Source of the DNA: Pyrinomonadaceae bacterium
GTDB taxonomy: Bacteria; Acidobacteriota; Blastocatellia; Pyrinomonadales; Pyrinomonadaceae
Direction: 5' to 3'
Length of the DNA: 64,000 nucleotides
NCBI GenBank assembly: GCA_963759665.1
Contig: CAVXAC010000002.1
Location: 482,995 to 546,994, forward strand
In this document: positions 1 through 64,000 of the stretch, piece after piece
Numbering within the stretch: the stretch's first letter is position 1
Layout of the letters: the number at the start of each line of letters is the position of its first letter
The notes under the pieces: model-generated
What the model saw: only the letters and a program-made list of their open reading frames with translations
Databases searched by the model: none
Told to the model about the DNA's origin: nothing
Translations under genes and position numbers: made by a program

Positions 1-1
1 T

Positions 2-2020
2 TGGTGGCGAGTGCCGCAAACGATCGATACCGTCACTCCCGGCACTGTCGATTACAACGAGAAATCGCAGTACTCAAAAACCATCCGCAAAGACAATGCA
101 ACCTGGGGTCAACTGCCGAAGGACGACAGTGCGCTTGCACATCGCGACAAAGAGATGACGTGCGTGGCTTGCCATTCTTCGTGGGTGACAAGTTGTTTTG
201 GTTGTCACTTGTCGATGGAGGCAAATCGCAAGATGCCAAACCGCCACAACGAAGGCGGCGACTCGCGTAACTTCACCCAATACAATTTCCAGGTTTTGCG
301 TGATGACATTTTCATGCTGGGCCGCGACGGCACAGTAACCGGAAATCGCATCGCGCCCGTGCGTTCATCATCGGCGGTGCTGGTTAGCTCGCAAAACCAG
401 AATCGCGAGTGGATCTATTCCCAGCAGCAAACAACGTCCGCTGAAGGTTTCGCCGGCCAGGCCTTCAACACCCACATCCCACACACCGTTCGCTCAAAAG
501 AAACCAAGGCGTGTTCGGATTGTCACGTCTCAGCAAATAACGATAACAACGCGTGGCTGGCCCAGCTGCTTTTACAGGGGACGAACTTTGTGAACTTCAT
601 GGGCCGCTTTGTTTACGTCGCTGCGGGTCACTCGATTGATGCGGTTGTAGCAACCGAAAGGGGTGAACCGCAGGCGGTGATCGGCAGTACGCTTCATCGC
701 CTTGCCTATCCCGACAACTACGCAAATTTTGTTAAGGATGGAAGTGAACTGAAGAACTTCTATGAACACTTGGGGAATCCGCGCGTTTTGCAGGTGCAGT
801 TGCGTGGCGAATATGCCTATGTGGCGGCGGGTGAAGGTGGTCTCCGCGTTTACGACGTGGCCCAGATCGATCAGAAAGGATTTTCAGAACGCATAGTCAC
901 CGCGCCGGTTTCAAGGTTTGGCCAGAGGTTTTGGGTAAAGACCAAATACGCAACCGCAGTTGCGGCACCGACAACTTTGGCGGTCGATCCGGCCCGTTGG
1001 CGGGTGAAGGCAGATGGTTCAATGATCGATCCGGCTAGCGCAAGCCAGTTGTCCGGGGATGAACGCAAGCAGCTCGTTAACGAGGAGCAGCCGATTCATC
1101 CGCTCTATGCTTACCTTTACGTGGTCGATAAGTATGAAGGGTTAGTCGTCGTTAACGCAGCCACTCTGTTGGACGGAGATCCACTGAACAACTATTTGAG
1201 ACGCGAGCTCGATGCCAAGAAGTTTGCCAATGGCGCGTTCAATCCGGGTGGCGCACTCGACGATGCCAACAACATCACGATCGCCGGCCGCTATGCTTAC
1301 ATCACGACGGGACGTGGCCTCGCTGTAGTTGACCTTGACGATCCGTTGAACCCCAAACTGGTTAAGCGAATCACTGAACTCAGAAATCCACGCTCGATCG
1401 CGATTCAGTTTCGCTACGGCTTTGTCGTCGATGACGATGGTCTGAAGGTGATTGATGTCACGGAGCCTGGAGCACCTAAGCTGGTGGCAAACGCCCTTGT
1501 GCGGCTGGACCATGCTCACGATGTTTACGTGGCCAGGACGTACGCATATGTTGCGAACGGAAAGGATGGAGTTGCGATTATCGACGTAGAACGTCCCACA
1601 GAACCGCGGCTCGATCAGGTCTTTAACGCGGACGGGAAACTGAACGACGTTCATCAAGTGAAAGTAGCAATGACGAATGCCAGTCTTTTTGCTTATGTAG
1701 CTGACGGACAAAATGGCTTGCGAATCTTGCAGCTGACCTCGCCCGAGACGATGCCGGAGTATGCAGGATTTAGTCCGCGGCCCAGACCAGTCCTCATTGC
1801 AACCTTCAAGACAAAAGGCGAAGCGCTGGCGATCAGCAAACCGTTGGATCGCGATCGGGCGGTGGATGAAAGCGGGAATCAGTTGGCGGTGTTTGGGCGT
1901 CGTGGGGCCCGGCCTTTCAACTTCGATGAAATCATGCGGATGCTGCGAACCAATGACGGACGTGGTGATTGGTTCACAGTCAGCGACACGCCGCCGCAAA
2001 AGAGTATCAGCCGCAGATGA
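2..2020 (+). CDS. multiheme c-type cytochrome / LVIVD-repeat beta-propeller protein, 5' partial (runs off window start)
   Basis: Frame is open from base 2. CxxCH haem motifs (CVACH, CFGCH, CSDCH) are followed by at least 5 LVIVD-type repeats ([85 protein letters not shown]). Confidence 0.75.
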
Positions 2021-2065
2021 TTGCGAATTGACGCGGATGAGACGAACGATCCGATTGCACTAGTA

Positions 2066-2165
2066 GGGGCGGCACTCCGTGGCCGCCCCAATTGCTTATC
2101 CAGACGTCCGCTAGATCCTGGATGCACCTGGCGAAAGAAAAGGGGCGGCCACGGAGTGCCGCCCC
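2066..2165. terminator. twin GC-rich hairpins between convergent genes (bidirectional terminator candidate)
   Basis: GGGGCGGCACTCCGTGGCCGCCCC (2066-2089) and its exact reverse complement (2142-2165). Each copy is itself a stem-loop (GGGGCGGC/GCCGCCCC). The second copy abuts the mutS stop codon. Confidence 0.6.
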
Positions 2166-4945
2166 TACATCATGCGCTCACGAAGTTTACGTAGGAGTTC
2201 TTTAGCTTCTTCGGGTGACAGCTTGTCTGGATCGATCCGCAACAGATCTTCAACGACCTTCTGATTCGCTAGATCAAATAGCGACGCCTGCGCCGCGGCT
2301 TTCCGCCGACCAGCTCGACGTGCTGCAGACTCCAGTGGATCGGTCGTAGTAGATGATGCATCACCGGCCCCAGCCCCCGCTGCTTTCACTTCAACTTTTA
2401 TCGCCGGCGCTACCAATTCTTCATCGGCGAACACATCCAACTCGTAACGCTCCAACCGCGCCAACACCTCGCGTGCGTTAGCTAGCACCGCCGGCGGCAT
2501 GCCTGCCAACCGCGCTACCTGAATGCCATACGACTTTGAAGCTCGACCCCTTTCGAGCCGGTGCAGGAACACCACTTCGCCTTCCCGCTCAGTTGCAGTG
2601 ATCTGGTAGTTCTGGGCTCCCGGCAATCGCTCAGCCAGTTCCGTCAGCTCGTGATAGTGAGTTGCAAACAAAGTTTTGGCGGCGTGCTCAGCCGAGTTAT
2701 GCAAATACTCAGCAACGGCCCAGGCGATCGACAACCCATCAAACGTCGCCGTGCCTCTGCCGATCTCGTCAAGCAACACAAGCGATCGCGGGGTGGCGCT
2801 GTGGAGAATTGCGGCCGTCTCCGTCATCTCGACCATAAACGTACTGCGCCCACGCGTTAAATCGTCAGAAGCGCCCACGCGTGTCCAAACCCGATCGAGC
2901 AATGGCAAGCGGGCTTTTTCAGCGGGAACGAAGCTACCCATCTGGGCCAGGATGCTAATGATGGCCACCTGGCGCAGCACCGTGCTCTTGCCGCCCATGT
3001 TGGGACCAGTGATGATTAGAAGTCGATCAGTGGAGTTGTTGAGGTAGCTACTGTTCGGAATGAACGGATCGTCGATGAAGGCTTCGATTACCGGATGACG
3101 GCCCTGAATGATCTCAATTTCATCGCCATCGTGCATCGACGGTCTGACAAACCTGCGTCGAGCAGCTATCTCTGACAGGGAAGCGATCGCATCAAGCGAA
3201 GCTAACGCGCGTCCGGTGGCTTGAATGCGTTTCGTCTCGGCGGCGACCTGCCGGCAAACGTCGCTAAATATTTCAGCCTCGAGTTGCAGGATGCGCTCTT
3301 CGGCGCCCAGCACCTTCTTTTCCCAGTCCTTTAATTCAGGTGTCGTGAATCTTTCCGAATTGGTGAGCGTCTGCCTGCGTTCATAGTTCTCCGGGACACG
3401 CGTTGCATTTCCCTTGGAGACCTCGATGAAGTAGCCAAAGACGTTATTAAACTTAATCCGGAGATTGCCGATGCCACTGCGGGCCCGTTCAGTCGCTTCC
3501 AGGGTTGCGATGATCTGTTTCGCGTTTCTACTAATCGAGCGCAGTTCGTCCAGCTCTTCAGAGTAGCCCGCGCGAATCGCGTCGCCGTCGCTAATTTTGG
3601 CCGGCGGCTCGTCGCTGATGGCCTTGATCAATAATGCGCAAATTTCCGGGACGTCGTCAGCACTTTCAGAAAGTACCTGCAGCAGCGACGAAGGCTGCGA
3701 CGACAGGTTTTCGCGAATAGCCGGGACCTGATAAAGCGACCGGAGGATTGCATTCAAATCGCGCGGCGTGGCCGAACCCAAACTGATTCTGCCAATCAGA
3801 CGCTCGAGATCGGATACATCTTTCAGCAGCGTCCGAATCTTGTCCCTGGTGATTTGGGACGCAAACAGATCCTGGACGGCGGCCAAACGCGCTTCAACTT
3901 CGCCACGCCTGACACATGGACGCAGCAGCCACGAACGCAGTAGGCGCGCGCCCATGCCGGTCACCGTTTCATCGATCACACTCAGCAGAGTTCTTCCGGT
4001 CGCACCGCTGAGCGACTCGACTAATTCGAGATTCTTTACCGTGACATTGTCGAGGACCAGATGGTCCTGTGGAGCAAAGTAGACGAGATCGGTTATGTGG
4101 GCCGCTGCCGCACGCTGCGTATCCTGCGCATAACGCAGACAAGCGCCGGCAGCTCGGATAGCTTCGTCTTTGCCTTCTATGCCGTAGCCTTCGAGTGTGG
4201 CTGCGCCAAAATGACTAAGCAGCAGCTCAGCGCACTCTTGCTTCTGCCAAAGCCAATCTTCAATCGGTGTGAAAGCCGCATCGATAAACGGTAAATCGCT
4301 TCCGGATTGGGGTGCTGTCTTCGGCGGCTCGCTCGCTAATGGCAGCGGAGCTGTTTGTGGCTTGCCGGTCAGCCCAGCCTTTATCAACGGAGTCAGAGAA
4401 GCAGGGAACAGAAGTTCGCGGGGCGCATACGACTCCAAATCGGCCCGAATTTTTTCCCAGGCGCCTTCACCACGCTCTTCGGTCGCTCGAAATTCTCCGG
4501 TTGAAACGTCCAGAAACGCAGCACCGATCGTTTCACCTGAAGAACAAACCGCAGCCAGATAGACTGCCTCGCGTGCTTCAAGGAGTTGAGGATCAATGGG
4601 CGTGCCGGGCGTTACCACCCTTACCACTTCACGTCGCACCAGCTTCTTCGTCTTCGAGGCGTCTTCAGTTTGTTCGCAGATGGCGACGCGATAACCCTTG
4701 CGTACCAGACGCGCAATGTAGTTCGCGGCCGAATGATGTGGCACGCCGCACATTGGAATCGCATCACCGCGTTCTTTGTGACGTGCGGTAAGAGTTATCT
4801 GAAGCTCACGTGCTCCGGTTACAGCGTCTTCAAAGAAGAGCTCGTAAAAGTCACCGAGCCTGAAAAAGAGCAGGGTGCCAGGGTGCTGCTGCTTAAGTTC
4901 CTGATATTGGCGCAGCATTGGAGTGGGGGCGTTGGCGGTCGTCAT
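2165..4945 (-). CDS. mutS: DNA mismatch repair protein MutS
   Basis: 926-aa ORF with an N-terminal mismatch-binding region (TPMLRQYQELK, GDFYELFFEDA), Walker A GPNMGGKST, LVLLDEIGRGT and FATHYHEL. Confidence 0.97.
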   Translation of the reverse strand: MTTANAPTPMLRQYQELKQQHPGTLLFFRLGDFYELFFEDAVTGARELQITLTARHKERGDAIPMCGVPHHSAANYIARLVRKGYRVAICEQTEDASKTKKLVRREVVRVVTPGTPIDPQLLEAREAVYLAAVCSSGETIGAAFLDVSTGEFRATEERGEGAWEKIRADLESYAPRELLFPASLTPLIKAGLTGKPQTAPLPLASEPPKTAPQSGSDLPFIDAAFTPIEDWLWQKQECAELLLSHFGAATLEGYGIEGKDEAIRAAGACLRYAQDTQRAAAAHITDLVYFAPQDHLVLDNVTVKNLELVESLSGATGRTLLSVIDETVTGMGARLLRSWLLRPCVRRGEVEARLAAVQDLFASQITRDKIRTLLKDVSDLERLIGRISLGSATPRDLNAILRSLYQVPAIRENLSSQPSSLLQVLSESADDVPEICALLIKAISDEPPAKISDGDAIRAGYSEELDELRSISRNAKQIIATLEATERARSGIGNLRIKFNNVFGYFIEVSKGNATRVPENYERRQTLTNSERFTTPELKDWEKKVLGAEERILQLEAEIFSDVCRQVAAETKRIQATGRALASLDAIASLSEIAARRRFVRPSMHDGDEIEIIQGRHPVIEAFIDDPFIPNSSYLNNSTDRLLIITGPNMGGKSTVLRQVAIISILAQMGSFVPAEKARLPLLDRVWTRVGASDDLTRGRSTFMVEMTETAAILHSATPRSLVLLDEIGRGTATFDGLSIAWAVAEYLHNSAEHAAKTLFATHYHELTELAERLPGAQNYQITATEREGEVVFLHRLERGRASKSYGIQVARLAGMPPAVLANAREVLARLERYELDVFADEELVAPAIKVEVKAAGAGAGDASSTTTDPLESAARRAGRRKAAAQASLFDLANQKVVEDLLRIDPDKLSPEEAKELLRKLRERMM

Positions 4946-5096
4946 AAGGAATTCTGCATGGTAAAGGGGAAGGAGTGATTAGTAAATCGGGAGTGCAGAG
5001 TGCTTGAGTTTTATCTCCTGCCTGATCACTTGCATCATTCAACTCCAAAGAGAGGATTTACGCTTTGCTGCAAAACTATGCTAATTTCCGACCAAC

Positions 5097-5684
5097 GTGG
5101 ATAACAACTCCAACGAACTCCTTCGCAGCTCTCTCCATGAGCATATCGACGCGATTACTCTCCTGCTTGAGAAAAAACTCGACGATATCGATCAAACCGG
5201 CCGCTTAATAATCCGGACCATACAGTCAGGAAATAAGGTTTTGCTGTGTGGGAATGGAGGTAGCGCTGCTGATTCTCAGCACATTGCCGCGGAACTCGTC
5301 GGCCGCTACGAGAAACATCGGCGCGCCTATCCGGCAATCGCGCTTAGTACAGATACTTCTGCTTTGACCGCGATCAGCAACGATTACGGCTATGAAGGTG
5401 TATTTGCCCGGCAAGTAGAAGCTTTGGCGGCTCCGGGTGACTTGTTGATCGCGATCAGCACCAGCGGCAAGTCTCCCAATGTTTTGAAAGCAGCCGAAAA
5501 GGCGCGTGGGATCGGTTGCAAGGTTATCGGGTTAACCGGCTGTTCGGGAGAGCCATTGGCATCGCATTGTGACCTTGCCCTGGTGGTCCCGGCAAACCGC
5601 ACCTCCAGGGTGCAGGAAGCGCATATCACAATCGCCCATCTTTGGTGCGAAATGATTGACGCACTGGAGGTTGAAATCGTTTAA
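5097..5684 (+). CDS. gmhA: SIS-domain D-sedoheptulose-7-phosphate isomerase (GmhA family)
   Basis: 195 aa with [26 protein letters not shown] and [13 protein letters not shown], typical of GmhA-type SIS proteins. GTG start, divergent from mutS. Confidence 0.8.
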
Positions 5685-5962
5685 ACCCCGGTCATTTGAA
5701 AAGGCTTGACAGAACCGTTCGGGGCCTTTAGGCTTCGGGCCTAATTCGATGTGCTCCAACTCGCCCAATCCATCGCCAGCCCAGATCTGACCCAAATTTA
5801 CAACTCTTGATAAGGGAAGTAAGGAGCTTGATGAAGCGTCTCTGGATTACGAAAAGTTTGTTATTGATCATTTGTTACTAGTTGCTCTTTAGAAACTGAA
5901 TGCGGCCCCGCAACGCAACCACGATCAGAAGTTCCCGCCGCAGTATCTTTCACTGAAAACAA

Positions 5963-6607
5963 ATGTTCCCCCAAAAAGCACAAATCGGCACCAAGGTAGA
6001 TACTGAAACCTACCCTTTAGGCGAGAAGAGTGAACGAGTATTGGATGGTCCGGCGTTAGCTGTAATCGCGCTGACCCATACTCCACTTGAGCAACGGGTC
6101 TACACCACGATGCTGATGGCGCTCGATCCCGCCAAACCTGAATCCGATCTCTTCACGGTCCGTCGCCTCATTGAACTGGCAGCCGATAAGCGGTTGAGCA
6201 CCATCAGGCGAGGACTCGAAGGTCTGGTGGCCAAGTTCAGCGTCGAGCGCGAAGCCAAACCTAACGGCAACGGCTCGCGCGAACACGGCGTCGCCTATCG
6301 TGTATTCACACCAGAAGAAGTCCTGGCGCGACGAACCGAACGCGGCATGACCTCCTACGCCAAAGAAATGGAAAGCCGGAGAAGTAATCTGAGCTTTGGG
6401 CGCGTCATTCAGAGAGTTGCCGAGAACAAGAATCTGAGCCGACGTGAAGCACAGGTAGCTCTGTGCTGCGTTGAAGGAATGACTAATGCCGAGATTGGTC
6501 TGCGGTTGATGGTGAGCGAACAAACTGTGAAGTTTCACTTGCGACACATCTTTATCAAGTTTGGTGTTAAGCGCCGCGCTGAATTGATCTCGCGGTTGCT
6601 GATGTAG
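5963..6607 (+). CDS. LuxR-family transcriptional regulator (C-terminal HTH)
   Basis: The C-terminal 60 aa match the LuxR/GerE HTH (LSRREAQVALCCVEGMTNAEIGLRLMVSEQTVKFHLRHIFIKFGV). The N-terminal domain is unassigned. Confidence 0.8.
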   Translation: MFPQKAQIGTKVDTETYPLGEKSERVLDGPALAVIALTHTPLEQRVYTTMLMALDPAKPESDLFTVRRLIELAADKRLSTIRRGLEGLVAKFSVEREAKPNGNGSREHGVAYRVFTPEEVLARRTERGMTSYAKEMESRRSNLSFGRVIQRVAENKNLSRREAQVALCCVEGMTNAEIGLRLMVSEQTVKFHLRHIFIKFGVKRRAELISRLLM

Positions 6608-6646
6608 TTTTTGAAAGTCCGAGCTCAGGGAAAACTCCCTGTGCAA

Positions 6647-6718
6647 CCTCAGTGTTCTCGGTGTCTCCGTGGTGGTCTTTTTTGACAATCCACCACCGAG
6701 GCACAGCGAACACAGAGG
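6647..6718. repeat. imperfect 29-bp inverted repeat (CCACCACNGAGNCACNGNGAACACNGAGG type) downstream of the LuxR gene
   Basis: CCTCAGTGTTCTCGGTGTCTCCGTGGTGG (6647-6675) pairs with CCACCACCGAGGCACAGCGAACACAGAGG (6690-6718), 5 mismatches. A further single arm sits at 40789-40817. Confidence 0.6.
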
Positions 6719-6851
6719 AGGCACAGAGACGAAGCCTGAATTGAAAACCTAACGCTGCCTTGCTTGAAAGGTTTCCCCTCGGGGTACCGTGTGATTCAAG
6801 AGTTCGCCGACAACGCGAGCTTGCGAAACATACCGGGGTGGAAGTGTATCT

Positions 6852-7145
6852 ATGGTTACTGCAAAGAAAACAAGCGCAAGCAAAGACAAGAAGAAAAAGA
6901 AAAAGAAGAAGACTGCTCTCGTCGTCTGCAGCGACCGGAAGGAGTTTTGGACGACGCAAACACAATTTTGGCAATGGGTGCGCGAGGGAATAGTGACGAA
7001 AACTGCGGACAACCCGTTGACAGGCTCGTTTAACCGCGAACACGAAGAATTACTGGTCCTCGTTAGCAATACCGTTTTGAACCTGGCTCATCCGAATCAT
7101 ATGCGCGAAGCGTTAATGTCGCGCCGGGCTGGGCTAAGAAAGTAA
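6852..7145 (+). CDS. hypothetical small basic protein with N-terminal poly-Lys tract
   Basis: 97-aa ORF directly upstream of wza on the same strand, with KDKKKKKKKK near the N-terminus. No family recognised, so coding status is uncertain. Confidence 0.35.
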   Translation: MVTAKKTSASKDKKKKKKKKTALVVCSDRKEFWTTQTQFWQWVREGIVTKTADNPLTGSFNREHEELLVLVSNTVLNLAHPNHMREALMSRRAGLRK

Positions 7146-7153
7146 ATGACATC

Positions 7154-8164
7154 ATGACAAGGAACACTCTTATTAATGGTTTTGTCGCTGTCGTTGTTGC
7201 CCTGACAATCGGGGCTTCAGCAAAGGCCCAGGAGAAACCAGAAAACCCCAGGAACACCACAGACACCGGCGCCAGTGAAGTAATACTTGCTGGCGATGAC
7301 GATACGCGTTATCGAATGGGACCTGGCGACGTGCTCGATATCAGGATCCTTAATCGGCCCAATCTATCGCGCGAAGCAGTTCGCATCGAGGGCAATGGGA
7401 CGATCCGGATGCCGCTCATCGACGACGAGATCATGGCGGCTTGTAAAACGGAAGGCGAACTGGCGAAAGAGATTGCCGGGAAGTACATGAAGTTTTACCG
7501 CAATCCTCAAGTTGACGTCTTCGTTAAAGAGTACAAATCCAAGCAAGTCGCTGTGCTTGGAGCTGTGAACGAACAGAGCCGGTTTGAACTTCAGAGAAGG
7601 ATCCGGCTGCTCGAGTTGTTGACCTTCGCGCGCGGACCTTCACCGAAAGCGGGCCAGACTATCAATATCGTGCACACGCGACCCGCGCTTACTTGCGGCA
7701 AACGGTCCGAGAACCCCGACGAAGTAGCCAAAGTGTTCAGCAGTTACAAGTTGAGCGACACCATGAAGGGGGAACCGTCAGCCAACCCGTGGATTGAAGC
7801 AGGCGACATAATCACCCTACCGGAGGCTCCGCAGGCATACGTGGTGGGGAACGTTGGCTCGCCTGTGACCATTCCCCTTCGCGAGCCGGTCACGATCTCG
7901 CGCGCGATTGCGATGGCTGGTGGTTTCAAGCAGGACAGCACCAAAGACAAAGTCAGGATCCTTCGGCAGGAACCCGGCACGTCGACTAGCAAAGAGATCA
8001 TCGTTGACTTGCAGGCCATTCAGAGGAAGCAGGCGGAAGACATAGCCCTGATGCCAAATGACATAGTTGACGTGCCTCTTTCAGGGACCAAGAGCTTTTT
8101 GCGCACCTTGATGGGATCGGTAGTTCCTTCAGTTGCCAGTCTGCCAGTTCGCGCAGTGCCATAA
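7154..8164 (+). CDS. wza: polysaccharide export outer-membrane protein (OPX, Wza-like)
   Basis: 336 aa with an N-terminal signal peptide, the Poly_export motif YRMGPGDVLDIRI and an SLBB-like C-terminal region (GDIITLPE, NDIVDVP). Confidence 0.88.
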   Translation: MTRNTLINGFVAVVVALTIGASAKAQEKPENPRNTTDTGASEVILAGDDDTRYRMGPGDVLDIRILNRPNLSREAVRIEGNGTIRMPLIDDEIMAACKTEGELAKEIAGKYMKFYRNPQVDVFVKEYKSKQVAVLGAVNEQSRFELQRRIRLLELLTFARGPSPKAGQTINIVHTRPALTCGKRSENPDEVAKVFSSYKLSDTMKGEPSANPWIEAGDIITLPEAPQAYVVGNVGSPVTIPLREPVTISRAIAMAGGFKQDSTKDKVRILRQEPGTSTSKEIIVDLQAIQRKQAEDIALMPNDIVDVPLSGTKSFLRTLMGSVVPSVASLPVRAVP

Positions 8165-8167
8165 ACG

Positions 8168-8223
8168 ATTGCTGATTGCTGAATGCCCGACATTCGAAAT
8201 CCGAAGTTCGAATTTCGAAATCT
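8168..8223. repeat. period-7 tandem array between wza and wzc
   Basis: GATTGCT GATTGCT GAATGCC CGACATT CGAAATC CGAAGTT CGAATTT CGAAATC. The units contain TTCGAA palindromes. Confidence 0.8.
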
Positions 8224-8236
8224 GTGAGGTGAGATT

Positions 8237-10723
8237 ATGAAACCATCAGATGAATTGATGAAACGACCGGCTGATCCCGCAGCCCTCGATCGTCCAAACG
8301 AATACACCTGGTCGCCGGCCGGCTATAACTACGGTGTTGATCCAAACGCCGAAACAGAAGTCCACCTCCTCGATTATTGGAGAGCTGTTCGCAAGCGACT
8401 GTGGCTCGTTTTGGGTGTGGTTGCGCTCATTACGGCGCTCACCGTGCTCTACGTGGCGCGTAAGCCTGACATTTATCAAGCCAGCTCTCGAGTCCAGATT
8501 GACCTGGAAAACAATGCCGCGCTAATTGGCAAGACTCCCTACCTGTTTGGTCCGAGCAACGATCCTGTCTACTTCAACACGCAGTTACAGATTCTTGAAA
8601 GTCCGGGACTCATGCGGCGCGTAGTGAGGTCGCTCGATCTCGAGCACAATCCCGACTTCTTCAAGGGAAACTCAACCCAGAAACGGACTACCTGGCAGAC
8701 CGTCAAGGGGATGTTTGGACTAAAGGTGAATGATGCTCCCGCTCCTTCCGCAAGACCCAAAGATGAACTTCCCTTGCGCACCGTGGTCGCTGAACAAACC
8801 GCTAAAGAAGATCTGGTAGAAGCCAAACGGGTGAGCCCATTTGTGGCTTCAATACTGGGCGGGCTGCGCATCGATCCGGTAAAGGAGTCGCGTGGTGCGT
8901 ATAAGGAAACGCGTCTCATCGACATCAGCTACACGCACGGCGATCCCGATGTAGCCGCCAAAGTGGTGAACGCGATTGCGGAGACCTATGTAGCAAACAA
9001 CGTCGAGAAAAGGAGTGACACAAACATCAGTACGGCTGATTTTCTGCAAAAGAGAATTGCCGAATTGCAGGAAAATATCCGCACAGACGAAGAGCGTCTG
9101 CTTAACTACGCCAGAAACAACAAGATCATTTCTCTTGACGCCGGGCAAAACACGGTAGTCGAGAGGCTGACTGCTCTTAACAAGCAGTTGCTGGACGCTG
9201 AGAATGCTCGCATCGAGGCCGAATCCAGATTTAATGCCGCCCGAACTGGAAATGCTGCAAACGCGTTGGCCGATGCCGATGCGAAACAGGCTAGCGAATC
9301 AGAAGGCAAGCTGGCGGAGTTGCGCCAGAAGCGCGTGTTGCTATTGGTAGACGCAACCGAAGAGGCGCCGGAAGTGAAAGAGGTTAATCAGCAGATCGCC
9401 GAGCTCGAGCGTCAGGCGGCTGAGACCCGCAAGAACAAGAGCACCAACATTCTGCAAAACCTGGAGACCGCCTATCGCCAGACACTCGGCCGCGAACAGG
9501 CTTTGCGTCGAGCGTTTGAGCAGTCGCGCAGTGAAACGGTAACGCAGAACGAAGCAGCTATTAACTACCGCATCATCCAACAGGAAATTGAGACCAACAA
9601 AACCTTGCTCGATAGCTTGCTTTCTCGCTCCAAAGAGAACGATGTGCTGACAGCAAACAAGCCGAATAACGTTTCAGTGGTTGACTACGCAATTCCTCCA
9701 ACTGGACCAGTTGGTCCAAACCGCACCAGGACGGTCTTCATGGCGATGTTCCTGGCGCTTGGTTTAGGCGTGGGGTTGGCTTTGTTTCTTGAGTACCTCG
9801 ATGACACAGTGCGGTCAAGCGAAGAAGTCGAACGCGTGCTTCACCTCGCCGCCCTCGCGGTCATCCCTTCAGCCAGCGGCTCGATGGGCCGTCGCTTGCG
9901 ATCCGCTCCCGGTGCACTGCAAAAGCGTAACGGAAACGGAAACGGCAACGGCATCGGCCACGGGAGTCTCAATCCCGAGCTGCTGATGAATGTAGACAGC
10001 CACTCGCCGCTGGCGGAGTCATACCGTCAGTTGCGCACCTCGGTGTTGCTTTCAACTGCCGGACGAGCGCCGAAATCACTCTTAGTTACTTCGAGTCTTC
10101 CGGGAGAAGGGAAGACCACGACCGCAGTGAACACTGCAATCAGCCTGGCCCAGACGGGCGCCAGCGTCGTCATCATCGACGCGGACATGCGCCGGCCGCG
10201 TCTACGCTCGATTTTCGGATTGTCTGAACGGGCTGGTTTAAGCTCAGTACTCTCGAGCGAAGTTTCTCCTCAGGACATGCTTTCGATGATCGCGAAGGAC
10301 GCATCCACCGGCTTGCACGTTTTGACCTCCGGACCTATCCCACCAAACCCTGCAGAATTGATTGGCTCTGATCAAATGCGCCGGCTAATCGCGACGCTGC
10401 AAGGTGAATTCACACATGTTGTGATCGATTCGCCGCCGATTACGTCATTCACAGACGGCGTGCTGATTGCGACCATGGTTGATGGCGTGTTGCTGGTGGT
10501 CCATGGCGGAAAGAGTTCGCGAAAAGTGGTTAGGCGTTCGCGACAGTTGCTGATGGACGTGGGCGCCAAGATCTTCGGCGTCGTACTCAACAAGGTCAAT
10601 CTCCAGTCCCACGATTACTACTACTACAACAAAGGCTACTACGCCGCCCGTGGTTACAAGACCGACGTCGATGAGGAAGAGACGACCGAGCAGGCGGCTG
10701 CCCCTGGAGTCCTGAATCTGTGA
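8237..10723 (+). CDS. wzc: polysaccharide co-polymerase / BY-tyrosine kinase (Wzc/GumC-like PCP-2a)
   Basis: 828 aa. Wzz-type N-terminus with a TM segment and a long coiled-coil periplasmic region. Kinase domain has Walker A PGEGKTTTA, A' VIIDADMRRP and B VVIDSPP. C-terminal Tyr cluster HDYYYYNKGYYAARGY. Confidence 0.93.
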   Translation: MKPSDELMKRPADPAALDRPNEYTWSPAGYNYGVDPNAETEVHLLDYWRAVRKRLWLVLGVVALITALTVLYVARKPDIYQASSRVQIDLENNAALIGKTPYLFGPSNDPVYFNTQLQILESPGLMRRVVRSLDLEHNPDFFKGNSTQKRTTWQTVKGMFGLKVNDAPAPSARPKDELPLRTVVAEQTAKEDLVEAKRVSPFVASILGGLRIDPVKESRGAYKETRLIDISYTHGDPDVAAKVVNAIAETYVANNVEKRSDTNISTADFLQKRIAELQENIRTDEERLLNYARNNKIISLDAGQNTVVERLTALNKQLLDAENARIEAESRFNAARTGNAANALADADAKQASESEGKLAELRQKRVLLLVDATEEAPEVKEVNQQIAELERQAAETRKNKSTNILQNLETAYRQTLGREQALRRAFEQSRSETVTQNEAAINYRIIQQEIETNKTLLDSLLSRSKENDVLTANKPNNVSVVDYAIPPTGPVGPNRTRTVFMAMFLALGLGVGLALFLEYLDDTVRSSEEVERVLHLAALAVIPSASGSMGRRLRSAPGALQKRNGNGNGNGIGHGSLNPELLMNVDSHSPLAESYRQLRTSVLLSTAGRAPKSLLVTSSLPGEGKTTTAVNTAISLAQTGASVVIIDADMRRPRLRSIFGLSERAGLSSVLSSEVSPQDMLSMIAKDASTGLHVLTSGPIPPNPAELIGSDQMRRLIATLQGEFTHVVIDSPPITSFTDGVLIATMVDGVLLVVHGGKSSRKVVRRSRQLLMDVGAKIFGVVLNKVNLQSHDYYYYNKGYYAARGYKTDVDEEETTEQAAAPGVLNL

Positions 10724-10737
10724 ACTGGCGCGGAGCG

Positions 10738-10988
10738 CCGCAAAGGGCGAAGGGCGAAGCATCGCTGGTTCTACTGAACGCGGACATGCGGCCACATTTT
10801 CGATTTGAAGACTTGGAGATATGGCACCTTGCCAGGGGACTCGCAGTCAAGCTTCACCAGTAGAACAGGCGAGATCGATCCGTTGTTGGTTGACTGCGAT
10901 ATGTTGAGTCGCAAGATTACAAACTTTTCAAGGAGTCTCGGCCCAGGGAAATAGCGCAGCCCTTTGCTCTTAGCCCTTCGCCCTTTGC
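10738..10988. mobile_element. IVS-like hairpin cassette with AAGGGCG-repeat arms carrying an internally deleted four-helix-bundle gene
   Basis: Left arm CAAAGGGCGAAGGGCGAAGC (10741-10760) is complementary to right arm GCCCTTTGCTCTTAGCCCTTCGCCCTTTGC (10959-10988). The interior is homologous to both ends of the 13476-13838 gene. Confidence 0.55.
10786..10954 (+). pseudogene. four-helix-bundle protein (23S rRNA IVS protein family) remnant, internal deletion plus frame change
   Basis: MRPHFRFEDLEIWHLARGLAVKLHQ-stop aligns with the N-terminus of the intact paralogue. GEIDPLLVDCDMLSRKITNFSRSL (another frame) aligns with its C-terminus. The central part is missing. Confidence 0.8.
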
Positions 10989-10994
10989 TCGAAC

Positions 10995-11999
10995 ATGAAA
11001 AAGGCTCTAATCACCGGCATCACTGGCCAGGACGGTTCTTACCTGGCTGAGTTGCTTCTTAACAAAGGCTACGAAGTGCACGGCATTATCCGGCGCGCTT
11101 CAACTTTCAATACCGGTCGCATAGATCATCTCTACGCAGACCCACACATAAACGGTGTGCACCTGTTCCTTCATTATGGGGACATCGCTGATTCGACCAA
11201 TCTCATAAAGCTGATTTATCGCATTCAACCCGACGAGGTTTATCACCTGGCGGCACAGAGCCATGTGCGCGTTAGCTTTGATATTCCGGAGTACACCGGC
11301 GATGTCACCGCGCTCAGTACCATCCGAATCCTCGAAGCGATTCGCGAAACGGGTGTCAACTCACGATTTTATCAGGCCAGTAGCTCCGAAATGTTCGGCA
11401 AGGTCCATGAGGTTCCTCAAAGAGAGACCACGCCGTTTTACCCGCGCTCGCCGTACGGCGCAGCCAAAGTCTACGCGTACTGGTCCACCGTCAATTATCG
11501 CGAGAGCTATGGGCTCTTCGCCTGCAACGGAATTCTGTTTAATCATGAAAGCCCGCGACGGGGCGAGACGTTTGTTACACGCAAAGTGACGCGCGCTGCC
11601 GCACGCATCAAGGCCGGACTCCAGGATAAGCTCTATCTTGGCAACCTCGAAGCCAAGCGAGATTGGGGCTATGCGAAGGAATACGTTGAGGCTATGTGGC
11701 TCATGCTGCAACAGGACCAGCCTGACGACTATGTGATTGCGACGGGTGAAACACATTCTGTCCAGGAGTTTGTTGAAGCAACATTTTCCGCTCTCGATCT
11801 TGATTGGGAAAAATACGTCGAGATCGATCCAAAGTATTACCGGCCGGCCGAGGTTGATCTGCTGGTGGGCGATGCCAGCAAGGCCAAGCGCCTACTGAAT
11901 TGGGAGCCAACCACCACCTTCAAAGGCCTGGTGGATCTGATGGTTGACGCCGACATGGCCGAAGTTGCGACCCGTGAACTCCAGCCGCAGCGTGTTTGA
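10995..11999 (+). CDS. gmd: GDP-mannose 4,6-dehydratase
   Basis: 334 aa with [37 protein letters not shown] and [15 protein letters not shown], all hallmark Gmd motifs. Confidence 0.95.
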
Positions 12000-12000
12000 C

Positions 12001-12436
12001 TGTCCGACATGCTCGAATGTCCGACATGCTTCAGCTTGTCGCCAACAATTAAGATTTCAAGCTACGATTTCAGAAAAACCACTGTTGAGTGTCACGTCCC
12101 TCACGACAAGCTGAAGCATGTCGAACGGCTTTGCACAAAAAGTCGCGGTTGGTTGGGTTAGCATGTACATTCACAAAGTATGGCCCAGGTGTGGTTACGC
12201 GAAGCGATCTCATTAACACCGCGGCTTTAGCCCGGTGTTCACAGGGCATGGCAAGTTTTCCTAACCGTTTTAACGGTTTACAGTCGCCCGCTAAAAAACC
12301 GTTGAAACGGTTACCCTCCTTTTGCAGGCCGCGTGATCACCGGGCTGAAGCCACGGTGTTAATGAGATCGCTTCGCGTCAACCTGGATCGGAGTTTTTGT
12401 CCAAGGCTATGTCGAACATTAAGCATGTCGAACATT
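12001..12436. repeat. nested palindromic element in the gmd-fcl gap
   Basis: Outer arms: 2 x TGTCCGACATGCT (12001-12030) vs 2 x ATGTCGAACA (12409-12436). A 23-bp stem pairs 12018-12041 with 12104-12126. A near-perfect 39-bp inverted repeat pairs 12199-12237 with 12338-12376 and encloses two small palindromes (AACCGTTTTAACGGTT, AACCGTTGAAACGGTT). Confidence 0.75.
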
Positions 12437-12445
12437 TGATCACCA

Positions 12446-13438
12446 ATGCCTGAGTCAACTTTCCCTTACCAGAAAATAGTGGTCACCGGCGGCGCAGGCT
12501 TCCTCGGTCAGCGCGTAGTCGCGAAACTTAAAACGTATCAGGACGTCGAAGTCTTTGTTCCACGCAGCGCAGACTACAACCTCGTCGAAATGGCCGACGT
12601 AAAAAGGCTGTACGCGGACACCAGGCCCGACTTGGTCATCCACCTCGCTGCGGTAGTCGGCGGCATCGGCGCCAACCAGAAAAACCCCGCGAAATTCTTT
12701 TACGAAAACCTGATGATGGGCACGCAGTTAATTGAACAGGCCCGTTTGAATGGCGTGCGAAAATTTGTCGCGGCGGGCACTGTTTGCGCTTATCCAAAGT
12801 TCACCCCGGTGCCGTTCAAGGAAGACGACCTCTGGAACGGCTATCCTGAAGAGACAAATGCGCCCTATGGCCTGGCGAAAAAGATGATGCTGGTCCAGGC
12901 GCAAAGCTATCGCGAACAATACGGCTACAACGCCGTCTTCCTGCTGCCCGCAAATCTCTATGGGCCAAACGACAATTTTGATTTGGAAAGCTCTCACGTG
13001 ATCCCGGCGCTGATTCGCAAGTGCGTGGAAGCGCGTCGTAACGACGCCGAGTTCATCGAAGTGTGGGGAACCGGAAACGCCTCGCGTGAATTTCTTTACG
13101 TGGACGACTGCGCCGACGCGTTTGTGCGTGCCGCCGCAGATTACGACGAATCCGAGCCCGTCAACATCGGAGTTGGCAGCGAGATCACTATCCGCGACCT
13201 CGTAAATTTGATCACAAGGCTCACTGGTTTTGAAGGCGAGATCAGATGGCAAACCGACAAGCCAGACGGCCAACCACGCCGCTCCCTCGACGTCAGTCGC
13301 GCATACGAAAAGTTTGGCTTCAGAGCGCAGACCACGTTCGAAGAAGGACTGCGTAAGACGATCGAGTGGTATGAAGCGCAAAGCGCCAAGAGCCAAGGGC
13401 AAAGAGCTAAGGGCGAACAAGCAAGGGCAACGGGCTAA
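12446..13438 (+). CDS. fcl: GDP-L-fucose synthase (GDP-4-keto-6-deoxymannose 3,5-epimerase/4-reductase)
   Basis: 330 aa with [28 protein letters not shown] and HVIPALIRK, directly after gmd. The last ~17 codons ([17 protein letters not shown]) are encoded by the repeat arm of the next element. Confidence 0.9.
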
Positions 13439-13854
13439 GGGCAAAGCAAAAATTACTACCGCGAGATAGCAAAAAATGCGACCTCACTTTCGATTTGAAG
13501 ACTTGGAAATATGGCAACTTGCCAGGGTGATGGCGGTAAAGCTACACAAGCTCGCCGACGATTTGGAGAAGAAGCGACTCTATCGTTATGCCGAGCAGTT
13601 AAGAGCAGCCGGATTGTCGCTGACAAATAATATAGCGGAGGGATCAGGGAGTACTCATTCGCGAGAGTTTCAGCAGTTTCTTAACATCGCGCGGCGATCC
13701 CTGTTTGAAGATGCGTCAATGCTGATGGTTTTTGAAAGTCTGGGTCTTTTCAAAGCAGGTGAGATCGATCCCCTTCTGATCGACTGTGACATGCTGAGTC
13801 GCAAGATTACGAACTTCTCGCGGACCCTTAGCTCTTAGCGCTTCGCCCTTAGCC
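13389..13854. mobile_element. IVS-like hairpin cassette with period-7 (GGCNAAG) arms carrying an intact four-helix-bundle gene
   Basis: Left arm is 8 heptamers (AGCCAAG GGCAAAG AGCTAAG GGCGAAC AAGCAAG GGCAACG GGCTAAG GGCAAAG, 13389-13447). Complementary right arm is CCTTAGC TCTTAGC GCTTCGC CCTTAGC (13825-13854). Confidence 0.6.
13476..13838 (+). CDS. four-helix-bundle protein (23S rRNA intervening-sequence protein family, PF05635/TIGR02436-like)
   Basis: 120 aa with FEDLEIWQLA, LTNNIAEGSGS and FLNIARRSLFE, characteristic of this family. Confidence 0.85.
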   Translation: MRPHFRFEDLEIWQLARVMAVKLHKLADDLEKKRLYRYAEQLRAAGLSLTNNIAEGSGSTHSREFQQFLNIARRSLFEDASMLMVFESLGLFKAGEIDPLLIDCDMLSRKITNFSRTLSS

Positions 13855-13861
13855 GACTCTA

Positions 13862-14704
13862 ATGACGGAAACATTCGACCTACAGATTGAAGCCGGTCAC
13901 ACGGAGAAGCACTACTGGGCCGATCTGTGGCGCTACCGTGAACTGTTCTACATCCTGGCCTGGCGCGATGTGGCGGTGCGTTACAAGCAGACGGTTGCCG
14001 GTGCTGCCTGGGCGCTTCTTCAGCCACTGCTCAGCATGCTGATCATGACGGTCATCTTCGGCAAGATCGCCGGCCTGCCGTCTGAAGGAAACGCGCCCTA
14101 CGCGATCATGGTTTTCGCAGCCATGCTGCCGTGGCAGTTCTTTGCGAACGCACTGTCGTCGTCGAGTCAGAGTGTAGTTAGCAACGCGCAACTCATTTCA
14201 AAGATCTATTTTCCGCGCCTGATCATCCCCACCAGTTCGGTAGTCGTTTCCCTAATCGACTTTGCGATTGCTTTTTCGATCCTGGCCGCATTGATGGTCT
14301 GGTATCAGTTCATGCCCAGTTGGCGCCTGGTAACCCTGCCGTTGTTCGTGTTGCTGGCGATCATCGCCGCCTTAGGTCCGGGTCTGATCATCACGGCGTT
14401 GACGGTTCGCTACCGCGACTTTCGCATCGTGATTCCGTTTGTGGTCCAGTTTGGTTTGTATGTGAGCCCGGTGGCCTATAGCACAGCGGTGGTGCGTGGG
14501 AAGTTGGGCGACACTCTGTTCCTGCTCTACTCGCTGAATCCGATGGTGGGCGTGATCGATGGATTCCGTTGGGCCATCCTCGGCGGCGCCAGCCAACTCG
14601 ATCCGCGCGGTTTCACTCTTTCTGTCGTGCTGAGTCTGATTCTCCTTTTTATCGGCATCTGGTACTTCCGCAAAACCGAACGCGTCTTCGCGGATGTGAT
14701 CTGA
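13862..14704 (+). CDS. wzm: ABC-2 type polysaccharide exporter permease (Wzm/TagG/KpsM-like)
   Basis: 280 aa with six predicted TM segments. N-terminal YRELFYILAWRDVAVRYKQT and KIYFPRLIIP are typical of ABC-2 permeases. Confidence 0.9.
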   Translation: MTETFDLQIEAGHTEKHYWADLWRYRELFYILAWRDVAVRYKQTVAGAAWALLQPLLSMLIMTVIFGKIAGLPSEGNAPYAIMVFAAMLPWQFFANALSSSSQSVVSNAQLISKIYFPRLIIPTSSVVVSLIDFAIAFSILAALMVWYQFMPSWRLVTLPLFVLLAIIAALGPGLIITALTVRYRDFRIVIPFVVQFGLYVSPVAYSTAVVRGKLGDTLFLLYSLNPMVGVIDGFRWAILGGASQLDPRGFTLSVVLSLILLFIGIWYFRKTERVFADVI

Positions 14705-14707
14705 GAA

Positions 14708-14896
14708 CAGAAGTCAGAAGTCAGAAGGCAGAAGTCAGAAGTCAGAAGTCAGAAATCGACGAGCGAATGACATCAATGGTTGTGCAGATAATTAGCCCGG
14801 TTAATGCTTGCGGGTTGGGAAGAACGAATTCTGCCTTCTGACTTCTGACTTCTGACTTCTGACTTCTGACTTCTGACTTCTGACTCCTGACTCCTG
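14708..14896. repeat. empty giant hairpin: 7 x GAAGTCA vs ~9 x TTCTGAC around a ~70-nt loop
   Basis: Tandem heptamers at 14708-14757 are reverse-complementary to tandem heptamers at 14829-14896. A T6 run follows, then the wzt ATG at 14907. Confidence 0.85.
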
Positions 14897-14906
14897 TTTT
14901 TTCTTC

Positions 14907-16245
14907 ATGTCCGTAGTAATCAGCGTCGAGAACCTCGGCAAGAAATACACCATCGGTCGCAACGGCGCCGGCACGGACGGACTGCGTCACGCTATCCATG
15001 ATTTCTTCGCCTCACCGTTTCGTCGCCTTGGTCAGCCGGCACCTGACACCCGAAACCTGACACCGGATCTGACTTCTGACCTCCGACCTCTGACCTCTGG
15101 TTCCGAAGACTTCTGGGCCCTCAAAGACGTCTCCTTCGAAGTGAAGCAAGGCGAAGTCGTCGGCATCATCGGCCGCAACGGCGCAGGGAAGTCAACGCTG
15201 CTGAAGATCCTGAGCCGCATCACCGAGCCGACCACCGGTCGACTACGCATCCGCGGCCGCGTCGCCAGTCTGCTTGAGGTAGGCACCGGCTTTCATCCCG
15301 AGCTAACCGGCCGCGAAAACATCTTTCTCAACGGCGCCATCCTCGGCATGAGTCGCGCCGAGATCAAACGCAAGTTCGACGAGATCGTCGCCTTCGCCGA
15401 AGTCGAACAATTCCTGGACACGCCCGTTAAGCGTTACTCCATCGGCATGTACGTCCGCCTCGCCTTCGCCGTCGCCGCCCACCTGGAACCGGAGATATTG
15501 ATCGTCGACGAAGTGCTGGCGGTCGGCGACGCTCAGTTTCAGAGAAGTGCCTGGGCAAGATGAACGAAGTGCCCGACAGCGGGCGGACGGTGCTCTTTGT
15601 CAGCCACAGATGAGCGCGGTCGAGGAACTGTGTGCGCGAGCGATCCTCCTGAACCACGGCTCCATTGAACGCTCCGGCGCGACTCATGATGTGGTGGCCC
15701 ATTACCTCACCTCGGCGCTCGCTAAATCGGGCGCGCAGATTGGTGGAGAGGCGGAGCGCGAGGGCACCGGAAATGCGCGCATTACCAAGCTCGAGTTGCT
15801 TGCCGCCGAAACCGATTCGCCGATCGGTACGCTGACTTTTGGGCAGTCCTTTCGCCTCCGCCTTCACTATCGCGCTTCGAAGCGCCTGTCTGACCCGCGT
15901 TTCGGATTTGCCTTGCAGTCGGACAAGGGTGAGCGCGTGTTCCAGACCGAAACAACAGAAATTAACTATCGGATACCGGCCATTGAAGGTGACGGCTGGT
16001 TCGACTGTCTCGTGAAGTCGCCGAATATTCTGCCGGGCCTCTTCTATCTCGAAGCCTGGATCATCGAGCAGGTGAACGTTGCTTTCGCCGACCACTTGTT
16101 TAGAGCGGCGCGGATTGAGATTGACGTCGACCCCGTTCTGCAACATCAATTGACCTATCTTACATATCCCGGGCGGGGCCGTGTCTTTATGGACTGTCAG
16201 TGGTCGCACGCCGAACAAACTAACGAAGTGTATGCTGCGAGATAA
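14907..16245 (+). pseudogene. wzt: ABC polysaccharide exporter ATPase (Wzt/TagH-like) with C-terminal glycan-binding domain, two frameshifts
   Basis: Walker [13 protein letters not shown], signature [11 protein letters not shown], Walker [13 protein letters not shown]. The frame is lost at ~15543 and ~15607. The corrected reading is QFQ(K)[18 protein letters not shown](Q)MSAVEEL. The C-terminal 200 aa look like a Wzt_C jelly-roll. Confidence 0.8.
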
Positions 16246-17197
16246 AACTATTTTCATGACCGGCGGCGCCGGGTTCATCGGCTCGACTCTGATCGGTCGT
16301 TTGATAGAACAAAACCGCGTAGTCGTATTCGACAACCTAAGCCGCAACGCCCTCTCCGGTCTTCCATATGCTTCACACCCTAACCTGAGAATGGTGGTCG
16401 GCGATGTTACCGACGCAGACGCGCTGCAGTCAGCGATCAGTGAGGCCGATCCGCATGTGGTGGTCCACATGGCGGCCATCGCCGGCATTGACACGGTAAT
16501 AAAGAGCCCGACCACCACCATGCGTGTGAACCTGATGGGAACGCTGAATGCGCTGGAGTCAGCACGCCAGGTGAAGCGGTTGGAGCGGTTCGTCGATTTC
16601 TCGACTAGCGAAGTCTTCGGCTCAAACGCGTTTCGCGCAGAGGAGAGTGGACTAGCTTCTATCGGCGCCGTGGGTGAAGCCCGCTGGATTTATGCGGTCA
16701 GTAAATTGACCGGCGAACACATGGCCCACGCCTATCATCGCGAGTTTGGCCTGCCTTCAGTGACCCTGCGCCCGTTTAATGTCTATGGCCCCGGTCAGGT
16801 CGGCGAAGGGGCGATTCACAGTTTTGTCGTGAAGGCTTTGAAGAATGAAGAGATCCAGATTCACGGTGACGGCACTCAGATTCGTGCCTGGTGTTACGTC
16901 GATGACATGGTGGACGGGGTGTTGCTGGCGATGGAACACCCTCGCGCGATCGGAGAATCATTGAACATTGGGAATGCACGAGCGGTGGTAACTATTTACG
17001 GTTTGGCCAACACAATTGTGCGAGTGCTCGGATCGAAATCAGCTATTCGATTTATTCCGAAAGATTATGTCGACATCGAGCTGCGGGTCCCCAACACTGA
17101 TAAGGCTAGGGATCTAATTGGTTTCGAGGCAAAGCTCGATTTGGAAGAAGGGATCAAGCGAACGGGTGAGTTCTACGCGAAGACAGCTTCGCTCTAG
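16232..17197 (+). CDS. NAD-dependent epimerase/dehydratase (SDR family)
   Basis: [12 protein letters not shown] Rossmann motif and YAVSKLTGE catalytic YxxxK. The ATG at 16232 overlaps the wzt stop. Confidence 0.85.
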
Positions 17198-17204
17198 ACT
17201 AACC

Positions 17205-17724
17205 ATGAGACATTTCTCAACTCACGGAAGTGGCGAGGTCAACCGTGAGCATTTTCGTAAGCTTGGCGAGAACGTGATCTTTGAGGCTGGCGTGCTTGTT
17301 TTTCACGCTGACCATATCGAAGTGGGCTCCAATGTTTACGTGGGCCATTATTCGATCCTAAAGGGATACTACAAAGGTCAGATGGTCATAGGCGACGACG
17401 TGTGGATCGGTCAACAGGTGTTTCTTCATAGTGCCGGCGGACTCTTTATAGGCGACCGGGTCGGCCTTGGTCCAGGGGTCAAGATCATTACTTCCTATCA
17501 CCGTGAAGAGGGTAGGCAAAAGCCAATTCTGGACAGCGCTCTCGAATTCGCAACCGTGACTGTTGGCGCAGATTGTGACCTCGGCGCGGGTGCGGTCATC
17601 CTTCCTGGCGTGACGATTGGGAAAGGGGTCCAGATCGGAGCTGGTGCTGTAGTTACCGATGATGCCGGACTACATGGTAGCGGCTGGTGTCCCTGCTAAA
17701 GTAATTCGCGAGCGAGCTCAATGA
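17205..17724 (+). pseudogene. left-handed beta-helix (hexapeptide) acetyltransferase, 3' frameshift
   Basis: Hexapeptide repeats (IGDDVWIGQQV, IGDRVGLGPGV, VGADCDLGAGAVI, IGKGVQIGAGAVV). The conserved end PDYMVAAGVPAKVIRERAQ-stop is in the +1 frame from ~17660, and its TGA overlaps the next ATG. Confidence 0.75.
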
Positions 17725-18957
17725 GCACCACTACCACTTTGAAAATACCTTTAGCAAGGCCGTGGTTTGACGAGGCTGATGAGCAATCAGTGCTCGAAAC
17801 ATTGCGAAGTGGCTGGGTGGGTCCAGGTCCGAAGGTGGCGGCCTTCGAACGTAGCTTTGCGGACTATGTTAGCTCCCCCTACGCTGCGACGGTTTCATCC
17901 GGCACTGCAGCGTTGCACCTAGCCGTGTTGGCCGCCGGGTTTGGACCTGGCGATGAGGTGCTCGTGCCAGCCTTCACGTGGGTCTCAACGCCCAACGCCG
18001 TAGAGTATGCCGGTGCGCGTCCAGTGTTTTGCGACATCGACCCAAAGACCTTCAACATTGACATGACAGATGCGGCTCGACGTGTCACGGGGCGCACAAA
18101 GGGAATTATTCCCGTTCATCTATTCGGGTTGGCTGCTGACATGTCTTCAGTCAAAGAATTGGCACTGAGACATAACCTTTTCGTAATCGAGGACGCCGCT
18201 TGTGGACTAGGTTCTTACTACGAGAATCACCACGTAGGCACACTAGGTGAAATTGGCTGTTTTAGCTTTCACCCTCGCAAGTCGATCACGACTGGTGAAG
18301 GGGGGATGCTGACGACTAATGACAAATCCCTGGACGCAAGGTTCCGCTCGCTGCGCGACATCGGTTCGGACCGCACCAACTATTCGCCGGAACGCGCTGC
18401 CCAACAGTTGCTCCCAGACTATGACGCGCTTGGTTTTAACTTTCGTCTCACGGATTTGCAGGCTGCGTTGGGTTTGACGCAGTTAGCGAAGTTCAACGAA
18501 ATCCTTGAACAGAGACTTGAATGTGCCCGTCGGTACGAGGAGTTAATCAATCACGCTGGCTTGACTGAATGGCTGCAACCTCCGCCATTACCTCGGAGTC
18601 GGGACACGCCTACCGGGCATATCTATGTAGGCTACTCCACCAGATGACGAGCTTTCGACGCTTGAATCCTGGCATGAACGCCGCAACCGCCTAATGAAAG
18701 ATCTGTTTGAAGTCGGCGTGGCGACACGGCCTGGCACTCACGCACCTCACATGCTCAGCTACTATCGGGAGAGATCTGGAATCCGGCCTGACGACTACCC
18801 GGAGTCGTGGCGGGCTGACTGGTTAACTCTGGCACTGCCACTCTATGCAGGTCTGACGCCAGATGAGCAGGAGTACGTCATCGATCGCGTGGGTGAGATC
18901 TGGCACCAATTAACCTCGGCCAAGGTGATTCAAACTTTGCCCTATCACGCTGAATAA
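17721..18957 (+). pseudogene. DegT/DnrJ/EryC1/StrS-family sugar aminotransferase, one frameshift
   Basis: N-terminal 300 aa are typical (SSGTAALHLA, IPVHLFG, FSFHPRKSITTGEGG). The C-terminal part (WHERRNRLMKDLFEVGVATRPGTHAPH) continues in another frame from ~18630. Confidence 0.8.
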
Positions 18958-19367
18958 ACCAGTACTCAACACAAGCGCTCGAAGGTCGAACATATTTCGA
19001 CGGGTTTATGATTTGTCCGAATCGTTACCATAAACATAGTGTTAACAAGAGACGATGATTGGTCATTGGCTGAGAGTTTTATGTTAACTCGTCCCGTTAG
19101 GCTGATCATGATTACAGCGTCCGTTGCCTTTAGCGCAGGCATCGGTTTCCTGTTCCGGTGGGTGCGTTGGCTCTTCCGGCGTCCGCCGCGAGTTACGCAC
19201 GGCATTTGCCCCCTGCATTCTTTAGAGATCAGTGTTGGCGGATCGAGCCGCAGAGTCCGGGCCAAGTATGTGGTTCTCTATGCTAAACAGTCGAACTCCT
19301 ACAACTTGACCACAGAGGGAGAGTTTGACGTAGTTTTTTCGCCTAGTGACAAGGCCACGGGAGCTTA

Positions 19368-20269
19368 TTGGTGGCGATGTCTTTGCCACATACTGATAAC
19401 AACGGATATCTGGAGACGACTTTCGACCCTTCCCCCCTCTCTCTCTCTCTCTTTTTTTCTCTGCCGAACCAACATGAACGAGCAAACAGTCTTATTCTAA
19501 GACTGATTAGGTTGGTGGGAATTCGAATTGTTGCCTTTCCATATGGAGCCGACGTCGCCTACGAGATAACCTCCGGGACCGTTTTGATTGGGTGGGCGAG
19601 ATGCAGCAAGATTATCCCGATTGGGATTTAGTTGAGTGGGGAACTGCAACGCGTGCGAGTGTTAGAGTTTTTAGCAAATACGCAGATCTCGTGAATGTAA
19701 TGGATGGAACCTTTCGGAGATTCCTTTCCCGGCAGGATATTTGTTGCAAGACAATTCCGGTTGATACGCAAGTCCTTGCTCCTCCAGTAGTCGCCGCAAC
19801 CCACGCCGTGCCCGTTCTTGTCCACGCTCCAAACCACCGTAATGTTAAGGGTACCGCCTTCCTGCTGGATTCACTCGAAGATTTGCGAAAAGTCGGAATA
19901 GCATTCGATTTGCGGATGGTTGAGAACACCGATCGGTTGGAGGCAATTGAAATTTACCGTCAGGCAGACATCATTGCAGATCAATTTGTAATAGGAGCCT
20001 TTGGGGTTTTTGCGCTCGAATGCCTGGCGCTGGGTAAGCCGGTTCTCACATATTTGGATCATGAGCATTTATGCAACCCGTTGTTCAATCTGCCTATCGT
20101 CAATTCGAACAGGTTTAATCTAACCAGAGTTTTGGCGGTTTTGCTAAAGGTTCCTGAGCTTCGTACCAGATTGGGGGCAGCGGGACGCGATGCGGCTGTC
20201 AAGTATCAATCCCTGGAAGCAATTGGGGAACTGAACAAAATAGATCTACGACCACCTCTGGTGGCGTAA
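19368..20269 (+). pseudogene. GT-B fold glycosyltransferase-like gene, frameshifted (5' limit uncertain)
   Basis: C-terminal half has VLVHAPNHRNVKGT, ADIIADQFVIGAFGVFALECLALGKPVL. The upstream segment LIRLVGIRIVAFPYGADV is in another frame (shift ~19575). Further upstream frames are unclear. Confidence 0.5.
19437..19475. repeat. polypyrimidine simple-sequence tract C6-(TC)n-T7
   Basis: CCCTTCCCCCCTCTCTCTCTCTCTCTTTTTTTCTCTGCC within the degraded 5' part of the glycosyltransferase-like region. Confidence 0.9.
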
Positions 20270-20554
20270 GCCTTTATGTCTAGAAAGGACGGCGCATTTC
20301 GATTCGAGTCGTACTGCGAGATCATTCACTGAGGACCCTGGGATCGAGGAGTTTTGGCCAGTCAAGGTAAGCGACTTGATGCCGAGAATCTCAGAAGCGC
20401 TCCGCAGCCTTGAAGTCGGGTATCTGGAAACTCAATACCAGCGTCGAGAAGAATCCAACGTATCTTTGACTTCCGCCTGAAGTTGAGCTTCCACAGCGCG
20501 GCGGTTTTTTCTCCCGCTCTTCAAAACCCCGTAGTTCAGTAGAGGATCAAAACA

Positions 20555-22231
20555 ATGTCTCAAGTCAACATTGCCGTTCTGGGTAGTGGCTCGTGGGGAA
20601 AAAACCACGTGCGTGTCTGGTCTCAATTGGGCCACCTGCGAGCGGTTTGCGATGTAGATCCCCGGTCGCTCGATAAAGTACGAGGACAATACCCAGGGGT
20701 TGAAACACCTTCGGACGTTGGCGAGGTACTAAATCGTGACGACATTTCAGCAGTTGTCATTTCAACACCGGCTCCAACTCACGCCGCTCTTGCCCTTCAG
20801 GCCCTGCAAGCAGGCAAGGATGTGCTGGTTGAAAAACCGATGTCGCTAACTGTCTCGGAAGGCGAACGCCTAGTCGAGACCGCTCACCGACTGAACCGAA
20901 TTCTAATGGTAGGCCATGTGCTGGAGTACCACCCCGCTGTAAAGAAACTTGGAGAATTGATTGCCGAGGGAAAGCTCGGACGCATTCGCTACATTTATTC
21001 CAACCGGCTGAGCATGGGACGTATTCGGACCGAAGAAAATGCTCTCTGGAGCTTTGCGCCTCACGACGTCGCCATAATGCTCAGGTTAGTAGGGGGCGGT
21101 CCCGATCAGATTGCCTGTCATGGCGCAGCCTACGTCAATCATGGCGTTGCCGATGTAACGATGACCAATCTGCGTTTCCCCGGAAACGTTTTCGGCCACA
21201 TCTTTGTAAGTTGGCTGCACCCGTTTAAGGAGCACCGTTTTGTCGTCGTAGGAGACGCAAAGATGGCGGTCTTCGACGACACTCAAGGGTGGGCGGAGAA
21301 ACTAACGCTTTACCCTCACCGCGTGGATTGGTTCGGCGGTCAAGTGCCAATCGCACATAAGGCGGAGGCTGAGCTAGTGCCGCTCAGCGAGACTAAACCA
21401 CTGCGCACGGAGTGCGAAGAATTCGTTAGGTGCATCATTACCCGCCAGCAGCCATTAACCGATGGCCGGAGTGGTCTGGAAGTTCTGCGAATTCTCGCCG
21501 CTGCGCAGGATTCGTTAGAGCATGAAGGACGTGCGGTGGATTCTCCGTTGAAGTCTCAGAGCCCCGCTTTTTACGCTCACTCAAGCAGCATGGTCGAGGC
21601 CGGTGCAGATGTTGGCGATGGAAGCAGAATTTGGCACCACACACATGTTCGGGCTGGAGCCAGGATCGGGCGCAACTGCGTCCTGGGAAAGAATGTTTTC
21701 GTGGCCCCTTACGTCAACATCGGTGACGGAGTAAAGATCCAAAACAATGTCTCGGTTTACGAAGGGGTAGAGCTGGAAGACCATGTTTTTTGCGGACCGT
21801 CCATGGTATTCACAAATGTGATTAATCCGCGTAGCGAGATCGAACGAAAGCATGAGTTTCGCAAGACTCTGGTAAAGCGCGGAGCCACCTTGGGAGCAAA
21901 TTGCACGATAATTTGCGGCAACAACACCGGACGGTATGCATTAGTGGCTGCTGGGGCGGTTGTGACTAAAGAGGTCCCTGACTACGCTTTGGTAGTAGGC
22001 GTGCCAGCCCAGAGAGTTGGCTGGGTGTGCGCATGCGGTGAGAGGTTGAAGGCGACTATTGATGTGCACAGTTGCGCGGCTTGCGGCAAACTTTACCAGC
22101 AACTAGGCGAGAACGAATTGGCAGCCATGCCTGATCCTGAGCTAGTCCAGTCGCCTAAACAGCATTGGGTTCCCGTAGGGTCGCTTGCTTGTCACAGACT
22201 GCCACAGCAACCTCGAGGGCGTGGTCGGTAA
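20555..22231 (+). CDS. bifunctional Gfo/Idh/MocA oxidoreductase + LbH N-acetyltransferase (WbpB-WbpD-like fusion)
   Basis: N-terminal Rossmann [12 protein letters not shown] and EKPM motif. The C-terminal ~200 aa hold hexapeptide repeats plus a Cys4 ribbon (CACGERL...CAACGKLY). Single 558-aa frame. Confidence 0.8.
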
Positions 22232-22257
22232 GTAAAGATTGAGGGAGAGATCATCAA

Positions 22258-23434
22258 GTGCAAGTACCTTTATTTGACAACACCCGGCAATTCCAGGCGC
22301 TGAGAGAGAGTCTGCTCAGTTCGGTGGAAAGCGTGCTGGTTTCCGGCAAGTACATTCTTGGCCCGGATGTCGAAATCTTTGAGCGCGAGGCTGCGGAATA
22401 CCTGGGTGTGAAGCATGCCATCGGCGTCGCGAACGGCACCGATGCTTTGTGGCTAGCGCTGAAAGCTGTGGGAATTGGTCCGAACGATCGCGTGCTAACT
22501 ACGCCGTTCACGTTCTTCGCTACGGCCAGCGCGATTCTTACCACCGGCGCCAGACCGGCGATGGCTGACATTGATCCTGGGAGTTTTAATCTGAGCGCGA
22601 AGCAAGTGCGCATGGCGCTGGAAGGGAAGTCTGAAGTCAACCAACGGCTCGGCATCCGTCCGGATTCCATTAAGGCCATAATTCCTGTCCACCTGTATGG
22701 CCAGTCTGCCGATATGGACGAGTTGATGGATCTGGCAAAGGAATACCACCTCGCCGTGATCGAAGATGTGGCTCAAGCTTTCGGAGCGGAATACAAAGGG
22801 CAAAAGCTTGGGGGATTCGGAACATCGGTTGCTTCAGTTTCTTCCCCACGAAGACTCTGGGAGGTTTCAGCAACAGCGGCCTCGTGGTCACGAACAACGA
22901 CAAGCTCGCTGCCGAGATACGGATGCTACGATCCAATCGCTCCAAGCCGAAGTATTACCACCATCTCGCCAGCGATAACAGCCGGCTCGACACGATTAGA
23001 GCGACGATGTTGCCCGTCAAGCTAGGCACCTGGACAATCGATACAGGCTCGTCAGGACCATGCCATTGCCTACGATCCAGATCTAAATGAGTTGCCAGGT
23101 TTCATTTCGCCTCATCGGGCACCGATCGGACCCACACCTACCATCGATACACGGCTCGGGTTTCGACGATGAGCGCAGTGCCCTGCAAGCATTTCTTAAG
23201 GAACATAGGAATGGAACTGAGATGTATTGCCCATTGCCTATGCACCTCCAGACGGTGTTACTTCCGGAGGGTTATGGACCAGGTGACTTCCGGAACGCGG
23301 AACAAGCCTGCTCCGAGGTGCTCTCCCTTCCGATTTTTCCCGAGATGCTTGCAGCGGAAAGGGATTACGTCACTGCAAGCATCAAAGACTTCATCTTCAT
23401 GAAAGGGTTTGTCGCTGTCCCAATCCCAACGTGA
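22258..23434 (+). pseudogene. DegT-family sugar aminotransferase (WbpE-like), multiple frameshifts
   Basis: Homologous segments lie in three frames: ...GVANGTDALWLAL...IPVHLYG; GCFSFFPTKTLGG..VVTNNDKLAAEIRMLR; IQARQDHAIAYD; THTYHRYTARV; DDERSALQAFLKEH...EVLSLPIFPEM. Confidence 0.8.
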
Positions 23435-24330
23435 TGCATAGGCCGAAGAAATTATTAATCGGGATTACATCCTTCGATAGCTGAATCTTATTCGGATCCA
23501 CCATAGAAGCTGCTCAGCGTAATACCGACGCTGACTTCACGCGTATTGTGTTTCTTGATAATGTGTCAACGGATGGGTCGGCAGAACTAGCGCGTGATCA
23601 CAGCATTGAAGTGGTTACACGTAACTGTAGTCAACCACAGGCCTGAACCATGTACTGGATCTTTCCAACAGCGAATTCACGCTACTGATCCACTCTGATG
23701 TAATTCTACTGTCCCCTAGATGGCTCGAGGTTTCTGTTAACCGGTTGACCGGAAATGTCGCACTGGTTTCGCCAGAAGATATTGGCTATGGGCCCTTCAC
23801 CAGGCCTTGGGGAAACAGAAGCCTGAAAGCTGTTTCCTGCTATTCAGGACTGAGATGGCCCGGGCAGCTCGTTCCTGACACAACGTTCAGCGATTCAAAA
23901 TCCGCTCGGCCTTTTCGTGCACTTGATTTTTTTCGTGAGCACATCACGTACAATCTACCGAAGGTACTCGCGGCTCATGGTTTCACTTGGGAAATAATGG
24001 CGGCCCATACCTCATCGTACAAAGAGGAAGCGAATATCAACCGCAGTTCGACCCAACACATTCGCAGGATACCTATTCTTTTTACCACTAGGCCTCGGCA
24101 ATTTTTCAGCCTGACGGCCAGATGACCCACTATCACAACTGGTACATCGTGCAGTCGCGAGCAGTGTGAAAGTAGACGGCGATTCACAAGAGACTTTCCC
24201 TGCAAAAGACGGGCTACCCTCAGCCTTTGTCAAGGCTTATACCGAGAAATTTCTTCGGATTATCAGTCGCGGCACGTTAGTTATTCCTCCGGTCAGCCAT
24301 GAAAGACCGGAATCAGATCTCGATGACTGA
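23434..24330 (+). pseudogene. family-2 glycosyltransferase, multiple frameshifts
   Basis: Fragments MHRPKKLLIGITSFDS, TRIVFLDNVSTDGSAELA, EFTLLIHSDVILLSPRWLE and later pieces are spread over all three + frames. Confidence 0.65.
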
Positions 24331-24390
24331 TGCGCTTATTCTACTAGCACCCTGGTCGTCAGCTCGCGGCGTCTGATCATCTATATCGAA

Positions 24391-25224
24391 ATGAATTCAT
24401 CCTAGCTTTTGTCTTCGCCGGATTGTTAGCCGGAGCTCTGCTCCTGTTAGTAATCGTGCGTAAGAACAGAGCGATCTGGAGCGAATTATTCAAGCAGCGT
24501 GAACAGAGTCGATCGTTTCGCCGAGACATTGTTAGTCTCAGGAAGCGGTTAGTAATCGATCGGGTGCGCGATTCCGTGCGGCTGCCGTTGTTGATACCTT
24601 CGAATATGGTGAAGTCTACTGCTATGGAACTTCTTTCAAGGTAAACGGGACGGGTTTTATGTCGATGTTGGTGCGTTTGATGGTGTTCGATTCGGCCGTA
24701 CATATTTCTTTGAGGCAATCGGTTGGGGTGGAATTTTAGTAGAACCAGTGCCCAAATTTTATGAAAGTTGCGTAAAAGCTCGGCCTTACAGCCGAGTCAT
24801 AAATGCAGTGGCAAACGATGGCACCACCTCTGAGATGCGATTCTCAATAGTAGAAGGACCTAATGGGGTCGGTACGCTCTCGTTTGCTGGTGAGGACCAC
24901 TCTCAGCTGGAACGTGTACAGCGTGAAGCGGGAACAATTCGCACTACAACACTGCCGGCACGTTCTCTACAACGAATTCTCCGAGACGATCAAGGTCCCA
25001 TCGACTTCGTCAGCATTGATGTTGAAGGCAAGGAGATGGATGTACTTCGCGGGTTTGATCTTGCCCGGTTCCGTCCCCGCGTTGTAATTATCGAAGACAA
25101 CTCTAACGGAGCTGATAAACAGGTTGGTGAGTGGTTTTCGGCTCGCGGCTATGAAGAGCGGTTTCGTTGCGAGCACAACGTGTTTTATACCAACAAAAAC
25201 AAATTCTCAGGTTTCCATTGGTAG
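24391..25224 (+). pseudogene. FkbM-family methyltransferase, frameshifted
   Basis: FYVDVGAFDGVRFGRTYFFEAIGWGGILVEPVPKFYE and IDFVSIDVEGKEMDVL are in the 24748 frame. The preceding FEYGEVYCYGTSFKVNGTGF and the N-terminal TM segment are in other frames (shift ~24655 and upstream). Confidence 0.7.
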
Positions 25225-25248
25225 TTACGCAAGCGATAGTCAGTTTTA

Positions 25249-26579
25249 ATGGGTAAAAAGATCGTCCTCATCTGCTCCCCCTCTCACGCGCTCCGAGGCG
25301 GAGTTGAAAGTATCGTCAATGACTTAAGTGTTGAGCTTCCGAAGCGAGGTTGGGAAGCGCTTTTGGGATTAGGCAAAGGCGCCCGCTTTAACGACGTTGA
25401 CAAGTACCGCACTACATATACCGGCCTTCCCATTATTGAACTCGACGGCACTGCTGGGACGAGACAGGGGCGAGCTGATAGCCTGGATCGAGTCATTCGA
25501 AAGGTCTGTCCAGACGTAATCCTTTCCGCAAGAATCTATGATACGTACGGTGCCGTCGCTCGCCTAAGAGCCCAACATGCAAAAACTCGTCTGGCGATCA
25601 CTATTCAGGCATATGAGCCTCAATACATAGACGACGCAAGACGAAACAAAAGCGTTATTGACCTCTGTATTGCGTCTGGAAACATGATCCGCGAAGCAGT
25701 CATCCGATGCAGCGGAGTTTCACCCGAGCGGGTTGTCAGTATCCCCGGCGGCGTGATGCCCCCAGAGGCTCCTGTGAAAGCCCGAACCTTGGGAAAGTGT
25801 CTTCGGATTGGTTATGTGGGTCGGCTACAACACAGCGACAAACGGGTGCTGGACATGCTGCCGCTGGTTAGTGAACTGGAGCGCGTCGGCGTTCCGTACC
25901 ATCGAGTATCGTAGGCGAGGGTCCGGAAGAGCCTGTTCTACGAGAGAGGTTTTCTCAATCAATTATAGATGGAAGAGTTTCTATAGAGACCTGGAAATCT
26001 CGCGAAGAACTGTATACCCACATCTTTCCGAACTTGGATTGCATAGTTAGTTTCTCGCCCGCCGAAGGCGTAACTATTACGGGTCGTGAGGCAATGGTAA
26101 ATGGCGTAGTTCCCGTTACGTCACGTTTCATCGGATTGAAAGTGGAAAAGCAGTACATACATAACGTGAACTCTTTGACTTTTGCGGTTGGTGATATGGC
26201 TGATGCGGTCAGAAATATTCGCCGACTGATAGAGGAACCCGGATTGATCGAGCAGCTTTCGAGAAACGCGGCACGCTCCCAAACCGGCAAATACACGTTC
26301 GCTGGCTCAATGGATGCGTGGGCAGACTCGCTTGATCGCTGTCTTGAACAACCTCCGATAATGGAATTGCGCTCCTCAATCGACCTGCCGTCTGATGGAA
26401 GGCTGGCACGCATCGGCATACCTCCCAGGATTGCGCAAGGATTGAGAAATTTGATTGGCCGGAAGCATATTCATAGCGATCCTGGTAGCGAGTGGCCGAC
26501 GGGAAGTGGGTTAATTACTGAAGACACTCACGAACAAATCCTCCAATTTGCGCGGAATCGCGAGGCACAAGATAACTAA
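25249..26579 (+). pseudogene. GT4-type (GT-B) glycosyltransferase, one frameshift
   Basis: Frame changes at ~25905: ...ERVGVPYH | IVGEGPEEPVLRERF...FSPAEGVTITGREAMVNGVVPV (EX7E-like region). Confidence 0.75.
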
Positions 26580-26670
26580 TTTGTGCCCACCGACTTGTTG
26601 ATTTTTCAGGTGGCTAACTGAGGGTTTCTGCTGTTAGTTAGTTAGCTCGTCATCTTTAAGCTCGAAACCG

Positions 26671-27770
26671 TTGAAGTATTCGTTCAAACAAAAACTGGGC
26701 GCGCTAGTCTATGATTTTCCGCGATTCATCTGGTTCACGCGACCTGGTTCAAATGGGGCATGGCAATACATCCGTAATCGAGATGAGCGATTGATTCATG
26801 ATGGTCAGTCAAAGGGAGTTCAATGCCATTGGCAATGGACCTCAGATTTGCATCTCACGAAGGTGTTTCCGAGCCTTGGTCTTGGACTAATGAAGCGCGC
26901 CCTCCGAGATTGGCCCATCGAACTAGTGGATGAACCGGTGAGGCGAGATGACGGGTCACCTGAACTCTCCTTCGTTATCGGACATCGCGGTCAGGAACGA
27001 TTGCCTCATCTTATGGCAACGCTTCAGAGCATAGCCGCACAACGCGAGGTAGACTTTGAGTGCATCGTAGTTGAGCAATCTGTTCTCGCCCGGAGATAAA
27101 GAATCAACTACCAACATGGGTTCGCTACGTTCATACTCCGCTGCCTTACGAATCGATGCCTTATTCCCGCTCGTGGTCATTCAATGTGGGGGCTGAACAC
27201 GCACAAGGGCGCATTCTGGTTTTCCACGACAACGATATGCTGGTCCCAACAGAGTACGCGAAGGAAATACACGCGCTAATGCAACTCGGCTATGAGGTCA
27301 TGAACCTGAAGCGTTTCATTTTCTATTTGAGCAAATCGCATTGAGCAGAGATTTCGAGTGGGAAGCCTTCTCTAGCTCAACAAGCACCTGATGTTGTTGT
27401 GCAGAACCTGGAAGCTGGTGGGAGCTTTGCTATAACGGGCAAAGCTTATTTTGAGATCGGTGGTTTCGATGAATCCTTTGTCGGGTGGGGAGGGGAAGAC
27501 AATGAGTTTTGGGAGCGAGCGCAAACGCTAAAGTTATGGCCTTATGGGTACCTTCCGCTCGTGCATTTGTGGCATGAAGCGCAGCTCGGAAAATTCGACC
27601 AGCAGCGGCAAACAGCCGAACTCTTCGAACGACGGTCAGCGATCGCGGTTGAAGAGAGAATCGAAGAGTTGCGACGACGAAATTTTCCAGCTCCTTTTCC
27701 CACCGCGACAGAACCGGTGACATCCGCTCCGGCAAGTCTTCGATCTAGTCAAGCAATCCTGGCAAACTAA
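26671..27770 (+). pseudogene. GT2 / galactosyltransferase-C-like glycosyltransferase, one frameshift plus in-frame TGA
   Basis: LSFVIGHRGQERLPHL..ECIVVEQS, then a frame change at ~27085 to VRYVHTPLP..FNVGAEHAQGRILVFHDNDMLVP. TGA at 27342-27344 interrupts before GGFDESFVGWGGEDNEFWER. Confidence 0.75.
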
Positions 27771-27772
27771 AC

Positions 27773-29551
27773 ATGTGTGGCATTAGCGGTTGGTTCTTAA
27801 AGCGGGGCGAAGCGTTTGACGAGGCGCATGCGGTGGCGATGGCAGATGCCATCTCTCATCGCGGGCCGGATGATCGAGGATATTACTTCGACGCCGAGCG
27901 TGGCGTGTCGCTGGCCCACAATCGTCTGAGCATCATCGATCTCAGCGCAGCGGGTCACGAGCCCATGATCAGCGAAGACAAAGCCCACGCGCTGATCTAT
28001 AACGGCGAGCTCTACAACTTCGTCGAGCTAAAAGAGGAACTGAAGGAGCTCGGGCACACCTTCCGATCGCGAACAGACGCGGAAGTAGTCCTGAAGAGTT
28101 TTATCGAATGGGGGCCGGCATGTTTGGATCGCTTCTCAGGAATGTTTGCCTTCGCAATTTGGTCGGCTGCGTCGGGCAAGCTTTTCCTGGCACGTGATCC
28201 GATGGGAATGAAGCCGCTTTATTACACCTCGCTTCCGGGTGATAAAGGCTTCGCGTTCGCCTCCGAGATCAAAGCCTTCCTGGCCCTGCCAAACTTTGGT
28301 GTCAAAGCAAACCGGATTGCGCTGGCCCAGTTTCTGGAGTTTGGCTATACGTTTGACGAACACGCTACTTCGCTCGACGGCGTGTCTAAACTGCCACCGG
28401 GGCACTCGCTCGAAGTGGTCAATGGAATCCCCGGCACACCTCAGCCATTCTTTATCGCACCGGTTCCGGATGCGCGCGATCATCGCACTGTGCAGCAGCG
28501 GGAAGAAGAGTTGTACCAAACACTCTCCACCGTGGTCGCTCAGCATCTGGTTGCAGACGTTCCGGTTGGACTGCTTCTCTCCGGTGGTTTGGATTCGAGC
28601 ATCACTGCTGCTCTGGCGGCCCGCCACGCGAAGATTACAACGATCAGTATGGGGTTTGCGGAATCAACTGTGGACGAACGGCACTACGCACGGATCGTGG
28701 CCGATCACATCGGATCAGATCACCGTGAAGTAACGATTCACCCGCATGAAGTCAGCGACGACCTGGAAGCCGTCACCTGGTATTTCGACGACTTGTTTGC
28801 CGACTGGGGAACGGTCTCGACAAGGTTGCTCTACAAGAAGTGTCGCGAGCAGGGGATTAAGGTTGTGCTCGTTGGGGAAGGGGCAGACGAGCTATTTGGC
28901 GGTTACTCAATTTTCGATGCAGCGGTGCAGAACAGTTCCTGGCCCACGTCATGGCGGCTCTTCCAACTTTATCGTCGCTATGCCGGGCGTCGTTACGGAA
29001 ATCAGTTTCCAAGATTTCGATCGGTCATGAGAGGTTATTTACAGCAGACTGGCGATGACATGTTTGGTGCGGTCAAGTTGTTTGAATCACGCAATCAGTT
29101 GCCGAACAACTACGTGATGAAGGTAGACAAGGCGAGCATGTCAGTCAGCGTCGAAGCGCGAGCGCCGTTTCTCGATCGCCGGATTGCTGAAATCGCCTAT
29201 CGCACGCCGTCGAAATATTTGCGGGTTGGTGATTCAAATAAGGAACTCCTTCGTTCGACGGCCGAGCGCTTTGACTTGCTGCCGAGAGAGATCACGCGAC
29301 GACCCAAGTTTGGCGCGTCGATCGCGGCGTCATGGATGGACGAGTCGGAGACGTTTCGTGAGTACGCCCGCAGCGTGATTCTCGATGGGAATGGTTGGAT
29401 TGACGAGCTCGGGCTGCGGCCGGCGATGACTGACTACTTTTCCGGTAAGCGCCAGGGCTATACCTTCCCTCGCGCGATCAGCATCTTCAGCAACTTGGCG
29501 TGGCGGTTGTTGTTGTTGAATTTGTGGTCAAGACGATATGCGGCGCCGTAG
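27773..29551 (+). CDS. asparagine synthase (glutamine-hydrolysing) family amidotransferase
   Basis: 592 aa with the N-terminal MCGI nucleophile, HRGPDD, RLSIIDLS, LARDPMGMKPLYY and the PP-loop LLSGGLDSS. Confidence 0.9.
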   Translation: MCGISGWFLKRGEAFDEAHAVAMADAISHRGPDDRGYYFDAERGVSLAHNRLSIIDLSAAGHEPMISEDKAHALIYNGELYNFVELKEELKELGHTFRSRTDAEVVLKSFIEWGPACLDRFSGMFAFAIWSAASGKLFLARDPMGMKPLYYTSLPGDKGFAFASEIKAFLALPNFGVKANRIALAQFLEFGYTFDEHATSLDGVSKLPPGHSLEVVNGIPGTPQPFFIAPVPDARDHRTVQQREEELYQTLSTVVAQHLVADVPVGLLLSGGLDSSITAALAARHAKITTISMGFAESTVDERHYARIVADHIGSDHREVTIHPHEVSDDLEAVTWYFDDLFADWGTVSTRLLYKKCREQGIKVVLVGEGADELFGGYSIFDAAVQNSSWPTSWRLFQLYRRYAGRRYGNQFPRFRSVMRGYLQQTGDDMFGAVKLFESRNQLPNNYVMKVDKASMSVSVEARAPFLDRRIAEIAYRTPSKYLRVGDSNKELLRSTAERFDLLPREITRRPKFGASIAASWMDESETFREYARSVILDGNGWIDELGLRPAMTDYFSGKRQGYTFPRAISIFSNLAWRLLLLNLWSRRYAAP

Positions 29552-29570
29552 GATCAATACAGAACGGATT

Positions 29571-30452
29571 ATGAAAGAGTGGTACATAGGACGCCTGGCA
29601 TGTCCCGATTGCTCAAAAGAGCTCCAGCAGCTGCAGGATGCGATTGCTTGCGAGCAATGCGGATTTTCGACGCCAATTGCGAAATGCCTTGACCTGCGTC
29701 CTAGAAAATGTCAGAATCGATCACAGAATATCCCAAGTACTTTTAGCGGAGAGGAAGCATTCGTCAAGACCAGAAAGGAGAGCCCGTCAATCAGCTATGA
29801 TGGGCCTAATGAGGGCCGCGACTCCAGAGAGCTTTTGTCAGTCATAGAGCAATTGCTAACGACTCCCGGGTGCGTGCTCGATCTGGTTGCGGCCCAAAGG
29901 ACCAGTTCGAACCTATTACATATTTGGGCCACAACTATGTGGGCATCGACCTGTTTAGCCCTGCCGCTGATATCAAGGGCGACGCCCATGTCTTGCCTAT
30001 TCTAACTTCTAACTTCGACTGTGACTTCTCCTTTGCCGTATTAGAGCACCTTCAGACCTCACTGATTGCTTTGAGCGAAATAAGAAGGGTGCTGAGACCC
30101 AATGGAATCTTCGTTGGTACCGTTGCGCAGGGAGAACCATTTCATAGCTCATTCTTCCATCACACGAGTTTGGGGAGTTTTGAGCCTTGCTAGCGCAGCG
30201 GCATTGGAGGTCGTCCAGCTATGGACGTGTACCGATACCCTCTCGTCGTTGGCTTACATGGGTCGTTATCCCAGGGTGCTAAGAGCCGGTCTAAGTATGT
30301 TGGATCTGATTCATACAACTTTTCCTTTGTTGGCGCCCCGAAAAGCAAGGTGGTCCGCAGAGGATAAAGCAATTGATGCGTTGCATCGTGCCGGAAGCAT
30401 TGGCTTCGTCATGCGCAGAGCGACGGTGGACGGTGGTTCCGAGCAAAATTAA
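29571..30452 (+). pseudogene. class I SAM-dependent methyltransferase with N-terminal zinc-ribbon, two frameshifts
   Basis: CPDCSKEL..CEQCGF, then VLDLGCGPKDQ (frame change ~29885), VLEHLQ..RRVLRPNGIFVG, and a second change at ~30180. Confidence 0.7.
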
Positions 30453-30520
30453 GTCGGCCATACCCGTCGAAGAAGCTCAAACCTGATTACGCTACTACAA
30501 CTGAGAAAGGCCAATTGTTA

Positions 30521-31484
30521 GTGGGTTTCGTCTCCACCATCATTCCGGTTCACAACCGTGCCTCGATGCTCAGGAGGCAGTGGCGAGCGTTCTGGCCCAG
30601 ACCTACCGGCCGATTGAGATCATCATCGTGGACGACGGCTCGACCGATGAAACTGTCCCAGTCGCCGATGAGTTAAGTTAAAGAGCATCCCGACGTAATC
30701 AGAGGTCATACAGCCAACGCAACACTGGGCCAGGATTGGCCCGTGAAGCCGGTCGTAGCCCGCAGATGGAGAATTCATCCAGTATCTGGATAGCGATGAT
30801 CTCTTGCTGTCGCGAAAGTTTGAGTTACAAGTCACAGGTCTCAAAGCTCAACCCGAATGCGGAGTCTCTTACGGCAAAACTCAATATCGTCACAGCGACG
30901 GCAGATTGGAAGACACGCCCTGGAAAGGGTCGGGCCAGAAGGTTGAAACGATGTTTCCGTCTTTCCTGCTCGATCGTTGGTGGGACACACCGACGCCGCT
31001 CTATCGAGCAAGCGTCTGGAACGAAGCTGGGCCATGGTCTGATTTGAAGCTCGAAGAGGACTGGGAATACGACTGCCGCGTCGCCTCGATGGGAGTGCGG
31101 TTGCACTACTGCGACGAGTACGTCGCTGAGGTTCGCGACCACGATCAGCAACGACTTTGCAAAGGCGAAGCAATTGACCCGCTCCGTCTCAAGGAGCGCG
31201 CAAGAGCGCATGCGCTAATCCTCTCTCATGCAGAGCGCGCCGGCATCGTCGACACGGAACCAGAAATGGAACATTTTGCCCGCGAACTGTTCCTGCTTTC
31301 GAGGCAGTGCGGCGCCGCCGGCCTCGTTGCTGAATCAAAGACTTTATTTGCTCTTGCCAAGAAAGCTTCGGGGCAGGTCCGGGCGCAGAAGTGGGATTTC
31401 AAGCTTTATGAAAAGCTTGCCGACATCACCGGCTGGCATTTCCTGGGGAAGGCTACCTGCTACTCCGACGCGTTAAGAAAATGA
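30521..31484 (+). pseudogene. family-2 glycosyltransferase, about four frameshifts in the 5' third
   Basis: VSTIIPVHNRASML | EAVASVLAQTYRPIEIIIVDDGSTDETVPVADEL | VKEHPDVIR | GPGLAREAGRS | GEFIQYLDSDDLLL... lie in alternating frames (about 30572, 30676, 30715, 30760). Confidence 0.75.
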
Positions 31485-32411
31485 GTGAAGGCCCAGACAT
31501 CTCTGTCGTGATGAGCGTCTACAACGGCGCCACTCGATTGCGCGAGACGGTCGACAGTGTTCTGTCACAGCAAGGGGTTTCGCTTGAGTTCATTATTGTC
31601 GATGACGGGTCCACGGATCAGTCGTCGGAAATTCTAAAGGAGTACGTAGAGGCTGATGCTCGCGTCAATCTCATACGTCAGGAAAATCGTGGACTCACCC
31701 GAGCGCTCATAACCGGATGTGCGCAAGCTAAGGGCAGGTACATCGCGCGCCAGGATGCCGGTGACGTTTCGTTACCGGGGCGATTGAAAAAACAACAGGA
31801 CGTTTTGGAATCAGATCCGAGCGGCTCATTTGTATCGTGCGGAACAGAGTTCGTCGGGCCTGAGCGTGAGCGCTTGTACGAAGAAATTCCGGAGTCGATC
31901 GATCTTACCGAAGCATTGCTCACCCTTGATGTTGATAAGATCAAAGGCCCAACCATGCATGGGTGCACGATGTTCCCGCGCAGAGACCTACGAACTGGTT
32001 GGAGGTTACCGATCCTCTTTTTACTTTGCACAGGATCTTGACCTTTGGGTCCGTCTAGCTGAGCGTGGCAAACATCTCGCTGTCAGGGAGATTCTTTATG
32101 AGGCCTCGCTCACGCTGGGATCGATTAGTAGCCGTTACCGGAAGCATCAGGTTGAAACAGCTCGCCTTATCCTTGAGAGCGCGGGCCTGAGGCGCGCAGG
32201 AAAAGATGATGCTGAAGTATTAGCAAGCGCGAGCAGAATCAAACCAGACATGAATGAGAAGTTTGGTCGGGCGGGGCGGGCCGACGCGCTGTATTTCATC
32301 GGGGCCTGTCTGCGCCAGAGTCGCAATCCTCATGCTCCTGATTATTTCCGCCGTGCACTCCTTACCTATCCACTCCATGTGAGGTCCGCGGTGCGACTGC
32401 TGTTTGGATGA
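31481..32411 (+). pseudogene. family-2 glycosyltransferase, one frameshift
   Basis: ISVVMSVYNGATRLRETVDSVLSQ..IIVDDGSTDQS..ARQDAGD, then the frame changes at ~31980 to ETYELVGGYRSSFYFAQDLDLWVRL. Confidence 0.8.
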
Positions 32412-32420
32412 GTCTGTTTG

Positions 32421-33215
32421 ATGAAGCCTCCGGTTTTTAACCCTGACTGGCCAGAAGATGTCAGAGCTGTTTACCAGCATGACATGCAGGAAATCTGGGA
32501 TCCAACGATTGCCAGGCACGTTTGGAATCAGTATCACAACCAACTCGATCTTTACCTCGGATTGGTTGAAGGCCGCGAAAAGCTGGATATTTTGGATGTT
32601 GGCTGTGCGCAGGGAACTCTGGCCCTCATGCTGGCCGAGCGCGGCCATGAAGTCTGGGCCATGGATATTCGGCAGCAGTTTCTCGACTACGCTGCTGCTC
32701 GACATGAGCGAGGTCTCGTTCATTTTATCTGCGGCAATGCCATGGAAGTGGAGTTGGACCAGAGGTTTGATCTGATCTTTGCAAATCAGATAGTGGAGCA
32801 TCTCGTTTACCCACTCGAATTCACCCAGCGTCTCGCGAGTTGGCTTAAACCAGATGGCCGGCTGGTGATGACTACACCGAATGGGGAGTACATCAAGAAT
32901 TCGTTACCCAGCTATTCGGAATTAGGCGACGTGAAGCAGTACGCCGAGCGTCAATTCACAGCCGACGGCGATGGACATTTCTTTGCCTATTATGGAGCCG
33001 AACTAAAACGGATTTTTGAGCAGGCGGGTCTGAGGAATGTCAGTACGTTGTGCTTTGAAACACCGTTCATTTCTGGTCATCTTAAGGTCAGATATGTTCA
33101 CTCCATCCTTCCGCAACCAATTCTGAAACAACTCGACAAGGTAACGTTGCTCGTTCCCAGGGTTGGTTGGCGGCTCGCTCATCAGATGATGGTCATGGGG
33201 GCGCGTACTTCGTGA
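32421..33215 (+). CDS. class I SAM-dependent methyltransferase
   Basis: Motif I ILDVGCAQGTLALMLAERG, post-I AMDI, LIFANQIVEHL and LKPDGRLVMTTPN. Intact frame. Confidence 0.85.
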   Translation: MKPPVFNPDWPEDVRAVYQHDMQEIWDPTIARHVWNQYHNQLDLYLGLVEGREKLDILDVGCAQGTLALMLAERGHEVWAMDIRQQFLDYAAARHERGLVHFICGNAMEVELDQRFDLIFANQIVEHLVYPLEFTQRLASWLKPDGRLVMTTPNGEYIKNSLPSYSELGDVKQYAERQFTADGDGHFFAYYGAELKRIFEQAGLRNVSTLCFETPFISGHLKVRYVHSILPQPILKQLDKVTLLVPRVGWRLAHQMMVMGARTS

Positions 33216-33784
33216 CGGCATTTCATCGTCAGCTGGAAGAGATTCTCGATCGAGCGAAGCTGGCAGTGGCTCGCTGCCGTGCGAGACTCTTGTCATTTCG
33301 TGGGGCCACGATCCAATCGAAGGTTTCGATTGGCGCGTTGTGCCGGACGGACCGGCCCTGGTGCGTAACCATTGGTCAGCGGTCCGTCTTTGAAGATGCA
33401 GTTTATTTGAAAGTGGTGAACGACCACGCGGTACTTGAGTTCGGCGAATATGTGTTTGTCGGACGCGGATCGGAATTCGATGTGCAAGAGAGAATTCTAA
33501 TCGGCAATCATACTTTGATAGCACCGGGCTGCTTCATAACAGATCACAGCCACAGCATTTCACCTGCGGTTCACGTCGATCAGCAGCCTACTATTTCCAA
33601 GCCGGTAGTAATTGGAAATGATGTCTGGGTCGGTGCGAACGTCACGGTTCTCGCTGGAGTGAGAATCGGCGATGGTGCAATAGTTGGCGCCAATTCGGTG
33701 GTCACGAGAGATGTTGCTTCCATGACCATAGTTGGCGGTACTCCGGCAAGACTTTTGAACCAACGAGCCACAGTAAGGGCTTAG
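33212..33784 (+). CDS. hexapeptide-repeat (LbH) acetyltransferase
   Basis: IGNHTLIAPGCFI, IGNDVWVGANVTVLAGVRIGDGAIVGANSVV. The GTG start overlaps the upstream stop (GTGA). Confidence 0.8.
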   Translation: MTAFHRQLEEILDRAKLAVARCRARLLSFRGATIQSKVSIGALCRTDRPWCVTIGQRSVFEDAVYLKVVNDHAVLEFGEYVFVGRGSEFDVQERILIGNHTLIAPGCFITDHSHSISPAVHVDQQPTISKPVVIGNDVWVGANVTVLAGVRIGDGAIVGANSVVTRDVASMTIVGGTPARLLNQRATVRA

Positions 33785-33793
33785 CAGAGTATC

Positions 33794-34712
33794 ATGCACC
33801 CGTCTCAGGCAGCCTTTCTGCAAATCGGCAAAATGATAAGAACATTGCCGAAAGTCCGGGGCAAAGTTAGGCTCGGACAGTTGTGTTTCAATTTGGCTAA
33901 TAGAAAACCGAGCGAACCATTCGTCGTCGAAGCGCCGCTCTTTCCGGAAGGGTTGAGATTTCAGCTGAATCTAGATTGTGCGCATGAGCGGATGGCCTAT
34001 TTGATGGGTCAATACGAAGAAGAAACCATCTCTCTCCTTGCAAGTTTGTGGTCGGGTGGGGCGTTTCTGGATGTGGGAGCGAACGTCGGACTAATTTCCG
34101 TTCCTTTCACCAGTAGAATCGCGAAAGCTACGAAAACGACCAATAAGTTTGTTTATGCAATTGAGGCGCTTTCAACCAACTACAGAGCACTCTGCACTAA
34201 CATAGAACTAAATAATTTGGATCACCTGATTGTGCCAATAAACATGGGCCTCGGAGCGGAAGACAAGGAAGTACAGATTCACGTGGAAGGTGACAACTTC
34301 CAAAGAACTGGAACGGCAAATATATTGCCTGATACTTTTGCCGGTGTGAGAACCGCGATTGATATTCGTTCTATTGACACCCTCATAAGAAAGGGCCTTC
34401 TACCCGAGGACATCACTCTAATGAAGATCGATACGGACGGATAACGACTATGAAGTGCTTAAGGGGACGCGGGGGTTACTCCGGAAGAATCGACCAATTG
34501 TTTACGCCGAGTTGGCCGAGCATTGCCTGAACTGGCATGGGAATGGAGTCACTGAAGTGTCCGAATTTCTTGAAGGGCTTGATTATGAACTCTGGTCGTT
34601 ACAGGATTCAAAATCAATGAGATTTACAAAAGGCTTGGTTCCCGACTACGTAATGAATAGTCTTTTGGTACCGAAAGAGCAAGCCAGTCAGTTAGGTTCC
34701 CTCTTGCTCTAA
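33794..34712 (+). pseudogene. FkbM-family methyltransferase, one frameshift
   Basis: FLDVGANVGLISVPF and LMKIDTDG-stop at 34442. The conserved continuation (N)DYEVLKGTRGLL is in the next frame. Confidence 0.8.
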
Positions 34713-34718
34713 TTTCTT

Positions 34719-35612
34719 ATGGTAAGCCTCTCAATTATCATTCCGACCTATAGACGTGAAGAGGTGCTGATCGAAACCCTGAGACACATCCAGACCCTGA
34801 ATCCTGGTCCAACGGAGATTCTGGTATTGATCAGTCACCGAGTCACGAAGAGAGACGATCAAACAGCTTCGGAATTCGAAAAAGAAGGTGTAATCCGATT
34901 AGTTAAATTAGCGAAGCCATCGATCACGCGTGCCATGAATCTCGGCTTACAGCTAGCTTGTGGCGAGATAGTCCTATTTCTGGATGATGACATTATTCCT
35001 GGCCCCGAGTTGATTGCCGCGCATATTCAGGCCCATGAGCAGGATGAGTTTGTCGTCGCAGGTCAGGTCATTCAGCAGGCAGGAGGAGGGGCTAAGTCTG
35101 CACCTCACGCGAACTTCCATTTTGCTTCAAACACCAAGCAGTACATCACAGAGCTCATGGGTGGAAACTTTTCAATCAGGCGTTCGCTGGCTCTTGGGCT
35201 TGGCGGGTTCGATGAAAATTTTGTTCAAGTCGCGTACAGGTTCGAAGCTGAGTTTGCCGAGCGTGCCGTCCAGGCTGGCAAACAGATTCTTTTTGAGCCA
35301 CGCGCGAGCATTAAGCACCTGAAGGCAGCAAGCGGCGGCACGCGCTCGTTTGGACACCATCTGACAACCCTTCGTCCAGGTCATGCAGTCGGCGCCTACT
35401 ATTATCTGCTTCGCTCCAAAGCTGTTCCTCACCGGTTCTTGAGTTTGATTAAGCGGCCAATTCGAGCGATACGAACTAAGCATCATCTGAAACAGCCCTG
35501 GTGGATACCGGCAACCTTAGCGGCCGAGGCGATGGGGTTTGTGTGGGCCGTGTCTCTCTATTTGCGTGGGCCAAGACGGCTACAACCCACTGTGGAACAC
35601 ATGGAATCATGA
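34719..35612 (+). CDS. family-2 glycosyltransferase
   Basis: LSIIIPTYRREEVL, VLFLDDDIIP, GGNFSIRRSLALGLGGFDENF. Single open frame of 297 aa. Confidence 0.8.
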   Translation: MVSLSIIIPTYRREEVLIETLRHIQTLNPGPTEILVLISHRVTKRDDQTASEFEKEGVIRLVKLAKPSITRAMNLGLQLACGEIVLFLDDDIIPGPELIAAHIQAHEQDEFVVAGQVIQQAGGGAKSAPHANFHFASNTKQYITELMGGNFSIRRSLALGLGGFDENFVQVAYRFEAEFAERAVQAGKQILFEPRASIKHLKAASGGTRSFGHHLTTLRPGHAVGAYYYLLRSKAVPHRFLSLIKRPIRAIRTKHHLKQPWWIPATLAAEAMGFVWAVSLYLRGPRRLQPTVEHMES

Positions 35613-37059
35613 ACGAATACGTGTTGGCCGTCGTTGTGGGGCTCGGCCTGTTTATCTGCTTCACAAACTGGCGCATGGGCTTCCTCTTGTGTGTAATTGT
35701 AGGCTGCTTGCAGGATCCAATTCGCAAGGTGATTCCCGGAGAGCCCGTTTATCTCACCTCGGCAGTTCTCCTTTTTGTTGCCGCCACTTGTTTTGGTGCT
35801 CTATCCAAGGGCAAACGATTTAGTTTGCGTCCGATTCATCCTGGAATAACAGCCTGAGAGCCCCCTTGACTCTGTTTCTTATCCTGGTCCTGATTCAGAG
35901 TTGGGTAACCTTCGTAAAGTTTGGTAGTCCTATCCTCGCGGCAATCGGTTTCCTGGCTTACATGACTCCCGTGCCGGGGATCTTGCTGGGTTATCACTTT
36001 GCCCTGCGCGAACAAGCGACCCACAAATTCATCAAAGCCTATGTCGCAATAAATGTGGTGATGATAGCCGGTGTCTATCTCTCCTACATGGGATTTGAAT
36101 GGCAGGTGCTCGATTCCGTTGGTGAGGGGTTATTAATTTACTCATGGGAAAAAGGGGCGCTCTTCCTGCGCTCAGGGTTTCTTCCGAGCCCCCGAAGTTG
36201 CTGCCTGGCACGCCGCACGTCGATCTGCTTCCTGATCATTATGTTCATGGTTCTGAAGAAGCATCTGCTTCTGAAATTGGCCACTGGAGGCTTGATTCTC
36301 TTCTTTTGGGGTGCGCTATTGTTTACCGGCCGGCGCAAATTCATGATGGAGATCTTTGTTTTTCTTTGCGTCTACGGCCTCCTCCTTCTTCTGATCCGCA
36401 GCAAAGTCTCAAAAACTTTAAGGACCTCTTTTCTGCTGGCGGTAGTCCTTGGCGTTGCATTCACAGGCTATCTCTACGTTCGTATCGGAAGACTTACAGG
36501 GTGACCTCAATCCGTATTACGAAAGGAGCGCAACCGTTGGTGGCGACGCGGGCGAGCGAGCTTCATTAATGACCGTTCAATCAATTGGTTCGGTGCTTGA
36601 GCAGAACGGGCCGTTGGGTTCGGGCGCGGGCACGGGTAGTCAGGGCGCACAATATTTTGGCGGCGGCTCAGAGCTTGTTGGCTTGGGTGCAGAAGGTGGA
36701 CTGGCAAAGATAGTCGCCGAGCTGGGGCTGCCGGGAATTGCCTTGATCCTGTGGCTGGCTCTTGGTCTCGGTCGATATTTCTGGGCGATCATCAAACAAG
36801 TCAGGCAATCGGATGTGGAACGGGCTAGTCTGACGTTTGGGTTAATTGCAATGCTCGTAGCCAACGCTCCGTGTTTGTCACTGCGCACCAGATTTTTGGC
36901 GATCCCTTTGTTCTATCCTTGCTCGGGTTCCTGATTGGATTTGTGATGGCTGTCCCACACATGCCGCCTGGACTAGCGCCAGCTGCGAGCCTCCTGCTGC
37001 CTTTGCGACCGGGCGGACAACCGTTAGTGGCTTCGCGAAGTTTCAGAGGTAGGGTGTAG
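35609..37059 (+). pseudogene. Wzy-like O-antigen/EPS polymerase (multi-TM), at least three frameshifts
   Basis: Hydrophobic segments continue across ORFs in different frames (35609-35857, 35866-36504, 36449-36934, 36871-37059). The loop GSGAGTGSQGAQYFGG..GAEGGLAKIVAELGLPG is typical of the Wzy/ligase family. Confidence 0.6.
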
Positions 37060-37067
37060 CGTCACGC

Positions 37068-37223
37068 GCGGCTTTGCCGCCTACCGTGCGGAAAGGCCTC
37101 GCCTTTCCGGCGTTCGCATTCTCTTTCATGTGGCTGTTCTCGGAGGGAGGCATAGCCTCCAAATAGTTTAAAACGGTCATCGGTAAGGCAGAGCCTTACC
37201 GCACTGTGCTGCGGTAAAGCCGC
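37068..37223. other. multi-hairpin structured intergenic element
   Basis: Outer stem GCGGCTTTGCCGC..GTGCGG (37068-37091) pairs with CCGCAC..GCGGTAAAGCCGC (37199-37223). It encloses three hairpins: GGAAAGGCctcGCCTTTCC, GGAGGCataGCCTCC and GGTAAGGCagaGCCTTACC. Confidence 0.5.
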
Positions 37224-37346
37224 TAGTTGTTCACGGTACCGACGCCATGCTCCAAGTCCCAGGACGCAAGCTAAAGCTTGAACCTTAAACACCTGCACTC
37301 TCAACGGCAGCACTCGAAACGCCTCTAACTGTACGCCGATCTATCC

Positions 37347-38603
37347 ATGCTCGCGATTCTCAGCACCCATCCGATTCAGTATCAGGTACCCCTCTGGCAG
37401 GCGCTTGCCAGGGATGGCTCAGTACCGTTTGAGGTTTGGTACCTGAGTGACCATGGCACGCAGCCGTCTTACGACAAGCAGTTTGGAAAATCATTCGCCT
37501 GGGACCTGGACGTGCTCTCCGGTTATCCGCATCGCTTTTTGAGAACGAATACTGATAGTGACGTTTCAAGTTTCACTAAGTTGCGTATTGCCGAACCACT
37601 CGCACAGCTATTTCGCGAAAAGGAAGTCTCGGCGCTCTGGGTTCAGGGCTGGCACGTGTGGGCTTTCTGGCAGGCGGTTTGGCAAGCGCATCGGGGCGGC
37701 ATACCAGTTTGGCTGCGCGGCGAGAGCAATGACCTCGGAACGACTTCGAGCTGGAAAATGCCGGTGAAGCAATTGATGCTGGGAGAGTTTTTCAAGCGAG
37801 TGGACAAGTTCCTTTACATCGGAGAAGCCAATCGTCGTTTGTACCTGAAGTACGGCGTGATGCCTGAGCAGTTGCATCCAGCGCCTTACTGCGTTGACAA
37901 CGATCGCTTCGCAGCCCAGGCCGATGCAATTCAGCCTCAACGCGCAGAAATCAGACGCGCCTGGAACATCCCAGACAATGCGTTCTGTGTTTTGTTCGCC
38001 GGAAAATTCATAGACAAGAAGAGGCCGTTGGATCTGGTTCGAGCGGCAGTCGATCCCCAGCTAAAGAATCTGGGCCGTCCGTTGCATCTCTTGTTTGTCG
38101 GCAGTGGTGACTTGGGATCTGGTCTGCGTGATGCTTGTCATGTTGTTTTTGATGCGGAAACCGACGGCTCAAAAGCTGTGGACCACTCAGCAGAACTGCC
38201 AAATGCCAGTTTTGCCGGTTTCTTAAATCAAACCGAGATATCAAAAGCTTACGTGGCGGCCGACTGTCTGGTGCTTCCGAGCGATGCGGGTGAAACCTGG
38301 GGGCTGGTGGTGAACGAGGCGATGGCCAGCGGGCTTCCATGCATTGTGAGTGATGCGTGTGGTTGCGGCGAAGACCTCGTCAGTCCAATCAATCCGGCGT
38401 TTCGCTTTCCTCTCGGCGACACATCTGCGTTGGCCGGGGCGATTGTTGAGATGATGGGCCAACCTCCATCAGTTGAGGTGGTGCGAGCACAAGTCAACAA
38501 ATTCAACCTCGGAGTTACGGTTAAGACGATAAGCAAATTGTTTTATAGCCCCGACCAGCGAATCGTGGACTCATCAGTTCCCGCAGTTCTGACTCGGCCC
38601 TAA
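37347..38603 (+). CDS. GT4-type glycosyltransferase
   Basis: 418 aa. The C-terminal domain has LVLPSDAGETWGLVVNEAMASGLPCIVSD (EX7E motif region). Confidence 0.85.
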   Translation: MLAILSTHPIQYQVPLWQALARDGSVPFEVWYLSDHGTQPSYDKQFGKSFAWDLDVLSGYPHRFLRTNTDSDVSSFTKLRIAEPLAQLFREKEVSALWVQGWHVWAFWQAVWQAHRGGIPVWLRGESNDLGTTSSWKMPVKQLMLGEFFKRVDKFLYIGEANRRLYLKYGVMPEQLHPAPYCVDNDRFAAQADAIQPQRAEIRRAWNIPDNAFCVLFAGKFIDKKRPLDLVRAAVDPQLKNLGRPLHLLFVGSGDLGSGLRDACHVVFDAETDGSKAVDHSAELPNASFAGFLNQTEISKAYVAADCLVLPSDAGETWGLVVNEAMASGLPCIVSDACGCGEDLVSPINPAFRFPLGDTSALAGAIVEMMGQPPSVEVVRAQVNKFNLGVTVKTISKLFYSPDQRIVDSSVPAVLTRP

Positions 38604-38620
38604 AGAGCGGCCGCAATATT

Positions 38621-39505
38621 TTGTTAGGCACACTGAAATTCATCCTCGACCACCCACTCAATCGAGATCACAAATTATCCGCAGTCAGGCGTTGGGTAAA
38701 CTGGCAAGTTGGCAGCCGGCTGGTGCCTGGACCGGTGGCAGTCAAATTTGTGAATGAGACGATGTTGTTGGTAACGCCGGGAATGACTGGCGCCACCGGG
38801 AATGTATATGCAGGACTCCACGAGTTTACCGACATGGCCTTCGCGCTTCACCTGCTGCGGCCCGATGACCTTTTTGTCGACGTCGGTGCAAATGTCGGTT
38901 CCTACACAGTCCTCGCTGCCAGCGTGGGCGCAAGATGTATTTCGATCGAGCCGATTGCCACTACCTTCAAACATCTGGTACGCAACCTTCATTTGAACAA
39001 CCTGTCTGACCGGGTGGAGGTGCGCAACATCGGAGTTGGTTCCGCGAAAGGGACACTGAAGTTCACCTCAAGTCTGGATACGGTTAATCACGTGATCGAC
39101 GACCACGAGAATTCCGACGCAGGAGTTTGTGAAGTTGCGGTCGATACGCTGGATAGCGTTGCCGCAGCTGCGGAGCCGGTTCTGGTGAAGATTGACGTTG
39201 AGGGTTTTGAGACGGAAGTAATCGCAGGAGCGGAGCAGGTATTATCAAACGAGTCGCTCCTCGCGGTGATCATGGAATTGAACGGCAGCGGTAGTCGTTA
39301 CAATTATGACGAAGACGAACTCTACCAGCGAATGATTGGTTATGGCTTCAACCCGTATTCCTATTCACCATTTGAACGGTCATTGAATGCCATGAATGGA
39401 GAAAGAGGGCGGTCGGGTAACACGCTGTTTGTCAGAGATGTTGCGGGGGTTCGCCAACGCTTGAAAGAAGCCCCGACCTTTACCGTTAACGAGGAGAGTG
39501 TTTAA
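38621..39505 (+). CDS. FkbM-family methyltransferase
   Basis: FVDVGANVGSYTVLAA and LVKIDVEGFETEVIAGA. TTG start, 294 aa, intact. Confidence 0.85.
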   Translation: MLGTLKFILDHPLNRDHKLSAVRRWVNWQVGSRLVPGPVAVKFVNETMLLVTPGMTGATGNVYAGLHEFTDMAFALHLLRPDDLFVDVGANVGSYTVLAASVGARCISIEPIATTFKHLVRNLHLNNLSDRVEVRNIGVGSAKGTLKFTSSLDTVNHVIDDHENSDAGVCEVAVDTLDSVAAAAEPVLVKIDVEGFETEVIAGAEQVLSNESLLAVIMELNGSGSRYNYDEDELYQRMIGYGFNPYSYSPFERSLNAMNGERGRSGNTLFVRDVAGVRQRLKEAPTFTVNEESV

Positions 39506-39652
39506 GACTCCTGGCAGTACAGGCGAGCGGAAGAGCCGGGATAAGTCCTCCTTCCCGACTGTGAGAGAACTCAGAACTGGGATGAAACCGAGATTGGAGA
39601 AGCGGGAAGCTGAGAAGCGACGTGCTGAGGAGCTGTTGATGCTTGTGCATCT

Positions 39653-40775
39653 ATGACTAAAGCATTGAGCTCGCCTTCCAAAAAAATCCTGCTTGTACTT
39701 CCAGAGGTTTTTAATTGTGTCGGTGGCATACAGATGTTTGGCCGGGCCCTCTGTCTCGCCGCAGGAAAATGGGCTGAGGCACATGACGGTTCGGTGAGCG
39801 CACTCGTGCTGAATGATCAGGGTGCACCTGATGCACGTTATGTGAATAGCGGGTTTGCTCGTTATGCAGGATTGGGAAAAAACAAGACCAAGCTCGTTGC
39901 CCAATTCGTGCGTCAGATTCTTGCCGAAAAATACGACTGGATCGTCTTCGGACACGTATCACTCGCTCCGCTGGCGTTGATGGCAAGAACCACCAGGCCC
40001 GGAGCAAAAACCTGCGTCATTACCTACGGAATCGAAGTGTGGCAGCCGCTGCCGCAATTGCAGCGCAAGGCTTGCGTCTAATGCCGACCTGGTGCTGGCA
40101 ATCAGCGAGTACACGAAGGATCAAGTGGTAAAGCATGCCGGCATCGCACCTGAAAAAATCAAGCTCTTCCCATGTGCGCTGGATCCATTCTGGGAAGTAC
40201 CAGAGCCTGGTCCAACCGGAGAACGTGGGCCGCTGGTCATGCTCAGCGTGACGCGTATGAATAAAGAGGACGACTACAAAGGCATCGACAACGTGATCAA
40301 GAGTTTGCCCGCGATCGTCGAGCAGGTTGGTTCGGTTGAGTACCGGATCGTTGGGCAGGGCGATGATGTTCCGCGTTTGCGTGAACTAGCTGTTGAGTTG
40401 GAGGTCGAGCGTTACGTCACTTTTCTTGGCGAGTTGTCGAACGACGAACTTCGCGAGCAGTACAAAGACTGCTCAGTCTTCGTCATGCCGAGTAGCAGGG
40501 AAGGCTTTGGCATCGTGTTCCTTGAAGCCATGGCTTATGGCAAACCTGTCGTCGGCGGGAACCATGGCGGAACGCCGTCCGTGGTTAACGATGGTGAGAC
40601 CGGGTTGCTGGTTGAAAGTTCAGATGCAGATGGCATCGCGCGTGCGATAACAAAGTTGCTGTCGGATGGTGGTCTGCGCGATCGACTTGGACGCGCCGGG
40701 CGTGAACGACTGTTGAATGAGTTTACGTTTGAAAGATTCGAGCGGAGTTTTGAGACGGCGTTTGAGCTAGGGTGA
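39653..40775 (+). pseudogene. GT4-type glycosyltransferase, one frameshift
   Basis: The N-terminal domain ends at the stop at 40079. NADLVLAISEYTKDQV...FVMPSSREGFGIVFLEAMAYGKPVVGG continues in another frame (shift ~40070). Confidence 0.8.
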
Positions 40776-40788
40776 GCCTCAATGCAGT

Positions 40789-40817
40789 CCACCACAGAGG
40801 TACAGAGAACACAGAGG
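40789..40817. repeat. single copy of the CCACCACAGAGGTACAGAGAACACAGAGG motif
   Basis: Matches the right arm of the 6647-6718 inverted repeat. Lies in the gap between two GT4 genes. Confidence 0.6.
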
Positions 40818-40886
40818 ATGCACCGAGAAATCCGCACCGGTAAATTTTCTTTCTTAACCGGCATCTGACACCCGACACCCTCTTCC

Positions 40887-42068
40887 ATGAAGGTACTCCA
40901 CGTTATTCCTTCGGTGGCGCCACGTTATGGTGGTCCAAGTCGCGCAGTTATCGAAATGTGCAGCGCCTTGGACAACCGCGGCATGTCGACAATTATAGCG
41001 ACCACGAATGCCGATGGAGACGGCGCGCTTGAGGTGGAATTGGGCAAACCGGTTACCTATCAGAACATCCAGACTATTTTCTTTCCCAGACAATGGACCG
41101 AGGCCTACAAATATTCGCATCCGCTCGCGAAATGGCTCGACGAACATGTTGCCGAGTTTGATCTGGTCCATATTCACGCCGTGTTTTCGCACTCGTCCCT
41201 GGCCGCAGCGCGGGCATGTCAAAGAAAGGGCGTGCCCTACCTTGTGCGCCCCCTGGGCACGCTCGATCCCTGGAGTCTCAAACAGAAGACCGCGCGCAAG
41301 AAACTCTTCTGGCATCTCGGCGTGAAGCAGATGCTGGAAGGTGCGGCGGCGATTCATTACACGACCACGGACGAACAGAAGTTGGCGGAGGAATCGTTGG
41401 CGCTCAAACGTGGCGTCGTCATTCCTCTTGGTATTGAGACGGAGCTATTCAATCAATCCGATCAGCGCGAACCTGCCACCGTCGGATCACCGTATGTCCT
41501 GGTGCTTTCGCGTCTGCACCAAAAGAAGGGTCTCGAACTTTTGCTGCCGGCCTTTCTTTCGCTCGTCAAGCGCCCTGAGTTTTCGAAATGGAAACTAGTG
41601 CTGGCCGGTGAAGGCGAAGCGAGGTATGTCGATTCACTCAAGGCGCTGGCCAAATCGCACGGCGGAAACGGCAATGTCGTGTTCGCCGGATGGCTCGATG
41701 GTGAGCCACGACGGTCGATGCTCCGCCATGCATCGCTGCTCGCGCTGACTTCATATCAGGAAAACTTCGGTCTGTGCGCGGTAGAGGCACTCGCGTGCGG
41801 CGTTCCCGTTCTTCTTAGCCCCGCAGTCAACATCGCTTCGGAGATCGATCGAGTTGGCGGCGGTTGGATTTCCGCCCTGGAGAATGAATCGCTCGAACGT
41901 AATCTGGCTGAATCACTCGGCAACGAAAAGGAACGAGTGCGTCGCGGAACACTTGGTAGGGATTTTGTGCAACAACACTTCACCTGGGAATCGGTGGCTA
42001 ATGCGCTGGTAGAGCTTTACGAATCGGTGAAGACAAAGCAGAGTCTGTCGGGACGCGAATATGCTTGA
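40887..42068 (+). CDS. GT4-type glycosyltransferase
   Basis: 393 aa with MKVLHVIPSVAPRYGGPS at the N-terminus and LALTSYQENFGLCAVEALACGVPVLLS (EX7E region). Confidence 0.88.
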   Translation: MKVLHVIPSVAPRYGGPSRAVIEMCSALDNRGMSTIIATTNADGDGALEVELGKPVTYQNIQTIFFPRQWTEAYKYSHPLAKWLDEHVAEFDLVHIHAVFSHSSLAAARACQRKGVPYLVRPLGTLDPWSLKQKTARKKLFWHLGVKQMLEGAAAIHYTTTDEQKLAEESLALKRGVVIPLGIETELFNQSDQREPATVGSPYVLVLSRLHQKKGLELLLPAFLSLVKRPEFSKWKLVLAGEGEARYVDSLKALAKSHGGNGNVVFAGWLDGEPRRSMLRHASLLALTSYQENFGLCAVEALACGVPVLLSPAVNIASEIDRVGGGWISALENESLERNLAESLGNEKERVRRGTLGRDFVQQHFTWESVANALVELYESVKTKQSLSGREYA

Positions 42069-42936
42069 TCGGATCACCCCACTCATCCTGACTTACAACG
42101 AAGCGCCAAACATCGGCCGCGTGTTGGACCGACTTGGGTGGGCGCGTGACATCGTAGTAGTCGATAGCTTCAGTGATGACGACACGCTCGAGATCGTGTC
42201 GCGTTATTCCTCAGCACGCGTGATTCAAAGAGAGTTTGACGCCCACGCAAAACAGTGGGAGTTTGGGCTTAAGGAGACAGGAATAGCTTCTGAGTGGGTG
42301 TTAGCTCTGGATTCCGACTATGTATTGACGCCTGAATTTATAGAGGAACTAAGAGCGCTCAACCCGACGGCCGACGTTCAGGGCTACTGTGCGCACTTCA
42401 CCTATTGCATCAATGGCCGCAAGTTGAGAAGCGGAGTCTATCCGCCGGTGACAGTCCTTTATCGACGAGAGGCCGCTACGTACATTCAGGATGGACACAC
42501 CCATCGAGTTGTCGTGGACGGAAAGATTGAAAACCTCAGTGCCAAAATTCTGCACGATGACCGCAAGCCACTCAGTCACTGGTTTGCAGCCCAGTCGCGT
42601 TACACCGAACTGGAAGCGGAAAAGCTTCGGTCCGTAGAACCGGCGAGTTTGGGCTGGAAGGATCGGATGCGCCGGTGGCGGATAGTCGCGCCCCCGGCGA
42701 TGTTGCTTTATTGCCTGATCGTTCGTGGTGGCGTGTTCGACGGTTGGGCCGGATTTTATTACGCCTTTCAACGAGCCCTCGCCGAGCTGATGCTGTCGCT
42801 CCGGTTGTTCGAAAGCAAAGGGGTAAGAGCCGAGAGCGAAGAGGCAGAGCCCATCAGAGGGGAAGGGGGAAGGGGTAAAAGGGAAAGCGCAATCGTTGAA
42901 GCGAAGCCACGCGAGGGATCTGCGCTTGTTCCCTAG
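42061..42936 (+). CDS. family-2 glycosyltransferase
   Basis: ITPLILTYNEAPNIGRVL, VVVDSFSDDDT, ALDSDYVL. The last ~30 codons (EEAEPIRGEGGRGKRES...) are encoded by the repeat arm of the next hairpin. Confidence 0.82.
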   Translation: MLDRITPLILTYNEAPNIGRVLDRLGWARDIVVVDSFSDDDTLEIVSRYSSARVIQREFDAHAKQWEFGLKETGIASEWVLALDSDYVLTPEFIEELRALNPTADVQGYCAHFTYCINGRKLRSGVYPPVTVLYRREAATYIQDGHTHRVVVDGKIENLSAKILHDDRKPLSHWFAAQSRYTELEAEKLRSVEPASLGWKDRMRRWRIVAPPAMLLYCLIVRGGVFDGWAGFYYAFQRALAELMLSLRLFESKGVRAESEEAEPIRGEGGRGKRESAIVEAKPREGSALVP

Positions 42937-43014
42937 CTTTCCTTTTACCCATACTTGCTTCGCGTCTTTTAACCCCGTTTCGCTTGACCCTTTCCCCTTC
43001 GCCCTTCGCCCTTA
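42857..43014. repeat. empty hairpin with period-7 GGGGAAG / CGCCCTT arms
   Basis: GAGGGGA AGGGGGA AGGGGTA AAAGGGA AAGC (42857-42888) is complementary to GCTTTCCTTTTACCC (42936-42950) and CCCTTTC CCCTTCG CCCTTCG CCCTTA (42988-43014). Confidence 0.75.
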
Positions 43015-43025
43015 GCACCTAACCT

Positions 43026-45056
43026 ATGTGTGGAATCTGCGGAGTAATTGATTGGTCCGAGTCTCCCGACGCACCGGGGATCGTGCGTCGAATGACGCCG
43101 ACGATGAAACATCGTGGGCCAGACGACGAAGGAATTTCGGATTTCGGAATGCGGAATTCGGATTGGGGGCTAAGCGCAGAGGGCGAAGGGCAAAGGGTTA
43201 GCGAGCGAAGAGTTTCGATTGGGATGCGTCGCCTAAGCATTATTGACGTTGAAGGTGGGCACCAGCCGATGTTCAATGCCGACCGCACTGTGGCCGCAGA
43301 GCTTAACGGCGAGATCTACAACTTCCAGTCGCTGCAACAACAGTTGAGAGAGCGCGGCCACGTCTTCCACACAAGGTCAGATTCTGAGGTTGTCGCCCAC
43401 GCTTATGAAGAATGGGGCGCTGAGTGTGTCGAAAAATTTGAAGGAATGTTTGCAGTCGCAGTGTGGGACGGGCGCGCGGGGCAGGAAGCAGGAGGCGGGA
43501 CGCTGTTTTTGGCGCGGGACAGGATGGGGATTAAGCCGCTGTATTACTACGCCGGGAAAAGCAAACAGCAAACAGGCAACGGCGATCAGCTAGCCGAAAA
43601 TAGGAAGTGCTTTCTTTTCGCTTCGGAAGTACGAACGATTCTGGCAAGTGGCGTTGTTGGGCGCAGGCTTTCGCCGGAAGCCCTGGAAAGCTATTTGTTG
43701 TTTGGTTCAGTGAGTGAGCCAATGACACTTGTTGAAGGTGTGCTTTCGATTCCACCGGGACACCGGATGACCGTCACCTACGGAACTTCTGTCAGTATCC
43801 CCCAGCCTGAGCCTTACTGGACCATCCCCGGACGAACCACGACATCAGGAAATGGCTACGTAAAAGCGACTGATATTGACTCCGCCGCGGTAAAGGTCAG
43901 GGAACTGCTTGAAGCAAGTGTGCGGAAACACCTGATTGCTGATGTGCCGGTTGGTGTTTTCTTGAGCGGCGGAATTGATTCGACCGCGCTCGCCGGACTG
44001 GCGGCGAAGGAGTCAGCAGGGATCCACACGTTTACAGTGGCGTTTGCCGAAGAGGAGTTTAGCGAAGCCGACATCGCCAGGCGCACTGCAGCTACGCTTG
44101 GCACAACCCACCAGGAAGTCATGTTAACCGGCGGCGAGATGCTGGCCCGGATGGACCAGGCGGTTAGCTCTTTGGACCAGCCGTCCATGGACGGCATCAA
44201 TACCTACTTCGTATCGCAGGCGGCGCGAGAGGCGGGTTTAAAAGTTACCCTATCGGGGCTGGGTGGGGACGAAGTTTTTGGCGGCTATGAAACGTTTGCG
44301 CGCACTCCTACGCTCGAAAAAATCGGAGGTGCTGGCGGCAAGATGCCGCGTCGAGTGCGCGAAGCCGTGGCAAGTGTGGCCGGTGGCGCCGCCGGAATGC
44401 GCGCCCGCGGAGACGTGGTACGGAAGATGACGGCGTTGTGGAACGACAGCGCGTCGTTGCCACATCCATACTTTTTTGGTCGTGCACTTTTTACCCCGCT
44501 GCAGGTTAGCGAGTTGTTAACGAAACAAAGCGGAAAGAATGGAAACTCACTTTGGTGGAATTGGCTATCGGACAGCGCTGCTCGCTCGCGGAATTTCGAT
44601 CAGTTCAGTGCGGTGACTTGTTTGGAATCCCAGTCTTATCTGGTGAACACATTGCTCCGCGATACCGATTCGATGAGCATGGCGCATTCGCTCGAAGTTC
44701 GCGTTCCGTTTCTCGATCATCCATTGGTGGAGTTTGTGACGCAGCTTCCGCAGGAACTGAAACTGCAAAAAGGTCGGACAAAGTCGTTGTTGGTTCGCGC
44801 ACTGTCGGATCTATTGCCGGTGGAGGTGCTTGGAGAAAAGCGTGGATTTACTTTTCCGTGGTCCAGCTGGTTGCAGGGACCGCTGAAGGAACGCCTGGAC
44901 GAGGGCTTTGACAACTTTGCTCCGGCACTCCGAGAAGCAATGAACCAGGAGAGCGTTAAGACAATTTGGCGCGACTATCTGAGCGGAAAGACGAGTTGGT
45001 CGCGCCCCTGGAGTCTTTACGTGCTCAACGAATGGGTGAAGCGCAACCTGAGTTAG
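43026..45056 (+). CDS. asparagine synthase (glutamine-hydrolysing) family amidotransferase with three low-complexity insertions
   Basis: 676 aa with MCGICG, HRGPDD, RRLSIIDVEG, LARDRMGIKPLYY and the PP-loop FLSGGIDST. Insertions relative to the paralogue at 27773 are described in the findings. Confidence 0.9.
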   Translation: MCGICGVIDWSESPDAPGIVRRMTPTMKHRGPDDEGISDFGMRNSDWGLSAEGEGQRVSERRVSIGMRRLSIIDVEGGHQPMFNADRTVAAELNGEIYNFQSLQQQLRERGHVFHTRSDSEVVAHAYEEWGAECVEKFEGMFAVAVWDGRAGQEAGGGTLFLARDRMGIKPLYYYAGKSKQQTGNGDQLAENRKCFLFASEVRTILASGVVGRRLSPEALESYLLFGSVSEPMTLVEGVLSIPPGHRMTVTYGTSVSIPQPEPYWTIPGRTTTSGNGYVKATDIDSAAVKVRELLEASVRKHLIADVPVGVFLSGGIDSTALAGLAAKESAGIHTFTVAFAEEEFSEADIARRTAATLGTTHQEVMLTGGEMLARMDQAVSSLDQPSMDGINTYFVSQAAREAGLKVTLSGLGGDEVFGGYETFARTPTLEKIGGAGGKMPRRVREAVASVAGGAAGMRARGDVVRKMTALWNDSASLPHPYFFGRALFTPLQVSELLTKQSGKNGNSLWWNWLSDSAARSRNFDQFSAVTCLESQSYLVNTLLRDTDSMSMAHSLEVRVPFLDHPLVEFVTQLPQELKLQKGRTKSLLVRALSDLLPVEVLGEKRGFTFPWSSWLQGPLKERLDEGFDNFAPALREAMNQESVKTIWRDYLSGKTSWSRPWSLYVLNEWVKRNLS

Positions 45057-45459
45057 TTTCGAGTTTCAAGTTCAAGTCTCAATTCAAGAACAAGCCGGAT
45101 ACAAGTTTTTGGAGAAGTTCACCCTGCAGCCGCTCAACCTTCCGCCTCCTTCAGGAGAATGCTATGGCTACGTTTAATAGGTTCGAAGAAATTGAATGCC
45201 GGCAAAGGCTCGAGAGCTGACTCGTGGGATTTATCACATTACAAATTATCCTGCTTTTGCTCGTGACTTTGGATTGAAGGATTAGATCCGCAGAGCAGCC
45301 GTGTCGGTGATGTCAAACATAGCGGAGGGCTATGATCGAAGTGGCACGGCGGAATTAATTCATTTCCTCGCTACTGCTCGGGACTCTGGATACAAGGGAA
45401 CGAAATTCAAGTCGGCGGCTTCGGATGTAACTTGAAACTTGAAACCTGGAACCTGGAAC
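45057..45459. mobile_element. IVS-like hairpin cassette with TTCAAG/CTTGAAA-repeat arms carrying a decayed four-helix-bundle gene
   Basis: Left arm GTTTCGAGTTTCAAGTTCAAGTCTCAATTCAAG (45057-45089). Right arm CTTGAAA CTTGAAA CCTGGAA CCTGGAA C (45431-45459). Confidence 0.55.
45164..45430 (+). pseudogene. four-helix-bundle protein (23S rRNA IVS protein family) pseudogene, frameshifted and 3' truncated
   Basis: MATFNRFEEIECRQ.., LTRGIYHITNYPAFARDFGLKD and IRRAAVSVMSNIAEGYDRSGTAELIHFLATA are readable only by switching frames. The last helix is missing. Confidence 0.75.
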
Positions 45460-45460
45460 T

Positions 45461-47434
45461 ATGTTTGTCTTAGGGATCAACGCATATCACGGTGACGCGG
45501 CTGCTGCGCTTATCAAGGACGGTCAGCTAATCGCGGCGGTTGAAGAAGAGCGCTTCAATCGTGTCAAGCATTGCGCAGGTTTTCCTGCGGAGTCAGTGCG
45601 CTATTGCCTGCGCGCTGCAGGAATAAGAATCGAGCAGGTCGATCACATCGGAATCTCCCGCGACCCGTCGGCCCATCTACACAAGAAAGTCATCTTTGCT
45701 GCGACCAGAGCGGCGCGGCAGATGGCCGGTAAACAGGAGGCAGGAGGCGCAAGGCAGGAGGCAGGTGTGGAAACCATAACCGGGGAGAGCGCCAACGGTA
45801 AGAATGGACGTGGGAAGGGAATCTTCGCCCAGGTTAAGGACCGGCTGAACAATGCCGCTAAGGTGAACGACCTGCAAAACGATCTGGCAAAGGCGCTGGA
45901 TGTTTCCCCCAAACTCGTGCGCGCGCGCTTTCATAACATCGAACACCATCGTGCGCATCTGGCCAGCTCTTTTTACGTTTCACCATTCGAACGCGCCGCG
46001 CTCTTGTCAATCGACGGCTTTGGCGATTTTGTCTCCACGATGTGGGGCATCGGCGATGGCAACCGCATCAAGGTTTTGGACCAGGTCGAATATCCCCATT
46101 CCACCGGCATTGTCTACACGGCGACCACTCAGTTTCTCGGTTTTCCTTACTACGGTGATGAAGGCAAGATCATGGGATTGGCGCCATATGGCAAGCCGCG
46201 TTTCATCGAACAGTTTCGCGAAATCATTCGCACTGAAGCGCACGGGCACTTCCGCATCAACCTCGACTACTTTCGTCATCATGCTGAAGGTGTGGATATG
46301 ACCTGGGATCAGGGGTCGCCGGTCATTGGGAGAATATTTTCAGACGAGTTTGCCCGCACGTTTGGCCCAGCCCGCCAGCCCGGTGACGCTTTAACGGAAA
46401 GGGAAGAGGACATCGCGGCCAGCCTGCAATTGCGCCTGGAAGAAGTCGGGTTTCATGTGTTGAACCATCTGCATGACCAGACAGGGCTCACCGACCTCGG
46501 TCTCTCGGGAGGCGTGGCATACAACTCGGTGATGAACGGAAAGATTTTGTTGAAAACGCCGTTTCGCCGTGTGTTTGTTCAAGCGGCGGCTGGTGATAGC
46601 GGCACAGCTTTGGGCGTGTGTTATGCGATCAATGCGCAGGAAGCTCCCAGAAACCGAAGTACCAGTTTGCGATACGGCGTAGAGCAATCTGTTAGATTGC
46701 GGCCGGATGGCTCAGAGATCGCCGACGATCAGAGAAACGAGTCAACTCCGCAAACTAACAGTTTGCGATACGAGACTCCGCAAACTAACAATTTGCGTTA
46801 CGTGATGCACGGTGCTTACACCGGACCTGAATTCACCAGCGAAGAGATCCGCGCGGAGCTTGATGTCAGTAAGCTTAAGTACGAATCCTTCAGCGATGAA
46901 GAAGTAACAAAGCGCGCCGCTCAGGATATCTCCGATGGACTGGTTGTGGGTTGGTTTCAGGGACGAATGGAATTCGGACCACGCGCGCTCGGCAACCGTT
47001 CCATCGTTGCCGATCCTCGCCGTGCCGAAATGAAAGACATTCTCAACGAGCGCATCAAAAAGCGCGAACCCTTCCGTCCTTTTGCCCCATCAGTCCTGGA
47101 GGAGCACACCGCGCAATACTTCGAGCAGGACCATCCGGCGCCGACGATGTTGATGGTCTATCAGGTTCGCCAGGAACGTCGTGCAAGGATTCCTGCCGTA
47201 ACTCATGTGGACGGCTCAGGGAGATTACAAACCGTTTCTCCCGAAACCAACCCGCGGTACTACCAATTGATCAGCGACTTCTACAAACTCACGGGTGTTC
47301 CCGTTGTTCTCAATACCTCGTTCAACGAAAATGAACCGATCGTATGCACGCCCCGACATGCCATCGATTGCTTTCTAAAAACGCGCATGGACGTTTTGTA
47401 TTTAGGGAATCACATGGTGAGGAGGGTGGCCTAA
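45461..47434 (+). CDS. NodU/CmcH-family carbamoyltransferase with repeat-derived insertions
   Basis: 657 aa with LGINAYHGDAAAALIKDG..EEERFNRVKH, HHRAHLASSF, GLSGGVAYNSVMNG and LNTSFNENEPIV. Confidence 0.88.
   Translation: MFVLGINAYHGDAAAALIKDGQLIAAVEEERFNRVKHCAGFPAESVRYCLRAAGIRIEQVDHIGISRDPSAHLHKKVIFAATRAARQMAGKQEAGGARQEAGVETITGESANGKNGRGKGIFAQVKDRLNNAAKVNDLQNDLAKALDVSPKLVRARFHNIEHHRAHLASSFYVSPFERAALLSIDGFGDFVSTMWGIGDGNRIKVLDQVEYPHSTGIVYTATTQFLGFPYYGDEGKIMGLAPYGKPRFIEQFREIIRTEAHGHFRINLDYFRHHAEGVDMTWDQGSPVIGRIFSDEFARTFGPARQPGDALTEREEDIAASLQLRLEEVGFHVLNHLHDQTGLTDLGLSGGVAYNSVMNGKILLKTPFRRVFVQAAAGDSGTALGVCYAINAQEAPRNRSTSLRYGVEQSVRLRPDGSEIADDQRNESTPQTNSLRYETPQTNNLRYVMHGAYTGPEFTSEEIRAELDVSKLKYESFSDEEVTKRAAQDISDGLVVGWFQGRMEFGPRALGNRSIVADPRRAEMKDILNERIKKREPFRPFAPSVLEEHTAQYFEQDHPAPTMLMVYQVRQERRARIPAVTHVDGSGRLQTVSPETNPRYYQLISDFYKLTGVPVVLNTSFNENEPIVCTPRHAIDCFLKTRMDVLYLGNHMVRRVA
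46749..46797. repeat. two tandem 30-nt units each containing the CGCAAACTAACAGTTTGCG palindrome, inside the carbamoyltransferase CDS
   Basis: CGCAAACTAACAGTTTGCG (46749-46767) and CGCAAACTAACAATTTGCG (46779-46797), translated as TPQTNSLRYE / TPQTNNLRYV. Confidence 0.9.
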
Positions 47435-47624
47435 CACACTAAGATGAATCCTCCCGACATTGCTAGCACCGCCATCAAGCAGAAGTCGTTATCGTTTCGC
47501 GCTACGTCGACGGCGGCTGCGCAGATATGACCTTAGTGCGGTGGGTTTTGAGTGGCAGTCTGAACAAAAGCTTGCTACAGCAGAGCCACCGATTTCGAAG
47601 GCAGTTAGTCAAAGTGGTCGCTGG

Positions 47625-48923
47625 ATGAGTGCCAGTTTTGAATACAGTGAAAGCGATACCAGCTGGTTAACTGCGAGGATGCGTTCGCAGTTGGTCCTGG
47701 CCTTTTGGTCCATCGCGGCCGCGTGTGCCGTTACGCGAGGATTTGTCACGTCGCTTCAGCCCAATCGGAGCGGGGATCTTCACGTCGTATACAGTTGGGT
47801 GAAAGGATGGTTGTGGCAAGGCGTCAGTGCCTATAATCCGGCTGGCCCGGTTGCACCAGACCCATGGCGGACCATCCATTCCGACTACCCGCCCTATGCG
47901 ATTGCGTTTCTGTCACCCATCGCCCTCGTACCGGAACAGTGGGTGGCGTTTGGATGGGTCATCATCAACCTGCTGCTGGCTGTCGTAGTGTTTCTGCTCG
48001 CATTCAGGTTATTTAATCCGGCGGCGCCGTTGCGAAAAGCTTTACTGCCCGGGCTGATCTTTCTTACGTGGGTGGGCGTGCGAGTGGGTTTGAGTAACGG
48101 TCAGTTCACTTTGCTGATGGTCTTTTTCGGATTGACGGCTGTCACGATTGCTGATCGCCGACCGGTTTTATCGGGGTTACTCCTCGGTCTCTCAATAATC
48201 AAACCCCATGTGGGCCTGGCGTTTTTTGGCTGGATGCTGGTAACGAAGCGACTGAAGCCTGCCGTGGTATCGATCGGAGTCGTGCTGCTGGGGACAGGGA
48301 TTTACGCGATCCGGTTGGGCCAAAGTCCCCTCCTCGTCGTCCAGGAATATGTCGGCGTAATTCAAATGCAATTCGGAACCGAGGCATTTGCGAGCGGAGT
48401 TTTTGAACTGCGGCCCCTCGTTCATTGGTTAGTTCCAAACTATTCTGTCGCCGAGTTCCTCAATGCTGCGATTCTCCTGACAACGGCCGCGGCCATTCTT
48501 TGGGTCGCGGTTGTAAAGAGACGGTCTGAACCCCGCGAACGTGATCTGCTCCTCTTGCAGCTATGTTGTCTTTGGGCACTAATGGCGGTTTTTCATAATC
48601 CCTATGACTCAATCCTGATGCTTCCGGTCGTGTTCGGCTTGTACAAGGCAGCCGAATCGAGCTTGTCAGAGAGGGCGCGAAAAACTGCGACGGTGCTGTT
48701 ATGGATAGTGCAGGCCGCCATGATCATTGATGTTGCAGGTCGTTGGCGGACAATAAGGAGCTGGTTTCAGCTGACGGGATATGAATCGTTGGGCTCGTTG
48801 ATCTCACAGTTTGACAGGGTCCTGGTGCTGAGCTTGTTTGTCGTCATTGCGATCGCGGCTATCTCAACAAGTCTTGCTTTTCTATCACCAGGTCGACTGC
48901 GCGAACGCGACGCCGCAGTATAA
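47625..48923 (+). CDS. polytopic membrane protein, DUF2029/GT87-like glycosyltransferase (start uncertain)
   Basis: About 10 hydrophobic segments, with DYPPYAIAFLSP and LSIIKPHVGLAFFGW motifs reminiscent of GT87. The ORF is open from 47460, and the first ATG with a plausible N-terminus is at 47625. Confidence 0.6.
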   Translation: MSASFEYSESDTSWLTARMRSQLVLAFWSIAAACAVTRGFVTSLQPNRSGDLHVVYSWVKGWLWQGVSAYNPAGPVAPDPWRTIHSDYPPYAIAFLSPIALVPEQWVAFGWVIINLLLAVVVFLLAFRLFNPAAPLRKALLPGLIFLTWVGVRVGLSNGQFTLLMVFFGLTAVTIADRRPVLSGLLLGLSIIKPHVGLAFFGWMLVTKRLKPAVVSIGVVLLGTGIYAIRLGQSPLLVVQEYVGVIQMQFGTEAFASGVFELRPLVHWLVPNYSVAEFLNAAILLTTAAAILWVAVVKRRSEPRERDLLLLQLCCLWALMAVFHNPYDSILMLPVVFGLYKAAESSLSERARKTATVLLWIVQAAMIIDVAGRWRTIRSWFQLTGYESLGSLISQFDRVLVLSLFVVIAIAAISTSLAFLSPGRLRERDAAV

Positions 48924-48937
48924 CGTGCGACTTGTCA

Positions 48938-49017
48938 AGCAAACTGTTAGTTTGCTGATCGTTCAATAAAGGCTTGATGTGGTCCTAAGGGCGACGTACG
49001 CAAACTAACAGTTTGCG
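48938..49017. repeat. pair of mutually complementary 19-nt palindromes upstream of the second gmd
   Basis: AGCAAACTGTTAGTTTGCT (48938-48956) and CGCAAACTAACAGTTTGCG (48999-49017). Same palindrome as inside the carbamoyltransferase CDS. Confidence 0.9.
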
Positions 49018-49028
49018 TTACAAAATAG

Positions 49029-50033
49029 ATGACGCGAAAAGCACTTATCACTGGAATTACTGGCCAGGACGGTAGTTACCTTACCGAGCTGCTTCTGGAC
49101 CAGGGTTATGAGGTCCACGGCCTGGTGCGACGCGTTGCGCTCGAGGCACCGGAGCGGCGAACTGGTCGAATTGCGCACCTGCTGGATCGCATCACGCTTC
49201 ACCCCGCGAGTCTTGAAAGTTATCCGAGCATATTTCACATTTTTAGCCGGTATGAGTTCGACGAGTGTTACCACCTGGCCGCCCAGAGTTTCGTTGCGGA
49301 AAGTTTCGCCGACGGCTTTTCGACGATGAACACAAACATCAACGGCACTCATTACGTCCTGGCTGCCTTGCGCGAACTGCGACCGACTTGCCGCTTTTAC
49401 TTCGCTGGCTCCAGCGAAATGTTTGGAAAAGTTCATGAGGTGCCGCAAACCGAAAACACTACCTTTCACCCGCGCAGCCCTTACGGAATCAGCAAAGTTG
49501 CCGGATTTGATTTGACGCGAAATTATCGCGAAGCCTACGGAATGCATTGCTCGAGCGGAATTCTTTTCAATCACGAAGGGCCGCGCCGAGGTTATGAGTT
49601 TGTCACGAGAAAAGTCAGCAGCACCGTTGCCAGGATCAAACTTGGCTTGGCAAACGAATTGCGAATCGGCAATTTAGAAGCGCAACGCGACTGGGGTCAT
49701 TCGAAAGATTACGTGCGCGCCATGCACCTGATGTTGCAACAGCCTGAGCCTGATGATTACGTGGTGGCCACCGGCGAATGTCATAGTGTCCGAGAATTTT
49801 GTGAGCGAGCCTTCGCCGAAGTAAGTCTGGATTATCGAAAGTACATCGTGATTGATAAGCGTTTTCAGCGACCAGCGGAAGTTGATCAACTCGTGGGTGA
49901 TGCCACCAAAGCCCGACAGGTTTTAGGCTGGGAGCCGCGTTACACCTTCGACGAGCTGGTTACGGAGATGGTCCAGGCAGATCTTGAAGCGCTCCGCTCG
50001 ACCACCCAGACTATTCCCGTGGGCACCTTGTGA
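49029..50033 (+). CDS. gmd: GDP-mannose 4,6-dehydratase, second paralogue
   Basis: 334 aa with [33 protein letters not shown] and NHEGPRRGYEFVTRK. Confidence 0.9.
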   Translation: MTRKALITGITGQDGSYLTELLLDQGYEVHGLVRRVALEAPERRTGRIAHLLDRITLHPASLESYPSIFHIFSRYEFDECYHLAAQSFVAESFADGFSTMNTNINGTHYVLAALRELRPTCRFYFAGSSEMFGKVHEVPQTENTTFHPRSPYGISKVAGFDLTRNYREAYGMHCSSGILFNHEGPRRGYEFVTRKVSSTVARIKLGLANELRIGNLEAQRDWGHSKDYVRAMHLMLQQPEPDDYVVATGECHSVREFCERAFAEVSLDYRKYIVIDKRFQRPAEVDQLVGDATKARQVLGWEPRYTFDELVTEMVQADLEALRSTTQTIPVGTL

Positions 50034-50083
50034 TAGACAGTGCGCGCTTCAGAGTTCCAGAGTCGATCGGCTGACCCTAACAC

Positions 50084-51019
50084 ATGAGAATAATAGTCAC
50101 CGGCGGCGCCGGATTTATCGGCTCACATCTTTGTGAGCGTTTGTTACAAAACGGAGATGACGTCATCTGTGTCGATAATTTTTTTACCGGGCGACGATCC
50201 AATATCATCCACCTGTTTGACAATCGTAACTTTGAAGTTGTTCGTCACGACGTAATTGAGCCGATCCTTTTGGAAGTGGACCAGATCTACAACCTCGCGT
50301 GTCCGGCGTCGCCGATTCACTATCAATACAATCCGGTCAAGACAGTGAAGACCAGCGTGATGGGCACCATCAACATGCTGGGACTCGCCAAGCGCGTCCA
50401 CGCGCGTATTCTTCAGGCCTCGACATCGGAGGTCTATGGCGATCCCGAAGTACATCCGCAACCGGAGGAGTATTGGGGTAACGTAAATCCAATCGGAGTG
50501 CGCTCTTGTTACGACGAAGGTAAGCGTCTGGCGGAAACACTGATGATGGATTACCACCGCCAAAATAAAGTCGATACCCGCATCGCCAGGATCTTCAATA
50601 CCTATGGCCCACGCATGTGTGAAAATGATGGCCGTGTCGTCTCAAACTTCATCGTGCAGGCTTTGCGTGGCGAGCCGCTTACACTTTACGGCGCCGGCGA
50701 TCAGACTCGTTCGTTCTGTTACGTCGATGATCTGGTTGAAGCCTTGATCCGGTTGATGAATATCGACAACGTTCACGAGCCGGTAAATTTGGGTAACCCT
50801 GTAGAGTTTACAATCAAAGAACTGGCTGAAGCGGTGTCGGCAATGTGCGGCGTGAGCTCACACTTCAATTATCTACCGCTTCCGCAAGATGATCCGAAGC
50901 AGCGCAGACCAGACATCACCCGCGCACAAGCGCTGTTAGGTTGGGATCCAACGATTCAACTGAAAGAAGGGCTGGAAAAGACGGTTGCGTATTTCCGGAT
51001 GACGAAGACTGAAGGATGA
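50084..51019 (+). CDS. UDP-glucuronate decarboxylase (UDP-xylose synthase family SDR)
   Basis: 311 aa with [38 protein letters not shown] and [10 protein letters not shown]. Confidence 0.85.
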
Positions 51020-51077
51020 GAGAAAGATTTTCCAATCTCATGTGTCATTTCTCATTAGTCACTGCCGGGGGCTGGCG

Positions 51078-51175
51078 GCAGATTTCGCAGATTAAGAACA
51101 AGTGGACCAGCGCCGTTTCATTTTCGCCGGTCGTCGTTTGATCTGAATAATCTGCATAATCCGTGTAATCTGCGG
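51078..51175. repeat. hairpin element with GCAGATT-type repeat arms
   Basis: GCAGATTTCGCAGATTAAG (51078-51096) vs CTGAATAATCTGCATAATCCGTGTAATCTGCGG (51143-51175). The right arm has a 9-nt period (TAATCTGCA TAATCCGTG TAATCTGCG). Confidence 0.7.
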
Positions 51176-51248
51176 ATGCTCTCCCGATGACAGATGAGAA
51201 TTGAGAAACGACATATGGAAAATGGTTTTTGGCTTTGACTTCCCGCCA

Positions 51249-52526
51249 ATGAAGATATTGTTACTCAACCAGTGTTTCTACCCTGACATTGCCGCCACGG
51301 CGCAGCAGCTTACCGATCTGGCGAAGGGACTAGTCGAACGGGGACACGACGTCACTGTCGTCAGCAGCGATCGTGGGTACGACAACCCAACGCAACGCTT
51401 CCCGAGTCGTGAAACCTGGAACGGCATAAATATCATTCGCATCTCGTCGCTCACTCTGGGCAAAGGTTCGCGTTGGCGGCGCGCCGCGACCTTTGCCAGC
51501 TTTCTCGTCAATTGTTCTGCGAAGCTGCTGACGTTGCCACGATACGATGTCGTCGTCGCTCTAACATCGCCGCCGTTAATATCGTTTTTCGGCGCACTCT
51601 TTACCCGCGTAAAAGGCGGGAGGTTTTTCTTTTGGGTGATGGACCTGAACCCTGATGAAGCGATTGCAGCGGACTGGTTAAAAGAGAACTCGGCGACCGC
51701 TAATGTTCTGAAGAGATTCTTAAGGTACAGCCTCCGTCACGCGGACGGGATTATTGCGCTAGATAGTTTCATGAAACAGCGCATCGAGGGGAAGGGAATC
51801 GAAGCAGACAAAGTCACTGTCCTGCCCCCCTGGGCGCTTGACGACTCCGTTTACTTCGACGAACAGGGCGGGAAAGCGTTTCGGAAGGAATATGGCTTAG
51901 CCGACAAGTTCGTCGTCATGTATGCCGGCAACCATAGCCCTTGCCATCCGCTCGACACGCTGGTCCAGGCGGCAGAACGGTTAAAGAGCAGAAGTGACAT
52001 TGTGTTTTGCTTTGTTGGGGGAGGAAGCGAACAGCAGCGAGTGAAAGAGTATGCCGCCAGCCAGGGCTTGCAAAACATTCGATGCATTCCGTACCAGCCC
52101 CAGAGTCAACTTTCGGGGACATTATCCGCCGCAGACTTGCATGTCGTGGTCATGGGCAACGAGTTTGTCGGTATCGTCCATCCATCAAAACTTTATAACA
52201 TTATGACTATCGGAAGCCCTGTGCTTTACGTTGGCCCATCAAAAAGCCACGTTACTGAGATTCTGAGGGCGGAGGCGACGCTGGGCCACCAGGGGTACGC
52301 CAGTTACATGGTAGACCACGGCGACGTCTCCGGGGTGGAGGAAAGCATTCTAAAACAGGCGTCACGCAGTTTGAATGGCCGGCACCAACAAACTCCCATA
52401 GCCGGCCGATTTTCGAAACAGACTTTACTACCTCGTTTAATTGAGGTACTGGAATCCTCAACGCCGGCTATGGTCCATACATTCTCATCTTCACAAAGCA
52501 CCGGGGTTGTATCACCGGGCCACTGA
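51249..52526 (+). CDS. GT4-type glycosyltransferase (WcaI-like)
   Basis: MKILLLNQCFYPDIAATAQQLTDLAKGLVERGHDVTVV is a typical WcaI-like N-terminus. The ORF is open from 51201, but the ATG at 51249 fits the family start. Confidence 0.8.
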   Translation: MKILLLNQCFYPDIAATAQQLTDLAKGLVERGHDVTVVSSDRGYDNPTQRFPSRETWNGINIIRISSLTLGKGSRWRRAATFASFLVNCSAKLLTLPRYDVVVALTSPPLISFFGALFTRVKGGRFFFWVMDLNPDEAIAADWLKENSATANVLKRFLRYSLRHADGIIALDSFMKQRIEGKGIEADKVTVLPPWALDDSVYFDEQGGKAFRKEYGLADKFVVMYAGNHSPCHPLDTLVQAAERLKSRSDIVFCFVGGGSEQQRVKEYAASQGLQNIRCIPYQPQSQLSGTLSAADLHVVVMGNEFVGIVHPSKLYNIMTIGSPVLYVGPSKSHVTEILRAEATLGHQGYASYMVDHGDVSGVEESILKQASRSLNGRHQQTPIAGRFSKQTLLPRLIEVLESSTPAMVHTFSSSQSTGVVSPGH

Positions 52527-52573
52527 GCTTTATCGAGAACGGTAAGCCCAGATATATTTAGAGAGGTTCTCCC

Positions 52574-54175
52574 ATGCGCACCTATTTCGCTCTATTTTCG
52601 ATCGCGACATTCGCGTCGTTGGTTCTGTCGCCCCTCATCAGGCGACTCTGCGAACGGTTTCAGGTCCTGGATGTTCCGGCGGACAGCCGCCGAATCCATC
52701 AACGAGCGACACCCCGACTCGGTGGGATTGCCATCTTCCTTTCAGTGATGCTGGCGCTCTCATCAATTCCCCTCGTTTCGAATCTGCTTACGCAATCGTT
52801 ACAGACCTACACCTCAACGATCTTCATGATCCTGGTACCTTCGACGCTCGTGTTCCTGCTGGGAGTTTACGACGATGTGCGCGGAACGAATGCGGTCGTA
52901 AAGTTCATCGGCCTCGGGATGATCGCCGCGTTGTTTTTCGCGATGGGTGGCAGAATTGAGGCTCTCGGTATCCCATTCATGGGAACTATTCAATTCCCGC
53001 CCGTCGTTAGTTTCCTTATTACGGTCCTTTGGCTGGTGGGGATTTCCAACGCTTTCAATTTAATAGATGGAATGGACGGACTCGCATCAGGCGCCGCGCT
53101 GTTCGCTTCGATTGTGATTTTTGTGGTAGCCGTTGCCAGCGGCAACCCTTTGATGATTGTGGTGGCCCTTGTGGTTAGCGGCGCCCTTACCGGTTTTCTT
53201 CGATACAACTTCAACCCTGCATCAATATTCCTCGGCGACTCGGGCGCCCTCTTTGTAGGCTTTCTATTAGCAGCCCTTTCGATCGTGAGCGCTCAAAAAG
53301 CGACCACTGCAGTAGCGGTCATCACTCCCTTGCTGGCGTTTGGTTTGCCGGTGGTAGACACCAGTGTGACCATGGTCCGCCGAATGATCAGCCGGCGACC
53401 GATCTTTGAAGGCGATGGTGAGCACATTCATCACATGATGCTCGCCCGTGGGTTATCGCAACGACAGGTGGTACTAATCCTGTATGGCGTTTGCGCGATC
53501 TTCGGACTCGTTGCCGCACTCTCGACCACCACATCATCGCCGGTGACCGGTCTCGTCTTGTTTGTGATTGCCGTGGCGGTCCTGGTCGCAGTGGGCCACT
53601 TGCGCTACCACGAAGTTGATGAGCTTCGGGCAGGAGTCAGGCGCACCGTTGGCGGCCGGCGCGTTCGTGTGGCTAACAACATCCGCGTGCGGCGAGCAAG
53701 CCTTGCGCTTTCCAAAGCGTCAAATCTTGATGAGCTTTTCGAAGCGCTCAGCCAGATGCTTGAGTTCGAGGAATTTGCCTTCGCGAATGCGCAGCTTGGT
53801 TACCTTGGACGAGGTGAACCAAACATGCGCGCATTCAACGCCAGTCATCAACGCGGACGTACTCCGAATATAGAATTCCGGAATAATCGGGTAACCTGGA
53901 GCTGGAAGAAAAGTGGCATGAAGGAAGAAGTGATCGGCTCCTCAAAATACTGGGGTTTCCGGTTGCCCCTGGCAAACGATAGTGGTGACTGGGGTTGGAT
54001 GAATCTCTATCGCTCTCTGGATAGCCCGCCCTTGCTTCTGGAGATGGATTACGTGGCGGGGATCCTGCGAGTCGAACTTTCGGCTGCCGCCGAACGCATC
54101 TTTCGCAGCTTCGAGAAACCATACAGCTCAAGTCATTCAAATCTTCACGTGGGCGCGAAGAAGGTCACCGGATAG
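52574..54175 (+). CDS. polyprenyl-phosphate HexNAc-1-phosphate transferase (WecA/MraY family) with extra C-terminal domain
   Basis: 533 aa with 10-11 TM segments, NAFNLIDGMDGLASG, FLGDSGALFVGF and HIHH. A soluble C-terminal extension of ~170 aa follows. Confidence 0.85.
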   Translation: MRTYFALFSIATFASLVLSPLIRRLCERFQVLDVPADSRRIHQRATPRLGGIAIFLSVMLALSSIPLVSNLLTQSLQTYTSTIFMILVPSTLVFLLGVYDDVRGTNAVVKFIGLGMIAALFFAMGGRIEALGIPFMGTIQFPPVVSFLITVLWLVGISNAFNLIDGMDGLASGAALFASIVIFVVAVASGNPLMIVVALVVSGALTGFLRYNFNPASIFLGDSGALFVGFLLAALSIVSAQKATTAVAVITPLLAFGLPVVDTSVTMVRRMISRRPIFEGDGEHIHHMMLARGLSQRQVVLILYGVCAIFGLVAALSTTTSSPVTGLVLFVIAVAVLVAVGHLRYHEVDELRAGVRRTVGGRRVRVANNIRVRRASLALSKASNLDELFEALSQMLEFEEFAFANAQLGYLGRGEPNMRAFNASHQRGRTPNIEFRNNRVTWSWKKSGMKEEVIGSSKYWGFRLPLANDSGDWGWMNLYRSLDSPPLLLEMDYVAGILRVELSAAAERIFRSFEKPYSSSHSNLHVGAKKVTG

Positions 54176-55596
54176 TGTCCCGGCTCGCCACCTCAGAATT
54201 CGTTGAAGGCAGCAGAACGCTTGCGAGGCCGCGGATTGCGGGCCTACTTGGGACCATCATATTCAGTGGTCTCGTCGGGCTTCTTGTCATCACCGCAATC
54301 CCTTACGGGACCATAGAGGCTTGGTGGAAGGCGTTCTTCGTCTGCGCAGTCTTGACGTTGACGATTCTCTGGCTGATTGAGGGTTATGTCAGCGGGAGTT
54401 GGATCGATGACGGCATGTCGATAATTCTGCCGATGGCGGCCCTGGTATTGTTTGCGTTTCTCCAGACCGTGCCCTTTGGCCATCAGACCGCTCCGGGACT
54501 AACTGCCGCAATCGCGAAAACCGTCAGTGTCGATCCGTCTCAAACACGTTTCTTCGCACTCCAGCTGCTGAGCCTAACTCTTGCGGGATTGCTCCTGTTT
54601 CGTTATGCGTCGACGGAAAGGCGCATGCGAGTTCTGATTGCCGTGATCATTGCACTCGGAGTTGCGAGTGCAATATTTGGCATCCTCCGGCAAACCACAC
54701 AACGTTCACTCGGTTTTGGGTTGCCCCTGCTGCAGATGATTGGCGGCTATGGGCAATTTATCAACCGGAACCATTTCGCCTACCTGATGGAGATGGGCTT
54801 TGGGCTAACGCTTGGGTTAGTAGTTGCGCGCGGCGTCAAACGAGACAAGCTCCTGCTCTACGTTGCTGCCATCTTGCCGTTATGGATGGCGCTGGTACTT
54901 AGTGGCTCGCGCGGCGGGTTGTTTGCCATGATGGCCCAGGTGGTCGCTGCCGCTTTGCTTTTCGACATGGTGGTGAGAAGTCGCGACTTTTCAGAACCTG
55001 TTTCCAAACTCGTTTCAATTGCCAGATCGCTCCCGGTGAGATTGGGACTTTTGGTGGTATTGATCTGCGGCGTCGCCGTTGGCACGTTGTGGATGGGCGG
55101 AGATCCGTTAGCGGCGAGGGTTGAAGAGGCGCGCACCCAGCTTAGCTCTGATACAACTGACAGAAGCGGGGTAAGTCGCAGCGAGATCTGGAGGGCGTCG
55201 CGGGCCATGTTTTTCGCCAATCCGATCCTTGGTGTCGGCATGGGCGCCTACTGGGCGACGATTCCAAGATTTCACAATGCTTCCGGCTCCATGACGCCGC
55301 AACAAGCGCATAACGACTATTTAGAAGTACTTGCCAGCGGGGGAGTGGTTGGTTTTGCAATCCTTGCCTGGTTTGCGGTGGCAGTTTTCCGGCGAACGAA
55401 AGAAAACTTACGATCGGCAAATCATTTCCGGGGCGCCGCCGCCTTTGGGGCCGCCATCGGAATTGTGGGTGTGGCGGTCCACAGTCTGGTGGACTTTGGA
55501 CTGCACATCATGATTAATGCGTTCATGTTTACAACGCTGGTAGTTATTGCTACATCGAAACCCCGCTGGTCCAATCGATTGGTCGACGAAACCTGA
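54175..55596 (+). CDS. Wzy_C-domain protein (O-antigen ligase / polymerase / O-oligosaccharyltransferase family)
   Basis: 473 aa, polytopic, with SGSRGGLFAMM and QQAHNDYLEVLASGGVVGF, typical of PF04932. The GTG start overlaps the upstream stop. Confidence 0.8.
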   Translation: MSRLATSEFVEGSRTLARPRIAGLLGTIIFSGLVGLLVITAIPYGTIEAWWKAFFVCAVLTLTILWLIEGYVSGSWIDDGMSIILPMAALVLFAFLQTVPFGHQTAPGLTAAIAKTVSVDPSQTRFFALQLLSLTLAGLLLFRYASTERRMRVLIAVIIALGVASAIFGILRQTTQRSLGFGLPLLQMIGGYGQFINRNHFAYLMEMGFGLTLGLVVARGVKRDKLLLYVAAILPLWMALVLSGSRGGLFAMMAQVVAAALLFDMVVRSRDFSEPVSKLVSIARSLPVRLGLLVVLICGVAVGTLWMGGDPLAARVEEARTQLSSDTTDRSGVSRSEIWRASRAMFFANPILGVGMGAYWATIPRFHNASGSMTPQQAHNDYLEVLASGGVVGFAILAWFAVAVFRRTKENLRSANHFRGAAAFGAAIGIVGVAVHSLVDFGLHIMINAFMFTTLVVIATSKPRWSNRLVDET

Positions 55597-57566
55597 TGAA
55601 ACCCTCTGGAAATTTGAAATTAGCCATTGCGCTGGTGGTGCTGCTGGCGATGTTGAATCTGGCAGTCGGGGCCGTGGTGCTTCAGGGCCTGGGTGGTGGT
55701 GCGGGCTCATTCCAGGGCCAGGACATCATGGGTGGCGCATCCATTATTGTTAAGAAGCCGCAACGGTCGCGTGACCTCGGGGGCGCCGTTTCGATGTTGC
55801 AGGTTAAACGTCAGCCAAAGGCTACCGTGCGACCTGAAGTTGCCAGAAACAATCCTCCACCCAGACCCGAAGTCGCCAGAAATAACCCACCGCCTGATAG
55901 ACGAAGGTCAAGGCGTATCCCTGTTGAGCCCGATACAGACACAACTCCAACAGTCACTGATGCTGACCAGGCCGAAGCTTTTAAAGACCAGGGAAATAGA
56001 TATTACGACCTTTCAAATTTTCCGAAAGCGGTTGAGGCTTATCAAAACGCGTTAAAGCACGCGCCAAAAGATCCAGTCATCTACAACAACCTGGGTGCTG
56101 CTCATTTCGCTCGAGGCGAGAATAATGAAGCCGTAGAAGCCTTCAAGAAGGCACTGAGTTTGAAGGCGAATGATCCGGACGCCCACTTCAATTTGGGTAT
56201 CGCGTACAGCACTCTGGAAAAACATGCTGAAGCAATCAGCGCTTTCAAAGAAGCGGTCAAATACAAACCCGATTGGGCTGAAGCCTACAACGCACTGGGC
56301 GACAGTTATCTAAGTTTGAGTCGTTTCGAAGAAGCAGCCAAAGCATACGAAGAAACGATCAAACTAAAGCCGGATAATGCGACAGCGACCAGTAATCTGG
56401 GTTACGCATACGACAAACTCGGGAAGCAGGCCGAGTCAATTGCAGCGCTACAACAAACGGTCAAACTTAAGCCAGATGATGCAGTTGCCTATAACAACCT
56501 TGGCGCCAGCTTCTATAAGAGTGGTCGGTACCAGGAGGCCGTCGAAGCCTTCAGCAATGCGATCCGTCTAAAACCAAACGATCCCGAAGCGCTGAATAAC
56601 CTAGGCGCTGCCTATTACATCACCGAACAGTATCCAAAGGCGTTGGAAGCTTTTCTTAATGCCACCAGGGTGAAACCCGATTTTGCTGATGCTCAGTACA
56701 ATCTTGGGAATGCGTATTACAAATCTAATAAGTATCCCGAGGCGACTAAAGCTTATCGGGAAGCTATCAAACTAAAGCCGGACTATGCAGAAGCTCGGAC
56801 CAACCTTGGCAGTTTGCTGATTTCGCTCGGTGACTATACCCAGGCGGTAACTGAATTAGGCGAAGCCATCAAGCTGAAGCCTGACAACCCCGTTTCGCAC
56901 AACAACCTCGGCTACGCGTATGTGAAAATTGGAGAGGCGGCCAGCGAAAAGACTGCAGCTGTTGGCTACTATCAACGGGCGGTGGCTTCCTACAAGGAAG
57001 CGCTTCGGCTAAGACCGGATTATGCGAAGGCGCTCAACAACCTTGGGGTGGTCCTTAACAAACTTGCAGACTATCCCGGTGCAGTTGAAGTGTTGAAGAA
57101 GGCCATTCAGATCAAACCTGATTTTCCAGAAGCCTACTACAACCTGGGAACAGGCTATTACAACCTGGGCCAATTCAGCGACGCAGTGACCGCCTTACAG
57201 CAAGCCGTCAAACTCAAGCCTGACTTTTCCGACGCTCAGAATAGTCTGGGGTCGGCGCTTTACCAGGCACAACAATTTGACGCAGCGATCGAGGCTTACA
57301 AGAAGACGCTGGTGCTGTCGCCGGATAGTGCAGAGACCCACAATAATCTCGGCAAAGTCTACGTTCGCACCAAGCGATATAAAGAGGCTGTGGGTTCATT
57401 CAAAGCGGCCATTGCCATCAAGCCAGGGTTTGGCGAGGCTCACTTCAATCTAGCGATTACTCACGTCGCCTTGGGTGACAAGAAGGCGGCCCTCGCGGAG
57501 TACGAGCTGCTGCGCACCCTGGATCCGCGGCTGGCCCAGGAGTTTTTACGGATAACTACTCGATAA
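55596..57566 (+). CDS. membrane-anchored TPR-repeat protein
   Basis: 656 aa with an N-terminal TM segment and a Pro/Arg-rich linker carrying the direct repeat PEVARNNPPP x2, followed by about 15 consecutive 34-aa TPR units (A..Y..AI.LKPD..A..NLG). The ATG overlaps the upstream TGA. Confidence 0.9.
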   Translation: MKPSGNLKLAIALVVLLAMLNLAVGAVVLQGLGGGAGSFQGQDIMGGASIIVKKPQRSRDLGGAVSMLQVKRQPKATVRPEVARNNPPPRPEVARNNPPPDRRRSRRIPVEPDTDTTPTVTDADQAEAFKDQGNRYYDLSNFPKAVEAYQNALKHAPKDPVIYNNLGAAHFARGENNEAVEAFKKALSLKANDPDAHFNLGIAYSTLEKHAEAISAFKEAVKYKPDWAEAYNALGDSYLSLSRFEEAAKAYEETIKLKPDNATATSNLGYAYDKLGKQAESIAALQQTVKLKPDDAVAYNNLGASFYKSGRYQEAVEAFSNAIRLKPNDPEALNNLGAAYYITEQYPKALEAFLNATRVKPDFADAQYNLGNAYYKSNKYPEATKAYREAIKLKPDYAEARTNLGSLLISLGDYTQAVTELGEAIKLKPDNPVSHNNLGYAYVKIGEAASEKTAAVGYYQRAVASYKEALRLRPDYAKALNNLGVVLNKLADYPGAVEVLKKAIQIKPDFPEAYYNLGTGYYNLGQFSDAVTALQQAVKLKPDFSDAQNSLGSALYQAQQFDAAIEAYKKTLVLSPDSAETHNNLGKVYVRTKRYKEAVGSFKAAIAIKPGFGEAHFNLAITHVALGDKKAALAEYELLRTLDPRLAQEFLRITTR

Positions 57567-57621
57567 TCGCTATTTTCAGGCGGTTTCTTGCAAAAAGGTT
57601 CTGAATGGCCGTATAAATTCA

Positions 57622-57650
57622 TTGACTTAGAGTCCCTTGAGGCGTACATT
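57622..57650 (+). promoter_or_regulatory. candidate sigma70-like promoter upstream of the first FecR-like gene
   Basis: TTGACT (57622-57627), 17-nt spacer, TACATT (57645-57650). A GGAGGA Shine-Dalgarno lies 6 nt before the ATG at 57703. Confidence 0.3.
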
Positions 57651-57702
57651 TCTCGTCTCCAAATTAACCAAAGACCTCAAGCAGTACTTCGGAGGACCTG
57701 AT

Positions 57703-58353
57703 ATGAACACTCGACGTTCAAAAGGGATCAAGGCCATTGCAGTTCTATTGACATTCGCTGTGGTCCAGATTTCCCTCCAACTCGGCCTTGCTGCCCCGGT
57801 TGCGTCCGCTACGTCAACACTCTCACCTCAGGGTGTCATTGGGCGGATCACAATTAACGGAAGTTCCCCTGCCACCATTAACGGTAACAATGCCGTCAGC
57901 GGAGACAGCGTCCCGGCGGGAGCGTTGGTCCAAACACCGGCGGGTACCGAAGCTACGATTGACCTGGGACCGCTCGGTTCAGTCAAGCTGGAAGGCAACA
58001 CCAGAGCCCGCATTGATTATGTGTGTCCGCCTGATGCCCTGGCGAACCCGAATCCAGAAGCTTGCAAAGTAACTGTTACCGTCCTGGCCGGGTGTGTTGT
58101 CACAAACTACAATCAGGGTACCCGCCATGAAGTTTTCAATGATAAGCAGAAGCGGATTGCACAGAGTGATTCCGACAGAGAGAAATCCGGCGGCGGCACT
58201 CTCCGGACTTGCTATGACATTCCTCCTGCCGGAGTAGCAACTGCCGGAGGCATTGGGAAGACTGGCCTGATCGCGCTGATCGCTGCGGCCGCCATCATTC
58301 CTCCTGTGATTATTCTGGCTGGTGGGGACGACCCCAGTCCGGCGACTCCATAA
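57703..58353 (+). CDS. secreted FecR-like domain protein with conserved C-terminal hydrophobic segment and GGDDPSPATP tail (paralogue 1)
   Basis: Signal peptide MNTRRSKGIKAIAVLLTFAVVQ..LAAP. FecR-like stretch GRITINGSSPATINGNNAVSGDSVPAGALVQTPAGTEATIDLGPLGSVKLEGNTRARI. C-terminus GGIGKTGLIALIAAAAIIPPVIILAGGDDPSPATP. Confidence 0.8.
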   Translation: MNTRRSKGIKAIAVLLTFAVVQISLQLGLAAPVASATSTLSPQGVIGRITINGSSPATINGNNAVSGDSVPAGALVQTPAGTEATIDLGPLGSVKLEGNTRARIDYVCPPDALANPNPEACKVTVTVLAGCVVTNYNQGTRHEVFNDKQKRIAQSDSDREKSGGGTLRTCYDIPPAGVATAGGIGKTGLIALIAAAAIIPPVIILAGGDDPSPATP

Positions 58354-58375
58354 GTTGCAACATTCGTTGCTCTTT

Positions 58376-58410
58376 AGCGTGCCCACTAATTTAGGTGGGC
58401 ACGCTTTTTC
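58376..58410 (+). terminator. rho-independent terminator
   Basis: AGCGTGCCCAC-taatttag-GTGGGCACGCT followed by TTTTT, 22 nt after the stop codon. Confidence 0.75.
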
Positions 58411-58593
58411 ATTTGCTGTTAATCTATTCCCAGCGTCACGCTGTCTCAACTTCACGGGTTGCAATGACGTGAGGTCAGTACGAAACTCGCAGACTCTTGA
58501 TGTAGCCGCCATGATCGGTTAGCATCCTTTTACCCCGACGGGATTGTGGTAAGAATCCGTCCCAGTTCGCCCAGATCAGACGAAAAGGTTCTT

Positions 58594-59280
58594 ATGACAA
58601 AAAGCATTCGCCGAAGGGCATTCGGAGCTACGCTTCTCGCAGCGGTTACCATCGCCCAAATAACACTTCTACCCGGATACGCGCAGACGCTCTTCCCAGC
58701 GTTGACAACTATCTTGCCGCAACAGCAGATGTTGGCGCGTGTCACGACAACGGGGAATCGCCCCATCTCAATCAACGGTATTAGCGCCGCAAGCGGCGAT
58801 AGCGTCGCAACTAATGCGACCATTGAAACGCCGCCGGGCGTGGCTGCCACGATCGACCTGGGTGCACTAGGTAAGTTCGATTTGCCTCCAGGTTCAAAGA
58901 TACTGCTCGAGTTTGACGAGAACTGTAAGGATCCGGAGAAGACCCCGGCCACTGACGATCCGAATGACCGGCGATGCAAGGCGAGAGCTACGGTCATTGC
59001 TGGTTGCGTGTCGGGCACCGCAGGCAAAAAAGGTTCAAGAGTGGAAATCGCCACGCAGCAGGAAGGCCTAATCGCTGACAGCGAGAGTGAAAAGAAAAAG
59101 AAGAAGAATGGCGGAGGCTTCATTACAGGTTGCGCCGGCGGTGTAGTACCGCCTCCCGCAGTCGCTGGCGGTGGGATTGGCACACCGGGCATCATCGGAA
59201 TAATTGGAGCAGCGGTAGCTGTTCCAACCATTATTATTCTCGCGACCGGCGGCGACGACCCGAGTCCCGCTACTCCCTAG
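58594..59280 (+). CDS. secreted FecR-like domain protein with conserved C-terminal hydrophobic segment and GGDDPSPATP tail (paralogue 2)
   Basis: Signal peptide MTKSIRRRAFGATLLAAVTIAQ. FecR-like ARVTTTGNRPISINGISAASGDSVATNATIETPPGVAATIDLGALGKFDLPPGSKILLEF. C-terminus GGGIGTPGIIGIIGAAVAVPTIIILATGGDDPSPATP. Confidence 0.8.
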   Translation: MTKSIRRRAFGATLLAAVTIAQITLLPGYAQTLFPALTTILPQQQMLARVTTTGNRPISINGISAASGDSVATNATIETPPGVAATIDLGALGKFDLPPGSKILLEFDENCKDPEKTPATDDPNDRRCKARATVIAGCVSGTAGKKGSRVEIATQQEGLIADSESEKKKKKNGGGFITGCAGGVVPPPAVAGGGIGTPGIIGIIGAAVAVPTIIILATGGDDPSPATP

Positions 59281-59302
59281 TCTCTTCAGACGCAAAGTCA
59301 CC

Positions 59303-59329
59303 TATGCCCGCCGCAGTTTGGCGGGCATA
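59303..59329 (+). terminator. stem-loop after paralogue 2 (no T-tract)
   Basis: TATGCCCGCC-gcagttt-GGCGGGCATA, 23 nt after the stop. Confidence 0.4.
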
Positions 59330-59375
59330 ACTATAGGTGCACACCCTTTGTAGCCACACCCGTCCTTAGTTTTAG

Positions 59376-60644
59376 ATGCCGAACAACTCCGGATTCTCTT
59401 CAAATCGCTACCTCCGTTTGCTGCTGGTTGTGGTTGCAGTCGCGATCTGTCTTTGGGCGATCCGCGCCGCGGCAACCTTTGGTATCGCCCGGCTTTTTGT
59501 CCGGTACGCACTAGTAACCCGAAGTCAGGATGCTGCGCGAACGGCTACGCAACTGACGCCGAATGATGCGCAGGCACAGATCACTGCAGCAACACTCGCC
59601 AACATTTCCGGTTCCCACGCCGAGACACTTGTGGCCGTGGAGAAAGCCATCGCGGCCAGGCCTGCCGATTACTCGCTCTGGGTCGCGTTAGGACTTATCC
59701 GCGATCAGATGGGCGATACGGCGGGAGCCCTCGCAGCGTTTGATCAGGCCGTCCAGTTAGCTCCCCATTATTCCCAGCCTCGGTGGCAACGAGGGAACGT
59801 GCTGTTGCGCGCAGGACAATACGATTCGGCATTCAAGGATCTGAATTCCGCAGTTCAAAGCAATCCGGTTCTAATCCCAAAATTGCTCGATCTGGCCTGG
59901 GGATTAAGCCGTGGAGACCCGGCGAAGACGGAATCAATGGTCCAGATTCAGTCGCCTAAGATACACCTCGCTTTTGCGCAATTGTTGGCGCGAGAAGGGA
60001 AGGCTCAGGAATCGTTGGCGCACTGGAGAGCTGCGGGGGCACCGGGAGAAGACTTTCAACGAGCTCTGCTTAAGCAACTTCTGGAAAAGCGTGCTTACAA
60101 GGAAGCCTATTCTGTTTGGCAGGCTGGAAAGACATCTGGGTCAACAGGCAACGCCCCACTCGAAGATGGAGGGTTCGAAGGCACTTTGATGCTAAGCGAA
60201 GAGGGTTTTGGTTGGAGAGTGCCAGGCAATTTAACGGCTGCGAACCTGACTCTTGATGCAACCGATCATCATAGTGGTGGCAAAAGCATACTGATCAGTT
60301 TTCAAGGCGCCTCAGACTCAGCATCGCCAGTCCTTTCCCAACTAACGATTGTTGAGCCAGCCAGTCGTTACAAATTGAACTTCGCCGCCCGTTCAGATGA
60401 GATTGTTTCTGGTGGTCCACCGATCGTGGTGGTGAGAGATGCTGCCGACGGCAAGTTGCTTGGACAATCGCCGGCACTCAATAAGGGGACGGCAACGTGG
60501 CAAGCCTTCAGTGTTGAGTTTAGCTCTTTACCTGAGACTGCCGCAGTTGTAGTGAGTGTCCAGCGCGAAAGTTGTACCACTGCGCCTTGTCCCATTTTTG
60601 GTTCACTTTGGTTAGACAGTTTTTCATTGGAACGCTTGAAGTGA
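59376..60644 (+). CDS. membrane-anchored TPR protein with C-terminal beta-sandwich (CBM-like) domain
   Basis: 422 aa with an N-terminal TM segment and TPR-like repeats. The C-terminal ~170 aa start with EDGGFEG..GWRV and end with WLDSFSLE, resembling CBM4/9-type jelly-rolls. Confidence 0.65.
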   Translation: MPNNSGFSSNRYLRLLLVVVAVAICLWAIRAAATFGIARLFVRYALVTRSQDAARTATQLTPNDAQAQITAATLANISGSHAETLVAVEKAIAARPADYSLWVALGLIRDQMGDTAGALAAFDQAVQLAPHYSQPRWQRGNVLLRAGQYDSAFKDLNSAVQSNPVLIPKLLDLAWGLSRGDPAKTESMVQIQSPKIHLAFAQLLAREGKAQESLAHWRAAGAPGEDFQRALLKQLLEKRAYKEAYSVWQAGKTSGSTGNAPLEDGGFEGTLMLSEEGFGWRVPGNLTAANLTLDATDHHSGGKSILISFQGASDSASPVLSQLTIVEPASRYKLNFAARSDEIVSGGPPIVVVRDAADGKLLGQSPALNKGTATWQAFSVEFSSLPETAAVVVSVQRESCTTAPCPIFGSLWLDSFSLERLK

Positions 60645-60694
60645 TCACCTTCCAGCGATGCCCTTAGACCGCTCCATAGAAAGTTGATTAGACC

Positions 60695-61585
60695 TTGTCG
60701 GAATCAACCTTGCCCCATTTAAAAACGCCTTCCGAAGCTATGGCGAAGGTCGATCGGCTCGGTTGGTCGGTGGGATTTTCTCTTACTGCTTACGGAGTTC
60801 GTGTGGGGCTGCGGTCAAACAACGCTGAGGTTTTGGATCGGGTCCAGGAAGCTCTCCCTGGCAAGTGGAAGGAATCAAAATTAAAAGAAGTCGATCGTTT
60901 GTATTCGTTTCATAGCACCGGTTTTAGCGGCAACGGAAGCTCGAAACGCTTTGGACAACTCTATGGCGACCACGTTCGGCTGGCGAGAACAAAGGACTTT
61001 GAACGGATGCTTGAAGCATTCGACTCCGACTTTCGGATCTTTGTGGCGGAGTTCGCCAGTCACCACGTGTTTGTTCACGCCGGAGCAGTAGGCTGGAAAG
61101 GTCAGGGCATCATTGTTCCTGGTCGTAGTTACAGCGGAAAATCAACTCTGATCGTGGAGTTAGTTCGCGCGGGCGCCACTTACTACTCTGACGAATACGC
61201 GGTGATTGATGCCCAGGGGCGTTTGCATCCTTTCATAAAGCCGATTGAACTTCGCGAAGAGGAGTCCTACCAACAATCAAAGCTAAATTTTGAGGACATC
61301 GGCGGACGCGCCGGGACTAAACCACTTCCGATTGGACTGGTATTGATGACTAAGTTTAAGGATGGAGCGAAATGGCGGCCGCGCAAGCTTAGTCCGGGAA
61401 AAGGCGTTCTGGAGATATTGGCCAATACCGTTTCAGCACGGCGGGATCCGCAGAGGGCGTTTGAATCGTTAGAGCGAGTTGTCGCCCGAGCCGATGTGTT
61501 GCAGGGGCCCCGAGGCCAGGCTACCGAAGTGGTTCCCGCCATTCTGAGGCGACTGGAAAAATCGATTAGCACTACCGCGCGATAA
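60695..61585 (+). CDS. HPr-kinase-related P-loop kinase (HprK C-terminal-domain-like)
   Basis: VFVHAGAVGWKGQGIIVPGRSYSGKSTLIVELVRAGATYYSDEYAVID matches the HprK/P catalytic core. TTG start, with an alternative ATG at 60740. Confidence 0.7.
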   Translation: MSESTLPHLKTPSEAMAKVDRLGWSVGFSLTAYGVRVGLRSNNAEVLDRVQEALPGKWKESKLKEVDRLYSFHSTGFSGNGSSKRFGQLYGDHVRLARTKDFERMLEAFDSDFRIFVAEFASHHVFVHAGAVGWKGQGIIVPGRSYSGKSTLIVELVRAGATYYSDEYAVIDAQGRLHPFIKPIELREEESYQQSKLNFEDIGGRAGTKPLPIGLVLMTKFKDGAKWRPRKLSPGKGVLEILANTVSARRDPQRAFESLERVVARADVLQGPRGQATEVVPAILRRLEKSISTTAR

Positions 61586-61609
61586 GCTTCTCACTTCGCG
61601 CTAACCTCC

Positions 61610-62689
61610 TTGAAACGCAAAGACAACACACGCACGGGCCGTCTGCTGGCCGCGACACTTGAAGGATCCTGGCGGAGCTCTGATTTTCCGCCGCTCACAA
61701 TTTCGGAAACCGAGCTGGATGAGCTGACCCCGCTACTTTGTGCTTCAGGAGCGGCGGCACTTGCCTGGCGACGAATTAGCCAGACTGAGCTAAAGGATTC
61801 CGCCTCAGCAGAAGTCTTGCATCACGCAGCCAGACTGCAATCGCTGCAAACTGCGATGCACGAAGAGAAAGTTGAAAAGACTTTCCGACTTCTCGAGAAC
61901 CATTCGGCAGATGCACTTCTGGCTAAAGGCTGGGCCGCTGCGAATCTCTATTCAGATCGCGACCTTCGCCCATCAGGTGATATCGATATTCTTGTCACAC
62001 GAGCGGATTTTAAACGGGTCCAGGAGATCCTCAGGCGTCCTGAGGCAAACGATTGCTGGGTGGATCTTCACAAGGACTTCGACGAATTTCCTGAGCGTAC
62101 GGTGGAGGAGTTGTTCGCGCGTTCGAGGCTGGTTCGGCTCGGCGAAACCACGATTCGCATGCTTGGTACTGAAGATCTGCTCGCCTTACTTTGTATTCAT
62201 TTTCTAAAGCACGGGGCATGGCGACCCTTGTGGCTGTGTGACGTCGCGGCGGCAATCGAGTCGTTACCGTCAGACTTTGATTGGGAAGTTTGCCTGGGCC
62301 GTAGTGAAACCCGATCACAATGGATTCAGTGCGTCATCAAGTTGGCACGCCAGCTATTGGGTGCTGAGCCTGCCCATCTCCCGTTTTCAGCTAATCCAGA
62401 TGGTTTGCCTGGCTGGTTAGTTGAGAATGTGCTCCGGCAGTGGGCCACGCCGTTCGCTGCTGACCAGGCTCCGATGAATCATCCGCTTCCCATGGCCGAG
62501 TTGGTGCGCCGGCCGTCGGAATGGGCAAGAGGTCTTGGTGGTCGTTGGCCCAACCCGATTCTTGCGACAGTCAGCGTCGGAGGAAGTTTCAATGAATTTC
62601 CCCGGTTTCCATATCAGTTGGCGAATTGCGTATCGCGTGCTGGTCAATTTGTGATTCATGGGATTAAGGGTTCAAGCGACGCTGACTAG
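61610..62689 (+). CDS. uncharacterised nucleotidyltransferase family protein (PF14907-like)
   Basis: 359 aa. The RPSGDIDILVTRADF motif and overall length are typical of the NTP_transf_5 family, which commonly sits next to HprK-related kinases. Confidence 0.65.
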   Translation: MKRKDNTRTGRLLAATLEGSWRSSDFPPLTISETELDELTPLLCASGAAALAWRRISQTELKDSASAEVLHHAARLQSLQTAMHEEKVEKTFRLLENHSADALLAKGWAAANLYSDRDLRPSGDIDILVTRADFKRVQEILRRPEANDCWVDLHKDFDEFPERTVEELFARSRLVRLGETTIRMLGTEDLLALLCIHFLKHGAWRPLWLCDVAAAIESLPSDFDWEVCLGRSETRSQWIQCVIKLARQLLGAEPAHLPFSANPDGLPGWLVENVLRQWATPFAADQAPMNHPLPMAELVRRPSEWARGLGGRWPNPILATVSVGGSFNEFPRFPYQLANCVSRAGQFVIHGIKGSSDAD

Positions 62690-62713
62690 TCGTCGTTGAT
62701 AGAATTGCAGCGC

Positions 62714-63463
62714 ATGAAAGATAAGAATGATTCGATCTCGCCAATTATCCTGAGTTTGGAAACTGCGACGCTTGGTGGCAGTGTTTTTCTGGGGACTGAC
62801 AAAAAACTATTAGCCGCTCGCAAGGGTGATCCAAAAGTCTCACACTCAAACAGTCTATTGTCCGACGTCAGCAGCTGCCTCGACGAAGCTGGGCTAACGC
62901 TTCAGGATATCGATCTTTTTGCTTGCGCTTCCGGCCCGGGCAGCTTCACCGGACTGCGGATCGGCATCGCGACTTTGAAAGCTCTGGCGGTTACACTCGA
63001 CCAGTCGTGTGTAGGCGTGCCTACACTTCACGCAGTCGCTCATGCCGCCGGCACTTCCGCCGCAACTGTAGCTTTGTTGCCGGCCGGGAGGGGAGAGGTC
63101 TTCGCGCAGATGTTTTCAGTTTCAGCAAGCGGCGACGTCAACGAACTCGATGGCGCGGCTCACCTATCGCCGCAAAAGTTAATGACGAAGTATGCGGCCA
63201 ATCCGAATCTGTGTTGGGCCGGCGAAGGTGCACATCTTCATAGAGAACTTCTTGAGACCTTCGCGCAACGACAGGAATTTGCATTCTCCGAGTTTGGAAC
63301 GGATGGCGGTTGGAGCCTGGCTCCGAGGCCAGACATTCTTGCGCGCAATGTTGCCGCACTCGCGCTTCAAAGGTACCAACATAACGAACTGCAATCGCCT
63401 GAAACACTTCAAGCAATCTACGTTCGGCCATCCGATGCCGAGCTCAACGAACGATGCCAGTAA
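62714..63463 (+). CDS. tsaB: tRNA N6-threonylcarbamoyladenosine biosynthesis protein TsaB
   Basis: ILSLETATLGGSV, HSNSLL, ASGPGSFTGLRIGIATLKALA. Followed by rimI with an overlapping stop/start. Confidence 0.9.
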   Translation: MKDKNDSISPIILSLETATLGGSVFLGTDKKLLAARKGDPKVSHSNSLLSDVSSCLDEAGLTLQDIDLFACASGPGSFTGLRIGIATLKALAVTLDQSCVGVPTLHAVAHAAGTSAATVALLPAGRGEVFAQMFSVSASGDVNELDGAAHLSPQKLMTKYAANPNLCWAGEGAHLHRELLETFAQRQEFAFSEFGTDGGWSLAPRPDILARNVAALALQRYQHNELQSPETLQAIYVRPSDAELNERCQ

Positions 63464-63957
63464 CCATCCACGCCTTAGCACAGTCCGGTAAGGGGTATTC
63501 GATCACCAGCATGACCGAACACGATCTGCTGGAGGTGGTGCAGATTGAAGAGACATCAGGTTTGAGCCGTTGGGGGTGGGCAGCCTATTACGCCGAGCTC
63601 CAGGGCCAGTTCGGTGCGTTGATGCTCGTCGCGCGGCTTGATGGTAACGAGTTGGCAAATCCCACTCACCAGTTGGCCGGTTATATCGTGGCTCGAGTCA
63701 CGGCAGGGGAACTACACATAAACAACTTCGCGGTACGAGAGCGTTATCGCGGGCAGGGGATCGGCCGAGCGTTATTGACCAGCCTTTTTGCTGAAGCTAA
63801 TGGCCGCGGTGCGACGAGTGCTTTCCTGGAGTTACGGGCCGGAAACACCGCTGCGCTCACACTTTATGAGAAATGTGGGTTTCGGGTGACGGCCAGGCGC
63901 AAGCGATATTATTCAGACCCACCTGAGGATGCCCTGGTCATGAGCCGTCAGTTTTAG
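63454..63957 (+). CDS. rimI: ribosomal-protein-alanine N-acetyltransferase (GNAT)
   Basis: 167 aa with GNAT motif A RERYRGQGIGRALL, then FLELRAGNTAALTLYEKCGF. Canonical tsaB-rimI pairing. Confidence 0.85.
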   Translation: MPVTIHALAQSGKGYSITSMTEHDLLEVVQIEETSGLSRWGWAAYYAELQGQFGALMLVARLDGNELANPTHQLAGYIVARVTAGELHINNFAVRERYRGQGIGRALLTSLFAEANGRGATSAFLELRAGNTAALTLYEKCGFRVTARRKRYYSDPPEDALVMSRQF

Positions 63958-64000
63958 TGAAAGCTTGATCCCCGGTCATAATTGGGCTACCATTTTTTCG

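Follow-up and report, generated by a model that had tools for sequence, protein, structure and literature searches.

The inverted heptamer arrays between the genes of this polysaccharide export locus are, as we read them with moderate confidence, copies of an intervening-sequence-type cassette at varying stages of decay, situated in operon mRNA instead of 23S rRNA, where a stem would loop out the cargo. The composition of the elements, the pairing potential of their arms, their placement and their insertional nature were observed; by the window we mean the whole stretch of 64,000 nt analysed here. This kind of element is known already. The elements are thus no new architecture but a variant of a known one in a new setting.

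Composition of the elements

All eight sites of the initial annotation were present at their positions. The features are as follows (evidence in brackets).

8167..8221, + strand: gene-less heptamer arrays, Wza|Wzc spacer (TRF, sequence)
10738..10988, + strand: element E1, Wzc|GMD spacer (tblastn, HMM, inverted repeat, fold)
12001..12442, + strand: element E2, GMD|epimerase spacer (sequence, inverted repeat, fold)
13374..13447, + strand: E3 5' arm, (AAGRGCR)n, about 10 units (TRF, sequence)
13476..13838, + strand: intact PF05635/TIGR02436 four-helix-bundle gene, 120 aa, cargo of E3 (Pfam, NCBIfam)
13825..13854, + strand: E3 3' arm, (CCCTTAG/CGCTTCG)n (TRF, sequence, inverted repeat)
14708..14896, + strand: element E4, gene-less hairpin, ABC-2 permease|Wzt ATPase spacer (TRF, sequence, fold)
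15040..15099, + strand: in-frame heptamer array (TCTGACC-type), N-terminal linker of the Wzt ATPase (TRF, sequence, pairing)
42857..43022, + strand: element E5, gene-less hairpin, GT2|AsnB spacer (TRF, sequence, fold)
43130..43200, + strand: in-frame arrays (ATTTCGG)n and (GGGCGAA)n, asnB (sequence, pairing)
45057..45460, + strand: element E6, AsnB|carbamoyltransferase spacer (sequence, Pfam, HMM)
51078..51175, + strand: element E7, weak gene-less hairpin, epimerase|GT4 spacer (TRF, sequence, fold)

A full cassette would consist of a PF05635/TIGR02436 gene of ~360 nt between two inverted arrays of 7-nt units, about 30 nt per arm, inserted, in sense orientation, where a short spacer separates two operon genes. 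E3 would represent this intact state. The epimerase ORF extends into its 5' arm and gains a repeat-encoded C-terminal tail of about 19 aa, and its 3' arm takes in the final codons of the PF05635 gene together with the stop, finishing 7 nt short of the ABC-2 permease start codon. The arms (13385-13413/13825-13853) are 83% complementary and form 25 arm-arm pairs in the minimum-energy fold. For the protein we obtained E = 3.5e-24 against Pfam and E = 1.3e-23 against TIGR02436; the closest solved structure is 2GSC, and among 3107 homologues the top matches were 82-93% identical. Comparing the gene copies we found a pN of 0.09-0.17 and a pS of 0.80-0.98 (synonymous sites saturated), and because purifying selection is this strong we conclude that the protein is functional.

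E1 and E6 would be copies that have lost the middle of the gene and retained a pseudogene, respectively. In E1 the arms (AAGGGCG)n at 10738-10760 and (CGCCCTT)n at 10959-10988 (95% complementary over 10740-10759/10969-10988; 19 arm-arm pairs; fold z = -2.7) enclose a frameshifted PF05635 gene with an internal deletion at 10786-10939. Here 10786-10860 corresponds to aa 1-25 and 10862-10939 to aa 93-118; the remnant was matched by HMM, and by tblastn it shares 84% amino-acid identity with the intact E3 copy. The arms of E6, (GTTTCRA)n at 45057-45089 and (AACTTGA/AACCTGG)n at 45429-45460, lie 0-1 nt from the flanking stop and start codons. Between them a PF05635 pseudogene of a different subfamily runs from 45164 to about 45400. 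It is interrupted by an in-frame stop and by a frameshift, and its 3' end is truncated; its repaired reading still matched Pfam with E = 6e-19. The E6 stem is weak (fold z = -0.65). The neighbours of the three PF05635 copies are Wzc, GMD, epimerase, ABC-2 permease, AsnB and carbamoyltransferase. The initial annotation had missed this protein-coding cargo, a gene or remnant enclosed by three of the pairs.

E4, E5, E7 and the array at 8167 would be arms only. The arms of E4, (CAGAAGT)7 and (TTCTGAC)10 at 14708-14757/14829-14896, are 94-98% complementary around a loop of 71 nt (45 arm-arm pairs, fold z = -9.9). In E5 the G-rich arm (42857-42888) is translated as the tail of the GT2 ORF and the C-rich arm (42936-43022) finishes 3 nt short of the asnB start codon; complementarity is 73% over 42856-42885/42938-42967, with 28 arm-arm pairs and a fold z of -4.5. 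The segment 42987-43022 has a second partner within asnB (43163-43198). The asnB arrays at 43130-43200 form an insert of about 18 aa relative to the homologue in locus L013, and the second of them is 83% complementary to 42987-43022, which places the asnB start codon inside the stem (fold of 42980-43205: z = -7.5). E7 has 9-nt units, GCAGATTNN and TAATCTGCN, a fold z of -1.1 and a looser placement, 58 nt past the stop codon and 25 nt short of the start codon.

At 8167..8221 three copies of GATTGCT are followed by five of CGAAATY, beginning 3 nt past the Wza stop codon and finishing 15 nt short of the Wzc start codon. The initial annotation called this array (8168-8223) unpaired. The reverse complement of its unit TTCGAAA (8188-8221) is a rotation of the unit itself, so the array is able to self-pair, but its fold was no better than that of shuffled sequences (z = -0.5). 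The same junction carries a PF05635 gene in four other loci (L004, L006, L029, L041).

E2 would occupy the same kind of position with different arms and a cargo not matching PF05635. The arms have a 13-nt unit (12001-12041/12409-12442; 86% complementary over 12010-12031/12421-12442), and the interior holds a nested 54-nt inverted repeat (12197-12250/12325-12378). Its fold has a z of -15, and Pfam, Rfam and PF05635 searches of the cargo left no trace. E2 begins 1 nt past a stop codon and finishes about 4 nt short of a start codon, and in L033 the GMD|epimerase junction carries a PF05635 gene. Searches for PF05635 remnants in E2, E4, E5 and E7 gave no trace; we infer that all four derive from gene-bearing copies, on the grounds of their common architecture, their position and the intermediates E1 and E6.

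Repeat period and pairing of the arms

We counted exact repeats of at least two copies plus 3 nt and compared periods 4 to 12. The window contains 10 period-7 arrays and 0-3 arrays for each other period, in line with the mostly 7-nt period reported for it. Block-shuffled sequence yielded a mean of 0.045 period-7 arrays with a maximum of 1, an enrichment of ~200-fold. The arms of seven sites are complementary, at five pairs by 73-98%, and in all 7 elements they pair with each other in the minimum-energy fold, which bears out the inverted pairing. The arm-arm duplex energy was better than all 200 shuffles for five elements. For the remaining two the expectation of folding beyond shuffled controls stood less well: the E6 duplex (45057/45431) was equalled in 23/200 shuffles and the E7 duplex (51078/51143) in 3/200.

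The unit sequence does differ between sites, as the initial annotation had it, but it is not free: AAGGGCG is present at four sites, and CGAAATT occurs at 8188 and again, inverted, at 43134. Heptamer arrays also lie in frame within genes (15040-15099, 43130-43200 and 45734-45765). Of the gaps in the window that measure 40 nt or more, roughly 36 in all, about 8 contain such arrays, and the description of hairpins filling the intergenic gaps was therefore overstated. Ordinary microsatellites, terminators and CRISPRs had been correctly ruled out. The chance that the arrays are microsatellites or assembly artefacts that pair by coincidence is practically nil. Tandem arrays do grow by slippage, and copy number varies among close relatives (PMC4990558), but the enrichment is confined to period 7 (10 arrays against 0.045 expected), the complementary pairing far exceeds the controls, and the arrays are tied to one gene family across phyla and in finished genomes. 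This explanation is refuted by the pairing controls, the fold tests and the period-7 counts. An assembly artefact, which the initial annotation had considered, is excluded because the architecture repeats in >100 independent assemblies, among them finished records from cultured strains.

Placement and insertion at operon junctions

At 54 of 67 loci the PF05635 gene ran in the direction of both its neighbours, and at 1 it opposed both. The median distance from the upstream stop codon to the start of the 5' arm is 3 nt, and that from the end of the 3' arm to the next start codon is 9 nt; empty orthologous junctions measure 8-31 nt. For the permease|ATPase junction we compared 56 orthologues. The presence/absence polymorphism that the initial annotation had raised was confirmed here, with 33 junctions empty, 11 intermediate (including the gene-less tandem-arm hairpins of L100 and L147) and 12 large, of which 5 hold PF05635. 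Across loci, this junction carries the gene in L014, L020-L023, L074, L083, L105, L131, L140 and L144. The closest relatives differ at this site, one junction being empty and one bearing a hairpin of a different unit; L082, a close relative, carries a gene-less hairpin here whose unit is not that of E4. Because orthologous junctions are mostly empty, these comparisons identify the elements as insertions. Promoter and terminator scans found no excess, the promoter scan covering sigma-70-type sites. The cassette has no recognisable sigma-70-type promoter and would be transcribed within the operon mRNA.

Some of these observations would also be expected if the arms acted on DNA, which we consider possible but unlikely. 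The arms would then be ends of a non-autonomous mobile element, whether MITE-like or hairpin/cruciform ends that a separately encoded enzyme recognises, or they would supply portable homology for recombining polysaccharide-gene cassettes, and the RNA stem would be a by-product. Presence and absence at orthologous junctions, different units at one junction in close relatives and copy numbers that vary between near-identical Nostoc plasmids are consistent with this, as is the occurrence of one protein subfamily at Wza|Wzc, Wzc|permease, permease|ATPase and GMD|epimerase. E1 and E3, with 84% amino-acid identity, flank a GMD-epimerase block that is missing from the closest relatives. A comparison of G.U with A.C mismatches in the arms (64 vs 58) revealed no sense-strand bias; DNA-level pairing accounts for the arms equally well. 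However, no transposase, integrase or recognisable target-site duplication adjoins any copy, and both the sense bias (54 vs 1) and the precision relative to stop and start codons are expected of mRNA, not of DNA ends. Saturated synonymous sites between copies further suggest that most are old residents and not recent hops. A role at the DNA level is compatible with the mRNA cassette, as some DNA- or RNA-level mobility must exist.

Flanking repeats across phyla

We surveyed 74 testable relatives of the E3 gene from at least five phyla (Acidobacteriota, Verrucomicrobiota, Desulfobacterota, Bacteroidota and others), a biased sample since the loci were found through similarity to the window's own proteins. 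At 69 of these 74 loci the flanks contain an inverted repeat that exceeds the 95th percentile of shifted controls, and the best arm period was 7 or 14 at 61/74 loci compared to 28/391 controls. The same inverted heptamer flanks accompanied 11/13 plasmid copies from cyanobacteria and Riemerella. Repeat units taken independently from each flank are complementary to each other, the 5' arm is always G-rich and the median arm length is 30 nt. The repeat unit tracks the protein subfamily, which the initial annotation had missed: we obtained a Spearman correlation of -0.58 for all pairs and -0.36 across different phyla. The heptamer sequence is conserved within a PF05635 subfamily, and on this basis one may speculate that the protein recognises its own arms.

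If so, the arrays could be candidate binding sites of the PF05635 protein, for which a solved relative is a pentameric ring, within a self-regulating or RNA-protecting module whose orphan arrays are bound in trans by protein made from gene copies at other genomic sites. We regard this as rather improbable. The unit is kept within a subfamily despite synonymous saturation, across phyla too, the protein is under strong purifying selection, an arm of about 30 nt corresponds to 4-5 units, and Avd relatives bind nucleic acid and reverse transcriptase (PMC10053308), with weak bAvd matches found here. Co-inheritance of gene and arms would, however, give the same covariation; gene-less hairpins persist in the window, and in Coxiella the RNA element persists with an ORF that is reported to be decaying and probably untranslated (PMC4990558).

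Relation to known systems and proposed mechanism

The initial annotation was right in naming rRNA intervening sequences and STRR repeats as precedents, and these are closer than precedents: the elements carry or once carried the IVS gene family PF05635. The 23S rRNA IVS with an S23p ORF (Leptospira, Coxiella burnetii and others) has a cargo of this family, and its terminal inverted repeats form a stem around the ORF as in the present elements. In Coxiella the IVS combines the S23p ORF with a 28-bp terminal stem, contains tandem GACAGAT heptamers of strain-dependent copy number in the 5' part of the stem region and is excised by RNase III in vitro (PMC4990558). The host RNA differs, being the polycistronic mRNA of a polysaccharide export locus here (no rRNA was found in the window), as does the insertion point, an intercistronic spacer compared to helix 45. 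The protein is under strong purifying selection here, whereas the Coxiella ORF is reported to be decaying.

The STRR of heterocystous cyanobacteria, including the hupS-hupL hairpins, likewise consist of tandem 7-nt units and form inverted, hairpin-capable arrays in spacers within operons (PMC2670836). In cyanobacteria we found STRR-like heptamer arrays that bracket PF05635 genes on plasmids as inverted pairs, with copy numbers that differ between near-identical Nostoc plasmids; one unit, GAAGTCA, is that of E4. The host here is an acidobacterium (Pyrinomonadaceae) instead, and the three classical STRR units are all absent from the window. Neither the cross-phylum rule nor a link of STRR or STRR-like arrays to PF05635 genes was found in the searched literature.

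Phage T7 early mRNA contains RNase III hairpins between cistrons, at which cleavage has been demonstrated. The likeness lies in a long intercistronic stem within a polycistronic transcript, where a cut would separate the cistrons and leave hairpin ends; the T7 sites, each a unique sequence, have neither tandem-repeat arms nor a cargo gene, and for the present elements cleavage is predicted. MITEs and REP/BIME elements are also short, intergenic, bounded by inverted repeats, present at some orthologous sites and often gene-less. Their sequence is conserved, however, and MITEs have target-site duplications and a parent transposase, neither of which was seen here; the present elements have tandem-array arms, a fixed orientation relative to the operon and a placement exact to the stop and start codons. 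Avd of diversity-generating retroelements has a homologous four-helix-bundle fold and belongs to a homologous family (PMC10053308), and the cyanobacterial PF05635 copies gave weak bAvd Pfam matches. Unlike in Avd systems, no reverse transcriptase or template/variable repeat adjoins any of the three copies here.

In the cassette model we favour, the arms would pair into a stem of 20-50 bp and loop out the cargo. This would return the upstream stop and downstream start codons to within about a dozen nt, as at empty junctions, and so the insertion would be tolerated. By homology with the 23S rRNA element, RNase III would probably act on the stem, cutting the polycistronic mRNA at the junction and freeing the cargo RNA. 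Such processing or insulation, one of the roles raised by the initial annotation, would fit the geometry, namely the sense orientation and a stem bridging stop and start codons, and also the excision of the homologous Coxiella element (PMC4990558). The model gives no account of why the period is 7 nt, why the 5' arm is invariably G-rich or why arrays lie in frame within genes.

It appears decidedly improbable that the hairpins benefit the host as operon punctuation, whether by stabilising mRNA, by attenuation or by translational coupling, with the gene as an occasional passenger. A role of this type has been suggested for the hupS-hupL STRR hairpins (quoted in PMC2670836), gene-less hairpins occupy the same stop/start-bridging positions, and the hairpins of E4 and L082 are followed by a T-rich run ahead of the ATG. 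At asnB, as well as in L083, an intragenic array offers the C-rich arm an alternative partner, and this pairing would sequester the start codon. On the other hand, 33/56 orthologous junctions lack any hairpin, unit and presence change between close relatives, the terminator scan found nothing at the elements, and the tight statistical tie to one gene family is unexpected for a mere passenger. The array within the Wzt ATPase linker (15040-15099) is 84% complementary to the 5' arm of E4, and this linker is rich in repeats in other genomes as well.

The polysaccharide locus and its heptanucleotide arrays

The elements lie in a polysaccharide export and biosynthesis cluster on the + strand, which encodes Wza, Wzc, two GDP-mannose dehydratases (GMD), epimerases, an ABC-2 permease, a Wzt ATPase, glycosyltransferases, asparagine synthases and a carbamoyltransferase. 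Homologues place the host in the Pyrinomonadaceae/Blastocatellia of the Acidobacteriota. Our preferred reading is that the elements are intervening-sequence-type cassettes in the operon mRNA of an acidobacterium, plus decayed derivatives of such cassettes.

The initial annotation had described hairpins with arms made of tandem heptamers, and they are real. Tandem Repeats Finder reported arrays at every site that the annotation listed, with sequences as described. There are 10 exact period-7 arrays (at least two copies plus 3 nt) in the window, compared to 0-3 for each other period from 4 to 12 and a mean of 0.045 period-7 arrays in block-shuffled windows. The further statement that they fill the intergenic gaps was too strong: we found arrays in about 8 of the ~36 gaps of at least 40 nt. 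Two short arrays (30000-30016 and 39597-39620) were set aside on inspection as lying outside the heptamer family, and none of the elements is a CRISPR array.

Elements with inverted-array arms: window positions, arm complementarity where determined, and z-score of the whole-element fold
E1, 10738-10988: arms 10740-10759 and 10969-10988, 95% complementary; z = -2.7
E2, 12001-12442: arms 12010-12031 and 12421-12442, 86% complementary; z = -15
E3, 13374-13854: arms 13385-13413 and 13825-13853, 83% complementary; z = -1.8
E4, 14708-14896: arms 14708-14757 and 14829-14896, 94-98% complementary; z = -9.9
E5, 42857-43022: arms 42856-42885 and 42938-42967, 73% complementary; z = -4.5
E6, 45057-45460: z = -0.65
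E7, 51078-51175: z = -1.1

RNA folding against shuffled sequences had been proposed as a check of the hairpins, and in 7/7 elements arm-arm pairing was part of the minimum-energy structure. When the duplex energy of the arms was compared to 200 shuffles, E1-E5 beat all of them, but the result was weak for E6 (23/200 as good) and E7 (3/200). An eighth site, in the Wza-Wzc spacer, carries lone arrays, of which the one at 8188-8221 had been called unpaired. Its unit can in fact self-pair because the reverse complement of TTCGAAA is a rotation of the same heptamer, although its fold is no better than that of shuffles. Intrinsic terminators were considered as an explanation of the hairpins and rejected: no element contains a terminator-like site, the counts were below the shuffle mean and the loops span 50-400 nt. 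Scans found neither sigma-70-type promoter signals nor terminator-like signals at the elements.

A PF05635 gene between the arms

The initial annotation missed that three of the elements enclose a gene or its remnant as cargo. In E3 the arms bracket an ORF (13476-13838) that belongs to PF05635 (Pfam E = 3.5e-24; NCBIfam TIGR02436 E = 1.3e-23), and the nearest solved relative of its product is 2GSC from Xanthomonas. A tblastn search of the window with the E3 protein revealed a second copy between the arms of E1, of which amino acids 1-25 and 93-118 remain, 84% identical and in two frames. The arms of E6 enclose a third copy of a different kind (45164 to about 45400), damaged by an in-frame stop, a frameshift and a truncated end, whose repaired reading matches PF05635 with E = 6e-19. 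Two HMMs of different breadth, applied to all six frames, detected no further copies and no remnants in E2, E4, E5 and E7; we therefore treat these four elements and the array at 8167 as having no gene.

This "four helix bundle" or "23S rRNA IVS protein" family numbers thousands of homologues, but apart from diversity-generating retroelements it is not known to have a role. We rejected a retroelement of this kind here, as the neighbours of all three PF05635 copies are polysaccharide-pathway genes. PADLOC returned no defence-system match for the PF05635 protein. Between the E3 gene and six full-length relatives the non-synonymous differences amount to 9-17%, whereas synonymous sites have reached saturation (pS 0.80-0.98), which means that the copies are old and that strong purifying selection acts on the protein.

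The interiors of the gene-less elements were compared by BLAST to all fetched loci. The cargo of E2 and the loop of E4 gave no match and the loops of E5 and E7 only short matches at chance level (12-13 nt, E >= 0.2). A 116-aa ORF inside E2 matches nothing in Pfam or NCBIfam and so is probably not a gene. E2 also contains a nested inverted repeat (12197-12250/12325-12378; 54 nt, 89% complementary) whose loop holds two small AACCG...CGGTT hairpins. The region folds very stably (z = -15) and matched neither Rfam nor Pfam nor any of the comparison loci; it may be a structured RNA or a miniature mobile element.

Gene and heptamer arms in other genomes

A scan with the E3 protein, restricted to one genome per species, identified 80 loci in Acidobacteriota, Verrucomicrobiota, Desulfobacterota, Bacteroidota, Omnitrophota, Aerophobetes and others. 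For each locus the 250-nt flank ahead of the gene was aligned to the 250-nt flank behind it in reverse complement, with flanks shifted by 1.2-2.4 kb as controls. The flank score exceeded the 95th percentile of the controls in 69 of the 74 testable loci (median 34.5 compared to 18). A length of 7 or 14 nt was the best self-period of the arm in 61/74 loci, compared to 28/391 controls, and consensus heptamers taken separately from each flank were complementary in nearly all loci.

Plasmids carry the same arrangement. The tblastn search against plasmids yielded 22 records, 18 of them cyanobacterial, mostly from heterocystous genera (Nostoc, Calothrix, Scytonema, Anabaena, Aulosira), and 4 from Riemerella; PF05635 was confirmed for representative copies. 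Inverted heptamer arrays bracket the gene in 11 of the 13 plasmid records examined. In the two exceptions, both from PCC 7120, an insertion sequence abuts the upstream side and only the downstream array is kept. On plasmid pANA02 of Anabaena sp. 90 (L163, 1300-2000) a cassette with long (GGTGACA/GGGAACA)n arms separates cas6 from cas4 in a type I-D CRISPR-Cas operon, and thus PF05635 elements also colonise defence operons.

Heptamer units of gene-bearing loci
Acidobacteria and Verrucomicrobia: AAGRGCR
Flavobacteria: GTTTMAA
Bacteroidales: GCATGGR, GTTTCGR, CGTGTGC
Plasmid, Calothrix: GGGTGTA
Plasmids, Nostoc ATCC 53789 and Geminocystis: GGGAAAA
Plasmid, Anabaena sp. 90: GGTGACA/GGGAACA
Plasmids, N. 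punctiforme, Scytonema and Aulosira: GGAGTCA/GAAGTCA
Plasmids, Nostoc C052 and N. edaphicum: GGGAACA
Plasmid, Stanieria: CAGAAGG
Plasmid, Riemerella: GGTTTAA

The heptamer unit follows the protein. The Spearman correlation between protein identity and unit distance was -0.58 for all pairs and -0.36 for pairs from different phyla, and the mean unit distance was about 2 at protein identities of at least 50% and 3.6 below 40%. Units thus stay alike within a protein subfamily despite saturated sites, and either gene and arms travel together with the unit constrained or the arrays undergo concerted evolution. On the sequences compared, a specific protein-repeat interaction would be one explanation of the unit conservation.

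Two observations on individual plasmids should be added. The near-identical cassettes on the Nostoc C052 and N. edaphicum plasmids (L169 and L170) differ by one unit in their 3' arm (TGTTCCC), a copy-number variation as reported for the Coxiella element. Plasmid pNPUN02 of N. punctiforme (L174) has a gene-bearing cassette at 15234-15636 and also, in a spacer at 19961-20135, a gene-less inverted pair, (CAATTCG)4.7 and (AATTGCG)3.9, ~115 nt apart.

Position and polarity of the arms

The gene is co-directional with both neighbours in 54/67 loci and opposite to both in only 1. The 5' arm starts a median of 3 nt past the upstream stop codon (interquartile range -1 to 10) and the 3' arm ends a median of 9 nt ahead of the next start codon (interquartile range 1 to 22), with a median arm length of 30 nt. 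The window elements keep to the same placement, the gene-less ones and E2 included: the distances to the stop and start codons are 3 and 10 nt for E4, 0 and ~1 nt for E6 and 1 and ~4 nt for E2. In the 5' arm the heptamer is richer in G than in C in 53/53 informative elements and in 33/37 distinct units, and in none is G outnumbered by C. As the arms form an inverted repeat this polarity holds on either strand, and of the two possible arrangements the one with the G-rich arm first is the only one used.

Insertion, turnover and decay

Junctions of the type seen in the window hold the PF05635 gene in other genomes. In Flavobacteria the gene is found repeatedly at sufB-sufC and sufC-sufD of the Fe-S cluster assembly operon (L049-L080 are Flavobacteriia and other Bacteroidota), and in a Riemerella plasmid (L173) the cassette follows an Fe-S assembly accessory gene.

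Comparison loci with a PF05635 gene at junctions of the window type
Wza-Wzc: L004, L006, L029, L041
Wzc-permease: L001, L002, L005, L011
GMD-epimerase: L033
Permease-ATPase: L014, L020-L023, L074

A metagenome scan anchored on the ABC-2 permease instead of the PF05635 gene provided 56 permease-ATPase junctions. Of these 33 are at most 31 nt long. Another 11 measure 40-111 nt, two of them (L100, L147) being gene-less hairpins with tandem-repeat arms, and 12 measure at least 444 nt, five of them with a PF05635 gene. In two loci outside these 12 (L142, L152) the gene follows the permease and the contig ends short of the ATPase. A comparison of orthologous junctions for presence or absence had also been proposed, and it bore the elements out as insertions: of the closest relatives, with permeases 86-87% identical, one has an empty junction and the other a gene-less hairpin. 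The hairpin unit of that relative is (CGAAATT)n/(AATTTCG)n, compared to (CAGAAGT)n/(TTCTGAC)n at the permease-ATPase junction of the window. E1, with its middle deleted, and E6, with its pseudogene, represent intermediate stages on the way from full to gene-less copies. When inverted period-7 pairs were counted strictly in the permease-anchored loci, only two were recovered, the seed rule being too stringent for degenerate arrays.

A MITE with a target-site duplication was rejected as a description of the elements, with no direct repeat visible outside the arms in 22 loci inspected and no transposase beside the window copies. At one permease-ATPase junction (L129:919-1598) we noted two short ORFs that by eye look like an antitoxin and a PIN/VapC-like toxin. 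Small selfish modules in general seem to land in this spacer.

Comparison with known systems

In Coxiella, the homologous 23S rRNA element ends in a 28-bp stem and contains tandem GACAGAT heptamers in numbers that differ from strain to strain; in vitro it is cut out by RNase III, on the 5' side at the first repeat (PMC4990558). RNase III also removes other rRNA intervening sequences (PMC5829567). The window elements share the PF05635/TIGR02436 ORF (intact in E3, remnants in E1 and E6, absent from E2, E4, E5, E7 and the array at 8167), inverted repeats at the ends with a predicted stem around the ORF and, as in Coxiella, tandem heptamers in the stem region, which are general among the related loci (61/74). 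Cargo and stem are thus alike, whereas host RNA and insertion site differ from those of intervening sequences with the S23p gene: all window elements lie between protein-coding genes and none within a 23S rRNA gene. Rfam gave no match at gathering thresholds in the whole window and none at E <= 1 in 8000-15200.

The second comparison is with the short tandemly repeated repetitive (STRR) heptamers of cyanobacteria, whose hairpins are described as having an unknown function, with transcript stability or translational coupling proposed (PMC2670836). Tandem heptanucleotide units in intergenic DNA and hairpin-forming inverted arrays inside operons, of the hupS-hupL type, are common to both, but STRR hosts are heterocyst-forming cyanobacteria whereas the host here belongs to the Pyrinomonadaceae/Blastocatellia. 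Dimers of CCCCAGT, TTGGTCA and CAACAGT, which we take to be the classical STRR units, were absent from both strands of the window.

The initial annotation had named both STRR heptamers and the inverted repeats bounding rRNA intervening sequences as precedents. This instinct was right. The architecture is not without precedent and represents a variant of intervening-sequence-type elements. In the literature searched we found no link between PF05635 and heptamers beyond Coxiella and none between STRR and PF05635, and the general rule of a PF05635 gene with inverted heptamer arrays in operon spacers across phyla is stated in none of the full texts searched; much of the subscription literature fell outside the search and an earlier description is possible.

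Proposed mechanism

Our observations establish composition, pairing potential, sense orientation, codon-precise placement, insertional presence or absence and selection on the protein. We propose that the cassette would be transcribed along with the operon and that its arms would pair into a 20-50 bp stem which loops out the cargo. The stem would bring the stop-start spacing back to ~12 nt, as at empty junctions, and by homology it would be a likely substrate of RNase III. To contrast pairing in sense RNA with pairing in DNA we counted G.U and A.C mismatches in the arms, and the numbers were 64 and 58, probably blurred by the ambiguous register of tandem arms. This neutral count leaves room for a role of the arms at the DNA level, and such a role is probably needed to account for the spread of the elements.

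A much broader reading is tentative and, taken as a whole, rather doubtful. PF05635 genes and inverted heptamer arrays might form a single pan-bacterial class, 'intervening sequences of operon mRNA', in which the stem would restore intercistronic spacing and so make the element self-insulating, and the pentameric protein would recognise its cognate 7-nt repeat. Gene-less heptamer hairpins, including cyanobacterial STRR (unexplained since 1990), and in-frame inserts might then be footprints or trans-dependent derivatives.

Two old puzzles, the function of the PF05635 family and the meaning of heptanucleotide STRR arrays, meet here in one architecture, and the prospect of explaining STRR-type repeats adds to its interest. 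Its interest also rests on regularities that the comparison brought out: a period of 7 nt, a polarity with the G-rich arm first, units that match the protein subfamily and in-frame arrays in neighbouring genes. The fixed period, the G-rich 5' arm, the sense orientation and the codon-precise placement offer handles for experiments, and reporters, RNase III mutants and binding assays are feasible in tractable hosts (the Flavobacterium suf operon, Nostoc/Anabaena plasmids).

Arrays and other features in neighbouring genes

Heptamer arrays also occur in frame within coding genes, in the window at 15040-15099, 43130-43200 and 45734-45765 and elsewhere at L083:2127-2158, L097:2956-2988 and L121:2697-2729. 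Compared to a homologue, AsnB has an insert of ~18 aa from the array at 43130-43200. Arrays also lie in the N-terminal linker of the Wzt ATPase, here and in several other genomes with differing units; in L083 (AGCATGG)4 encodes 'KHGAWSMEHGA'. A (CAGGAGG)n stretch lies in frame in the carbamoyltransferase. The ORFs of the epimerase (13374-13438) and of the GT2 (42857-42936) continue into 5' arms and acquire repeat-encoded C-terminal tails that their homologues do not have, one of them reading 'RGEGGRGKRES...'. For annotation, the cassettes explain such tails and the in-frame low-complexity inserts in neighbour genes, and they repeatedly give rise to broken contigs and gene-calling errors when metagenomes are assembled.

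Just ahead of the start codon of asnB, the C-rich arm at 42987-43022 has two complementary partners, its upstream one and the (GGGCGAA)n array within the gene at 43163-43198. The predicted stem 42987-43022/43163-43198 encloses the asnB start codon and ~45 codons (fold z = -7.5), and this suggests two alternative pairings for the arm. A similar arrangement of arm and intragenic array is present ahead of the Wzt gene in L083.

We noted three further features. The 17-nt perfect palindrome GCAAACTAACAGTTTGC occurs five times compared to 0.13 expected (window 46684-46796 and 48939-49016), with three copies inside the carbamoyltransferase ORF and two in the GT87-GMD spacer. It may serve as a protein-binding site like an operator or represent a small family of repeats. 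The ORF of the Wzt ATPase falls into two frames (ABC domain 14907-15563, Wzt_C domain 15547-16245) and two DegT-type aminotransferase ORFs (17721-18647 and 22258-23025) cover their Pfam profile only in part; these are either real pseudogenes or assembly indel errors. Finally, a 41-nt G+C-rich inverted repeat at 2063-2168 (85% complementary), between convergent genes ending at 2020 (+) and 2165 (mutS, -), resembles a terminator that acts in both directions and has no relation to the heptamer arrays.

Follow-up and report, generated by a model that had tools for sequence, protein, structure and literature searches.

How does a small intact gene come to lie between two complementary arrays of 7-nt repeats, squeezed between two genes of a polysaccharide operon, and what might such an arrangement be doing in an mRNA? 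S23p genes, which encode four-helix-bundle (4HB) proteins and sit within the intervening sequences (IVSs) of 23S rRNA, have been a curiosity for 30 years. The locus considered here raises the same puzzle in the setting of ordinary protein-coding genes. It lies in a 64,000-nucleotide stretch of a Pyrinomonadaceae metagenome-assembled genome, which we call the window, and its positions 13374–13854 are one intact copy of a widespread cassette: a G-rich heptamer array, a leader of ~35 nt, a 4HB gene and a complementary array.

The gene itself is the simplest part. It runs from an ATG to a TAG at positions 13476–13838 (+ strand) and encodes 120 amino acids without interruption. The preliminary description had assigned it to the family of IVS proteins and Avd, and the profile searches agree: PF05635 matches residues 8–112 (E 3.5e-24, 85.5 bits against a cut-off of 33.8) and TIGR02436 matches as well (E 1.3e-23, 83.3 bits against a cut-off of 24), both scores standing above the curated cut-offs that define membership. 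The protein also matches the sequence of PDB 2GSC, a solved pentamer (E 5e-9), and by this likeness, it would fold as a four-helix bundle and assemble into a pentameric toroid.

The arms need a little more care. The 5′ arm (13374–13446, + strand) is G-rich and purine-rich, made of 10–11 tandem heptamers of the form AAGNGCN, and is delimited by Tandem Repeats Finder (TRF; period 7, 10.4 copies), a register table and inverted repeats I1–I8. In strict 7-nt register from 13374, it reads AAGCGCA AAGCGCC AAGAGCC AAGGGCA AAGAGCT AAGGGCG AACAAGC AAGGGCA ACGGGCT AAGGGCA AAGCAAA. Eight heptamers had been described before, starting at 13389/90; these are the 3′ part of an array that begins ~15 nt earlier. 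The four complementary heptamers reported downstream are there (13825–13852/54): the 3′ arm (13825–13854, + strand; 4.3 copies by TRF) reads CCCTTAG CTCTTAG CGCTTCG CCCTTAG. Both arms reach into coding sequence. The upstream gene, fcl (GDP-L-fucose synthase by Pfam; 12446–13438, +), has its TAA stop at 13436–13438 inside the 5′ arm, and the array encodes the last 21 fcl codons (~17 if one counts, as was first done, from 13389), past the conserved ...WYE(A/S)Q motif near the end of Fcl homologues, whose C-terminal tails vary beyond it. At the other side, the 4HB stop (TAG, 13836–13838) does lie in the right arm, within its second unit. A leader (13447–13475, +; from the flank listing, RNAduplex and the minimum free energy [MFE] fold) separates the 5′ arm from the 4HB start, and wzm (ABC-2 permease by Pfam; 13862–14704, +) follows directly, with its ATG at 13862, 8 nt past the end of the 3′ arm. 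The 4HB gene is on the same strand as fcl and wzm, and the cassette fills almost exactly the gap between two co-directional operon genes.

Might this be nothing but an accident, two arrays flanking an unrelated small gene by chance in a genome rich in slippage-prone heptamer microsatellites? The idea has something to recommend it, given that heptamers are the commonest intergenic tandem repeat of prokaryotes (bioRxiv 10.1101/309039) and that the window has isolated heptamer arrays in other places too, coding sequence included. Shuffling speaks against it. Without gaps, the arms pair best over 29 nt, at 83% complementarity, and their Smith-Waterman score (33) was reached once in 400 dinucleotide-like shuffles and never in 400 mononucleotide ones; reversing without complementing gave 13. 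With further helices added to the 29-nt pair, the terminal inverted repeats can make a stem of at least 20 bp, and the MFE RNA fold of 13360–13870 includes this long-range stem, with a z-score for the whole region of only −1.75. RNAduplex and the MFE fold also allow an innermost 8-bp helix between 13459–13466 (CCGCGAGA) and 13816–13823 (TCTCGCGG), which relatives do not keep; it is a local feature and no part of the general design. No known RNA family was recognized in the arms or hairpins by Rfam, either at the gathering threshold over the whole window or at E ≤ 1 over 10600–15200.

The window holds more of the same: two decayed copies and two gene-less hairpins, all given here on the + strand. 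The copy between wzc and gmd (10743–10985) has arms at 10743–10759 (AAGGGCG) and 10958–10985 (AGCCCTT) around a 4HB gene truncated by a ~205-nt internal deletion and a premature stop; its remnants (10786–10860 and 10866–10934) are 83% and 80% identical in nucleotides to the intact copy. Apart from these two genes, 6000–20000 has no direct repeat of 40 nt or longer, and a recent duplication is ruled out by their divergence (pS 0.54 and 0.82, 76–83% nucleotide identity), which makes the truncated gene an old paralogue. The other decayed copy, between asnB and a carbamoyltransferase gene (45055–45460; arms AGTTTCA.../AACTTGA...), encloses a pseudogene of a different 4HB subfamily (~45164–45432) that is frameshifted, truncated and broken by an in-frame stop. 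The first gene-less hairpin, between wzm and wzt (14708–14896), consists of CAGAAGT ×6.7, a 75-nt loop and TTCTGAC ×9.7, with a stem of ~51–55 bp (ΔG −104 kcal/mol, z −10), followed by U6 and then the wzt ATG at 14907; the second, between a GT2 gene and asnB (42859–43013), is short (GGGGAAG/CCCTTCG, 120-nt loop). Solo heptamer arrays lie at 15068–15099, 43134–43197 and 45734–45765, some of them in coding sequence.

Almost every junction of the wza-wzc-gmd-fcl-wzm-wzt operon has an array or a hairpin. One could, then, imagine that the heptamer hairpins, gene-bearing and gene-less alike, belong to the host and punctuate its operons as mRNA stabilizers, partial terminators or translational-coupling switches, with the 4HB gene a tolerated passenger in the loop. 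The near-complete occupation of the junctions would suit such a role, as would the very stable gene-less hairpin and U6 placed just 5′ of the wzt ATG. Flavobacterial leaders point the same way, since a second short complement of the 5′ arm makes an alternative pairing possible there. We think this reading quite unlikely.

Are other 4HB genes, then, bracketed by inverted repeats? Both other copies in the window are. Beyond it, we surveyed 77 related loci from Acidobacteria, Verrucomicrobia, Bacteroidota, Deltaproteobacteria and others, together with 586 control ORFs in the same loci, counting arms as present at a Smith-Waterman inverted-repeat score of at least 28. Arms flank the 4HB gene in 77% of these loci, which are relatives of the query at 35–89% identity and represent a part of PF05635, and flank 5% of the control ORFs; in an independent sample of cyanobacterial and Riemerella plasmid copies, they are present in 4 of 5. 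In 59 of 59 loci, the 5′ arm is the G-rich one. Arms match their own partners (median score 35) far better than arms from different loci (16; p = 9e-24), and period 7 dominates the tandem repeats (279 arrays, where periods 6 and 8 have 24 and 61). The layout recurs in at least five phyla and on plasmids of isolates. The arm-gene-arm architecture is, in other words, a property of the gene family across phyla, and the notion of a chance meeting, to which we would give almost no credence, is for practical purposes already refuted by the shuffles, the control ORFs, the self-versus-cross comparison and the constant polarity.

The same survey weighs on host punctuation, because, of the 102 G-first pairs found in the DNA that was sampled, 72 have a 4HB gene between their arms, and because at some junctions of related genomes there is either no hairpin or a different cassette. 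A mere passenger would also leave unexplained the state of the protein, which is under strong purifying selection: pN is 0.08–0.10 with synonymous sites saturated (because of this saturation, a Nei-Gojobori [NG86] dN/dS could not be computed, and raw pN and pS are given instead). The arms, for their part, are conserved beyond neutral sites. At the suf junctions, the arm unit is kept across flavobacterial genera in which neutral sites are saturated, a fact that a host regulator would explain; arm segments there are 73–78% identical, as against 34% for four-fold sites of sufC and a random expectation of 27%.

Where do these cassettes live? The ORFs from 7154 to 18647 of the window are polysaccharide genes (Poly_export, Wzz/GNVR, GDP_Man_Dehyd, Epimerase, ABC2_membrane, ABC_tran, Wzt_C, Epimerase and DegT), and in several phyla, close relatives of the 4HB gene have wzc, wzm, gmd or fcl as a neighbor. 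A polysaccharide-specific function is nonetheless ruled out by relatives in other operons, for the host contexts include sufB|4HB|sufC|4HB|sufD, macB, pfk, purE and cas6|4HB|cas4 as well as polysaccharide loci. Cultivable carriers include Flavobacterium (sufB|4HB|sufC), Nostoc punctiforme (pNPUN02, NPUN_RS35280), Anabaena sp. 90 (pANA02, ANA_RS23230) and Flagellimonas sp. C4. What the loci share is geometry. The upstream neighbor is co-directional with the 4HB gene in 68 of 75 loci and the downstream neighbor in 61 of 74, and the median gaps are 4 nt from host stop to arm and 9 nt from arm to next ATG. A search for a sigma-70-like promoter found none.

The closest known relative of this design was named at the outset, when the gene-in-a-stem layout was likened to an rRNA IVS, and the published description of Coxiella burnetii (PMC4990558), on which our comparison is based, makes the likeness closer still. 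The helix 45 IVS of its 23S rRNA carries three to four tandem GACAGAT heptamers before the S23p ATG, their number varying between strains; its ends form a 28-bp terminal stem cut by RNase III at the first heptamer; one strain has lost 176 bp of the ORF; and the ORF is apparently untranslated and decaying (PMC4990558). Leptospira, too, has 23S rRNA IVSs with an ORF of this family. The rRNA IVS and the fcl|wzm cassette share a loop that encodes one and the same protein family in the direction of the host transcript, a stem of ~28–30 bp, tandem heptamers in the 5′ arm, the G-rich arm first and a size of ~430–480 nt, and for both, the ORF has been lost in some lineages through internal deletion. 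They differ in their host transcript (23S rRNA there, the mRNA of a polysaccharide operon here), in that the arms of the cassette run into the end of the fcl coding sequence on one side and of the 4HB coding sequence on the other and in that the ORF here is intact and under purifying selection. Insertion at a 23S rRNA helix (9, 25 or 45) does not describe the cassette: Rfam finds no rRNA anywhere in the window, fcl and wzm are the flanking genes, and no 23S rRNA was found around 20 related loci in which it was searched for.

The most likely reading, one that we hold with moderate confidence, is that of an IVS-type cassette living in mRNA, and RNase III processing is probable by analogy. In this proposal, the cassette would have no promoter of its own and would be transcribed by read-through from the host operon. 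Its arms would pair in the transcript into a double-stranded stem of ~30 bp, and RNase III would cut that stem as it does the 23S rRNA IVSs of Coxiella and Leptospira; such cleavage is demonstrated for the Coxiella IVS and inferred for the fcl|wzm cassette. The cut would set the 4HB mRNA free and part the cistron before it from the one after it, and, we propose, insertion into an operon would be tolerated for this reason, much as the IVS is tolerated in rRNA.

What would the protein do? Here, its homologue Avd, the accessory variability determinant of diversity-generating retroelements (DGRs) and likewise a four-helix-bundle protein, is instructive. Avd forms a pentameric barrel that binds stem-loops in RNA, and the template RNA is flanked by a duplex formed between distal sequences (bioRxiv 10.1101/2023.10.23.563531). 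From this homology, we suggest that the repeat arms of its own cassette are probably what the 4HB protein binds, which makes them a candidate ligand for a very large protein family. Could the gene instead be an orphan Avd, left behind by a vanished DGR? Membership of the superfamily that includes Avd is all that commends the idea, which we consider scarcely credible. The cassette gene lacks the company that a DGR component would keep: there is no reverse transcriptase among the ORFs of 7154–18647 and no template/variable-repeat (TR/VR) pair or TR/VR-like direct repeat in 6000–20000. Unlike Avd, the 4HB gene is flanked by heptamer arrays and stands alone in housekeeping and polysaccharide operons, the same gene turning up in suf, macB and cas operons. 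Nor is there support for an anti-phage or phage gene (PADLOC and PHROGs gave no match at E ≤ 0.01 and tblastn none in 50,697 phage records), which is a further mark against an orphan Avd.

The IVS-type reading must still contend with the possibility that the element works as DNA. The cassette is a unit of gain and loss, present or absent at orthologous junctions, and it decays through internal deletion to a gene-less hairpin. The fcl|wzm junction itself illustrates this: the comparison with relatives that the preliminary description had proposed turned up a syntenic Pyrinomonadaceae locus (L082) with a hairpin and no gene there and with an intact 4HB gene at wzc|gmd, where the window has its truncated copy. 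In another genome (L051), the arms at sufB|sufC surround a gene, and at sufC|sufD identical arms close a loop of just 8 nt. Arrays acting as DNA hairpins or cruciforms, in the manner of MITE or REPIN ends or attC sites, could produce such pairs by arm-guided gene conversion into existing hairpins or by hairpin-stimulated deletion, and they could mediate copying to new sites; complementarity would be maintained when templates switch at quasipalindromes, the 4HB protein would assist by binding DNA, and any processing of RNA would be a side effect. Several arm types coexist within one genome, and arms travel with the protein subfamily across phyla: they match within a cassette and co-vary with its protein (rho 0.75 overall, 0.53 across phyla), as a DNA element might have it. 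Both this covariation and the record of gain, loss and decay count for the IVS-type reading as well. The mismatches between arms are symmetric too. They show no excess of RNA wobble pairs (G:T 47 against A:C 42 and T:G 18 against C:A 16, or 65 against 58 together), which is what neutral transitions predict, and they give no sign that selection acts on pairing in the sense transcript as opposed to the DNA. Nor can the G-first rule be taken as a mark of RNA, because an inverted repeat is strand-symmetric. Also weighing against the IVS-type reading are the interruptions in the stem of the fcl|wzm copy (83% over 29 nt), the modest z-score of its fold and the contrast between an intact ORF here and a decaying one in Coxiella. 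For all that, we consider a DNA-level element unlikely, if worth serious attention. No transposase, integrase or RAYT lies beside the cassettes; the junctions that were read show no target-site duplication; ~90% of loci are co-oriented with the host operon, which is expected if expression needs the host transcript and is not required by a DNA hairpin; and the sole member studied by experiment, the Coxiella IVS, is processed as RNA.

Comparison with mobile elements of similar look sharpens the picture. REPIN/MITE elements and integron attC sites share imperfect intergenic inverted repeats and cassette-like behavior, and the gene-less hairpins at 14708–14896 and 42859–43013 have a REPIN-like appearance. 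The arms of our cassettes, however, are tandem heptamer arrays rather than a unique palindrome, and the cassettes occur one by one in scattered operons instead of forming a stack, with neither RAYT nor IntI nearby. An integron gene cassette finds no support: the arms flank the ORF and consist of GRGCRAA heptamers, not a 3′ attC with GTTRRRY cores, and there is no integrase among the neighbors.

As head-to-tail 7-nt units, the arms fall into the STRR-like class of tandem heptanucleotides, which is a descriptive class only. Cyanobacterial STRRs, the GGGAATC arrays of Xanthomonas with their 70–75 convergent pairs (PMC4692102) and the TAACTGA heptamers of Beggiatoaceae (PMC4679880) are likewise intergenic tandem 7-mers of variable copy number, sometimes in convergent pairs that could form stem-loops. 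No cargo gene was connected with the arrays in those reports, whereas the paired arrays here bracket one gene family and their unit co-varies with the gene; a link of 4HB genes in general to inverted heptamer arrays was not found in the open-access full texts searched. The survey indicates that the rRNA location is the special case and that the arm-gene-arm cassette lives mainly in ordinary-operon mRNAs of Acidobacteria, Verrucomicrobia, Bacteroidota, Cyanobacteria and others, and it ties 4HB genes to a surplus of 7-nt repeats in bacterial genomes that has so far lacked an explanation. How far might that tie reach? One can speculate, and we regard this as a long shot, that each 4HB clade recognizes its own 7-nt unit and, much as Avd does with its reverse transcriptase, recruits a polymerase or recombination activity that writes, homogenizes or copies the arrays, so that the cassettes would be the source of many prokaryotic heptamer repeats and of the classical rRNA IVSs. 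Clade-specific arm units, conservation of the unit beyond neutral sites and the invariant G-first polarity are compatible with such a writer, and if it existed, a large share of intergenic and in-frame coding heptamer repeats would be explained by these cassettes. More modestly, associations reported for the 4HB family, such as that with CRISPR adaptation modules (PMC10910872), may simply reflect insertion of cassettes into operons; in Anabaena sp. 90, the 4HB gene between cas6 and cas4 has arms of GGTGACA.

Between fcl and wzm of a Pyrinomonadaceae (Acidobacteriota) MAG lies a 120-aa ORF (13476-13838, + strand) that the preliminary description had assigned to the family named after proteins of 23S rRNA intervening sequences (IVSs). 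The profile matches bear this out: PF05635 ("23S rRNA-intervening sequence protein") covers its whole length at E 3.5e-24, TIGR02436 ("four helix bundle protein", 4HB) matches at E 1.3e-23, and 2GSC, a pentameric Xanthomonas protein of solved structure, is found at E 5e-9. Tandem Repeats Finder places heptamer arrays on either side of the gene, at 13374-13446 (period 7, 10.4 copies) and 13825-13854 (4.3 copies). In register, the left array reads AAGCGCA AAGCGCC AAGAGCC AAGGGCA AAGAGCT AAGGGCG AACAAGC AAGGGCA ACGGGCT AAGGGCA AAGCAAA and the right one CCCTTAG CTCTTAG CGCTTCG CCCTTAG; the eight upstream GGCNAAG units described earlier are indeed present, but they are only the 3' eight of an array that truly starts 15 nt before the position first proposed. 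That these arrays form inverted-repeat arms was also correctly seen: they are complementary over 29 nt at 83%, with a local alignment score of 33 that was equalled by 1/400 and 0/400 shuffles in two shuffle sets.

The arms reach into the coding sequences, as had been proposed. The left arm encodes the last 21 codons of fcl and holds its stop (13436-38), and the right arm's second unit contains the 4HB stop TAG (13836-38), with the wzm ATG 8 nt past the arm. Fcl homologues share a conserved ...WYE(A/S)Q end, after which their tails are unrelated and differ in length; like the window's own, several are rich in K/G/Q/A. The minimum-free-energy RNA fold of 13360-13870 includes the long-range stem, which adds little to the total energy (z-score of the whole region, -1.75), and no sigma-70-like promoter was predicted over 10600-15200.

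Is this an oddity of one junction? It is not: the focal cassette exemplifies a general pattern that seems not to have been described before. Arm-gene-arm cassettes are family-wide, embedded in operons, and gained and lost at orthologous junctions, and both the protein and the repeat unit are constrained. Scanning GTDB species, each represented by a single genome, yielded 80 loci that encode relatives at 35-89% identity, a sample centred on the query's relatives (Acidobacteria, Verrucomicrobia, Desulfatiglandales, Lentisphaerae, Omnitrophota, Aerophobetes, Thiotrichales and many Bacteroidota, cultured isolates included). Each gene's 150-nt upstream flank was aligned with its 150-nt downstream flank in reverse complement. 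A score of at least 28 was reached by 77% of the 77 4HB genes, versus 5% of 586 further ORFs from those loci; both other copies in the window are armed too. The unit depends on lineage (GRGCRAA in Acidobacteria and Verrucomicrobia, GTTTAAA in Flavobacteriia, elsewhere GGGTTCC, GCATGGG, GAGCAGA or GGTGACA), and whichever it is, it is always complementary across the 4HB gene, with a median arm score of 35 within a locus versus 16 between loci (p = 9e-24). Tandem repeats in these loci are predominantly of period 7 (279 arrays; 24 for period 6, 61 for period 8). Given the control ORFs, the within- and between-locus scores and the shuffles, coincidence is not supported as an explanation. In an independent sample, taken from plasmids that cultured cyanobacteria and Riemerella carry, arms were present in 4/5 cases, with units GGGTGTA (Calothrix), CAGGAGT (Nostoc punctiforme), GGTTTAA (Riemerella) and GGTGACA (Anabaena sp. 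90). The query protein matches more than 3,000 proteins, the top 120 each at least 81% identical; many matches come from short contigs (0.5-3 kb), a pattern to be expected if short-read assemblies break at the repeat arms.

The 5' arm is the G-rich one (hereafter, G-first) in 59/59 scorable loci, and because an inverted repeat is identical on both strands, this polarity belongs to the element itself and does not follow from the direction of the gene. A 4HB gene is enclosed by 72/102 G-first pairs, the remainder being mostly short-loop hairpins. One G-first pair (related locus L042, 2812-3523) surrounds a small GIY-YIG-like ORF and no 4HB gene, so other cargo may sometimes occur in these hairpins. 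Among gene-less hairpins, the wzc-gmd gap of another locus (L081, 2030-2235) is an exception to the rule, with the pyrimidine-rich arm first (CATTTCT... / ...AGAAATG) and a 110-nt loop.

The median layout over 51 loci runs from the host stop through 4 nt, a 5' arm of 4.4 units, a 35-nt leader, the 4HB gene, 6 nt, a 3' arm of 4.6 units and 9 nt to the next host start codon; the 3' arm overlaps the 4HB stop in 17/51. Neighbors are co-directional upstream in 68/75 loci and downstream in 61/74. The hosts include wzc, wzm, gmd and fcl loci in four phyla, sufB-4HB-sufC-4HB-sufD in many flavobacterial genera, an ABC ATPase/permease pair, pfk, purE and, on Anabaena sp. 90 pANA02 (L089), a type I-D cas operon (cas6-4HB-cas4-cas1, arms GGTGACA/TGTCACC). 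Such insertions, and not function, may underlie the reported statistical association between the "23S rRNA IVP" and CRISPR adaptation modules (PMC10910872). In flavobacterial loci L050, L051, L053, L055, L062, L064 and L067, the leader between 5' arm and ATG bears a further short sequence complementary to the 5' arm (AACTTTAAAC), so that this arm could pair either close by or with the 3' arm farther away, a possible switch.

Against relatives at 85-89% amino acid identity, the 4HB protein shows 0.08-0.10 non-synonymous differences per site with synonymous sites saturated, and it is therefore strongly constrained. Across nine orthologous flavobacterial sufB-4HB-sufC cassettes, identity at sufC four-fold sites is 34% (27% by chance) and that of the 45-nt arm-bearing segments 73-78%, a figure somewhat inflated by repeat alignment; even so, retention of the heptamer unit itself is clear. 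Arm similarity climbs with protein identity between loci (Spearman 0.75 over all pairs, 0.53 when the pair spans two phyla). It follows that arms and gene evolve together as one unit and that arm sequence matters beyond mere complementarity.

Within the 64 kb there are five G-first pairs, three of them holding a 4HB gene or its remains. At wzc-gmd (10743-10985), arms AAGGGCG/AGCCCTT surround a copy of the focal gene that lacks the equivalent of 13551-13755 (a 205-nt deletion) and has a premature stop; it is 76-83% identical in nucleotides to the intact copy, and its nearly saturated synonymous differences mark it as an old paralogue rather than a recent duplicate. In the gap from asnB to a carbamoyltransferase gene (45055-45460), arms built on another unit (AGTTTCA/AACTTGA) flank a 4HB gene from a different subfamily, both frameshifted and truncated. 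Two pairs are gene-less: a shorter one at 42859-43013, and a hairpin at wzm-wzt (14708-14896; CAGAAGT x6.7, TTCTGAC x9.7) with a 51-55-bp stem, a 75-nt loop and dG -104 kcal/mol (z -10). The latter is followed immediately by UUUUUU and then the wzt ATG (14829-14906), a terminator-like layout between two subunits of one ABC transporter.

How do hairpins come to be empty? In L082, a Pyrinomonadaceae locus syntenic with the window's (80% identity in fcl; order wzc-4HB-gmd...fcl-wzm...wzt), the fcl-wzm junction has a G-first GCAAAGA array, a loop of about 15 nt and a TCTTTGC/TCTTAGC array, with no gene, and its first GCAAAGA units align with the window's array. Its wzc-gmd junction holds an intact 4HB gene of another subfamily (arms GGGGACC/GGTCCCC), where the window has the truncated copy. 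In a Flavobacterium locus (L051), identical arms enclose a gene at sufB-sufC and a mere 8-nt loop at sufC-sufD, a junction where other genera have a gene. With the window's 205-nt deletion and the 176-bp deletion in the IVS ORF of one Coxiella strain (PMC4990558), these loci suggest as the simplest history a filled cassette, an internal deletion and then a gene-less hairpin. The L082 wzm-wzt junction (5440-6115) carries a GACGACC/GGTCGTC hairpin, two toxin-antitoxin-like ORFs (65 aa and about 85 aa, RelE/ParE-like by eye) and a TTCTGAC array, whose unit recurs in the window's gene-less hairpin at the same junction.

What would such a cassette do? The 23S IVS of Coxiella burnetii has the same architecture: 428 nt, a 28-bp stem from terminal inverted repeats, an S23p ORF (of the 4HB family) in the loop and, ahead of its ATG, three tandem GACAGAT heptamers and a degenerate fourth, strain-variable in number; RNase III cuts it at the first of these heptamers (PMC4990558). 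Among the GGGAATC arrays of Xanthomonas there are 70-75 convergent pairs (PMC4692102), and Avd, the pentameric-barrel homologue from diversity-generating retroelements (DGRs), binds RNA stem-loops (bioRxiv 10.1101/2023.10.23.563531). The cassette would be transcribed by read-through from the host operon, its arms would pair into a double-stranded RNA stem of about 30 bp, RNase III would cleave that stem as it does in the rRNA IVS, and, given its homology to Avd, the 4HB protein may bind its own arms. The arm mismatches carry no RNA-specific signature, in that we found no wobble bias among them (G:T 47 vs A:C 42, T:G 18 vs C:A 16). A serious rival is that the arms act as DNA, in hairpin-guided copying or deletion, which could coexist with a role in RNA. 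The observation behind the preliminary description is real, and its reading as an IVS-like gene in a hairpin holds up; we regard the cassette as an IVS-type element outside rRNA. In the open-access literature we found no paper tying 4HB genes in general to inverted heptamer arrays and no description of IVS-type cassettes in mRNAs. Identification as a DGR remnant, integron cassette, defence gene or phage gene is not supported.

The gmd-fcl intergenic region (11992-12443) is filled by a different, MITE-like element of nested, non-heptameric inverted repeats (54-nt arms at 89%, 12197-12250/12325-12378; 23-nt arms at 96%, 12019-12041/12104-12126; outer pair 12010-12031/12421-12442). At wza-wzc (8167-8221) there are unpaired arrays of GATTGCT and CGAAATY with no clear inverted partner; the equivalent junction carries a 4HB cassette in related loci L004, L006, L029 and L041. 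The window's wzt (14907-16245) is split into two ORFs (ABC_tran, 14907-15563; Wzt_C, 15547-16245), the DNA suggesting two 1-nt frameshifts, near 15541 and 15606; Wzt of L082 is a single ORF of 447 aa, and the split is either a pseudogene or a MAG assembly error. Heptamer arrays also lie inside coding sequences, in wzt (15068-15099), asnB (43134-43197 and 43560-43575) and the carbamoyltransferase gene (45734-45765), translated in frame as short low-complexity insertions (12 residues in Wzt, for example), so heptamer expansion in this genome is not limited to intergenic hairpins.

Follow-up and report, generated by a model that had tools for sequence, protein, structure and literature searches.

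The broken genes in the central 25 kb of the 64,000-nt stretch of DNA analysed here (hereafter, the window) are probably products of assembly and polishing in a strain-heterogeneous island and not lost genes, a reading to which we assign a probability of roughly 85%. Comparison between contigs shows that independently obtained sequences covering this locus lack most of the lesions, and that the sister contigs bear different ones. The damage in this zone is most likely not a genuine biological feature. The initial annotation left two readings side by side, a locally unpolished, strain-heterogeneous assembly and genuine decay. The sister contigs restore most of the frames and favour the former; the latter finds no support where the great majority of the lesions are concerned.

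Lesions are confined to one zone of a glycan cluster

The lesions themselves are confirmed (Table 1). Between 15493 and 40090 the plus strand has about 23 glycan-biosynthesis genes, all in one direction, and 15 of them are split by approximately 36 small indels of 1-2 nt (~26 deletions, ~10 insertions) and two in-frame stops. This span (15.5-40.1 kb) is the only part of the plus-strand glycan cluster found in pieces in the stop-to-stop map and the Pfam profile splits. The 39 kb of flanks hold zero lesions of the kind found in the zone and no off-frame homology of substance. The flank ORFs tested (20 of approximately 29) give a domain match in a single frame, mostly at full length, the exception being one short ORF without a Pfam match, and a short-read wzm homologue aligns to the window without gaps. 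The map, the Pfam splits and the flank domain matches thus bear out the initial annotation, which had placed the broken frames in a central zone between intact flanks and whose lesion coordinates are right to a few bases almost throughout.

Some individual calls change. Several sites first read as +1 shifts are paired −1 deletions, although genuine 1-nt insertions occur too; a lesion does lie near 18630 in the first DegT gene, but as one of two −1 shifts; and the GT2 gene at 34719-35612, taken as undamaged, contains a compensated pair that scrambles 10 codons. Under a uniform rate, the chance of all 38 lesions falling within 38% of the window is ~1.5e-16. This unevenness had been held to argue against sequencing error, an argument that fails because consensus error in metagenomes tracks local coverage and strain mixture.

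Table 1. Genes of the glycan cluster, their lesions in the window and the corresponding state in related sequences.
Gene	Coordinates	Strand	State in window	Related sequences
wzm-type permease, ABC2_membrane	13862-14704		Pfam domain match	
wzt (ABC ATPase + Wzt_C domain)	14907..16245	+	1-nt deletions at 15548, 15609; Pfam split	L161 has +C at both
NAD-dependent epimerase/dehydratase	16232..17197	+	whole	split in L161 (125+104 aa)
LbH acetyltransferase	17205..17724	+	2-nt deletion at 17665, foreseen from family motif	L161 has +TG
DegT/WbpE-type aminotransferase #1	17721..18957	+	two −1 shifts near 18600, 18633	
GT-B-like gene region	19012..20269	+	at least 2 shifts	
GFO/IDH/MocA oxidoreductase-LbH acetyltransferase fusion (WbpB/WbpD-like)	20555..22231	+	whole	four ORFs in L161
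DegT aminotransferase #2	22258..23434	+	five 1-nt deletions: 22822, 23024, 23036, 23126, 23165	
GT2	23434..24330	+	TGA at 23482; −1 at 23645; two shifts at 24091-24146	TCG in L161 at 23482
FkbM methyltransferase	24348..25224	+	deletions at 24603, 24617	
GT4	25249..26579	+	deletion at 25904	intact 409-aa ORF in L161
GT2 (Glyco_transf_7C-type)	26638..27770	+	−1 near 27085 in C3 run; TGA at 27342	both identical in L161
asparagine-synthase-like amidotransferase	27773..29551	+	intact ORF	
SAM methyltransferase	29538..30452	+	two shifts, ~29885 and ~30180	
GT2	30377..31484	+	five indels: −1 30574, +1 30676, +1 30702, +1 ~30716, −1 30761	
GT2	31481..32411	+	+1 near 31983	
FkbM methyltransferase	33794..34712	+	+1 within 34425-34444	gene missing from L162 homologous cluster
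GT2	34719..35612	+	open ORF with compensated −1/+1 pair at 34824/34853	
Wzy-like polymerase	35609..37059	+	−1 35840, +1 36175, −1 36215, +1 36475, −1 36866	
GT4	39653..40775	+	last lesion of zone, near 40070	

The domain architectures of the zone genes are all full length, and the corrected proteins are full-length and share 77-90% identity with orthologues. Corrected wzt matches both ABC_tran and Wzt_C, so that the domain matches give a Wzm permease together with a Wzt bearing a C-terminal glycan-binding domain, the composition of an ABC-transporter-dependent O-antigen/glycan pathway. The Wzy-like protein shows 90% amino acid identity to an intact orthologue once its five frameshifts are removed, and contains no stop. 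The island has lower G+C and atypical codon usage; large deletions and IS elements are absent from the zone. The pattern is that of an artefact, with small indels splitting conserved full-length genes and most of them not reproduced in independent sequences.

Sister contigs restore most reading frames

One contig of assembly ERZ25039516 (contig_61919, 12,046 bp, with a Flye-style name; L161) aligns over its whole length with window positions 15493-27475. The two share 96.8% identity and are separated by 241 mismatches and 94 indel events, and the first base of L161 is the left edge of the lesion zone. L161 carries the restoring base or bases at 12 lesion sites foretold from protein homology (joint chance ~10^-12.7), and putting its five extra bases into the window copy of the second DegT gene gives a 399-codon ORF. 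L161 is in turn frameshifted in genes that are whole in the window, the epimerase and the oxidoreductase-LbH fusion. Since it is broken where the window is intact, both contigs are noisy consensus sequences, and L161 is too noisy for use as a gold standard.

The differences between window and L161 are random with respect to codon position (83:63:76), with 147 nonsynonymous, 67 synonymous and 8 stop changes, and are strand-asymmetric (57 G>A vs 14 C>T). They are also extremely patchy: 22.2-22.8 kb has 3 mismatches, but 22.8-24.8 kb has about 95, together with 26 indels. The second DegT gene illustrates this below gene scale: its first 560 nt are essentially identical to L161, and the damage falls in the next 500 nt (22.8-23.3 kb), where about 15 radical substitutions accompany the five deletions. 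At family-invariant residues in this patch the window has changed (GDGG>SNSG, HG>NR, Y>C, P>R) and L161 retains the consensus.

A second contig of the same assembly (contig_61918, likewise with a Flye-style name; L163) is 94% identical to the window and differs from it by 91 synonymous and 33 nonsynonymous mismatches; judged from its sequence, L163 is a true sister haplotype. The window lesions at 30574, 30702, ~30716 and 30761 are missing from L163, and L161 and L163 each have private frameshifts in genes intact in the window. Independent sequence covers all of the zone except 27.5-30.5, 33.7-34.7 and 36.9-40.1 kb (12.5 kb). Among the 24 covered lesions, about 20 have a frame-restoring state in L161 or L163, and four are shared. 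The comparison of orthologous loci proposed in the initial annotation thus finds that independent contigs restore most frames.

The sister sequences do not extend to the flanks: a look-up of 15 flank genes gave no member from the ERZ25039516 assembly for any of them, and all but two are singletons. The window proteins tested are all singletons from one 607,062-bp contig, and MutS shares 91% identity with proteins of Pyrinomonadaceae MAGs. The limitation of the sister contigs to the zone fits an assembly-graph bubble.

Broken genes show no relaxed selection

A third assembly (Logan SRR33230258) provides an intact homologue of the cluster at ~80% nucleotide identity (L162), in whose genes no frameshift is needed and which includes the intact Wzy-like orthologue compared above. 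Against L162, three broken genes give dN/dS values of 0.09, 0.085 and 0.06, and three unbroken genes 0.06, 0.11 and 0.12. This dN/dS comparison, also proposed at the outset (0.06-0.09 broken vs 0.06-0.12 intact), shows for the sequences compared that the broken genes are under the same strong purifying selection as the intact ones, with no relaxation.

These values bear on genuine recent pseudogenisation, in which a silenced island would be decaying by small indels while L161 and L163 keep functional alleles and add noise of their own. We consider this improbable. The lesions do lie within one functional module with some genes spared, L161 carries two lesions of the 26.6-27.8 kb GT2 unchanged, and very recent decay in the window lineage could formally leave a sister lineage whose genes are intact; Yersinia pestis, with its frameshifted O-antigen cluster, offers a precedent for a decayed glycan cluster. 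However, neutral decay would be expected to spread evenly over each gene and to bring far more substitutions and stops per indel, whereas the zone shows ~36 indels to two stops and a DegT gene damaged only in its 500-nt patch. Also against decay stand the low dN/dS of the broken genes, indels lying outside homopolymers with no larger deletions or IS elements, the compensated pair concealed in an apparently intact GT2, the strand-asymmetric substitution spectrum, and sister contigs damaged likewise at other sites.

Lesion spectrum and sequence context

Sixteen deletions can be resolved to the base. In 11 of the 16 the lost base differs from both of its neighbours, and in the remaining five it matches one, so that the description of lesions as one base lost from a 2-nt run holds for five and fails for 11. 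None of the 16 would sit in a run longer than two or in a repeat tract. In mutation-accumulation studies, natural slippage indels gather in longer runs. Nor does the zone show the spectrum of natural pseudogenes (nonsense mutations, homopolymer slippage, larger deletions and IS insertions), with two stops vs ~36 indels, or the evenly spread relaxed selection expected of dead genes. As a separate observation, non-homopolymer deletions are unlike a well-polished nanopore consensus, which counts against the artefact reading.

Glycosyltransferase genes are classic phase-variable loci, and the shifts might be regulatory, as contingency loci or recoding sites. A 28-nt C6(TC)8T7 tract at 19432-19459 in the GT-B-like region, missing from L161, speaks for such a locus, but this only simple-sequence tract is not at a resolved lesion, and the 16 lesions resolved to the base are all outside repeat tracts. 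Genes with as many as five lesions, lesions not conserved in the sister contigs and an intact L162 homologue that needs no frameshift leave phase variation or programmed frameshifting with next to no probability; the lesion contexts effectively refute it.

Clustered damage could also reflect a real, very recent burst of small indels and clustered substitutions over the 25-kb island in one strain, kataegis-like, with intact sister haplotypes. Error-prone repair or recombination after acquisition of the island is a possible cause. We regard such a burst as highly improbable.

Lesions shared with a sister contig

The lesions are mostly private to the window, the exceptions being two that L161 also has, the TGA at 27342 and the −1 near 27085, and the +1 shifts near 30679 and 31983, where L163 matches the window in length. 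These four could be real or systematic errors. A mixed case, in which most lesions are artefacts, a few are real population mutations and at least one transferase is a true pseudogene, seems to us rather unlikely, though it deserves more weight than wholesale decay. Its candidates are the −1 and TGA of the GT2 at 26638-27770 and possibly the two shared insertions. Window and L161 are identical base for base over 27060-27110 and at 27342-27344, in a segment (24.8-27.5 kb) with just 9 mismatches between them, and L163 and the window are equally long near 30679 and 31983. On the other hand, restoring the shared −1 would turn its C3 run into C4, so that the loss has the form of a classic systematic undercall, and the extra bases at 31983 differ (AGAGACC in the window, GACGACC in L163). 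An ancestral frameshift cannot be reconciled with the purifying selection seen between window and L163 on either side of the shared +1 positions, and the contigs may have reads or basecaller biases in common.

A proposed origin of the damage

The artefact reading can be laid out as follows. The window is a stretch of a 607-kb contig from an uncultured, soil-type member of the Pyrinomonadaceae (Acidobacteriota), probably an assembly of error-prone metagenomic long reads, as contig naming and error pattern suggest for platform and assembler. The central 25 kb would be a laterally mobile, strain-variable polysaccharide island of O-antigen or EPS type, with a putative Wzm/Wzt exporter, Wzy-like polymerase, GT2 and GT4 transferases, FkbM and SAM methyltransferases and a WbpB/D/E-like diacetamido-sugar module. 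Reads on the island may have been few, or from more than one haplotype. Consensus and polishing would then leave raw-read-like error patches, in which 1-nt deletions outnumber insertions and G<->A substitutions occur, while the flanks, of a single haplotype, would be polished cleanly. Since the consensus step would have left these patches, the broken genes would be artefacts, and in the organism itself the island is most likely intact and functional.

Truly decayed O-antigen clusters have few lesions per cluster, reproduced in every sequence of the lineage. The zone resembles those of Yersinia pestis and the Shigella sonnei chromosome in having several frameshifted genes in one glycan cluster between intact flanks, but differs in having up to five lesions per gene, private to one contig, with sisters damaged elsewhere. 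It also resembles strain-variable metagenomic glycan islands, being a mosaic polysaccharide cluster with alternative haplotype contigs only for the island and with variable gene content, as in the absence of the FkbM gene at 33.8-34.7 kb from L162; fewer or mixed reads on the island in this sample would complete the likeness.

Indel-induced pseudogenes in nanopore MAGs are documented and are worse at low coverage (PMC8103633; PMC12007338). The false pseudogenes of nanopore and PacBio CLR assemblies are coverage-dependent and, as here, arise from 1-nt indels that split ORFs of conserved proteins whose frames independent sequence restores (PMC8103633; PMC12007338). The errors described here differ in being non-homopolymer, accompanied by substitution patches and restricted to one 25-kb island of a clean 64-kb stretch, which speaks for a mixture of strains or very low coverage at this locus and not for genome-wide basecalling bias.

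Were the lesions real, they would represent a soil acidobacterium's region-restricted loss of a surface polysaccharide; the evidence points against it. Our analysis instead suggests caution: public long-read MAGs can hold local raw-read-like error patches precisely in strain-variable surface-glycan islands. Such patches convincingly mimic pseudogene clusters; they raise pseudogene counts, break up gene families and bias pangenome, defence and glycan surveys. Fragment ORFs are already present in the annotation of this genome.

Gene content and composition of the locus

The genes of the window lie nearly all on the plus strand and together make up one very large polysaccharide locus, in which an island of glycan-biosynthesis genes (the zone, 15493-40090) is bordered by two flanks.

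Features of the polysaccharide locus and their positions in the window
Region	Feature	Position	Remark
Left flank	LVIVD-repeat protein
Left flank	MutS		minus strand; all five domains present
Left flank	SIS protein; LuxR-type regulator
Left flank	Wza-like exporter; Wzc-like tyrosine-kinase co-polymerase
Left flank	GDP-mannose 4,6-dehydratase (GMD) and epimerase	10995-11999 (GMD)
Left flank	Short ORF	12089-12439	no Pfam match
Left flank	23S-rRNA-IVP family protein (PF05635)	13476-13838	120 aa; four-helix bundle
Left flank	Wzm
Zone boundary	wzt	14907-16245
Zone	Epimerase	16232-17197	intact in window
Zone	DegT#1	17721-18957
Zone	C6(TC)8T7 tract, 28 nt	19432-19459	absent from L161
Zone	Fusion gene (GFO/IDH/MocA + LbH acetyltransferase)	20555-22231	intact in window
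Zone	DegT#2	22258-23434
Zone	GT4	25249-26579
Zone	Asparagine-synthase-like (AsnB-like)	27773-29551
Zone	FkbM	33794-34712
Zone	GT2	34719-35612	frame open
Zone	Wzy-like	35609-37059
Right flank	GT4 and GT2 transferases
Right flank	Second asparagine-synthase-like	43026-45056
Right flank	Carbamoyltransferase
Right flank	GT87-like membrane protein
Right flank	Second GMD	49029-50033
Right flank	UDP-sugar epimerase/decarboxylase-type protein
Right flank	Further GT4; WecA-type initiating transferase

We note that the two GMD paralogues are both full-length and lie at opposite ends of the locus, which also carries two asparagine-synthase-like amidotransferases, and that the PF05635 gene sits between the GDP-sugar genes and wzm. 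MutS shares 91% identity with proteins from Pyrinomonadaceae MAGs, which makes the organism an uncultured member of this acidobacterial family. The fusion gene followed by DegT#2 is syntenic with a Pyrinomonadaceae MAG locus (L001; 72-77% amino acid identity), and the pair appears to resemble the WbpB-WbpD fusion plus WbpE module for 2,3-diacetamido-2,3-dideoxy-uronic acid. The polysaccharide island is predicted to be heavily methylated and rich in acetamido sugars.

The G+C content of the island drops to 0.48-0.51, and an HMM of codon usage, trained on flank sequence, calls most of 18500-36000 non-coding, open ORFs included. Codon usage in the island is thus atypical, and a lateral origin of its genes is the likely cause of both departures in 18500-36000. 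The same HMM was unable to place frameshifts and was dropped as a locator.

Broken reading frames are confined to the zone

A stop-to-stop map of the three plus frames, combined with Pfam scans of the open segments, identifies 15 broken genes between 15548 and about 40070; we count roughly 36 indels in them, and an in-frame TGA at each of 23482 and 27342. The Pfam match of DegT#1 is split between frame 3 (profile positions 4-265) and frame 1 (286-359), that of DegT#2 is distributed across three frames, the two halves of GT4 fall in separate frames, and the other broken genes are split likewise. Several apparent +1 shifts are paired -1 deletions, as in DegT#1 and at 23024/23036 in DegT#2, and genuine single-base insertions are also found among the lesions. 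The open-frame GT2 conceals a -1 and a +1 that compensate each other and garble its VIDQ(S/T)P motif.

In the scanned flank ORFs, Pfam matches are confined to one frame each and most are full-length; a search of the flanks for off-frame homology of substance found none, and wzm aligns with a short-read homologue over 846 nt with zero gaps. Compensated frameshift pairs called in flank genes (44316/44489; 52260) by a frameshift-aware aligner with distant references were rejected as spurious on inspection. Under a uniform rate, the probability that all 38 lesions fall within 38% of the window is ~1.5e-16. The initial annotation had listed about 16 broken frames, undisrupted flanks and a non-uniform concentration of lesions in the zone; its gene list matches our map almost line by line, and the observation as a whole is confirmed because the zone lesions were verified and the flanks are clean.

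This pattern had been read either as genuine decay or as a locally unpolished, strain-heterogeneous assembly. The lesion spectrum is unnatural: it is rich in indels and poor in stops (about 36 versus 2), the zone holds neither larger deletions nor IS elements, and none of the 16 base-resolved deletions arose in an original run longer than two. Such a spectrum argues against wholesale genuine decay of the island. Phase variation or programmed frameshifting, in which the broken frames would be regulatory, has practically no chance of being correct, as both the sequence contexts of the lesions and their non-conservation exclude it.

Sister contigs restore the frames

Two proteins encoded by intact genes of the zone were looked up for exact matches, and none was found. 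Scans of genome contigs with the fusion protein and of metagenome contigs with the AsnB-like protein found only distant relatives (best 75% and about 35% amino acid identity, respectively), which served solely as a pool of reference proteins; the L001 DegT is 77% identical to frame-corrected DegT#2. The 90% cluster of the fusion protein, by contrast, includes a 152-aa fragment from ERZ25039516 contig_61919 (L161). The 12,046 bp of this contig align from end to end to positions 15493-27475 of the window; the two sequences are 96.8% identical and differ by 241 mismatches and 94 indel events. A further contig of the same assembly, contig_61918 (L163), covers 30528-33216 at 94.3%, and a Logan contig from run SRR33230258 (L162) carries an intact homologous cluster at ~80% nucleotide identity, covering 30566-33687 and 34740-36914. 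Four TARA contigs (L164-L167) were discarded: they cannot be aligned to the window, and all that they have in common with it is a spurious ORF of 55 aa. A literature search on the sample accessions found no publication.

Twelve lesion sites had been predicted from protein homology prior to the discovery of L161, among them all five deletions in DegT#2 and position 17665, where the missing TG was predicted exactly. L161 has extra bases at all 12, a joint chance of about 10^-12.7. With the five L161 bases, DegT#2 is restored over 399 codons, and GT4, split at 25904 in the window, is an intact 409 aa in L161. Further along, both L162 and L163 contradict the window at 30574, 30702, about 30716 and 30761.

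L161 has broken frames of its own: those of the epimerase and of the fusion gene, both intact in the window. That its lesions lie elsewhere than those of the window indicates that both contigs are error-prone consensus sequences, and is not expected if the island had genuinely decayed. L161 also has insertion errors and so is no gold standard; a hybrid that takes the longer allele at every site fails to restore all genes.

Four lesions are common to the window and a sister contig (about 27085, 27342, about 30679 and about 31983). The -1 near 27085, within a C3 run (C4 with the missing base put back), is shared with L161, in which the TGA at 27342 is base-identical; L163 matches the window in length near 30679 and 31983, but the inserted bases differ. 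Either systematic error or true mutation could account for these four, and they lend some weight to a mixed scenario of artefacts plus one real GT2 pseudogene, which we regard as a minority possibility and which would leave the main verdict unchanged.

The sister contigs appear limited to the zone. Cluster look-ups of 15 flank genes found no member from ERZ25039516: at 90% identity, 13 genes form singleton clusters and the other two group only with contigs of other assemblies. The window proteins looked up all belong to a single contig of 607,062 bp. No near-identical second MutS was found. The start of L161 at 15493 coincides with the onset of the window lesions, and this, together with the zone-only sister contigs, is consistent with a bubble in the assembly graph at a recombination breakpoint between strains. 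We also note that L161 1-110 and window 15493-15600 show 22 differences in the first ~100 nt, mostly third-position and synonymous, and are nearly identical thereafter; this looks like a recombination breakpoint within wzt between two haplotypes sharing the island.

Mismatches are noise-like and selection is intact

Mismatches between the window and L161 look like noise. They are spread evenly over codon positions (83:63:76), with 147 nonsynonymous, 67 synonymous and 8 to or from stop. Their spectrum across 15493-27475 is strongly asymmetric between strands: G>A (57) and A>G (48) dominate, and C>T (14) and T>C (22) are fewer. This suggests that a very small number of reads, perhaps all of one strand, underlies one or both consensus sequences. 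The distribution of the mismatches is also very patchy: 22.2-22.8 kb has 3 of them, 22.8-24.8 kb has about 95 and a further 26 indels, and 24.8-27.5 kb has 9. DegT#2 agrees with L161 over its first 560 nt. In the 500 nt that follow, the window carries five deletions, and residues invariant in the family are radically altered (GDGG>SNSG, HG>NR, Y>C, P>R); at these positions L161 retains the family consensus. Only the direct comparison of window, L161 and L001 was informative on this damage; counting departures from columns conserved at 90% or more did not discriminate, because the baseline in intact genes was already 6-22%. Both the noise-like, patchy mismatches and DegT#2, since neutral decay cannot be so uneven inside one gene, speak against genuine decay.

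Mismatches with L163, a genuine sister haplotype, number 91 synonymous and 33 nonsynonymous. Purifying selection has therefore acted, between these close lineages, on the genes that are broken in the window. Against L162, dN/dS of the reconstructed genes is 0.09, 0.085 and 0.06 for broken and 0.06, 0.11 and 0.12 for unbroken genes, and the Wzy-like gene, after removal of five frameshifts, retains 90% amino acid identity over 432 codons with zero stops. Selection on the broken genes is not relaxed. Taken with the sister contigs, these comparisons, both proposed in the initial annotation, contradict its option of genuine decay, which we now hold to be very improbable, and bear out its alternative of a locally unpolished, strain-heterogeneous assembly.

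A probable long-read artefact in a strain-variable island

We thus attribute the broken genes to a long-read assembly or polishing artefact in a strain-variable island, with a probability of roughly 0.85; the platform and coverage are what we infer. The zone is a strain-variable, compositionally atypical glycan island. In the long-read metagenome assembly behind the window, it was probably built from reads that were few in number or of mixed haplotype, which would have left patches of raw-read-like errors in it, and the flanks were cleanly polished. Indel-induced false pseudogenes are known from nanopore MAGs and are worse at low coverage (PMC8103633; PMC12007338). The cluster of broken frames is not a real biological feature; it belongs to a well-understood class of artefact, of which it offers an instructive local example. 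The underlying biology is ordinary for soil Acidobacteriota, namely a Wzm/Wzt- and Wzy-containing polysaccharide island that is most likely intact.

The C6(TC)8T7 tract, inside or just 5' of a GT-B-like gene and wholly missing from L161, may be an artefact of low-complexity reads, a true SSR or a polymorphism of the promoter region. L162 (3114-3301) is without the FkbM gene of the window, its LbH acetyltransferase being directly followed by GT2, and the island is therefore mosaic between relatives.

Follow-up and report, generated by a model that had tools for sequence, protein, structure and literature searches.

How three segments built of heptanucleotide repeats came to lie inside the gene of a conserved glutamine amidotransferase, and what allowed them to persist, is the question raised by this locus. 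The window, by which we mean the whole stretch of 64,000 nucleotides analysed, comes from a soil bacterium of the Pyrinomonadaceae (Acidobacteriota), and the gene is set in a polysaccharide biosynthesis cluster. A paralogue in the same window served as an internal control.

43026-45056, forward strand: AsnB-family glutamine amidotransferase gene, host of the three insertions (676 aa, intact ORF)
27773-29551, forward strand: paralogous AsnB-family gene, internal control (592 aa)

The initial annotation called the product an otherwise conserved AsnB-like amidotransferase, and this description agrees with the data: the frame is intact over all 676 codons, and the catalytic, glutamine-binding and PP-loop residues are invariant among 55 orthologues (C2, R69, N94-G95-E96, D119 and S314/G316/D318/S319, with the SGGxDS PP-loop present as FLSGGIDST). 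GATase_7 and Asn_synthase domains were recognized by Pfam (GATase_7, 4.4e-40; PF00733, 4.7e-86), and the N-terminus is MCGICG, with the cysteine nucleophile of the class II (Ntn) glutaminase domain right after the initiator methionine. NCBIfam TIGR01536 gave 429 bits against a cutoff of 267; identity with the XrtA/PEP-CTERM amidotransferase (TIGR03108) was rejected, its score of 421.8 bits being below the curated cutoff of 816.9. The fold of the AlphaFold model matched TsnB9 and AsnB; against PDB 7ylz and 1ct9 the TM-scores, normalised to the target, were 0.77-0.80. Judging by its sequence, the enzyme probably stays functional.

The three extra segments had been noticed by comparison with the paralogue, and they are absent as well from PDB 7ylz and 1ct9 and from 15 orthologues outside the Pyrinomonadaceae. 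These alignments support the view that the segments are insertions and not ancestral sequence.

43134-43164, forward strand: insertion 1a, (ATTTCGG)~4.4 array (TRF, heptamer register), encodes ISDFGMRNSD
43163-43211, forward strand: insertion 1b, degenerate (GGGCGAA/GGGCAAA) array (TRF 43167-43197, 4.4 copies), encodes WGLSAEGEGQRVSERR
43474-43501, forward strand: insertion 2, 3-4 degenerate units GCGCGGG GCAGGAA GCAGGAG GCGGGAC (period-7 match), encodes AGQEAGG
43560-43594, forward strand: insertion 3, AGCAAAC AGCAAAC AGGCAAC and then decayed units (TRF), encodes KQQTGNGDQLA

The heptamer units proposed for all three segments could be read off the DNA. Insertion 1a holds TTTCGGA (43135-41), TTTCGGA (43142-48), ATGCGGA (43149-55) and ATTCGGA (43156-62), and insertion 1b holds CGAAGGG (43184-90) and CAAAGGG (43191-97) with degenerate units on either side, so that insertion 1 is heptamer-built as had been claimed, but is composed of two arrays and not of one. 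In insertion 2 the units are GCAGGAA (43481-87), GCAGGAG (43488-94) and GCGGGAC (43495-501), and in insertion 3 they are AGCAAAC (43560-66), AGCAAAC (43567-73) and AGGCAAC (43574-80), where TRF reported 2.3 perfect copies at 43560-43575 in addition to the decayed units. The share of bases identical to the one 7 positions further along was 0.59, 0.67 and 0.66 in insertions 1, 2 and 3, against 0.11-0.52 at periods 3-6 and 8-12 in the same segments. Only three period-7 arrays were found within the gene, one on each extra segment, and arrays cover 91 of the 111 inserted nucleotides vs 62 of the 1917 core nucleotides. Such arrays are short and degenerate in the window, with at most two perfect units each, and are therefore regarded as old remnants.

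The excess length at insertions 1, 2 and 3 is +20, +4 and +15 aa (about 60, 12-18 and 45 nt). Insertion 2 adds little, some 4-6 aa to the minimal loop, and appears as a 6-aa gap in the alignment to 1ct9 and 7ylz, while insertion 3 is a 15-aa gap relative to 7ylz and a gap relative to the outgroups. These values contradict the earlier proposal that a period-7 array stays in frame only in steps of three units (21 nt). Since partial units occur and the arrays are not perfect, the frame is kept by every total length divisible by 3.

Heptamer arrays are not confined to this gene. Arrays with 15 or more period-7 matches out of 21 number 19 in the window, compared with 0.5 in dinucleotide shuffles, and periods other than 7 were close to background in the same test. 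Array density was 6.3 per 10 kb in Pyrinomonadaceae-like loci and 0.23 in 150 other loci, a 27-fold difference; Pyrinomonadaceae genomes thus show a specific and massive amplification of this class of heptanucleotide repeats. The window arrays lie mostly at gene ends and starts, and only 6 of 20 are wholly within ORFs, although ORFs make up about 88% of the window; the array scan of the window found no period-7 array in the paralogue. A few recurring unit families make up the arrays, and the claim that the inserted units are of the same kinds as the intergenic arms holds for families shared with the intergenic arrays at 8166-8187, 8188-8221, 10739, 13374 and 42988. The GGGCGAA family, whose type is the commonest in the window, recurs at the last three of these positions, the TTTCGGA family is present as its complement at 8188-8221, and AGCAAAC of insertion 3 is a near complement of the array at 8166-8187. 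Many of the unit families can be rotated to end in RAA, a common core that is only suggestive.

Further arrays lie in the adjoining genes and in the intergenic DNA.

42854-42892, forward strand: (GGGGAAG)n array within the upstream GT2 gene (42061-42936), in its C-terminal tail
42987-43022, forward strand: 5' leader array of (CCCTTCG)n type, stopping 4 nt short of the ATG, 5' arm of an inverted repeat
45055-45088, forward strand: (AGTTTCR)n array that starts at the stop codon of asnB, left cassette arm downstream
45429-45460, forward strand: (AACTTGA)n array ending at the carbamoyltransferase ATG, right cassette arm
45727-45767, forward strand: (CAGGAGG)n array, in frame within the adjacent carbamoyltransferase gene, KQEAGGARQEAG

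The leader array forms with 43163-43198 of insertion 1b an inverted repeat of 36 nt that is 83% complementary, with 140 nt between the arms. The initial annotation had placed a GGGCGAA unit upstream of the start codon; the unit is there, but only as the reverse complement, (CCCTTCG)n at 42995-43013. The predicted RNA fold of 42975-43215 (-118.9 kcal/mol, z = -6.9) pairs the two arms and keeps the leader paired up to the AUG, and the leader array also pairs weakly with 42856-42885. Rfam at gathering thresholds gave no match to known RNA families in the whole window. Downstream, the right arm at 45429-45460 is complementary to 45056-45072 (94%), and the (AGTTTCR)n family occupies the same position in four related loci (L083, L084, L122 and L161). 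The carbamoyltransferase array belongs to the QEAGG-type family of insertion 2 and lies within aa ~67-156, a stretch that does not align to PDB 7xb6.

The orthologue set comprised 55 sequences of 632-795 aa. A scan of a genome collection gave at least two Pyrinomonadaceae loci with the gene of this subfamily (59% identity) and one relative of 38% identity (L060), and the remaining orthologues came from a metagenome scan and three exact-protein look-ups; the assemblies are from JGI, ENA and NCBI. The closest orthologue is 64-68% identical to the window gene, and the databases searched held no strain-level relative. Since the nearest orthologue is this distant, ongoing slippage in the window genome was not directly observed.

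Among the 55 orthologues, insertions derived from arrays return at the same four or five loops, with variable content and rapid turnover around a conserved core, and many orthologues carry no insert at any given site. In 12 Pyrinomonadaceae orthologues, arrays account for 58% of the inserted and 2.1% of the core nucleotides; in the 15 outgroup orthologues none of the non-core nucleotides lie within arrays. The composite insertion 1, (ATTTCGG)n followed by (GGGCRAA)n, recurs at the same loop in other Pyrinomonadaceae orthologues, with the 1a array at this site in L082, L161, L162 and L163; the QEAGG family is found at site 2 of P0003 and P0014, and QQ(S/T)A insertions homologous to insertion 3 are present in many orthologues. 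The insertions had been expected to be lineage-specific, which stands with regard to the outgroups but not in the sense of being private to this gene, as they are shared with some orthologues. Close relatives differ in these same places: insert content differs at sites 2 and 3 among P0007, P0008 and P0011; L084 and L086, 93% identical at the DNA level, differ by a sole indel of 24 nt within the site-2 array; and the indels between L083, L084 and L086 fall within arrays only and measure 24, 12, 3 and 12 nt. Relatives thus carry different repeat insertions at the same loops, which points to lineage-wide loop remodelling and not to a one-off event. The length steps of 21 nt that had been predicted among orthologues were not found at five sites in the 55 orthologues, nor in the indels of the close pairs; a mode of +7 aa appears at site 3 only (13 of 55 orthologues), and it may go back to one event that was then inherited. 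In 12 of 12 Pyrinomonadaceae orthologues compared as DNA, the reading frame is intact.

At site 3, five orthologous loci (L081 and L083-L086) have a full inverted pair of 75-120 nt in the coding sequence, either (AAGTTTC)n...(GAAACTT)n or (AGTCCAA)n...(TTGGACT)n. The L083 arms have 97-100% identity over 24-32 nt to arrays about 1.4 kb downstream, which bracket a four-helix-bundle gene. The spacers of the site-3 hairpins showed no homology to the cassette interiors, and the arms alone matched other loci. Two bracketed intergenic elements of the window share homology, and one of them derives from the other by internal deletion. Avd-like (PF05635) four-helix-bundle genes lie between the arms of the intergenic "hairpins", and a limited literature search found no description of PF05635 genes flanked by repeats.

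The AlphaFold model places each insertion between consecutive beta-strands: insertion 1 (aa 42-58) between E34-40 and E63-69 with pLDDT below 50, insertion 2 between E140-148 and E159-164 with a mean pLDDT of about 69, and insertion 3 (aa 182-191) between E173-179 and E193-199 with pLDDT below 50. The tolerant places are thus three beta-strand connections of the N-terminal glutaminase domain, and one or two more loops in relatives. This bears out the expectation that the insertions lie outside core elements, and from their secondary structure and low pLDDT the loops are probably surface-exposed.

Considering all the above results, we think it probable that near-neutral heptanucleotide arrays are copied between nearby sites and survive only in tolerant loops, and that the three segments are in-frame remnants of such arrays. 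The arrays would expand and contract through replication slippage, and copies would pass from one site to others nearby, frequently in complementary pairs, possibly by template switching, ectopic conversion or the insertion of small hairpin cassettes. An array landing in coding DNA would be lost unless its total length were divisible by three, its unit were free of stops in all three phases of the sense strand (every phase matters because a 7-nt unit is read in three frames), and its peptide fell in a loop tolerating additional flexible, hydrophilic residues. Read across the three frames, a 7-nt unit would give a 7-aa peptide repeat, and the inserted peptides would need no function of their own. 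The "invasion" of coding sequence by arrays, as the initial annotation put it, is a mechanism that we infer, and the neutrality of the inserts is assumed; the repeated hits on the same loops could instead reflect targeting or selection for variability. Slippage alone does not explain the recurring unit families and complementary pairs. It is conceivable, if unlikely, that an active lineage-specific process, and not passive slippage, writes complementary heptamer arrays into DNA and seeds both intergenic sites and coding loops. Such a process may be linked to the cassettes whose inverted arrays enclose Avd-like (PF05635) genes much as in 23S rRNA intervening sequences. If true, it would amount to an unrecognised repeat system that propagates itself and keeps remodelling protein loops and mRNA hairpins.

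Of the other explanations, the one to be taken most seriously is that the arrays entered by transposition as pre-formed miniature hairpin cassettes, MITE-like or similar to Rickettsia palindromic elements, derived from the gene-carrying intergenic cassettes. The complete inverted pairs at site 3, the near identity of the L083 arms to the arrays around the downstream four-helix-bundle gene, and the two homologous bracketed elements in the window speak for it. We nevertheless regard it as a doubtful possibility: insertions 2 and 3 of the window each consist of one array and lack a complementary partner inside the insert, the site-3 spacers lack homology to cassette interiors, and no transposase was identified, nor were target-site duplications, which would be hard to recognise in the repetitive ends. 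Furthermore, the pair formed by insertion 1b and the leader spans the conserved, essential first ~46 codons, with the partner arm outside the gene, and therefore did not arrive as one unit. That same pair could suggest that insertion 1b was kept as a regulatory RNA or DNA structure, which sequesters the start or provides an RNase III or G-quadruplex site and so tunes expression. The inverted repeat and its stable predicted fold, the alternative leader partner at 42856-42885 in the upstream gene, and four G-tracts in insertion 1b are in its favour, G-rich heptamer repeats with four G-tracts having been reported as G-quadruplex formers (PMC4692102). However, pairing between the leader and insertion 1 was looked for in 11 loci and is not kept, and it is therefore not taken as a conserved regulatory structure: L082, L161 and L163 have insertion 1 and lack a leader array complementary to it, L083-L086 carry an (AATCCGA)n array in the leader and lack insertion 1, and in L162 the leader array is the complement of insertion 1a by eye, while the inverted-repeat scan gave no score. 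As GGGCGAA-type arrays are the commonest in the window, a complementary neighbour could, by our own rough estimate, arise by chance in ~10% of cases, and we consider a regulatory role improbable.

An equally slim chance is given to selection for the inserts themselves, as disordered and variable loops at the surface that have their own role, for example in interaction, solubility or evasion. This would fit the repeated occupation of the same loops, the hydrophilic peptides (rich in G, E, Q, K, S and R) with low pLDDT, and the precedent of Borg proteins (PMC9879509). It would not fit the many insert-free orthologues at each site, insert content that is the mere translation of whichever array family is present, an enzyme that is presumably cytoplasmic by family, or the period-7 signal, by which the DNA repeat and not the peptide is conserved. 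Surface-polysaccharide loci are a classic setting for phase variation by simple sequence repeats, and the position of the gene in a polysaccharide biosynthesis cluster, beside a carbamoyltransferase gene that also has an array, could suggest contingency loci in which gain or loss of one 7-nt unit switches the enzyme off and on. We hold this to be very improbable, for the degenerate arrays have at most two perfect units and a low slippage rate is therefore expected, all 12 Pyrinomonadaceae orthologues compared as DNA are in frame, and the indels between relatives are multiples of 3, not 7. An assembly artefact or a decaying pseudogene deserves hardly any credence. A nearby methyltransferase-like gene (29538-30452) does appear to be split over three frames, yet the amidotransferase keeps its 676-codon frame and all catalytic motifs, and equivalent insertions in many independent assemblies effectively refute this explanation.

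The preferred reading, that of near-neutral arrays filtered by frame and fold, can be set beside known systems. Cyanobacterial STRR heptanucleotide repeats were reportedly described by Mazel in 1990, and the polymerase-slippage account of heptamer repeats is long-standing and, to our knowledge, has never been put to the test. Among the long simple sequence repeats of bacteria, heptanucleotides form the commonest class, and they have been attributed to polymerase slippage (PMC4679880, citing Mrazek 2007). G-rich heptamers of the type GGGAATC or GGGGA(T/C)T in Xanthomonas and Nostoc lie within 50 bp of stops and starts and follow the same strand rule (PMC4692102), and TAACTGA repeats are known in Beggiatoaceae, where intragenic copies are mostly at protein ends or in hypothetical proteins (PMC4679880). 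The present arrays resemble these repeats in their tandem 7-nt units, in over-representation specific to period 7, in their position within a few tens of bases after stops (G-rich sense) or before starts (C-rich sense), in occasional inverted pairs, in length and sequence variation between relatives, and in under-representation in coding DNA. They differ in their Pyrinomonadaceae lineage, in the coexistence of several unit families rather than one, and in being fixed in frame inside conserved catalytic domains at recurrent loops. A limited literature search found no report of heptamer repeats in Acidobacteria or Pyrinomonadaceae.

Repeat units inside the ORFs of Borgs are reportedly multiples of three in length, whereas the unit here is 7 nt, so that frame is kept by total length only and the peptide period is 7 aa. 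Both are cases of fast-evolving tandem repeats that arise independently in ORFs and add low-complexity, disordered stretches (PMC9879509 for the Borg proteins). Rickettsia palindromic elements are selfish repeat DNA likewise tolerated in frame in unrelated metabolic genes, where their positions suit the fold and function of the protein (Ogata et al. 2000, reviewed in PMC10969869), and some of our orthologue inserts are palindromic too, consisting of an array, a spacer and a complementary array. In contrast, the Rickettsia elements are ~150 bp long with conserved sequence and peptide, whereas the arrays here are short, of variable copy number and of several families, and the window inserts are single arrays, not complete palindromes. 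Contingency loci of Haemophilus and Moraxella also have non-triplet tandem repeats in or beside surface-polysaccharide genes (PMC4679880), but the present arrays are short and degenerate, and the differences between orthologues keep the frame, with no frameshifted alleles among 12 orthologues.

Non-triplet repeats can supply new protein sequence steadily to conserved enzymes, and the repeated loop hits in dozens of orthologues map the insertion-tolerant sites of the Ntn-amidotransferase fold. The association with Avd-like cassettes gives a concrete lead on why heptamers and why complementary pairs. The inserts also inflate protein lengths and confuse the annotation and alignment of Acidobacteriota proteins, giving rise to spurious low-complexity "motifs" such as SEFRVPSSE, LETRNSKLE, QQSAxS and HHRDTENTEDAQ.

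The asnB gene (43026-45056, forward strand) encodes a 676-aa protein. Domain search recognized a class-II glutaminase domain at its N-terminus and an Asn_synthase domain at its C-terminus, and the product passed the NCBIfam model TIGR01536 (429 bits vs. a cutoff of 267) but not the XrtA/PEP-CTERM amidotransferase model (422 vs. a cutoff of 817). The gene is surrounded by GT4, GT2 and GT87 glycosyltransferases, an FkbM methyltransferase, a GDP-mannose dehydratase, epimerases and a NodU/TobZ-like carbamoyltransferase, which identifies the locus as a polysaccharide biosynthesis cluster. The closest source-named relatives of the protein belong to Pyrinomonadaceae (Acidobacteriota) MAGs, with 64% identity in BLASTP (local alignment) and at most 68% in the multiple alignment. 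Cys2, R69, N94-G95-E96, D119 and the SGGIDS PP-loop are invariant in the product and its orthologues, and we infer that the enzyme is functional.

Arrays of tandem 7-nt units were called at 15 or more of 21 period-7 matches, with dinucleotide-preserving shuffles as the null. The whole window held 19 period-7 arrays vs. 0.5 in shuffles, while periods 4-6 and 8-12 were near background. Only three of these arrays lie in asnB, each coinciding with one of the three extra segments that the initial annotation had described against the AsnB-family paralogue (27773-29551, forward strand); the segments are real, and no period-7 array was found in the paralogue.

Heptamer insertions of asnB (forward strand), with their places in the AlphaFold2 model
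Insertion 1 (halves 1a, 43134-43164, and 1b, 43163-43211): ATTTCGG ATTTCGG AATGCGG AATTCGG ATTGGGG ... AGGGCGA AGGGCAA AGGG; residues 42-58, pLDDT below 50, between strands E34-40 and E63-69
Insertion 2: GCGCGGG GCAGGAA GCAGGAG GCGGGAC; residues ~150-158, pLDDT ~69 with one helical turn, between strands E140-148 and E159-164
Insertion 3: AGCAAAC AGCAAAC AGGCAAC GGCGATC; residues 182-191, pLDDT below 50, between strands E173-179 and E193-199

Base identity at an offset of seven positions was 0.59, 0.67 and 0.66 in insertions 1, 2 and 3, respectively, vs. 0.11-0.52 at periods 3-6 and 8-12, and TRF reported arrays at 43134-43164, 43167-43197 and 43560-43575. Arrays covered 91 of the 111 inserted nucleotides vs. 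62 of the 1917 core nucleotides, the 62 being mostly array edges.

Alignment with homologues confirmed that these segments are insertions. All three were absent from 15 orthologues of other Acidobacteriota (about 50% identity, 639-680 aa, essentially no period-7 arrays), and HMMER alignments to solved structures left gaps: at insertion 2, 6 aa against both E. coli AsnB (PDB 1ct9) and TsnB9 (PDB 7ylz), and at insertion 3, 15 aa against TsnB9. The AlphaFold2 model, built from a 55-sequence alignment (mean pLDDT 77, pTM 0.84), matched TsnB9 and E. coli AsnB, and the mapping suggested in the initial annotation placed all three insertions between consecutive beta-strands of the glutaminase domain, in loops that are probably at the protein surface. 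The proposed restriction to multiples of three units (21 nt) did not hold. The excess over outgroup orthologues was about 20 aa at site 1, about 15 aa at site 3 and, relative to the shortest loops, no more than about 4 to 6 aa at site 2, that is 60, 45 and about 12-18 nt; relatives differed by 24, 12, 3 and 12 nt rather than in 21-nt steps, with one 21-nt duplication (P0008 vs. P0011). A mode of +7 aa occurred at site 3 only, in 13 of 55 orthologues, and may be a single inherited event. What really constrains arrays within coding sequence is that their total length must be a multiple of 3 and that the unit must lack stop codons in all three sense-strand phases, because a heptamer array is read in each frame in turn. 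Direct reading found both properties in all in-CDS arrays of the window, with TTTCGGA translated as FRISDFG, GGGCGAA as GRRAKGE, AGCAAAC as SKQQTAN and CAGGAGG as QEAGGRR.

The same loops are occupied repeatedly across the family. Among the 55 Pyrinomonadaceae orthologues, protein length varies between 632 and 795 aa, and nearly all of this variation is confined to five places.

Sites of length variation in the orthologues
Site 1: after HRGPDDEG
Site 2: after AVWDxR
Site 3: after KPLYY
Site 4: after YWNIA
Site 5: minor, near residue 500

The inserted peptides are recognizable array translations (ISDFGFRNSD, QRAKSEEQR, SEFRVPSSE, LETRNSKLE, VQSPKSKVQ/WTLDVG, QQSAxS), and those inspected as DNA were plain arrays, including one of period 8 (L082 site 4, encoding RGDAETERRGDGG). 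In 12 orthologues, 58% of inserted nucleotides fell within arrays vs. 2.1% of core nucleotides. The composite (ATTTCGG)n + (GGGCRAA)n at site 1 recurs in L082, L161, L162 and L163; P0003 and P0014 have QEAGG-type arrays at site 2, and many orthologues have QQ(S/T)A-type arrays at site 3. Insert content turns over fast: P0007, P0008 and P0011 have site 1 in common and completely different sites 2 and 3, and the sole indel between L084 and L086 (93% DNA identity) is 24 nt within the site-2 array. In 14 Pyrinomonadaceae-like loci, period-7 arrays reached a density of 6.3 per 10 kb, vs. 0.23 in 150 other loci. These results show a repeat class specific to period 7 and to the lineage, survival of in-frame arrays only between consecutive beta-strands, and rapid indel turnover limited to arrays.

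The initial annotation also placed GGGCGAA upstream of the start codon; an array is indeed there, at 42995-43013, but it reads (CCCTTCG)n and so has the unit in reverse complement. This array and its flanks (42987-43022) are the 5' arm of a 36-nt inverted repeat (83% complementarity), the 3' arm of which is 43163-43198 in insertion 1b. In the predicted RNA fold both arms are paired right up to the AUG (-118.9 kcal/mol, z = -6.9). The arms enclose the conserved first ~46 codons, and therefore the pair cannot be the arrival of one mobile unit. The pairing was not conserved in orthologous loci: L082, L161 and L163 carry insertion 1 without a complementary leader, whereas L083-L086 have a leader array, (AATCCGA)n, complementary to insertion 1a but no insertion 1. 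The leader array of L162 is the complement of insertion 1a by eye and was not scored by the inverted-repeat scan. The pairing is therefore treated as a by-product of how arrays spread, and a regulatory role for it is improbable.

The intergenic "hairpins" of the window are cassettes consisting of a heptamer array, a PF05635 gene and a reverse-complement array. PF05635 is the 23S rRNA intervening-sequence protein, an Avd-like four-helix bundle.

PF05635 copies in the window
13476-13838: intact copy (Pfam E = 3.5e-24) in cassette 13368-13857
10740-10988: internal-deletion derivative
45086-45424: putative decayed copy between asnB and the carbamoyltransferase gene, in cassette 45055-45460

The last looks like a decayed copy from its frame-2 translation, read by eye with internal stops; a tblastn query with the intact copy gave no hit there. 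A stop codon followed by (AGTTTCR)n, the gene, (GAAACTT)n and an ATG lies downstream of the orthologues in L083 (3795-4362), L084 (4585-5135) and L122 (1762-2335), and L161 has matching arrays (3612-4192) with no detectable PF05635 gene. This layout resembles rRNA intervening sequences, the stems of which are cut by RNase III. A resemblance of PF05635 to Avd, an accessory protein of DGRs, has been reported (PMC10053308). The association of cassettes with arrays may be relevant to how the arrays originated and merits separate study.

Considering all the above results, we propose that replication slippage, the explanation offered for the bacterial heptanucleotide-repeat excess (Mrazek 2007, as summarised in PMC4679880), would expand and contract arrays, that nearby arrays would copy sequence from each other, often as the complement, through template switching, ectopic conversion or the insertion of small hairpin cassettes, and that selection would then filter the arrays so that they persist only where a flexible hydrophilic loop does no harm. 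Copying is suggested by the reuse of few unit families, the inverted pairs and the site-3 arms of L083, which are 97-100% identical to arrays 1.4 kb downstream. In the window, arrays are depleted within genes and concentrated where genes end or begin: those following stop codons are G-rich or purine-rich and those preceding start codons are C-rich, a geometry also reported for heptamers of Xanthomonas and Nostoc (PMC4692102). With suitable rotation and orientation, most unit families end in RAA on the purine-rich strand (GGGCGAA, GGGCAAA, GTCAGAA, GGCAGAA, TCCGAAA, CTTGAAA, CAGCAAA, GTCCAAA), which may hint at a sequence preference of the generating process.

Transposition of complete hairpin cassettes into coding sequence would suit site 3 of L081 and L083-L086, where a complete inverted pair, (AAGTTTC)n...(GAAACTT)n or (AGTCCAA)n...(TTGGACT)n, could form a 25-30 bp mRNA hairpin and yet is in frame; it does not suit the single arrays of the window, and we consider it unlikely as an account of the insertions. 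Retention of arrays as regulatory RNA or G-quadruplex has a low probability, the leader pairing not being conserved, and selection for disordered loops, as in Borg elements (PMC9879509), is similarly improbable. Phase variation is very improbable, since no array has more than two perfect units and the orthologues showed no frameshifted alleles, and an artefact or pseudogene is hardly credible. Slippage and local copying filtered by selection remains our preferred model.

Cyanobacteria, Xanthomonas, Beggiatoaceae and some Bacteroidetes are known to carry heptanucleotide arrays close to the ends of genes (PMC4679880, PMC4692102). TAACTGA repeats within genes have been reported mainly from the termini of proteins or from hypothetical proteins (PMC4679880), whereas the asnB arrays lie in the interior of a conserved catalytic domain. 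Rickettsia palindromic elements are known selfish repeats that metabolic genes tolerate in frame (PMC10969869). Our literature search found no report of heptamer arrays in Acidobacteria or Pyrinomonadaceae, nor of such arrays entering the same loops of a conserved catalytic domain again and again. Heptamer arrays and in-frame selfish repeats are thus already known, and the lineage and this recurrence are apparently new.

Among the 150 non-Pyrinomonadaceae loci, L031 (Chloroflexia MAG DATEOC010000082.1) had about 5 arrays per 10 kb, close to the Pyrinomonadaceae density, and the phenomenon may also occur in other soil lineages. Elsewhere in the window, the carbamoyltransferase gene (45461-47434) has extra segments relative to PDB 7xb6, one at aa ~67-156 with an in-frame (CAGGAGG)n array at 45727-45767 (KQEAGGARQEAG) and one at aa ~391-450 (array 46745-46802) with a 30-nt tandem duplication, TPQTNSLRYE/TPQTNNLRYV; its L161 orthologue carries (ATTTCGG)n and (CAGCAAA)n arrays. 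The GT2 gene (42061-42936) has a C-terminal tail (...GEGGRGKRES...) extended by array 42854-42892, and an (AAGGGCA)n array (arrays 13368-13453) forms the end of the epimerase gene (12446-13438), so that translation turns the left arm of an intergenic hairpin into the tail of a protein. The overlapping ORFs 29538-30005, 29870-30193 and 30102-30452, in different frames, resemble one frameshifted SAM-methyltransferase gene, which could be a pseudogene or reflect assembly indel errors, and a short (TTCTAAC)2.4 array lies within this region at 30000-30016. Two long inverted repeats have no heptamer make-up: 12197-12378 (54 nt, 89% complementarity, 74-nt loop) and 2063-2168 (41 nt, 85%, 24-nt loop), the latter lying between convergent genes and looking like a terminator.
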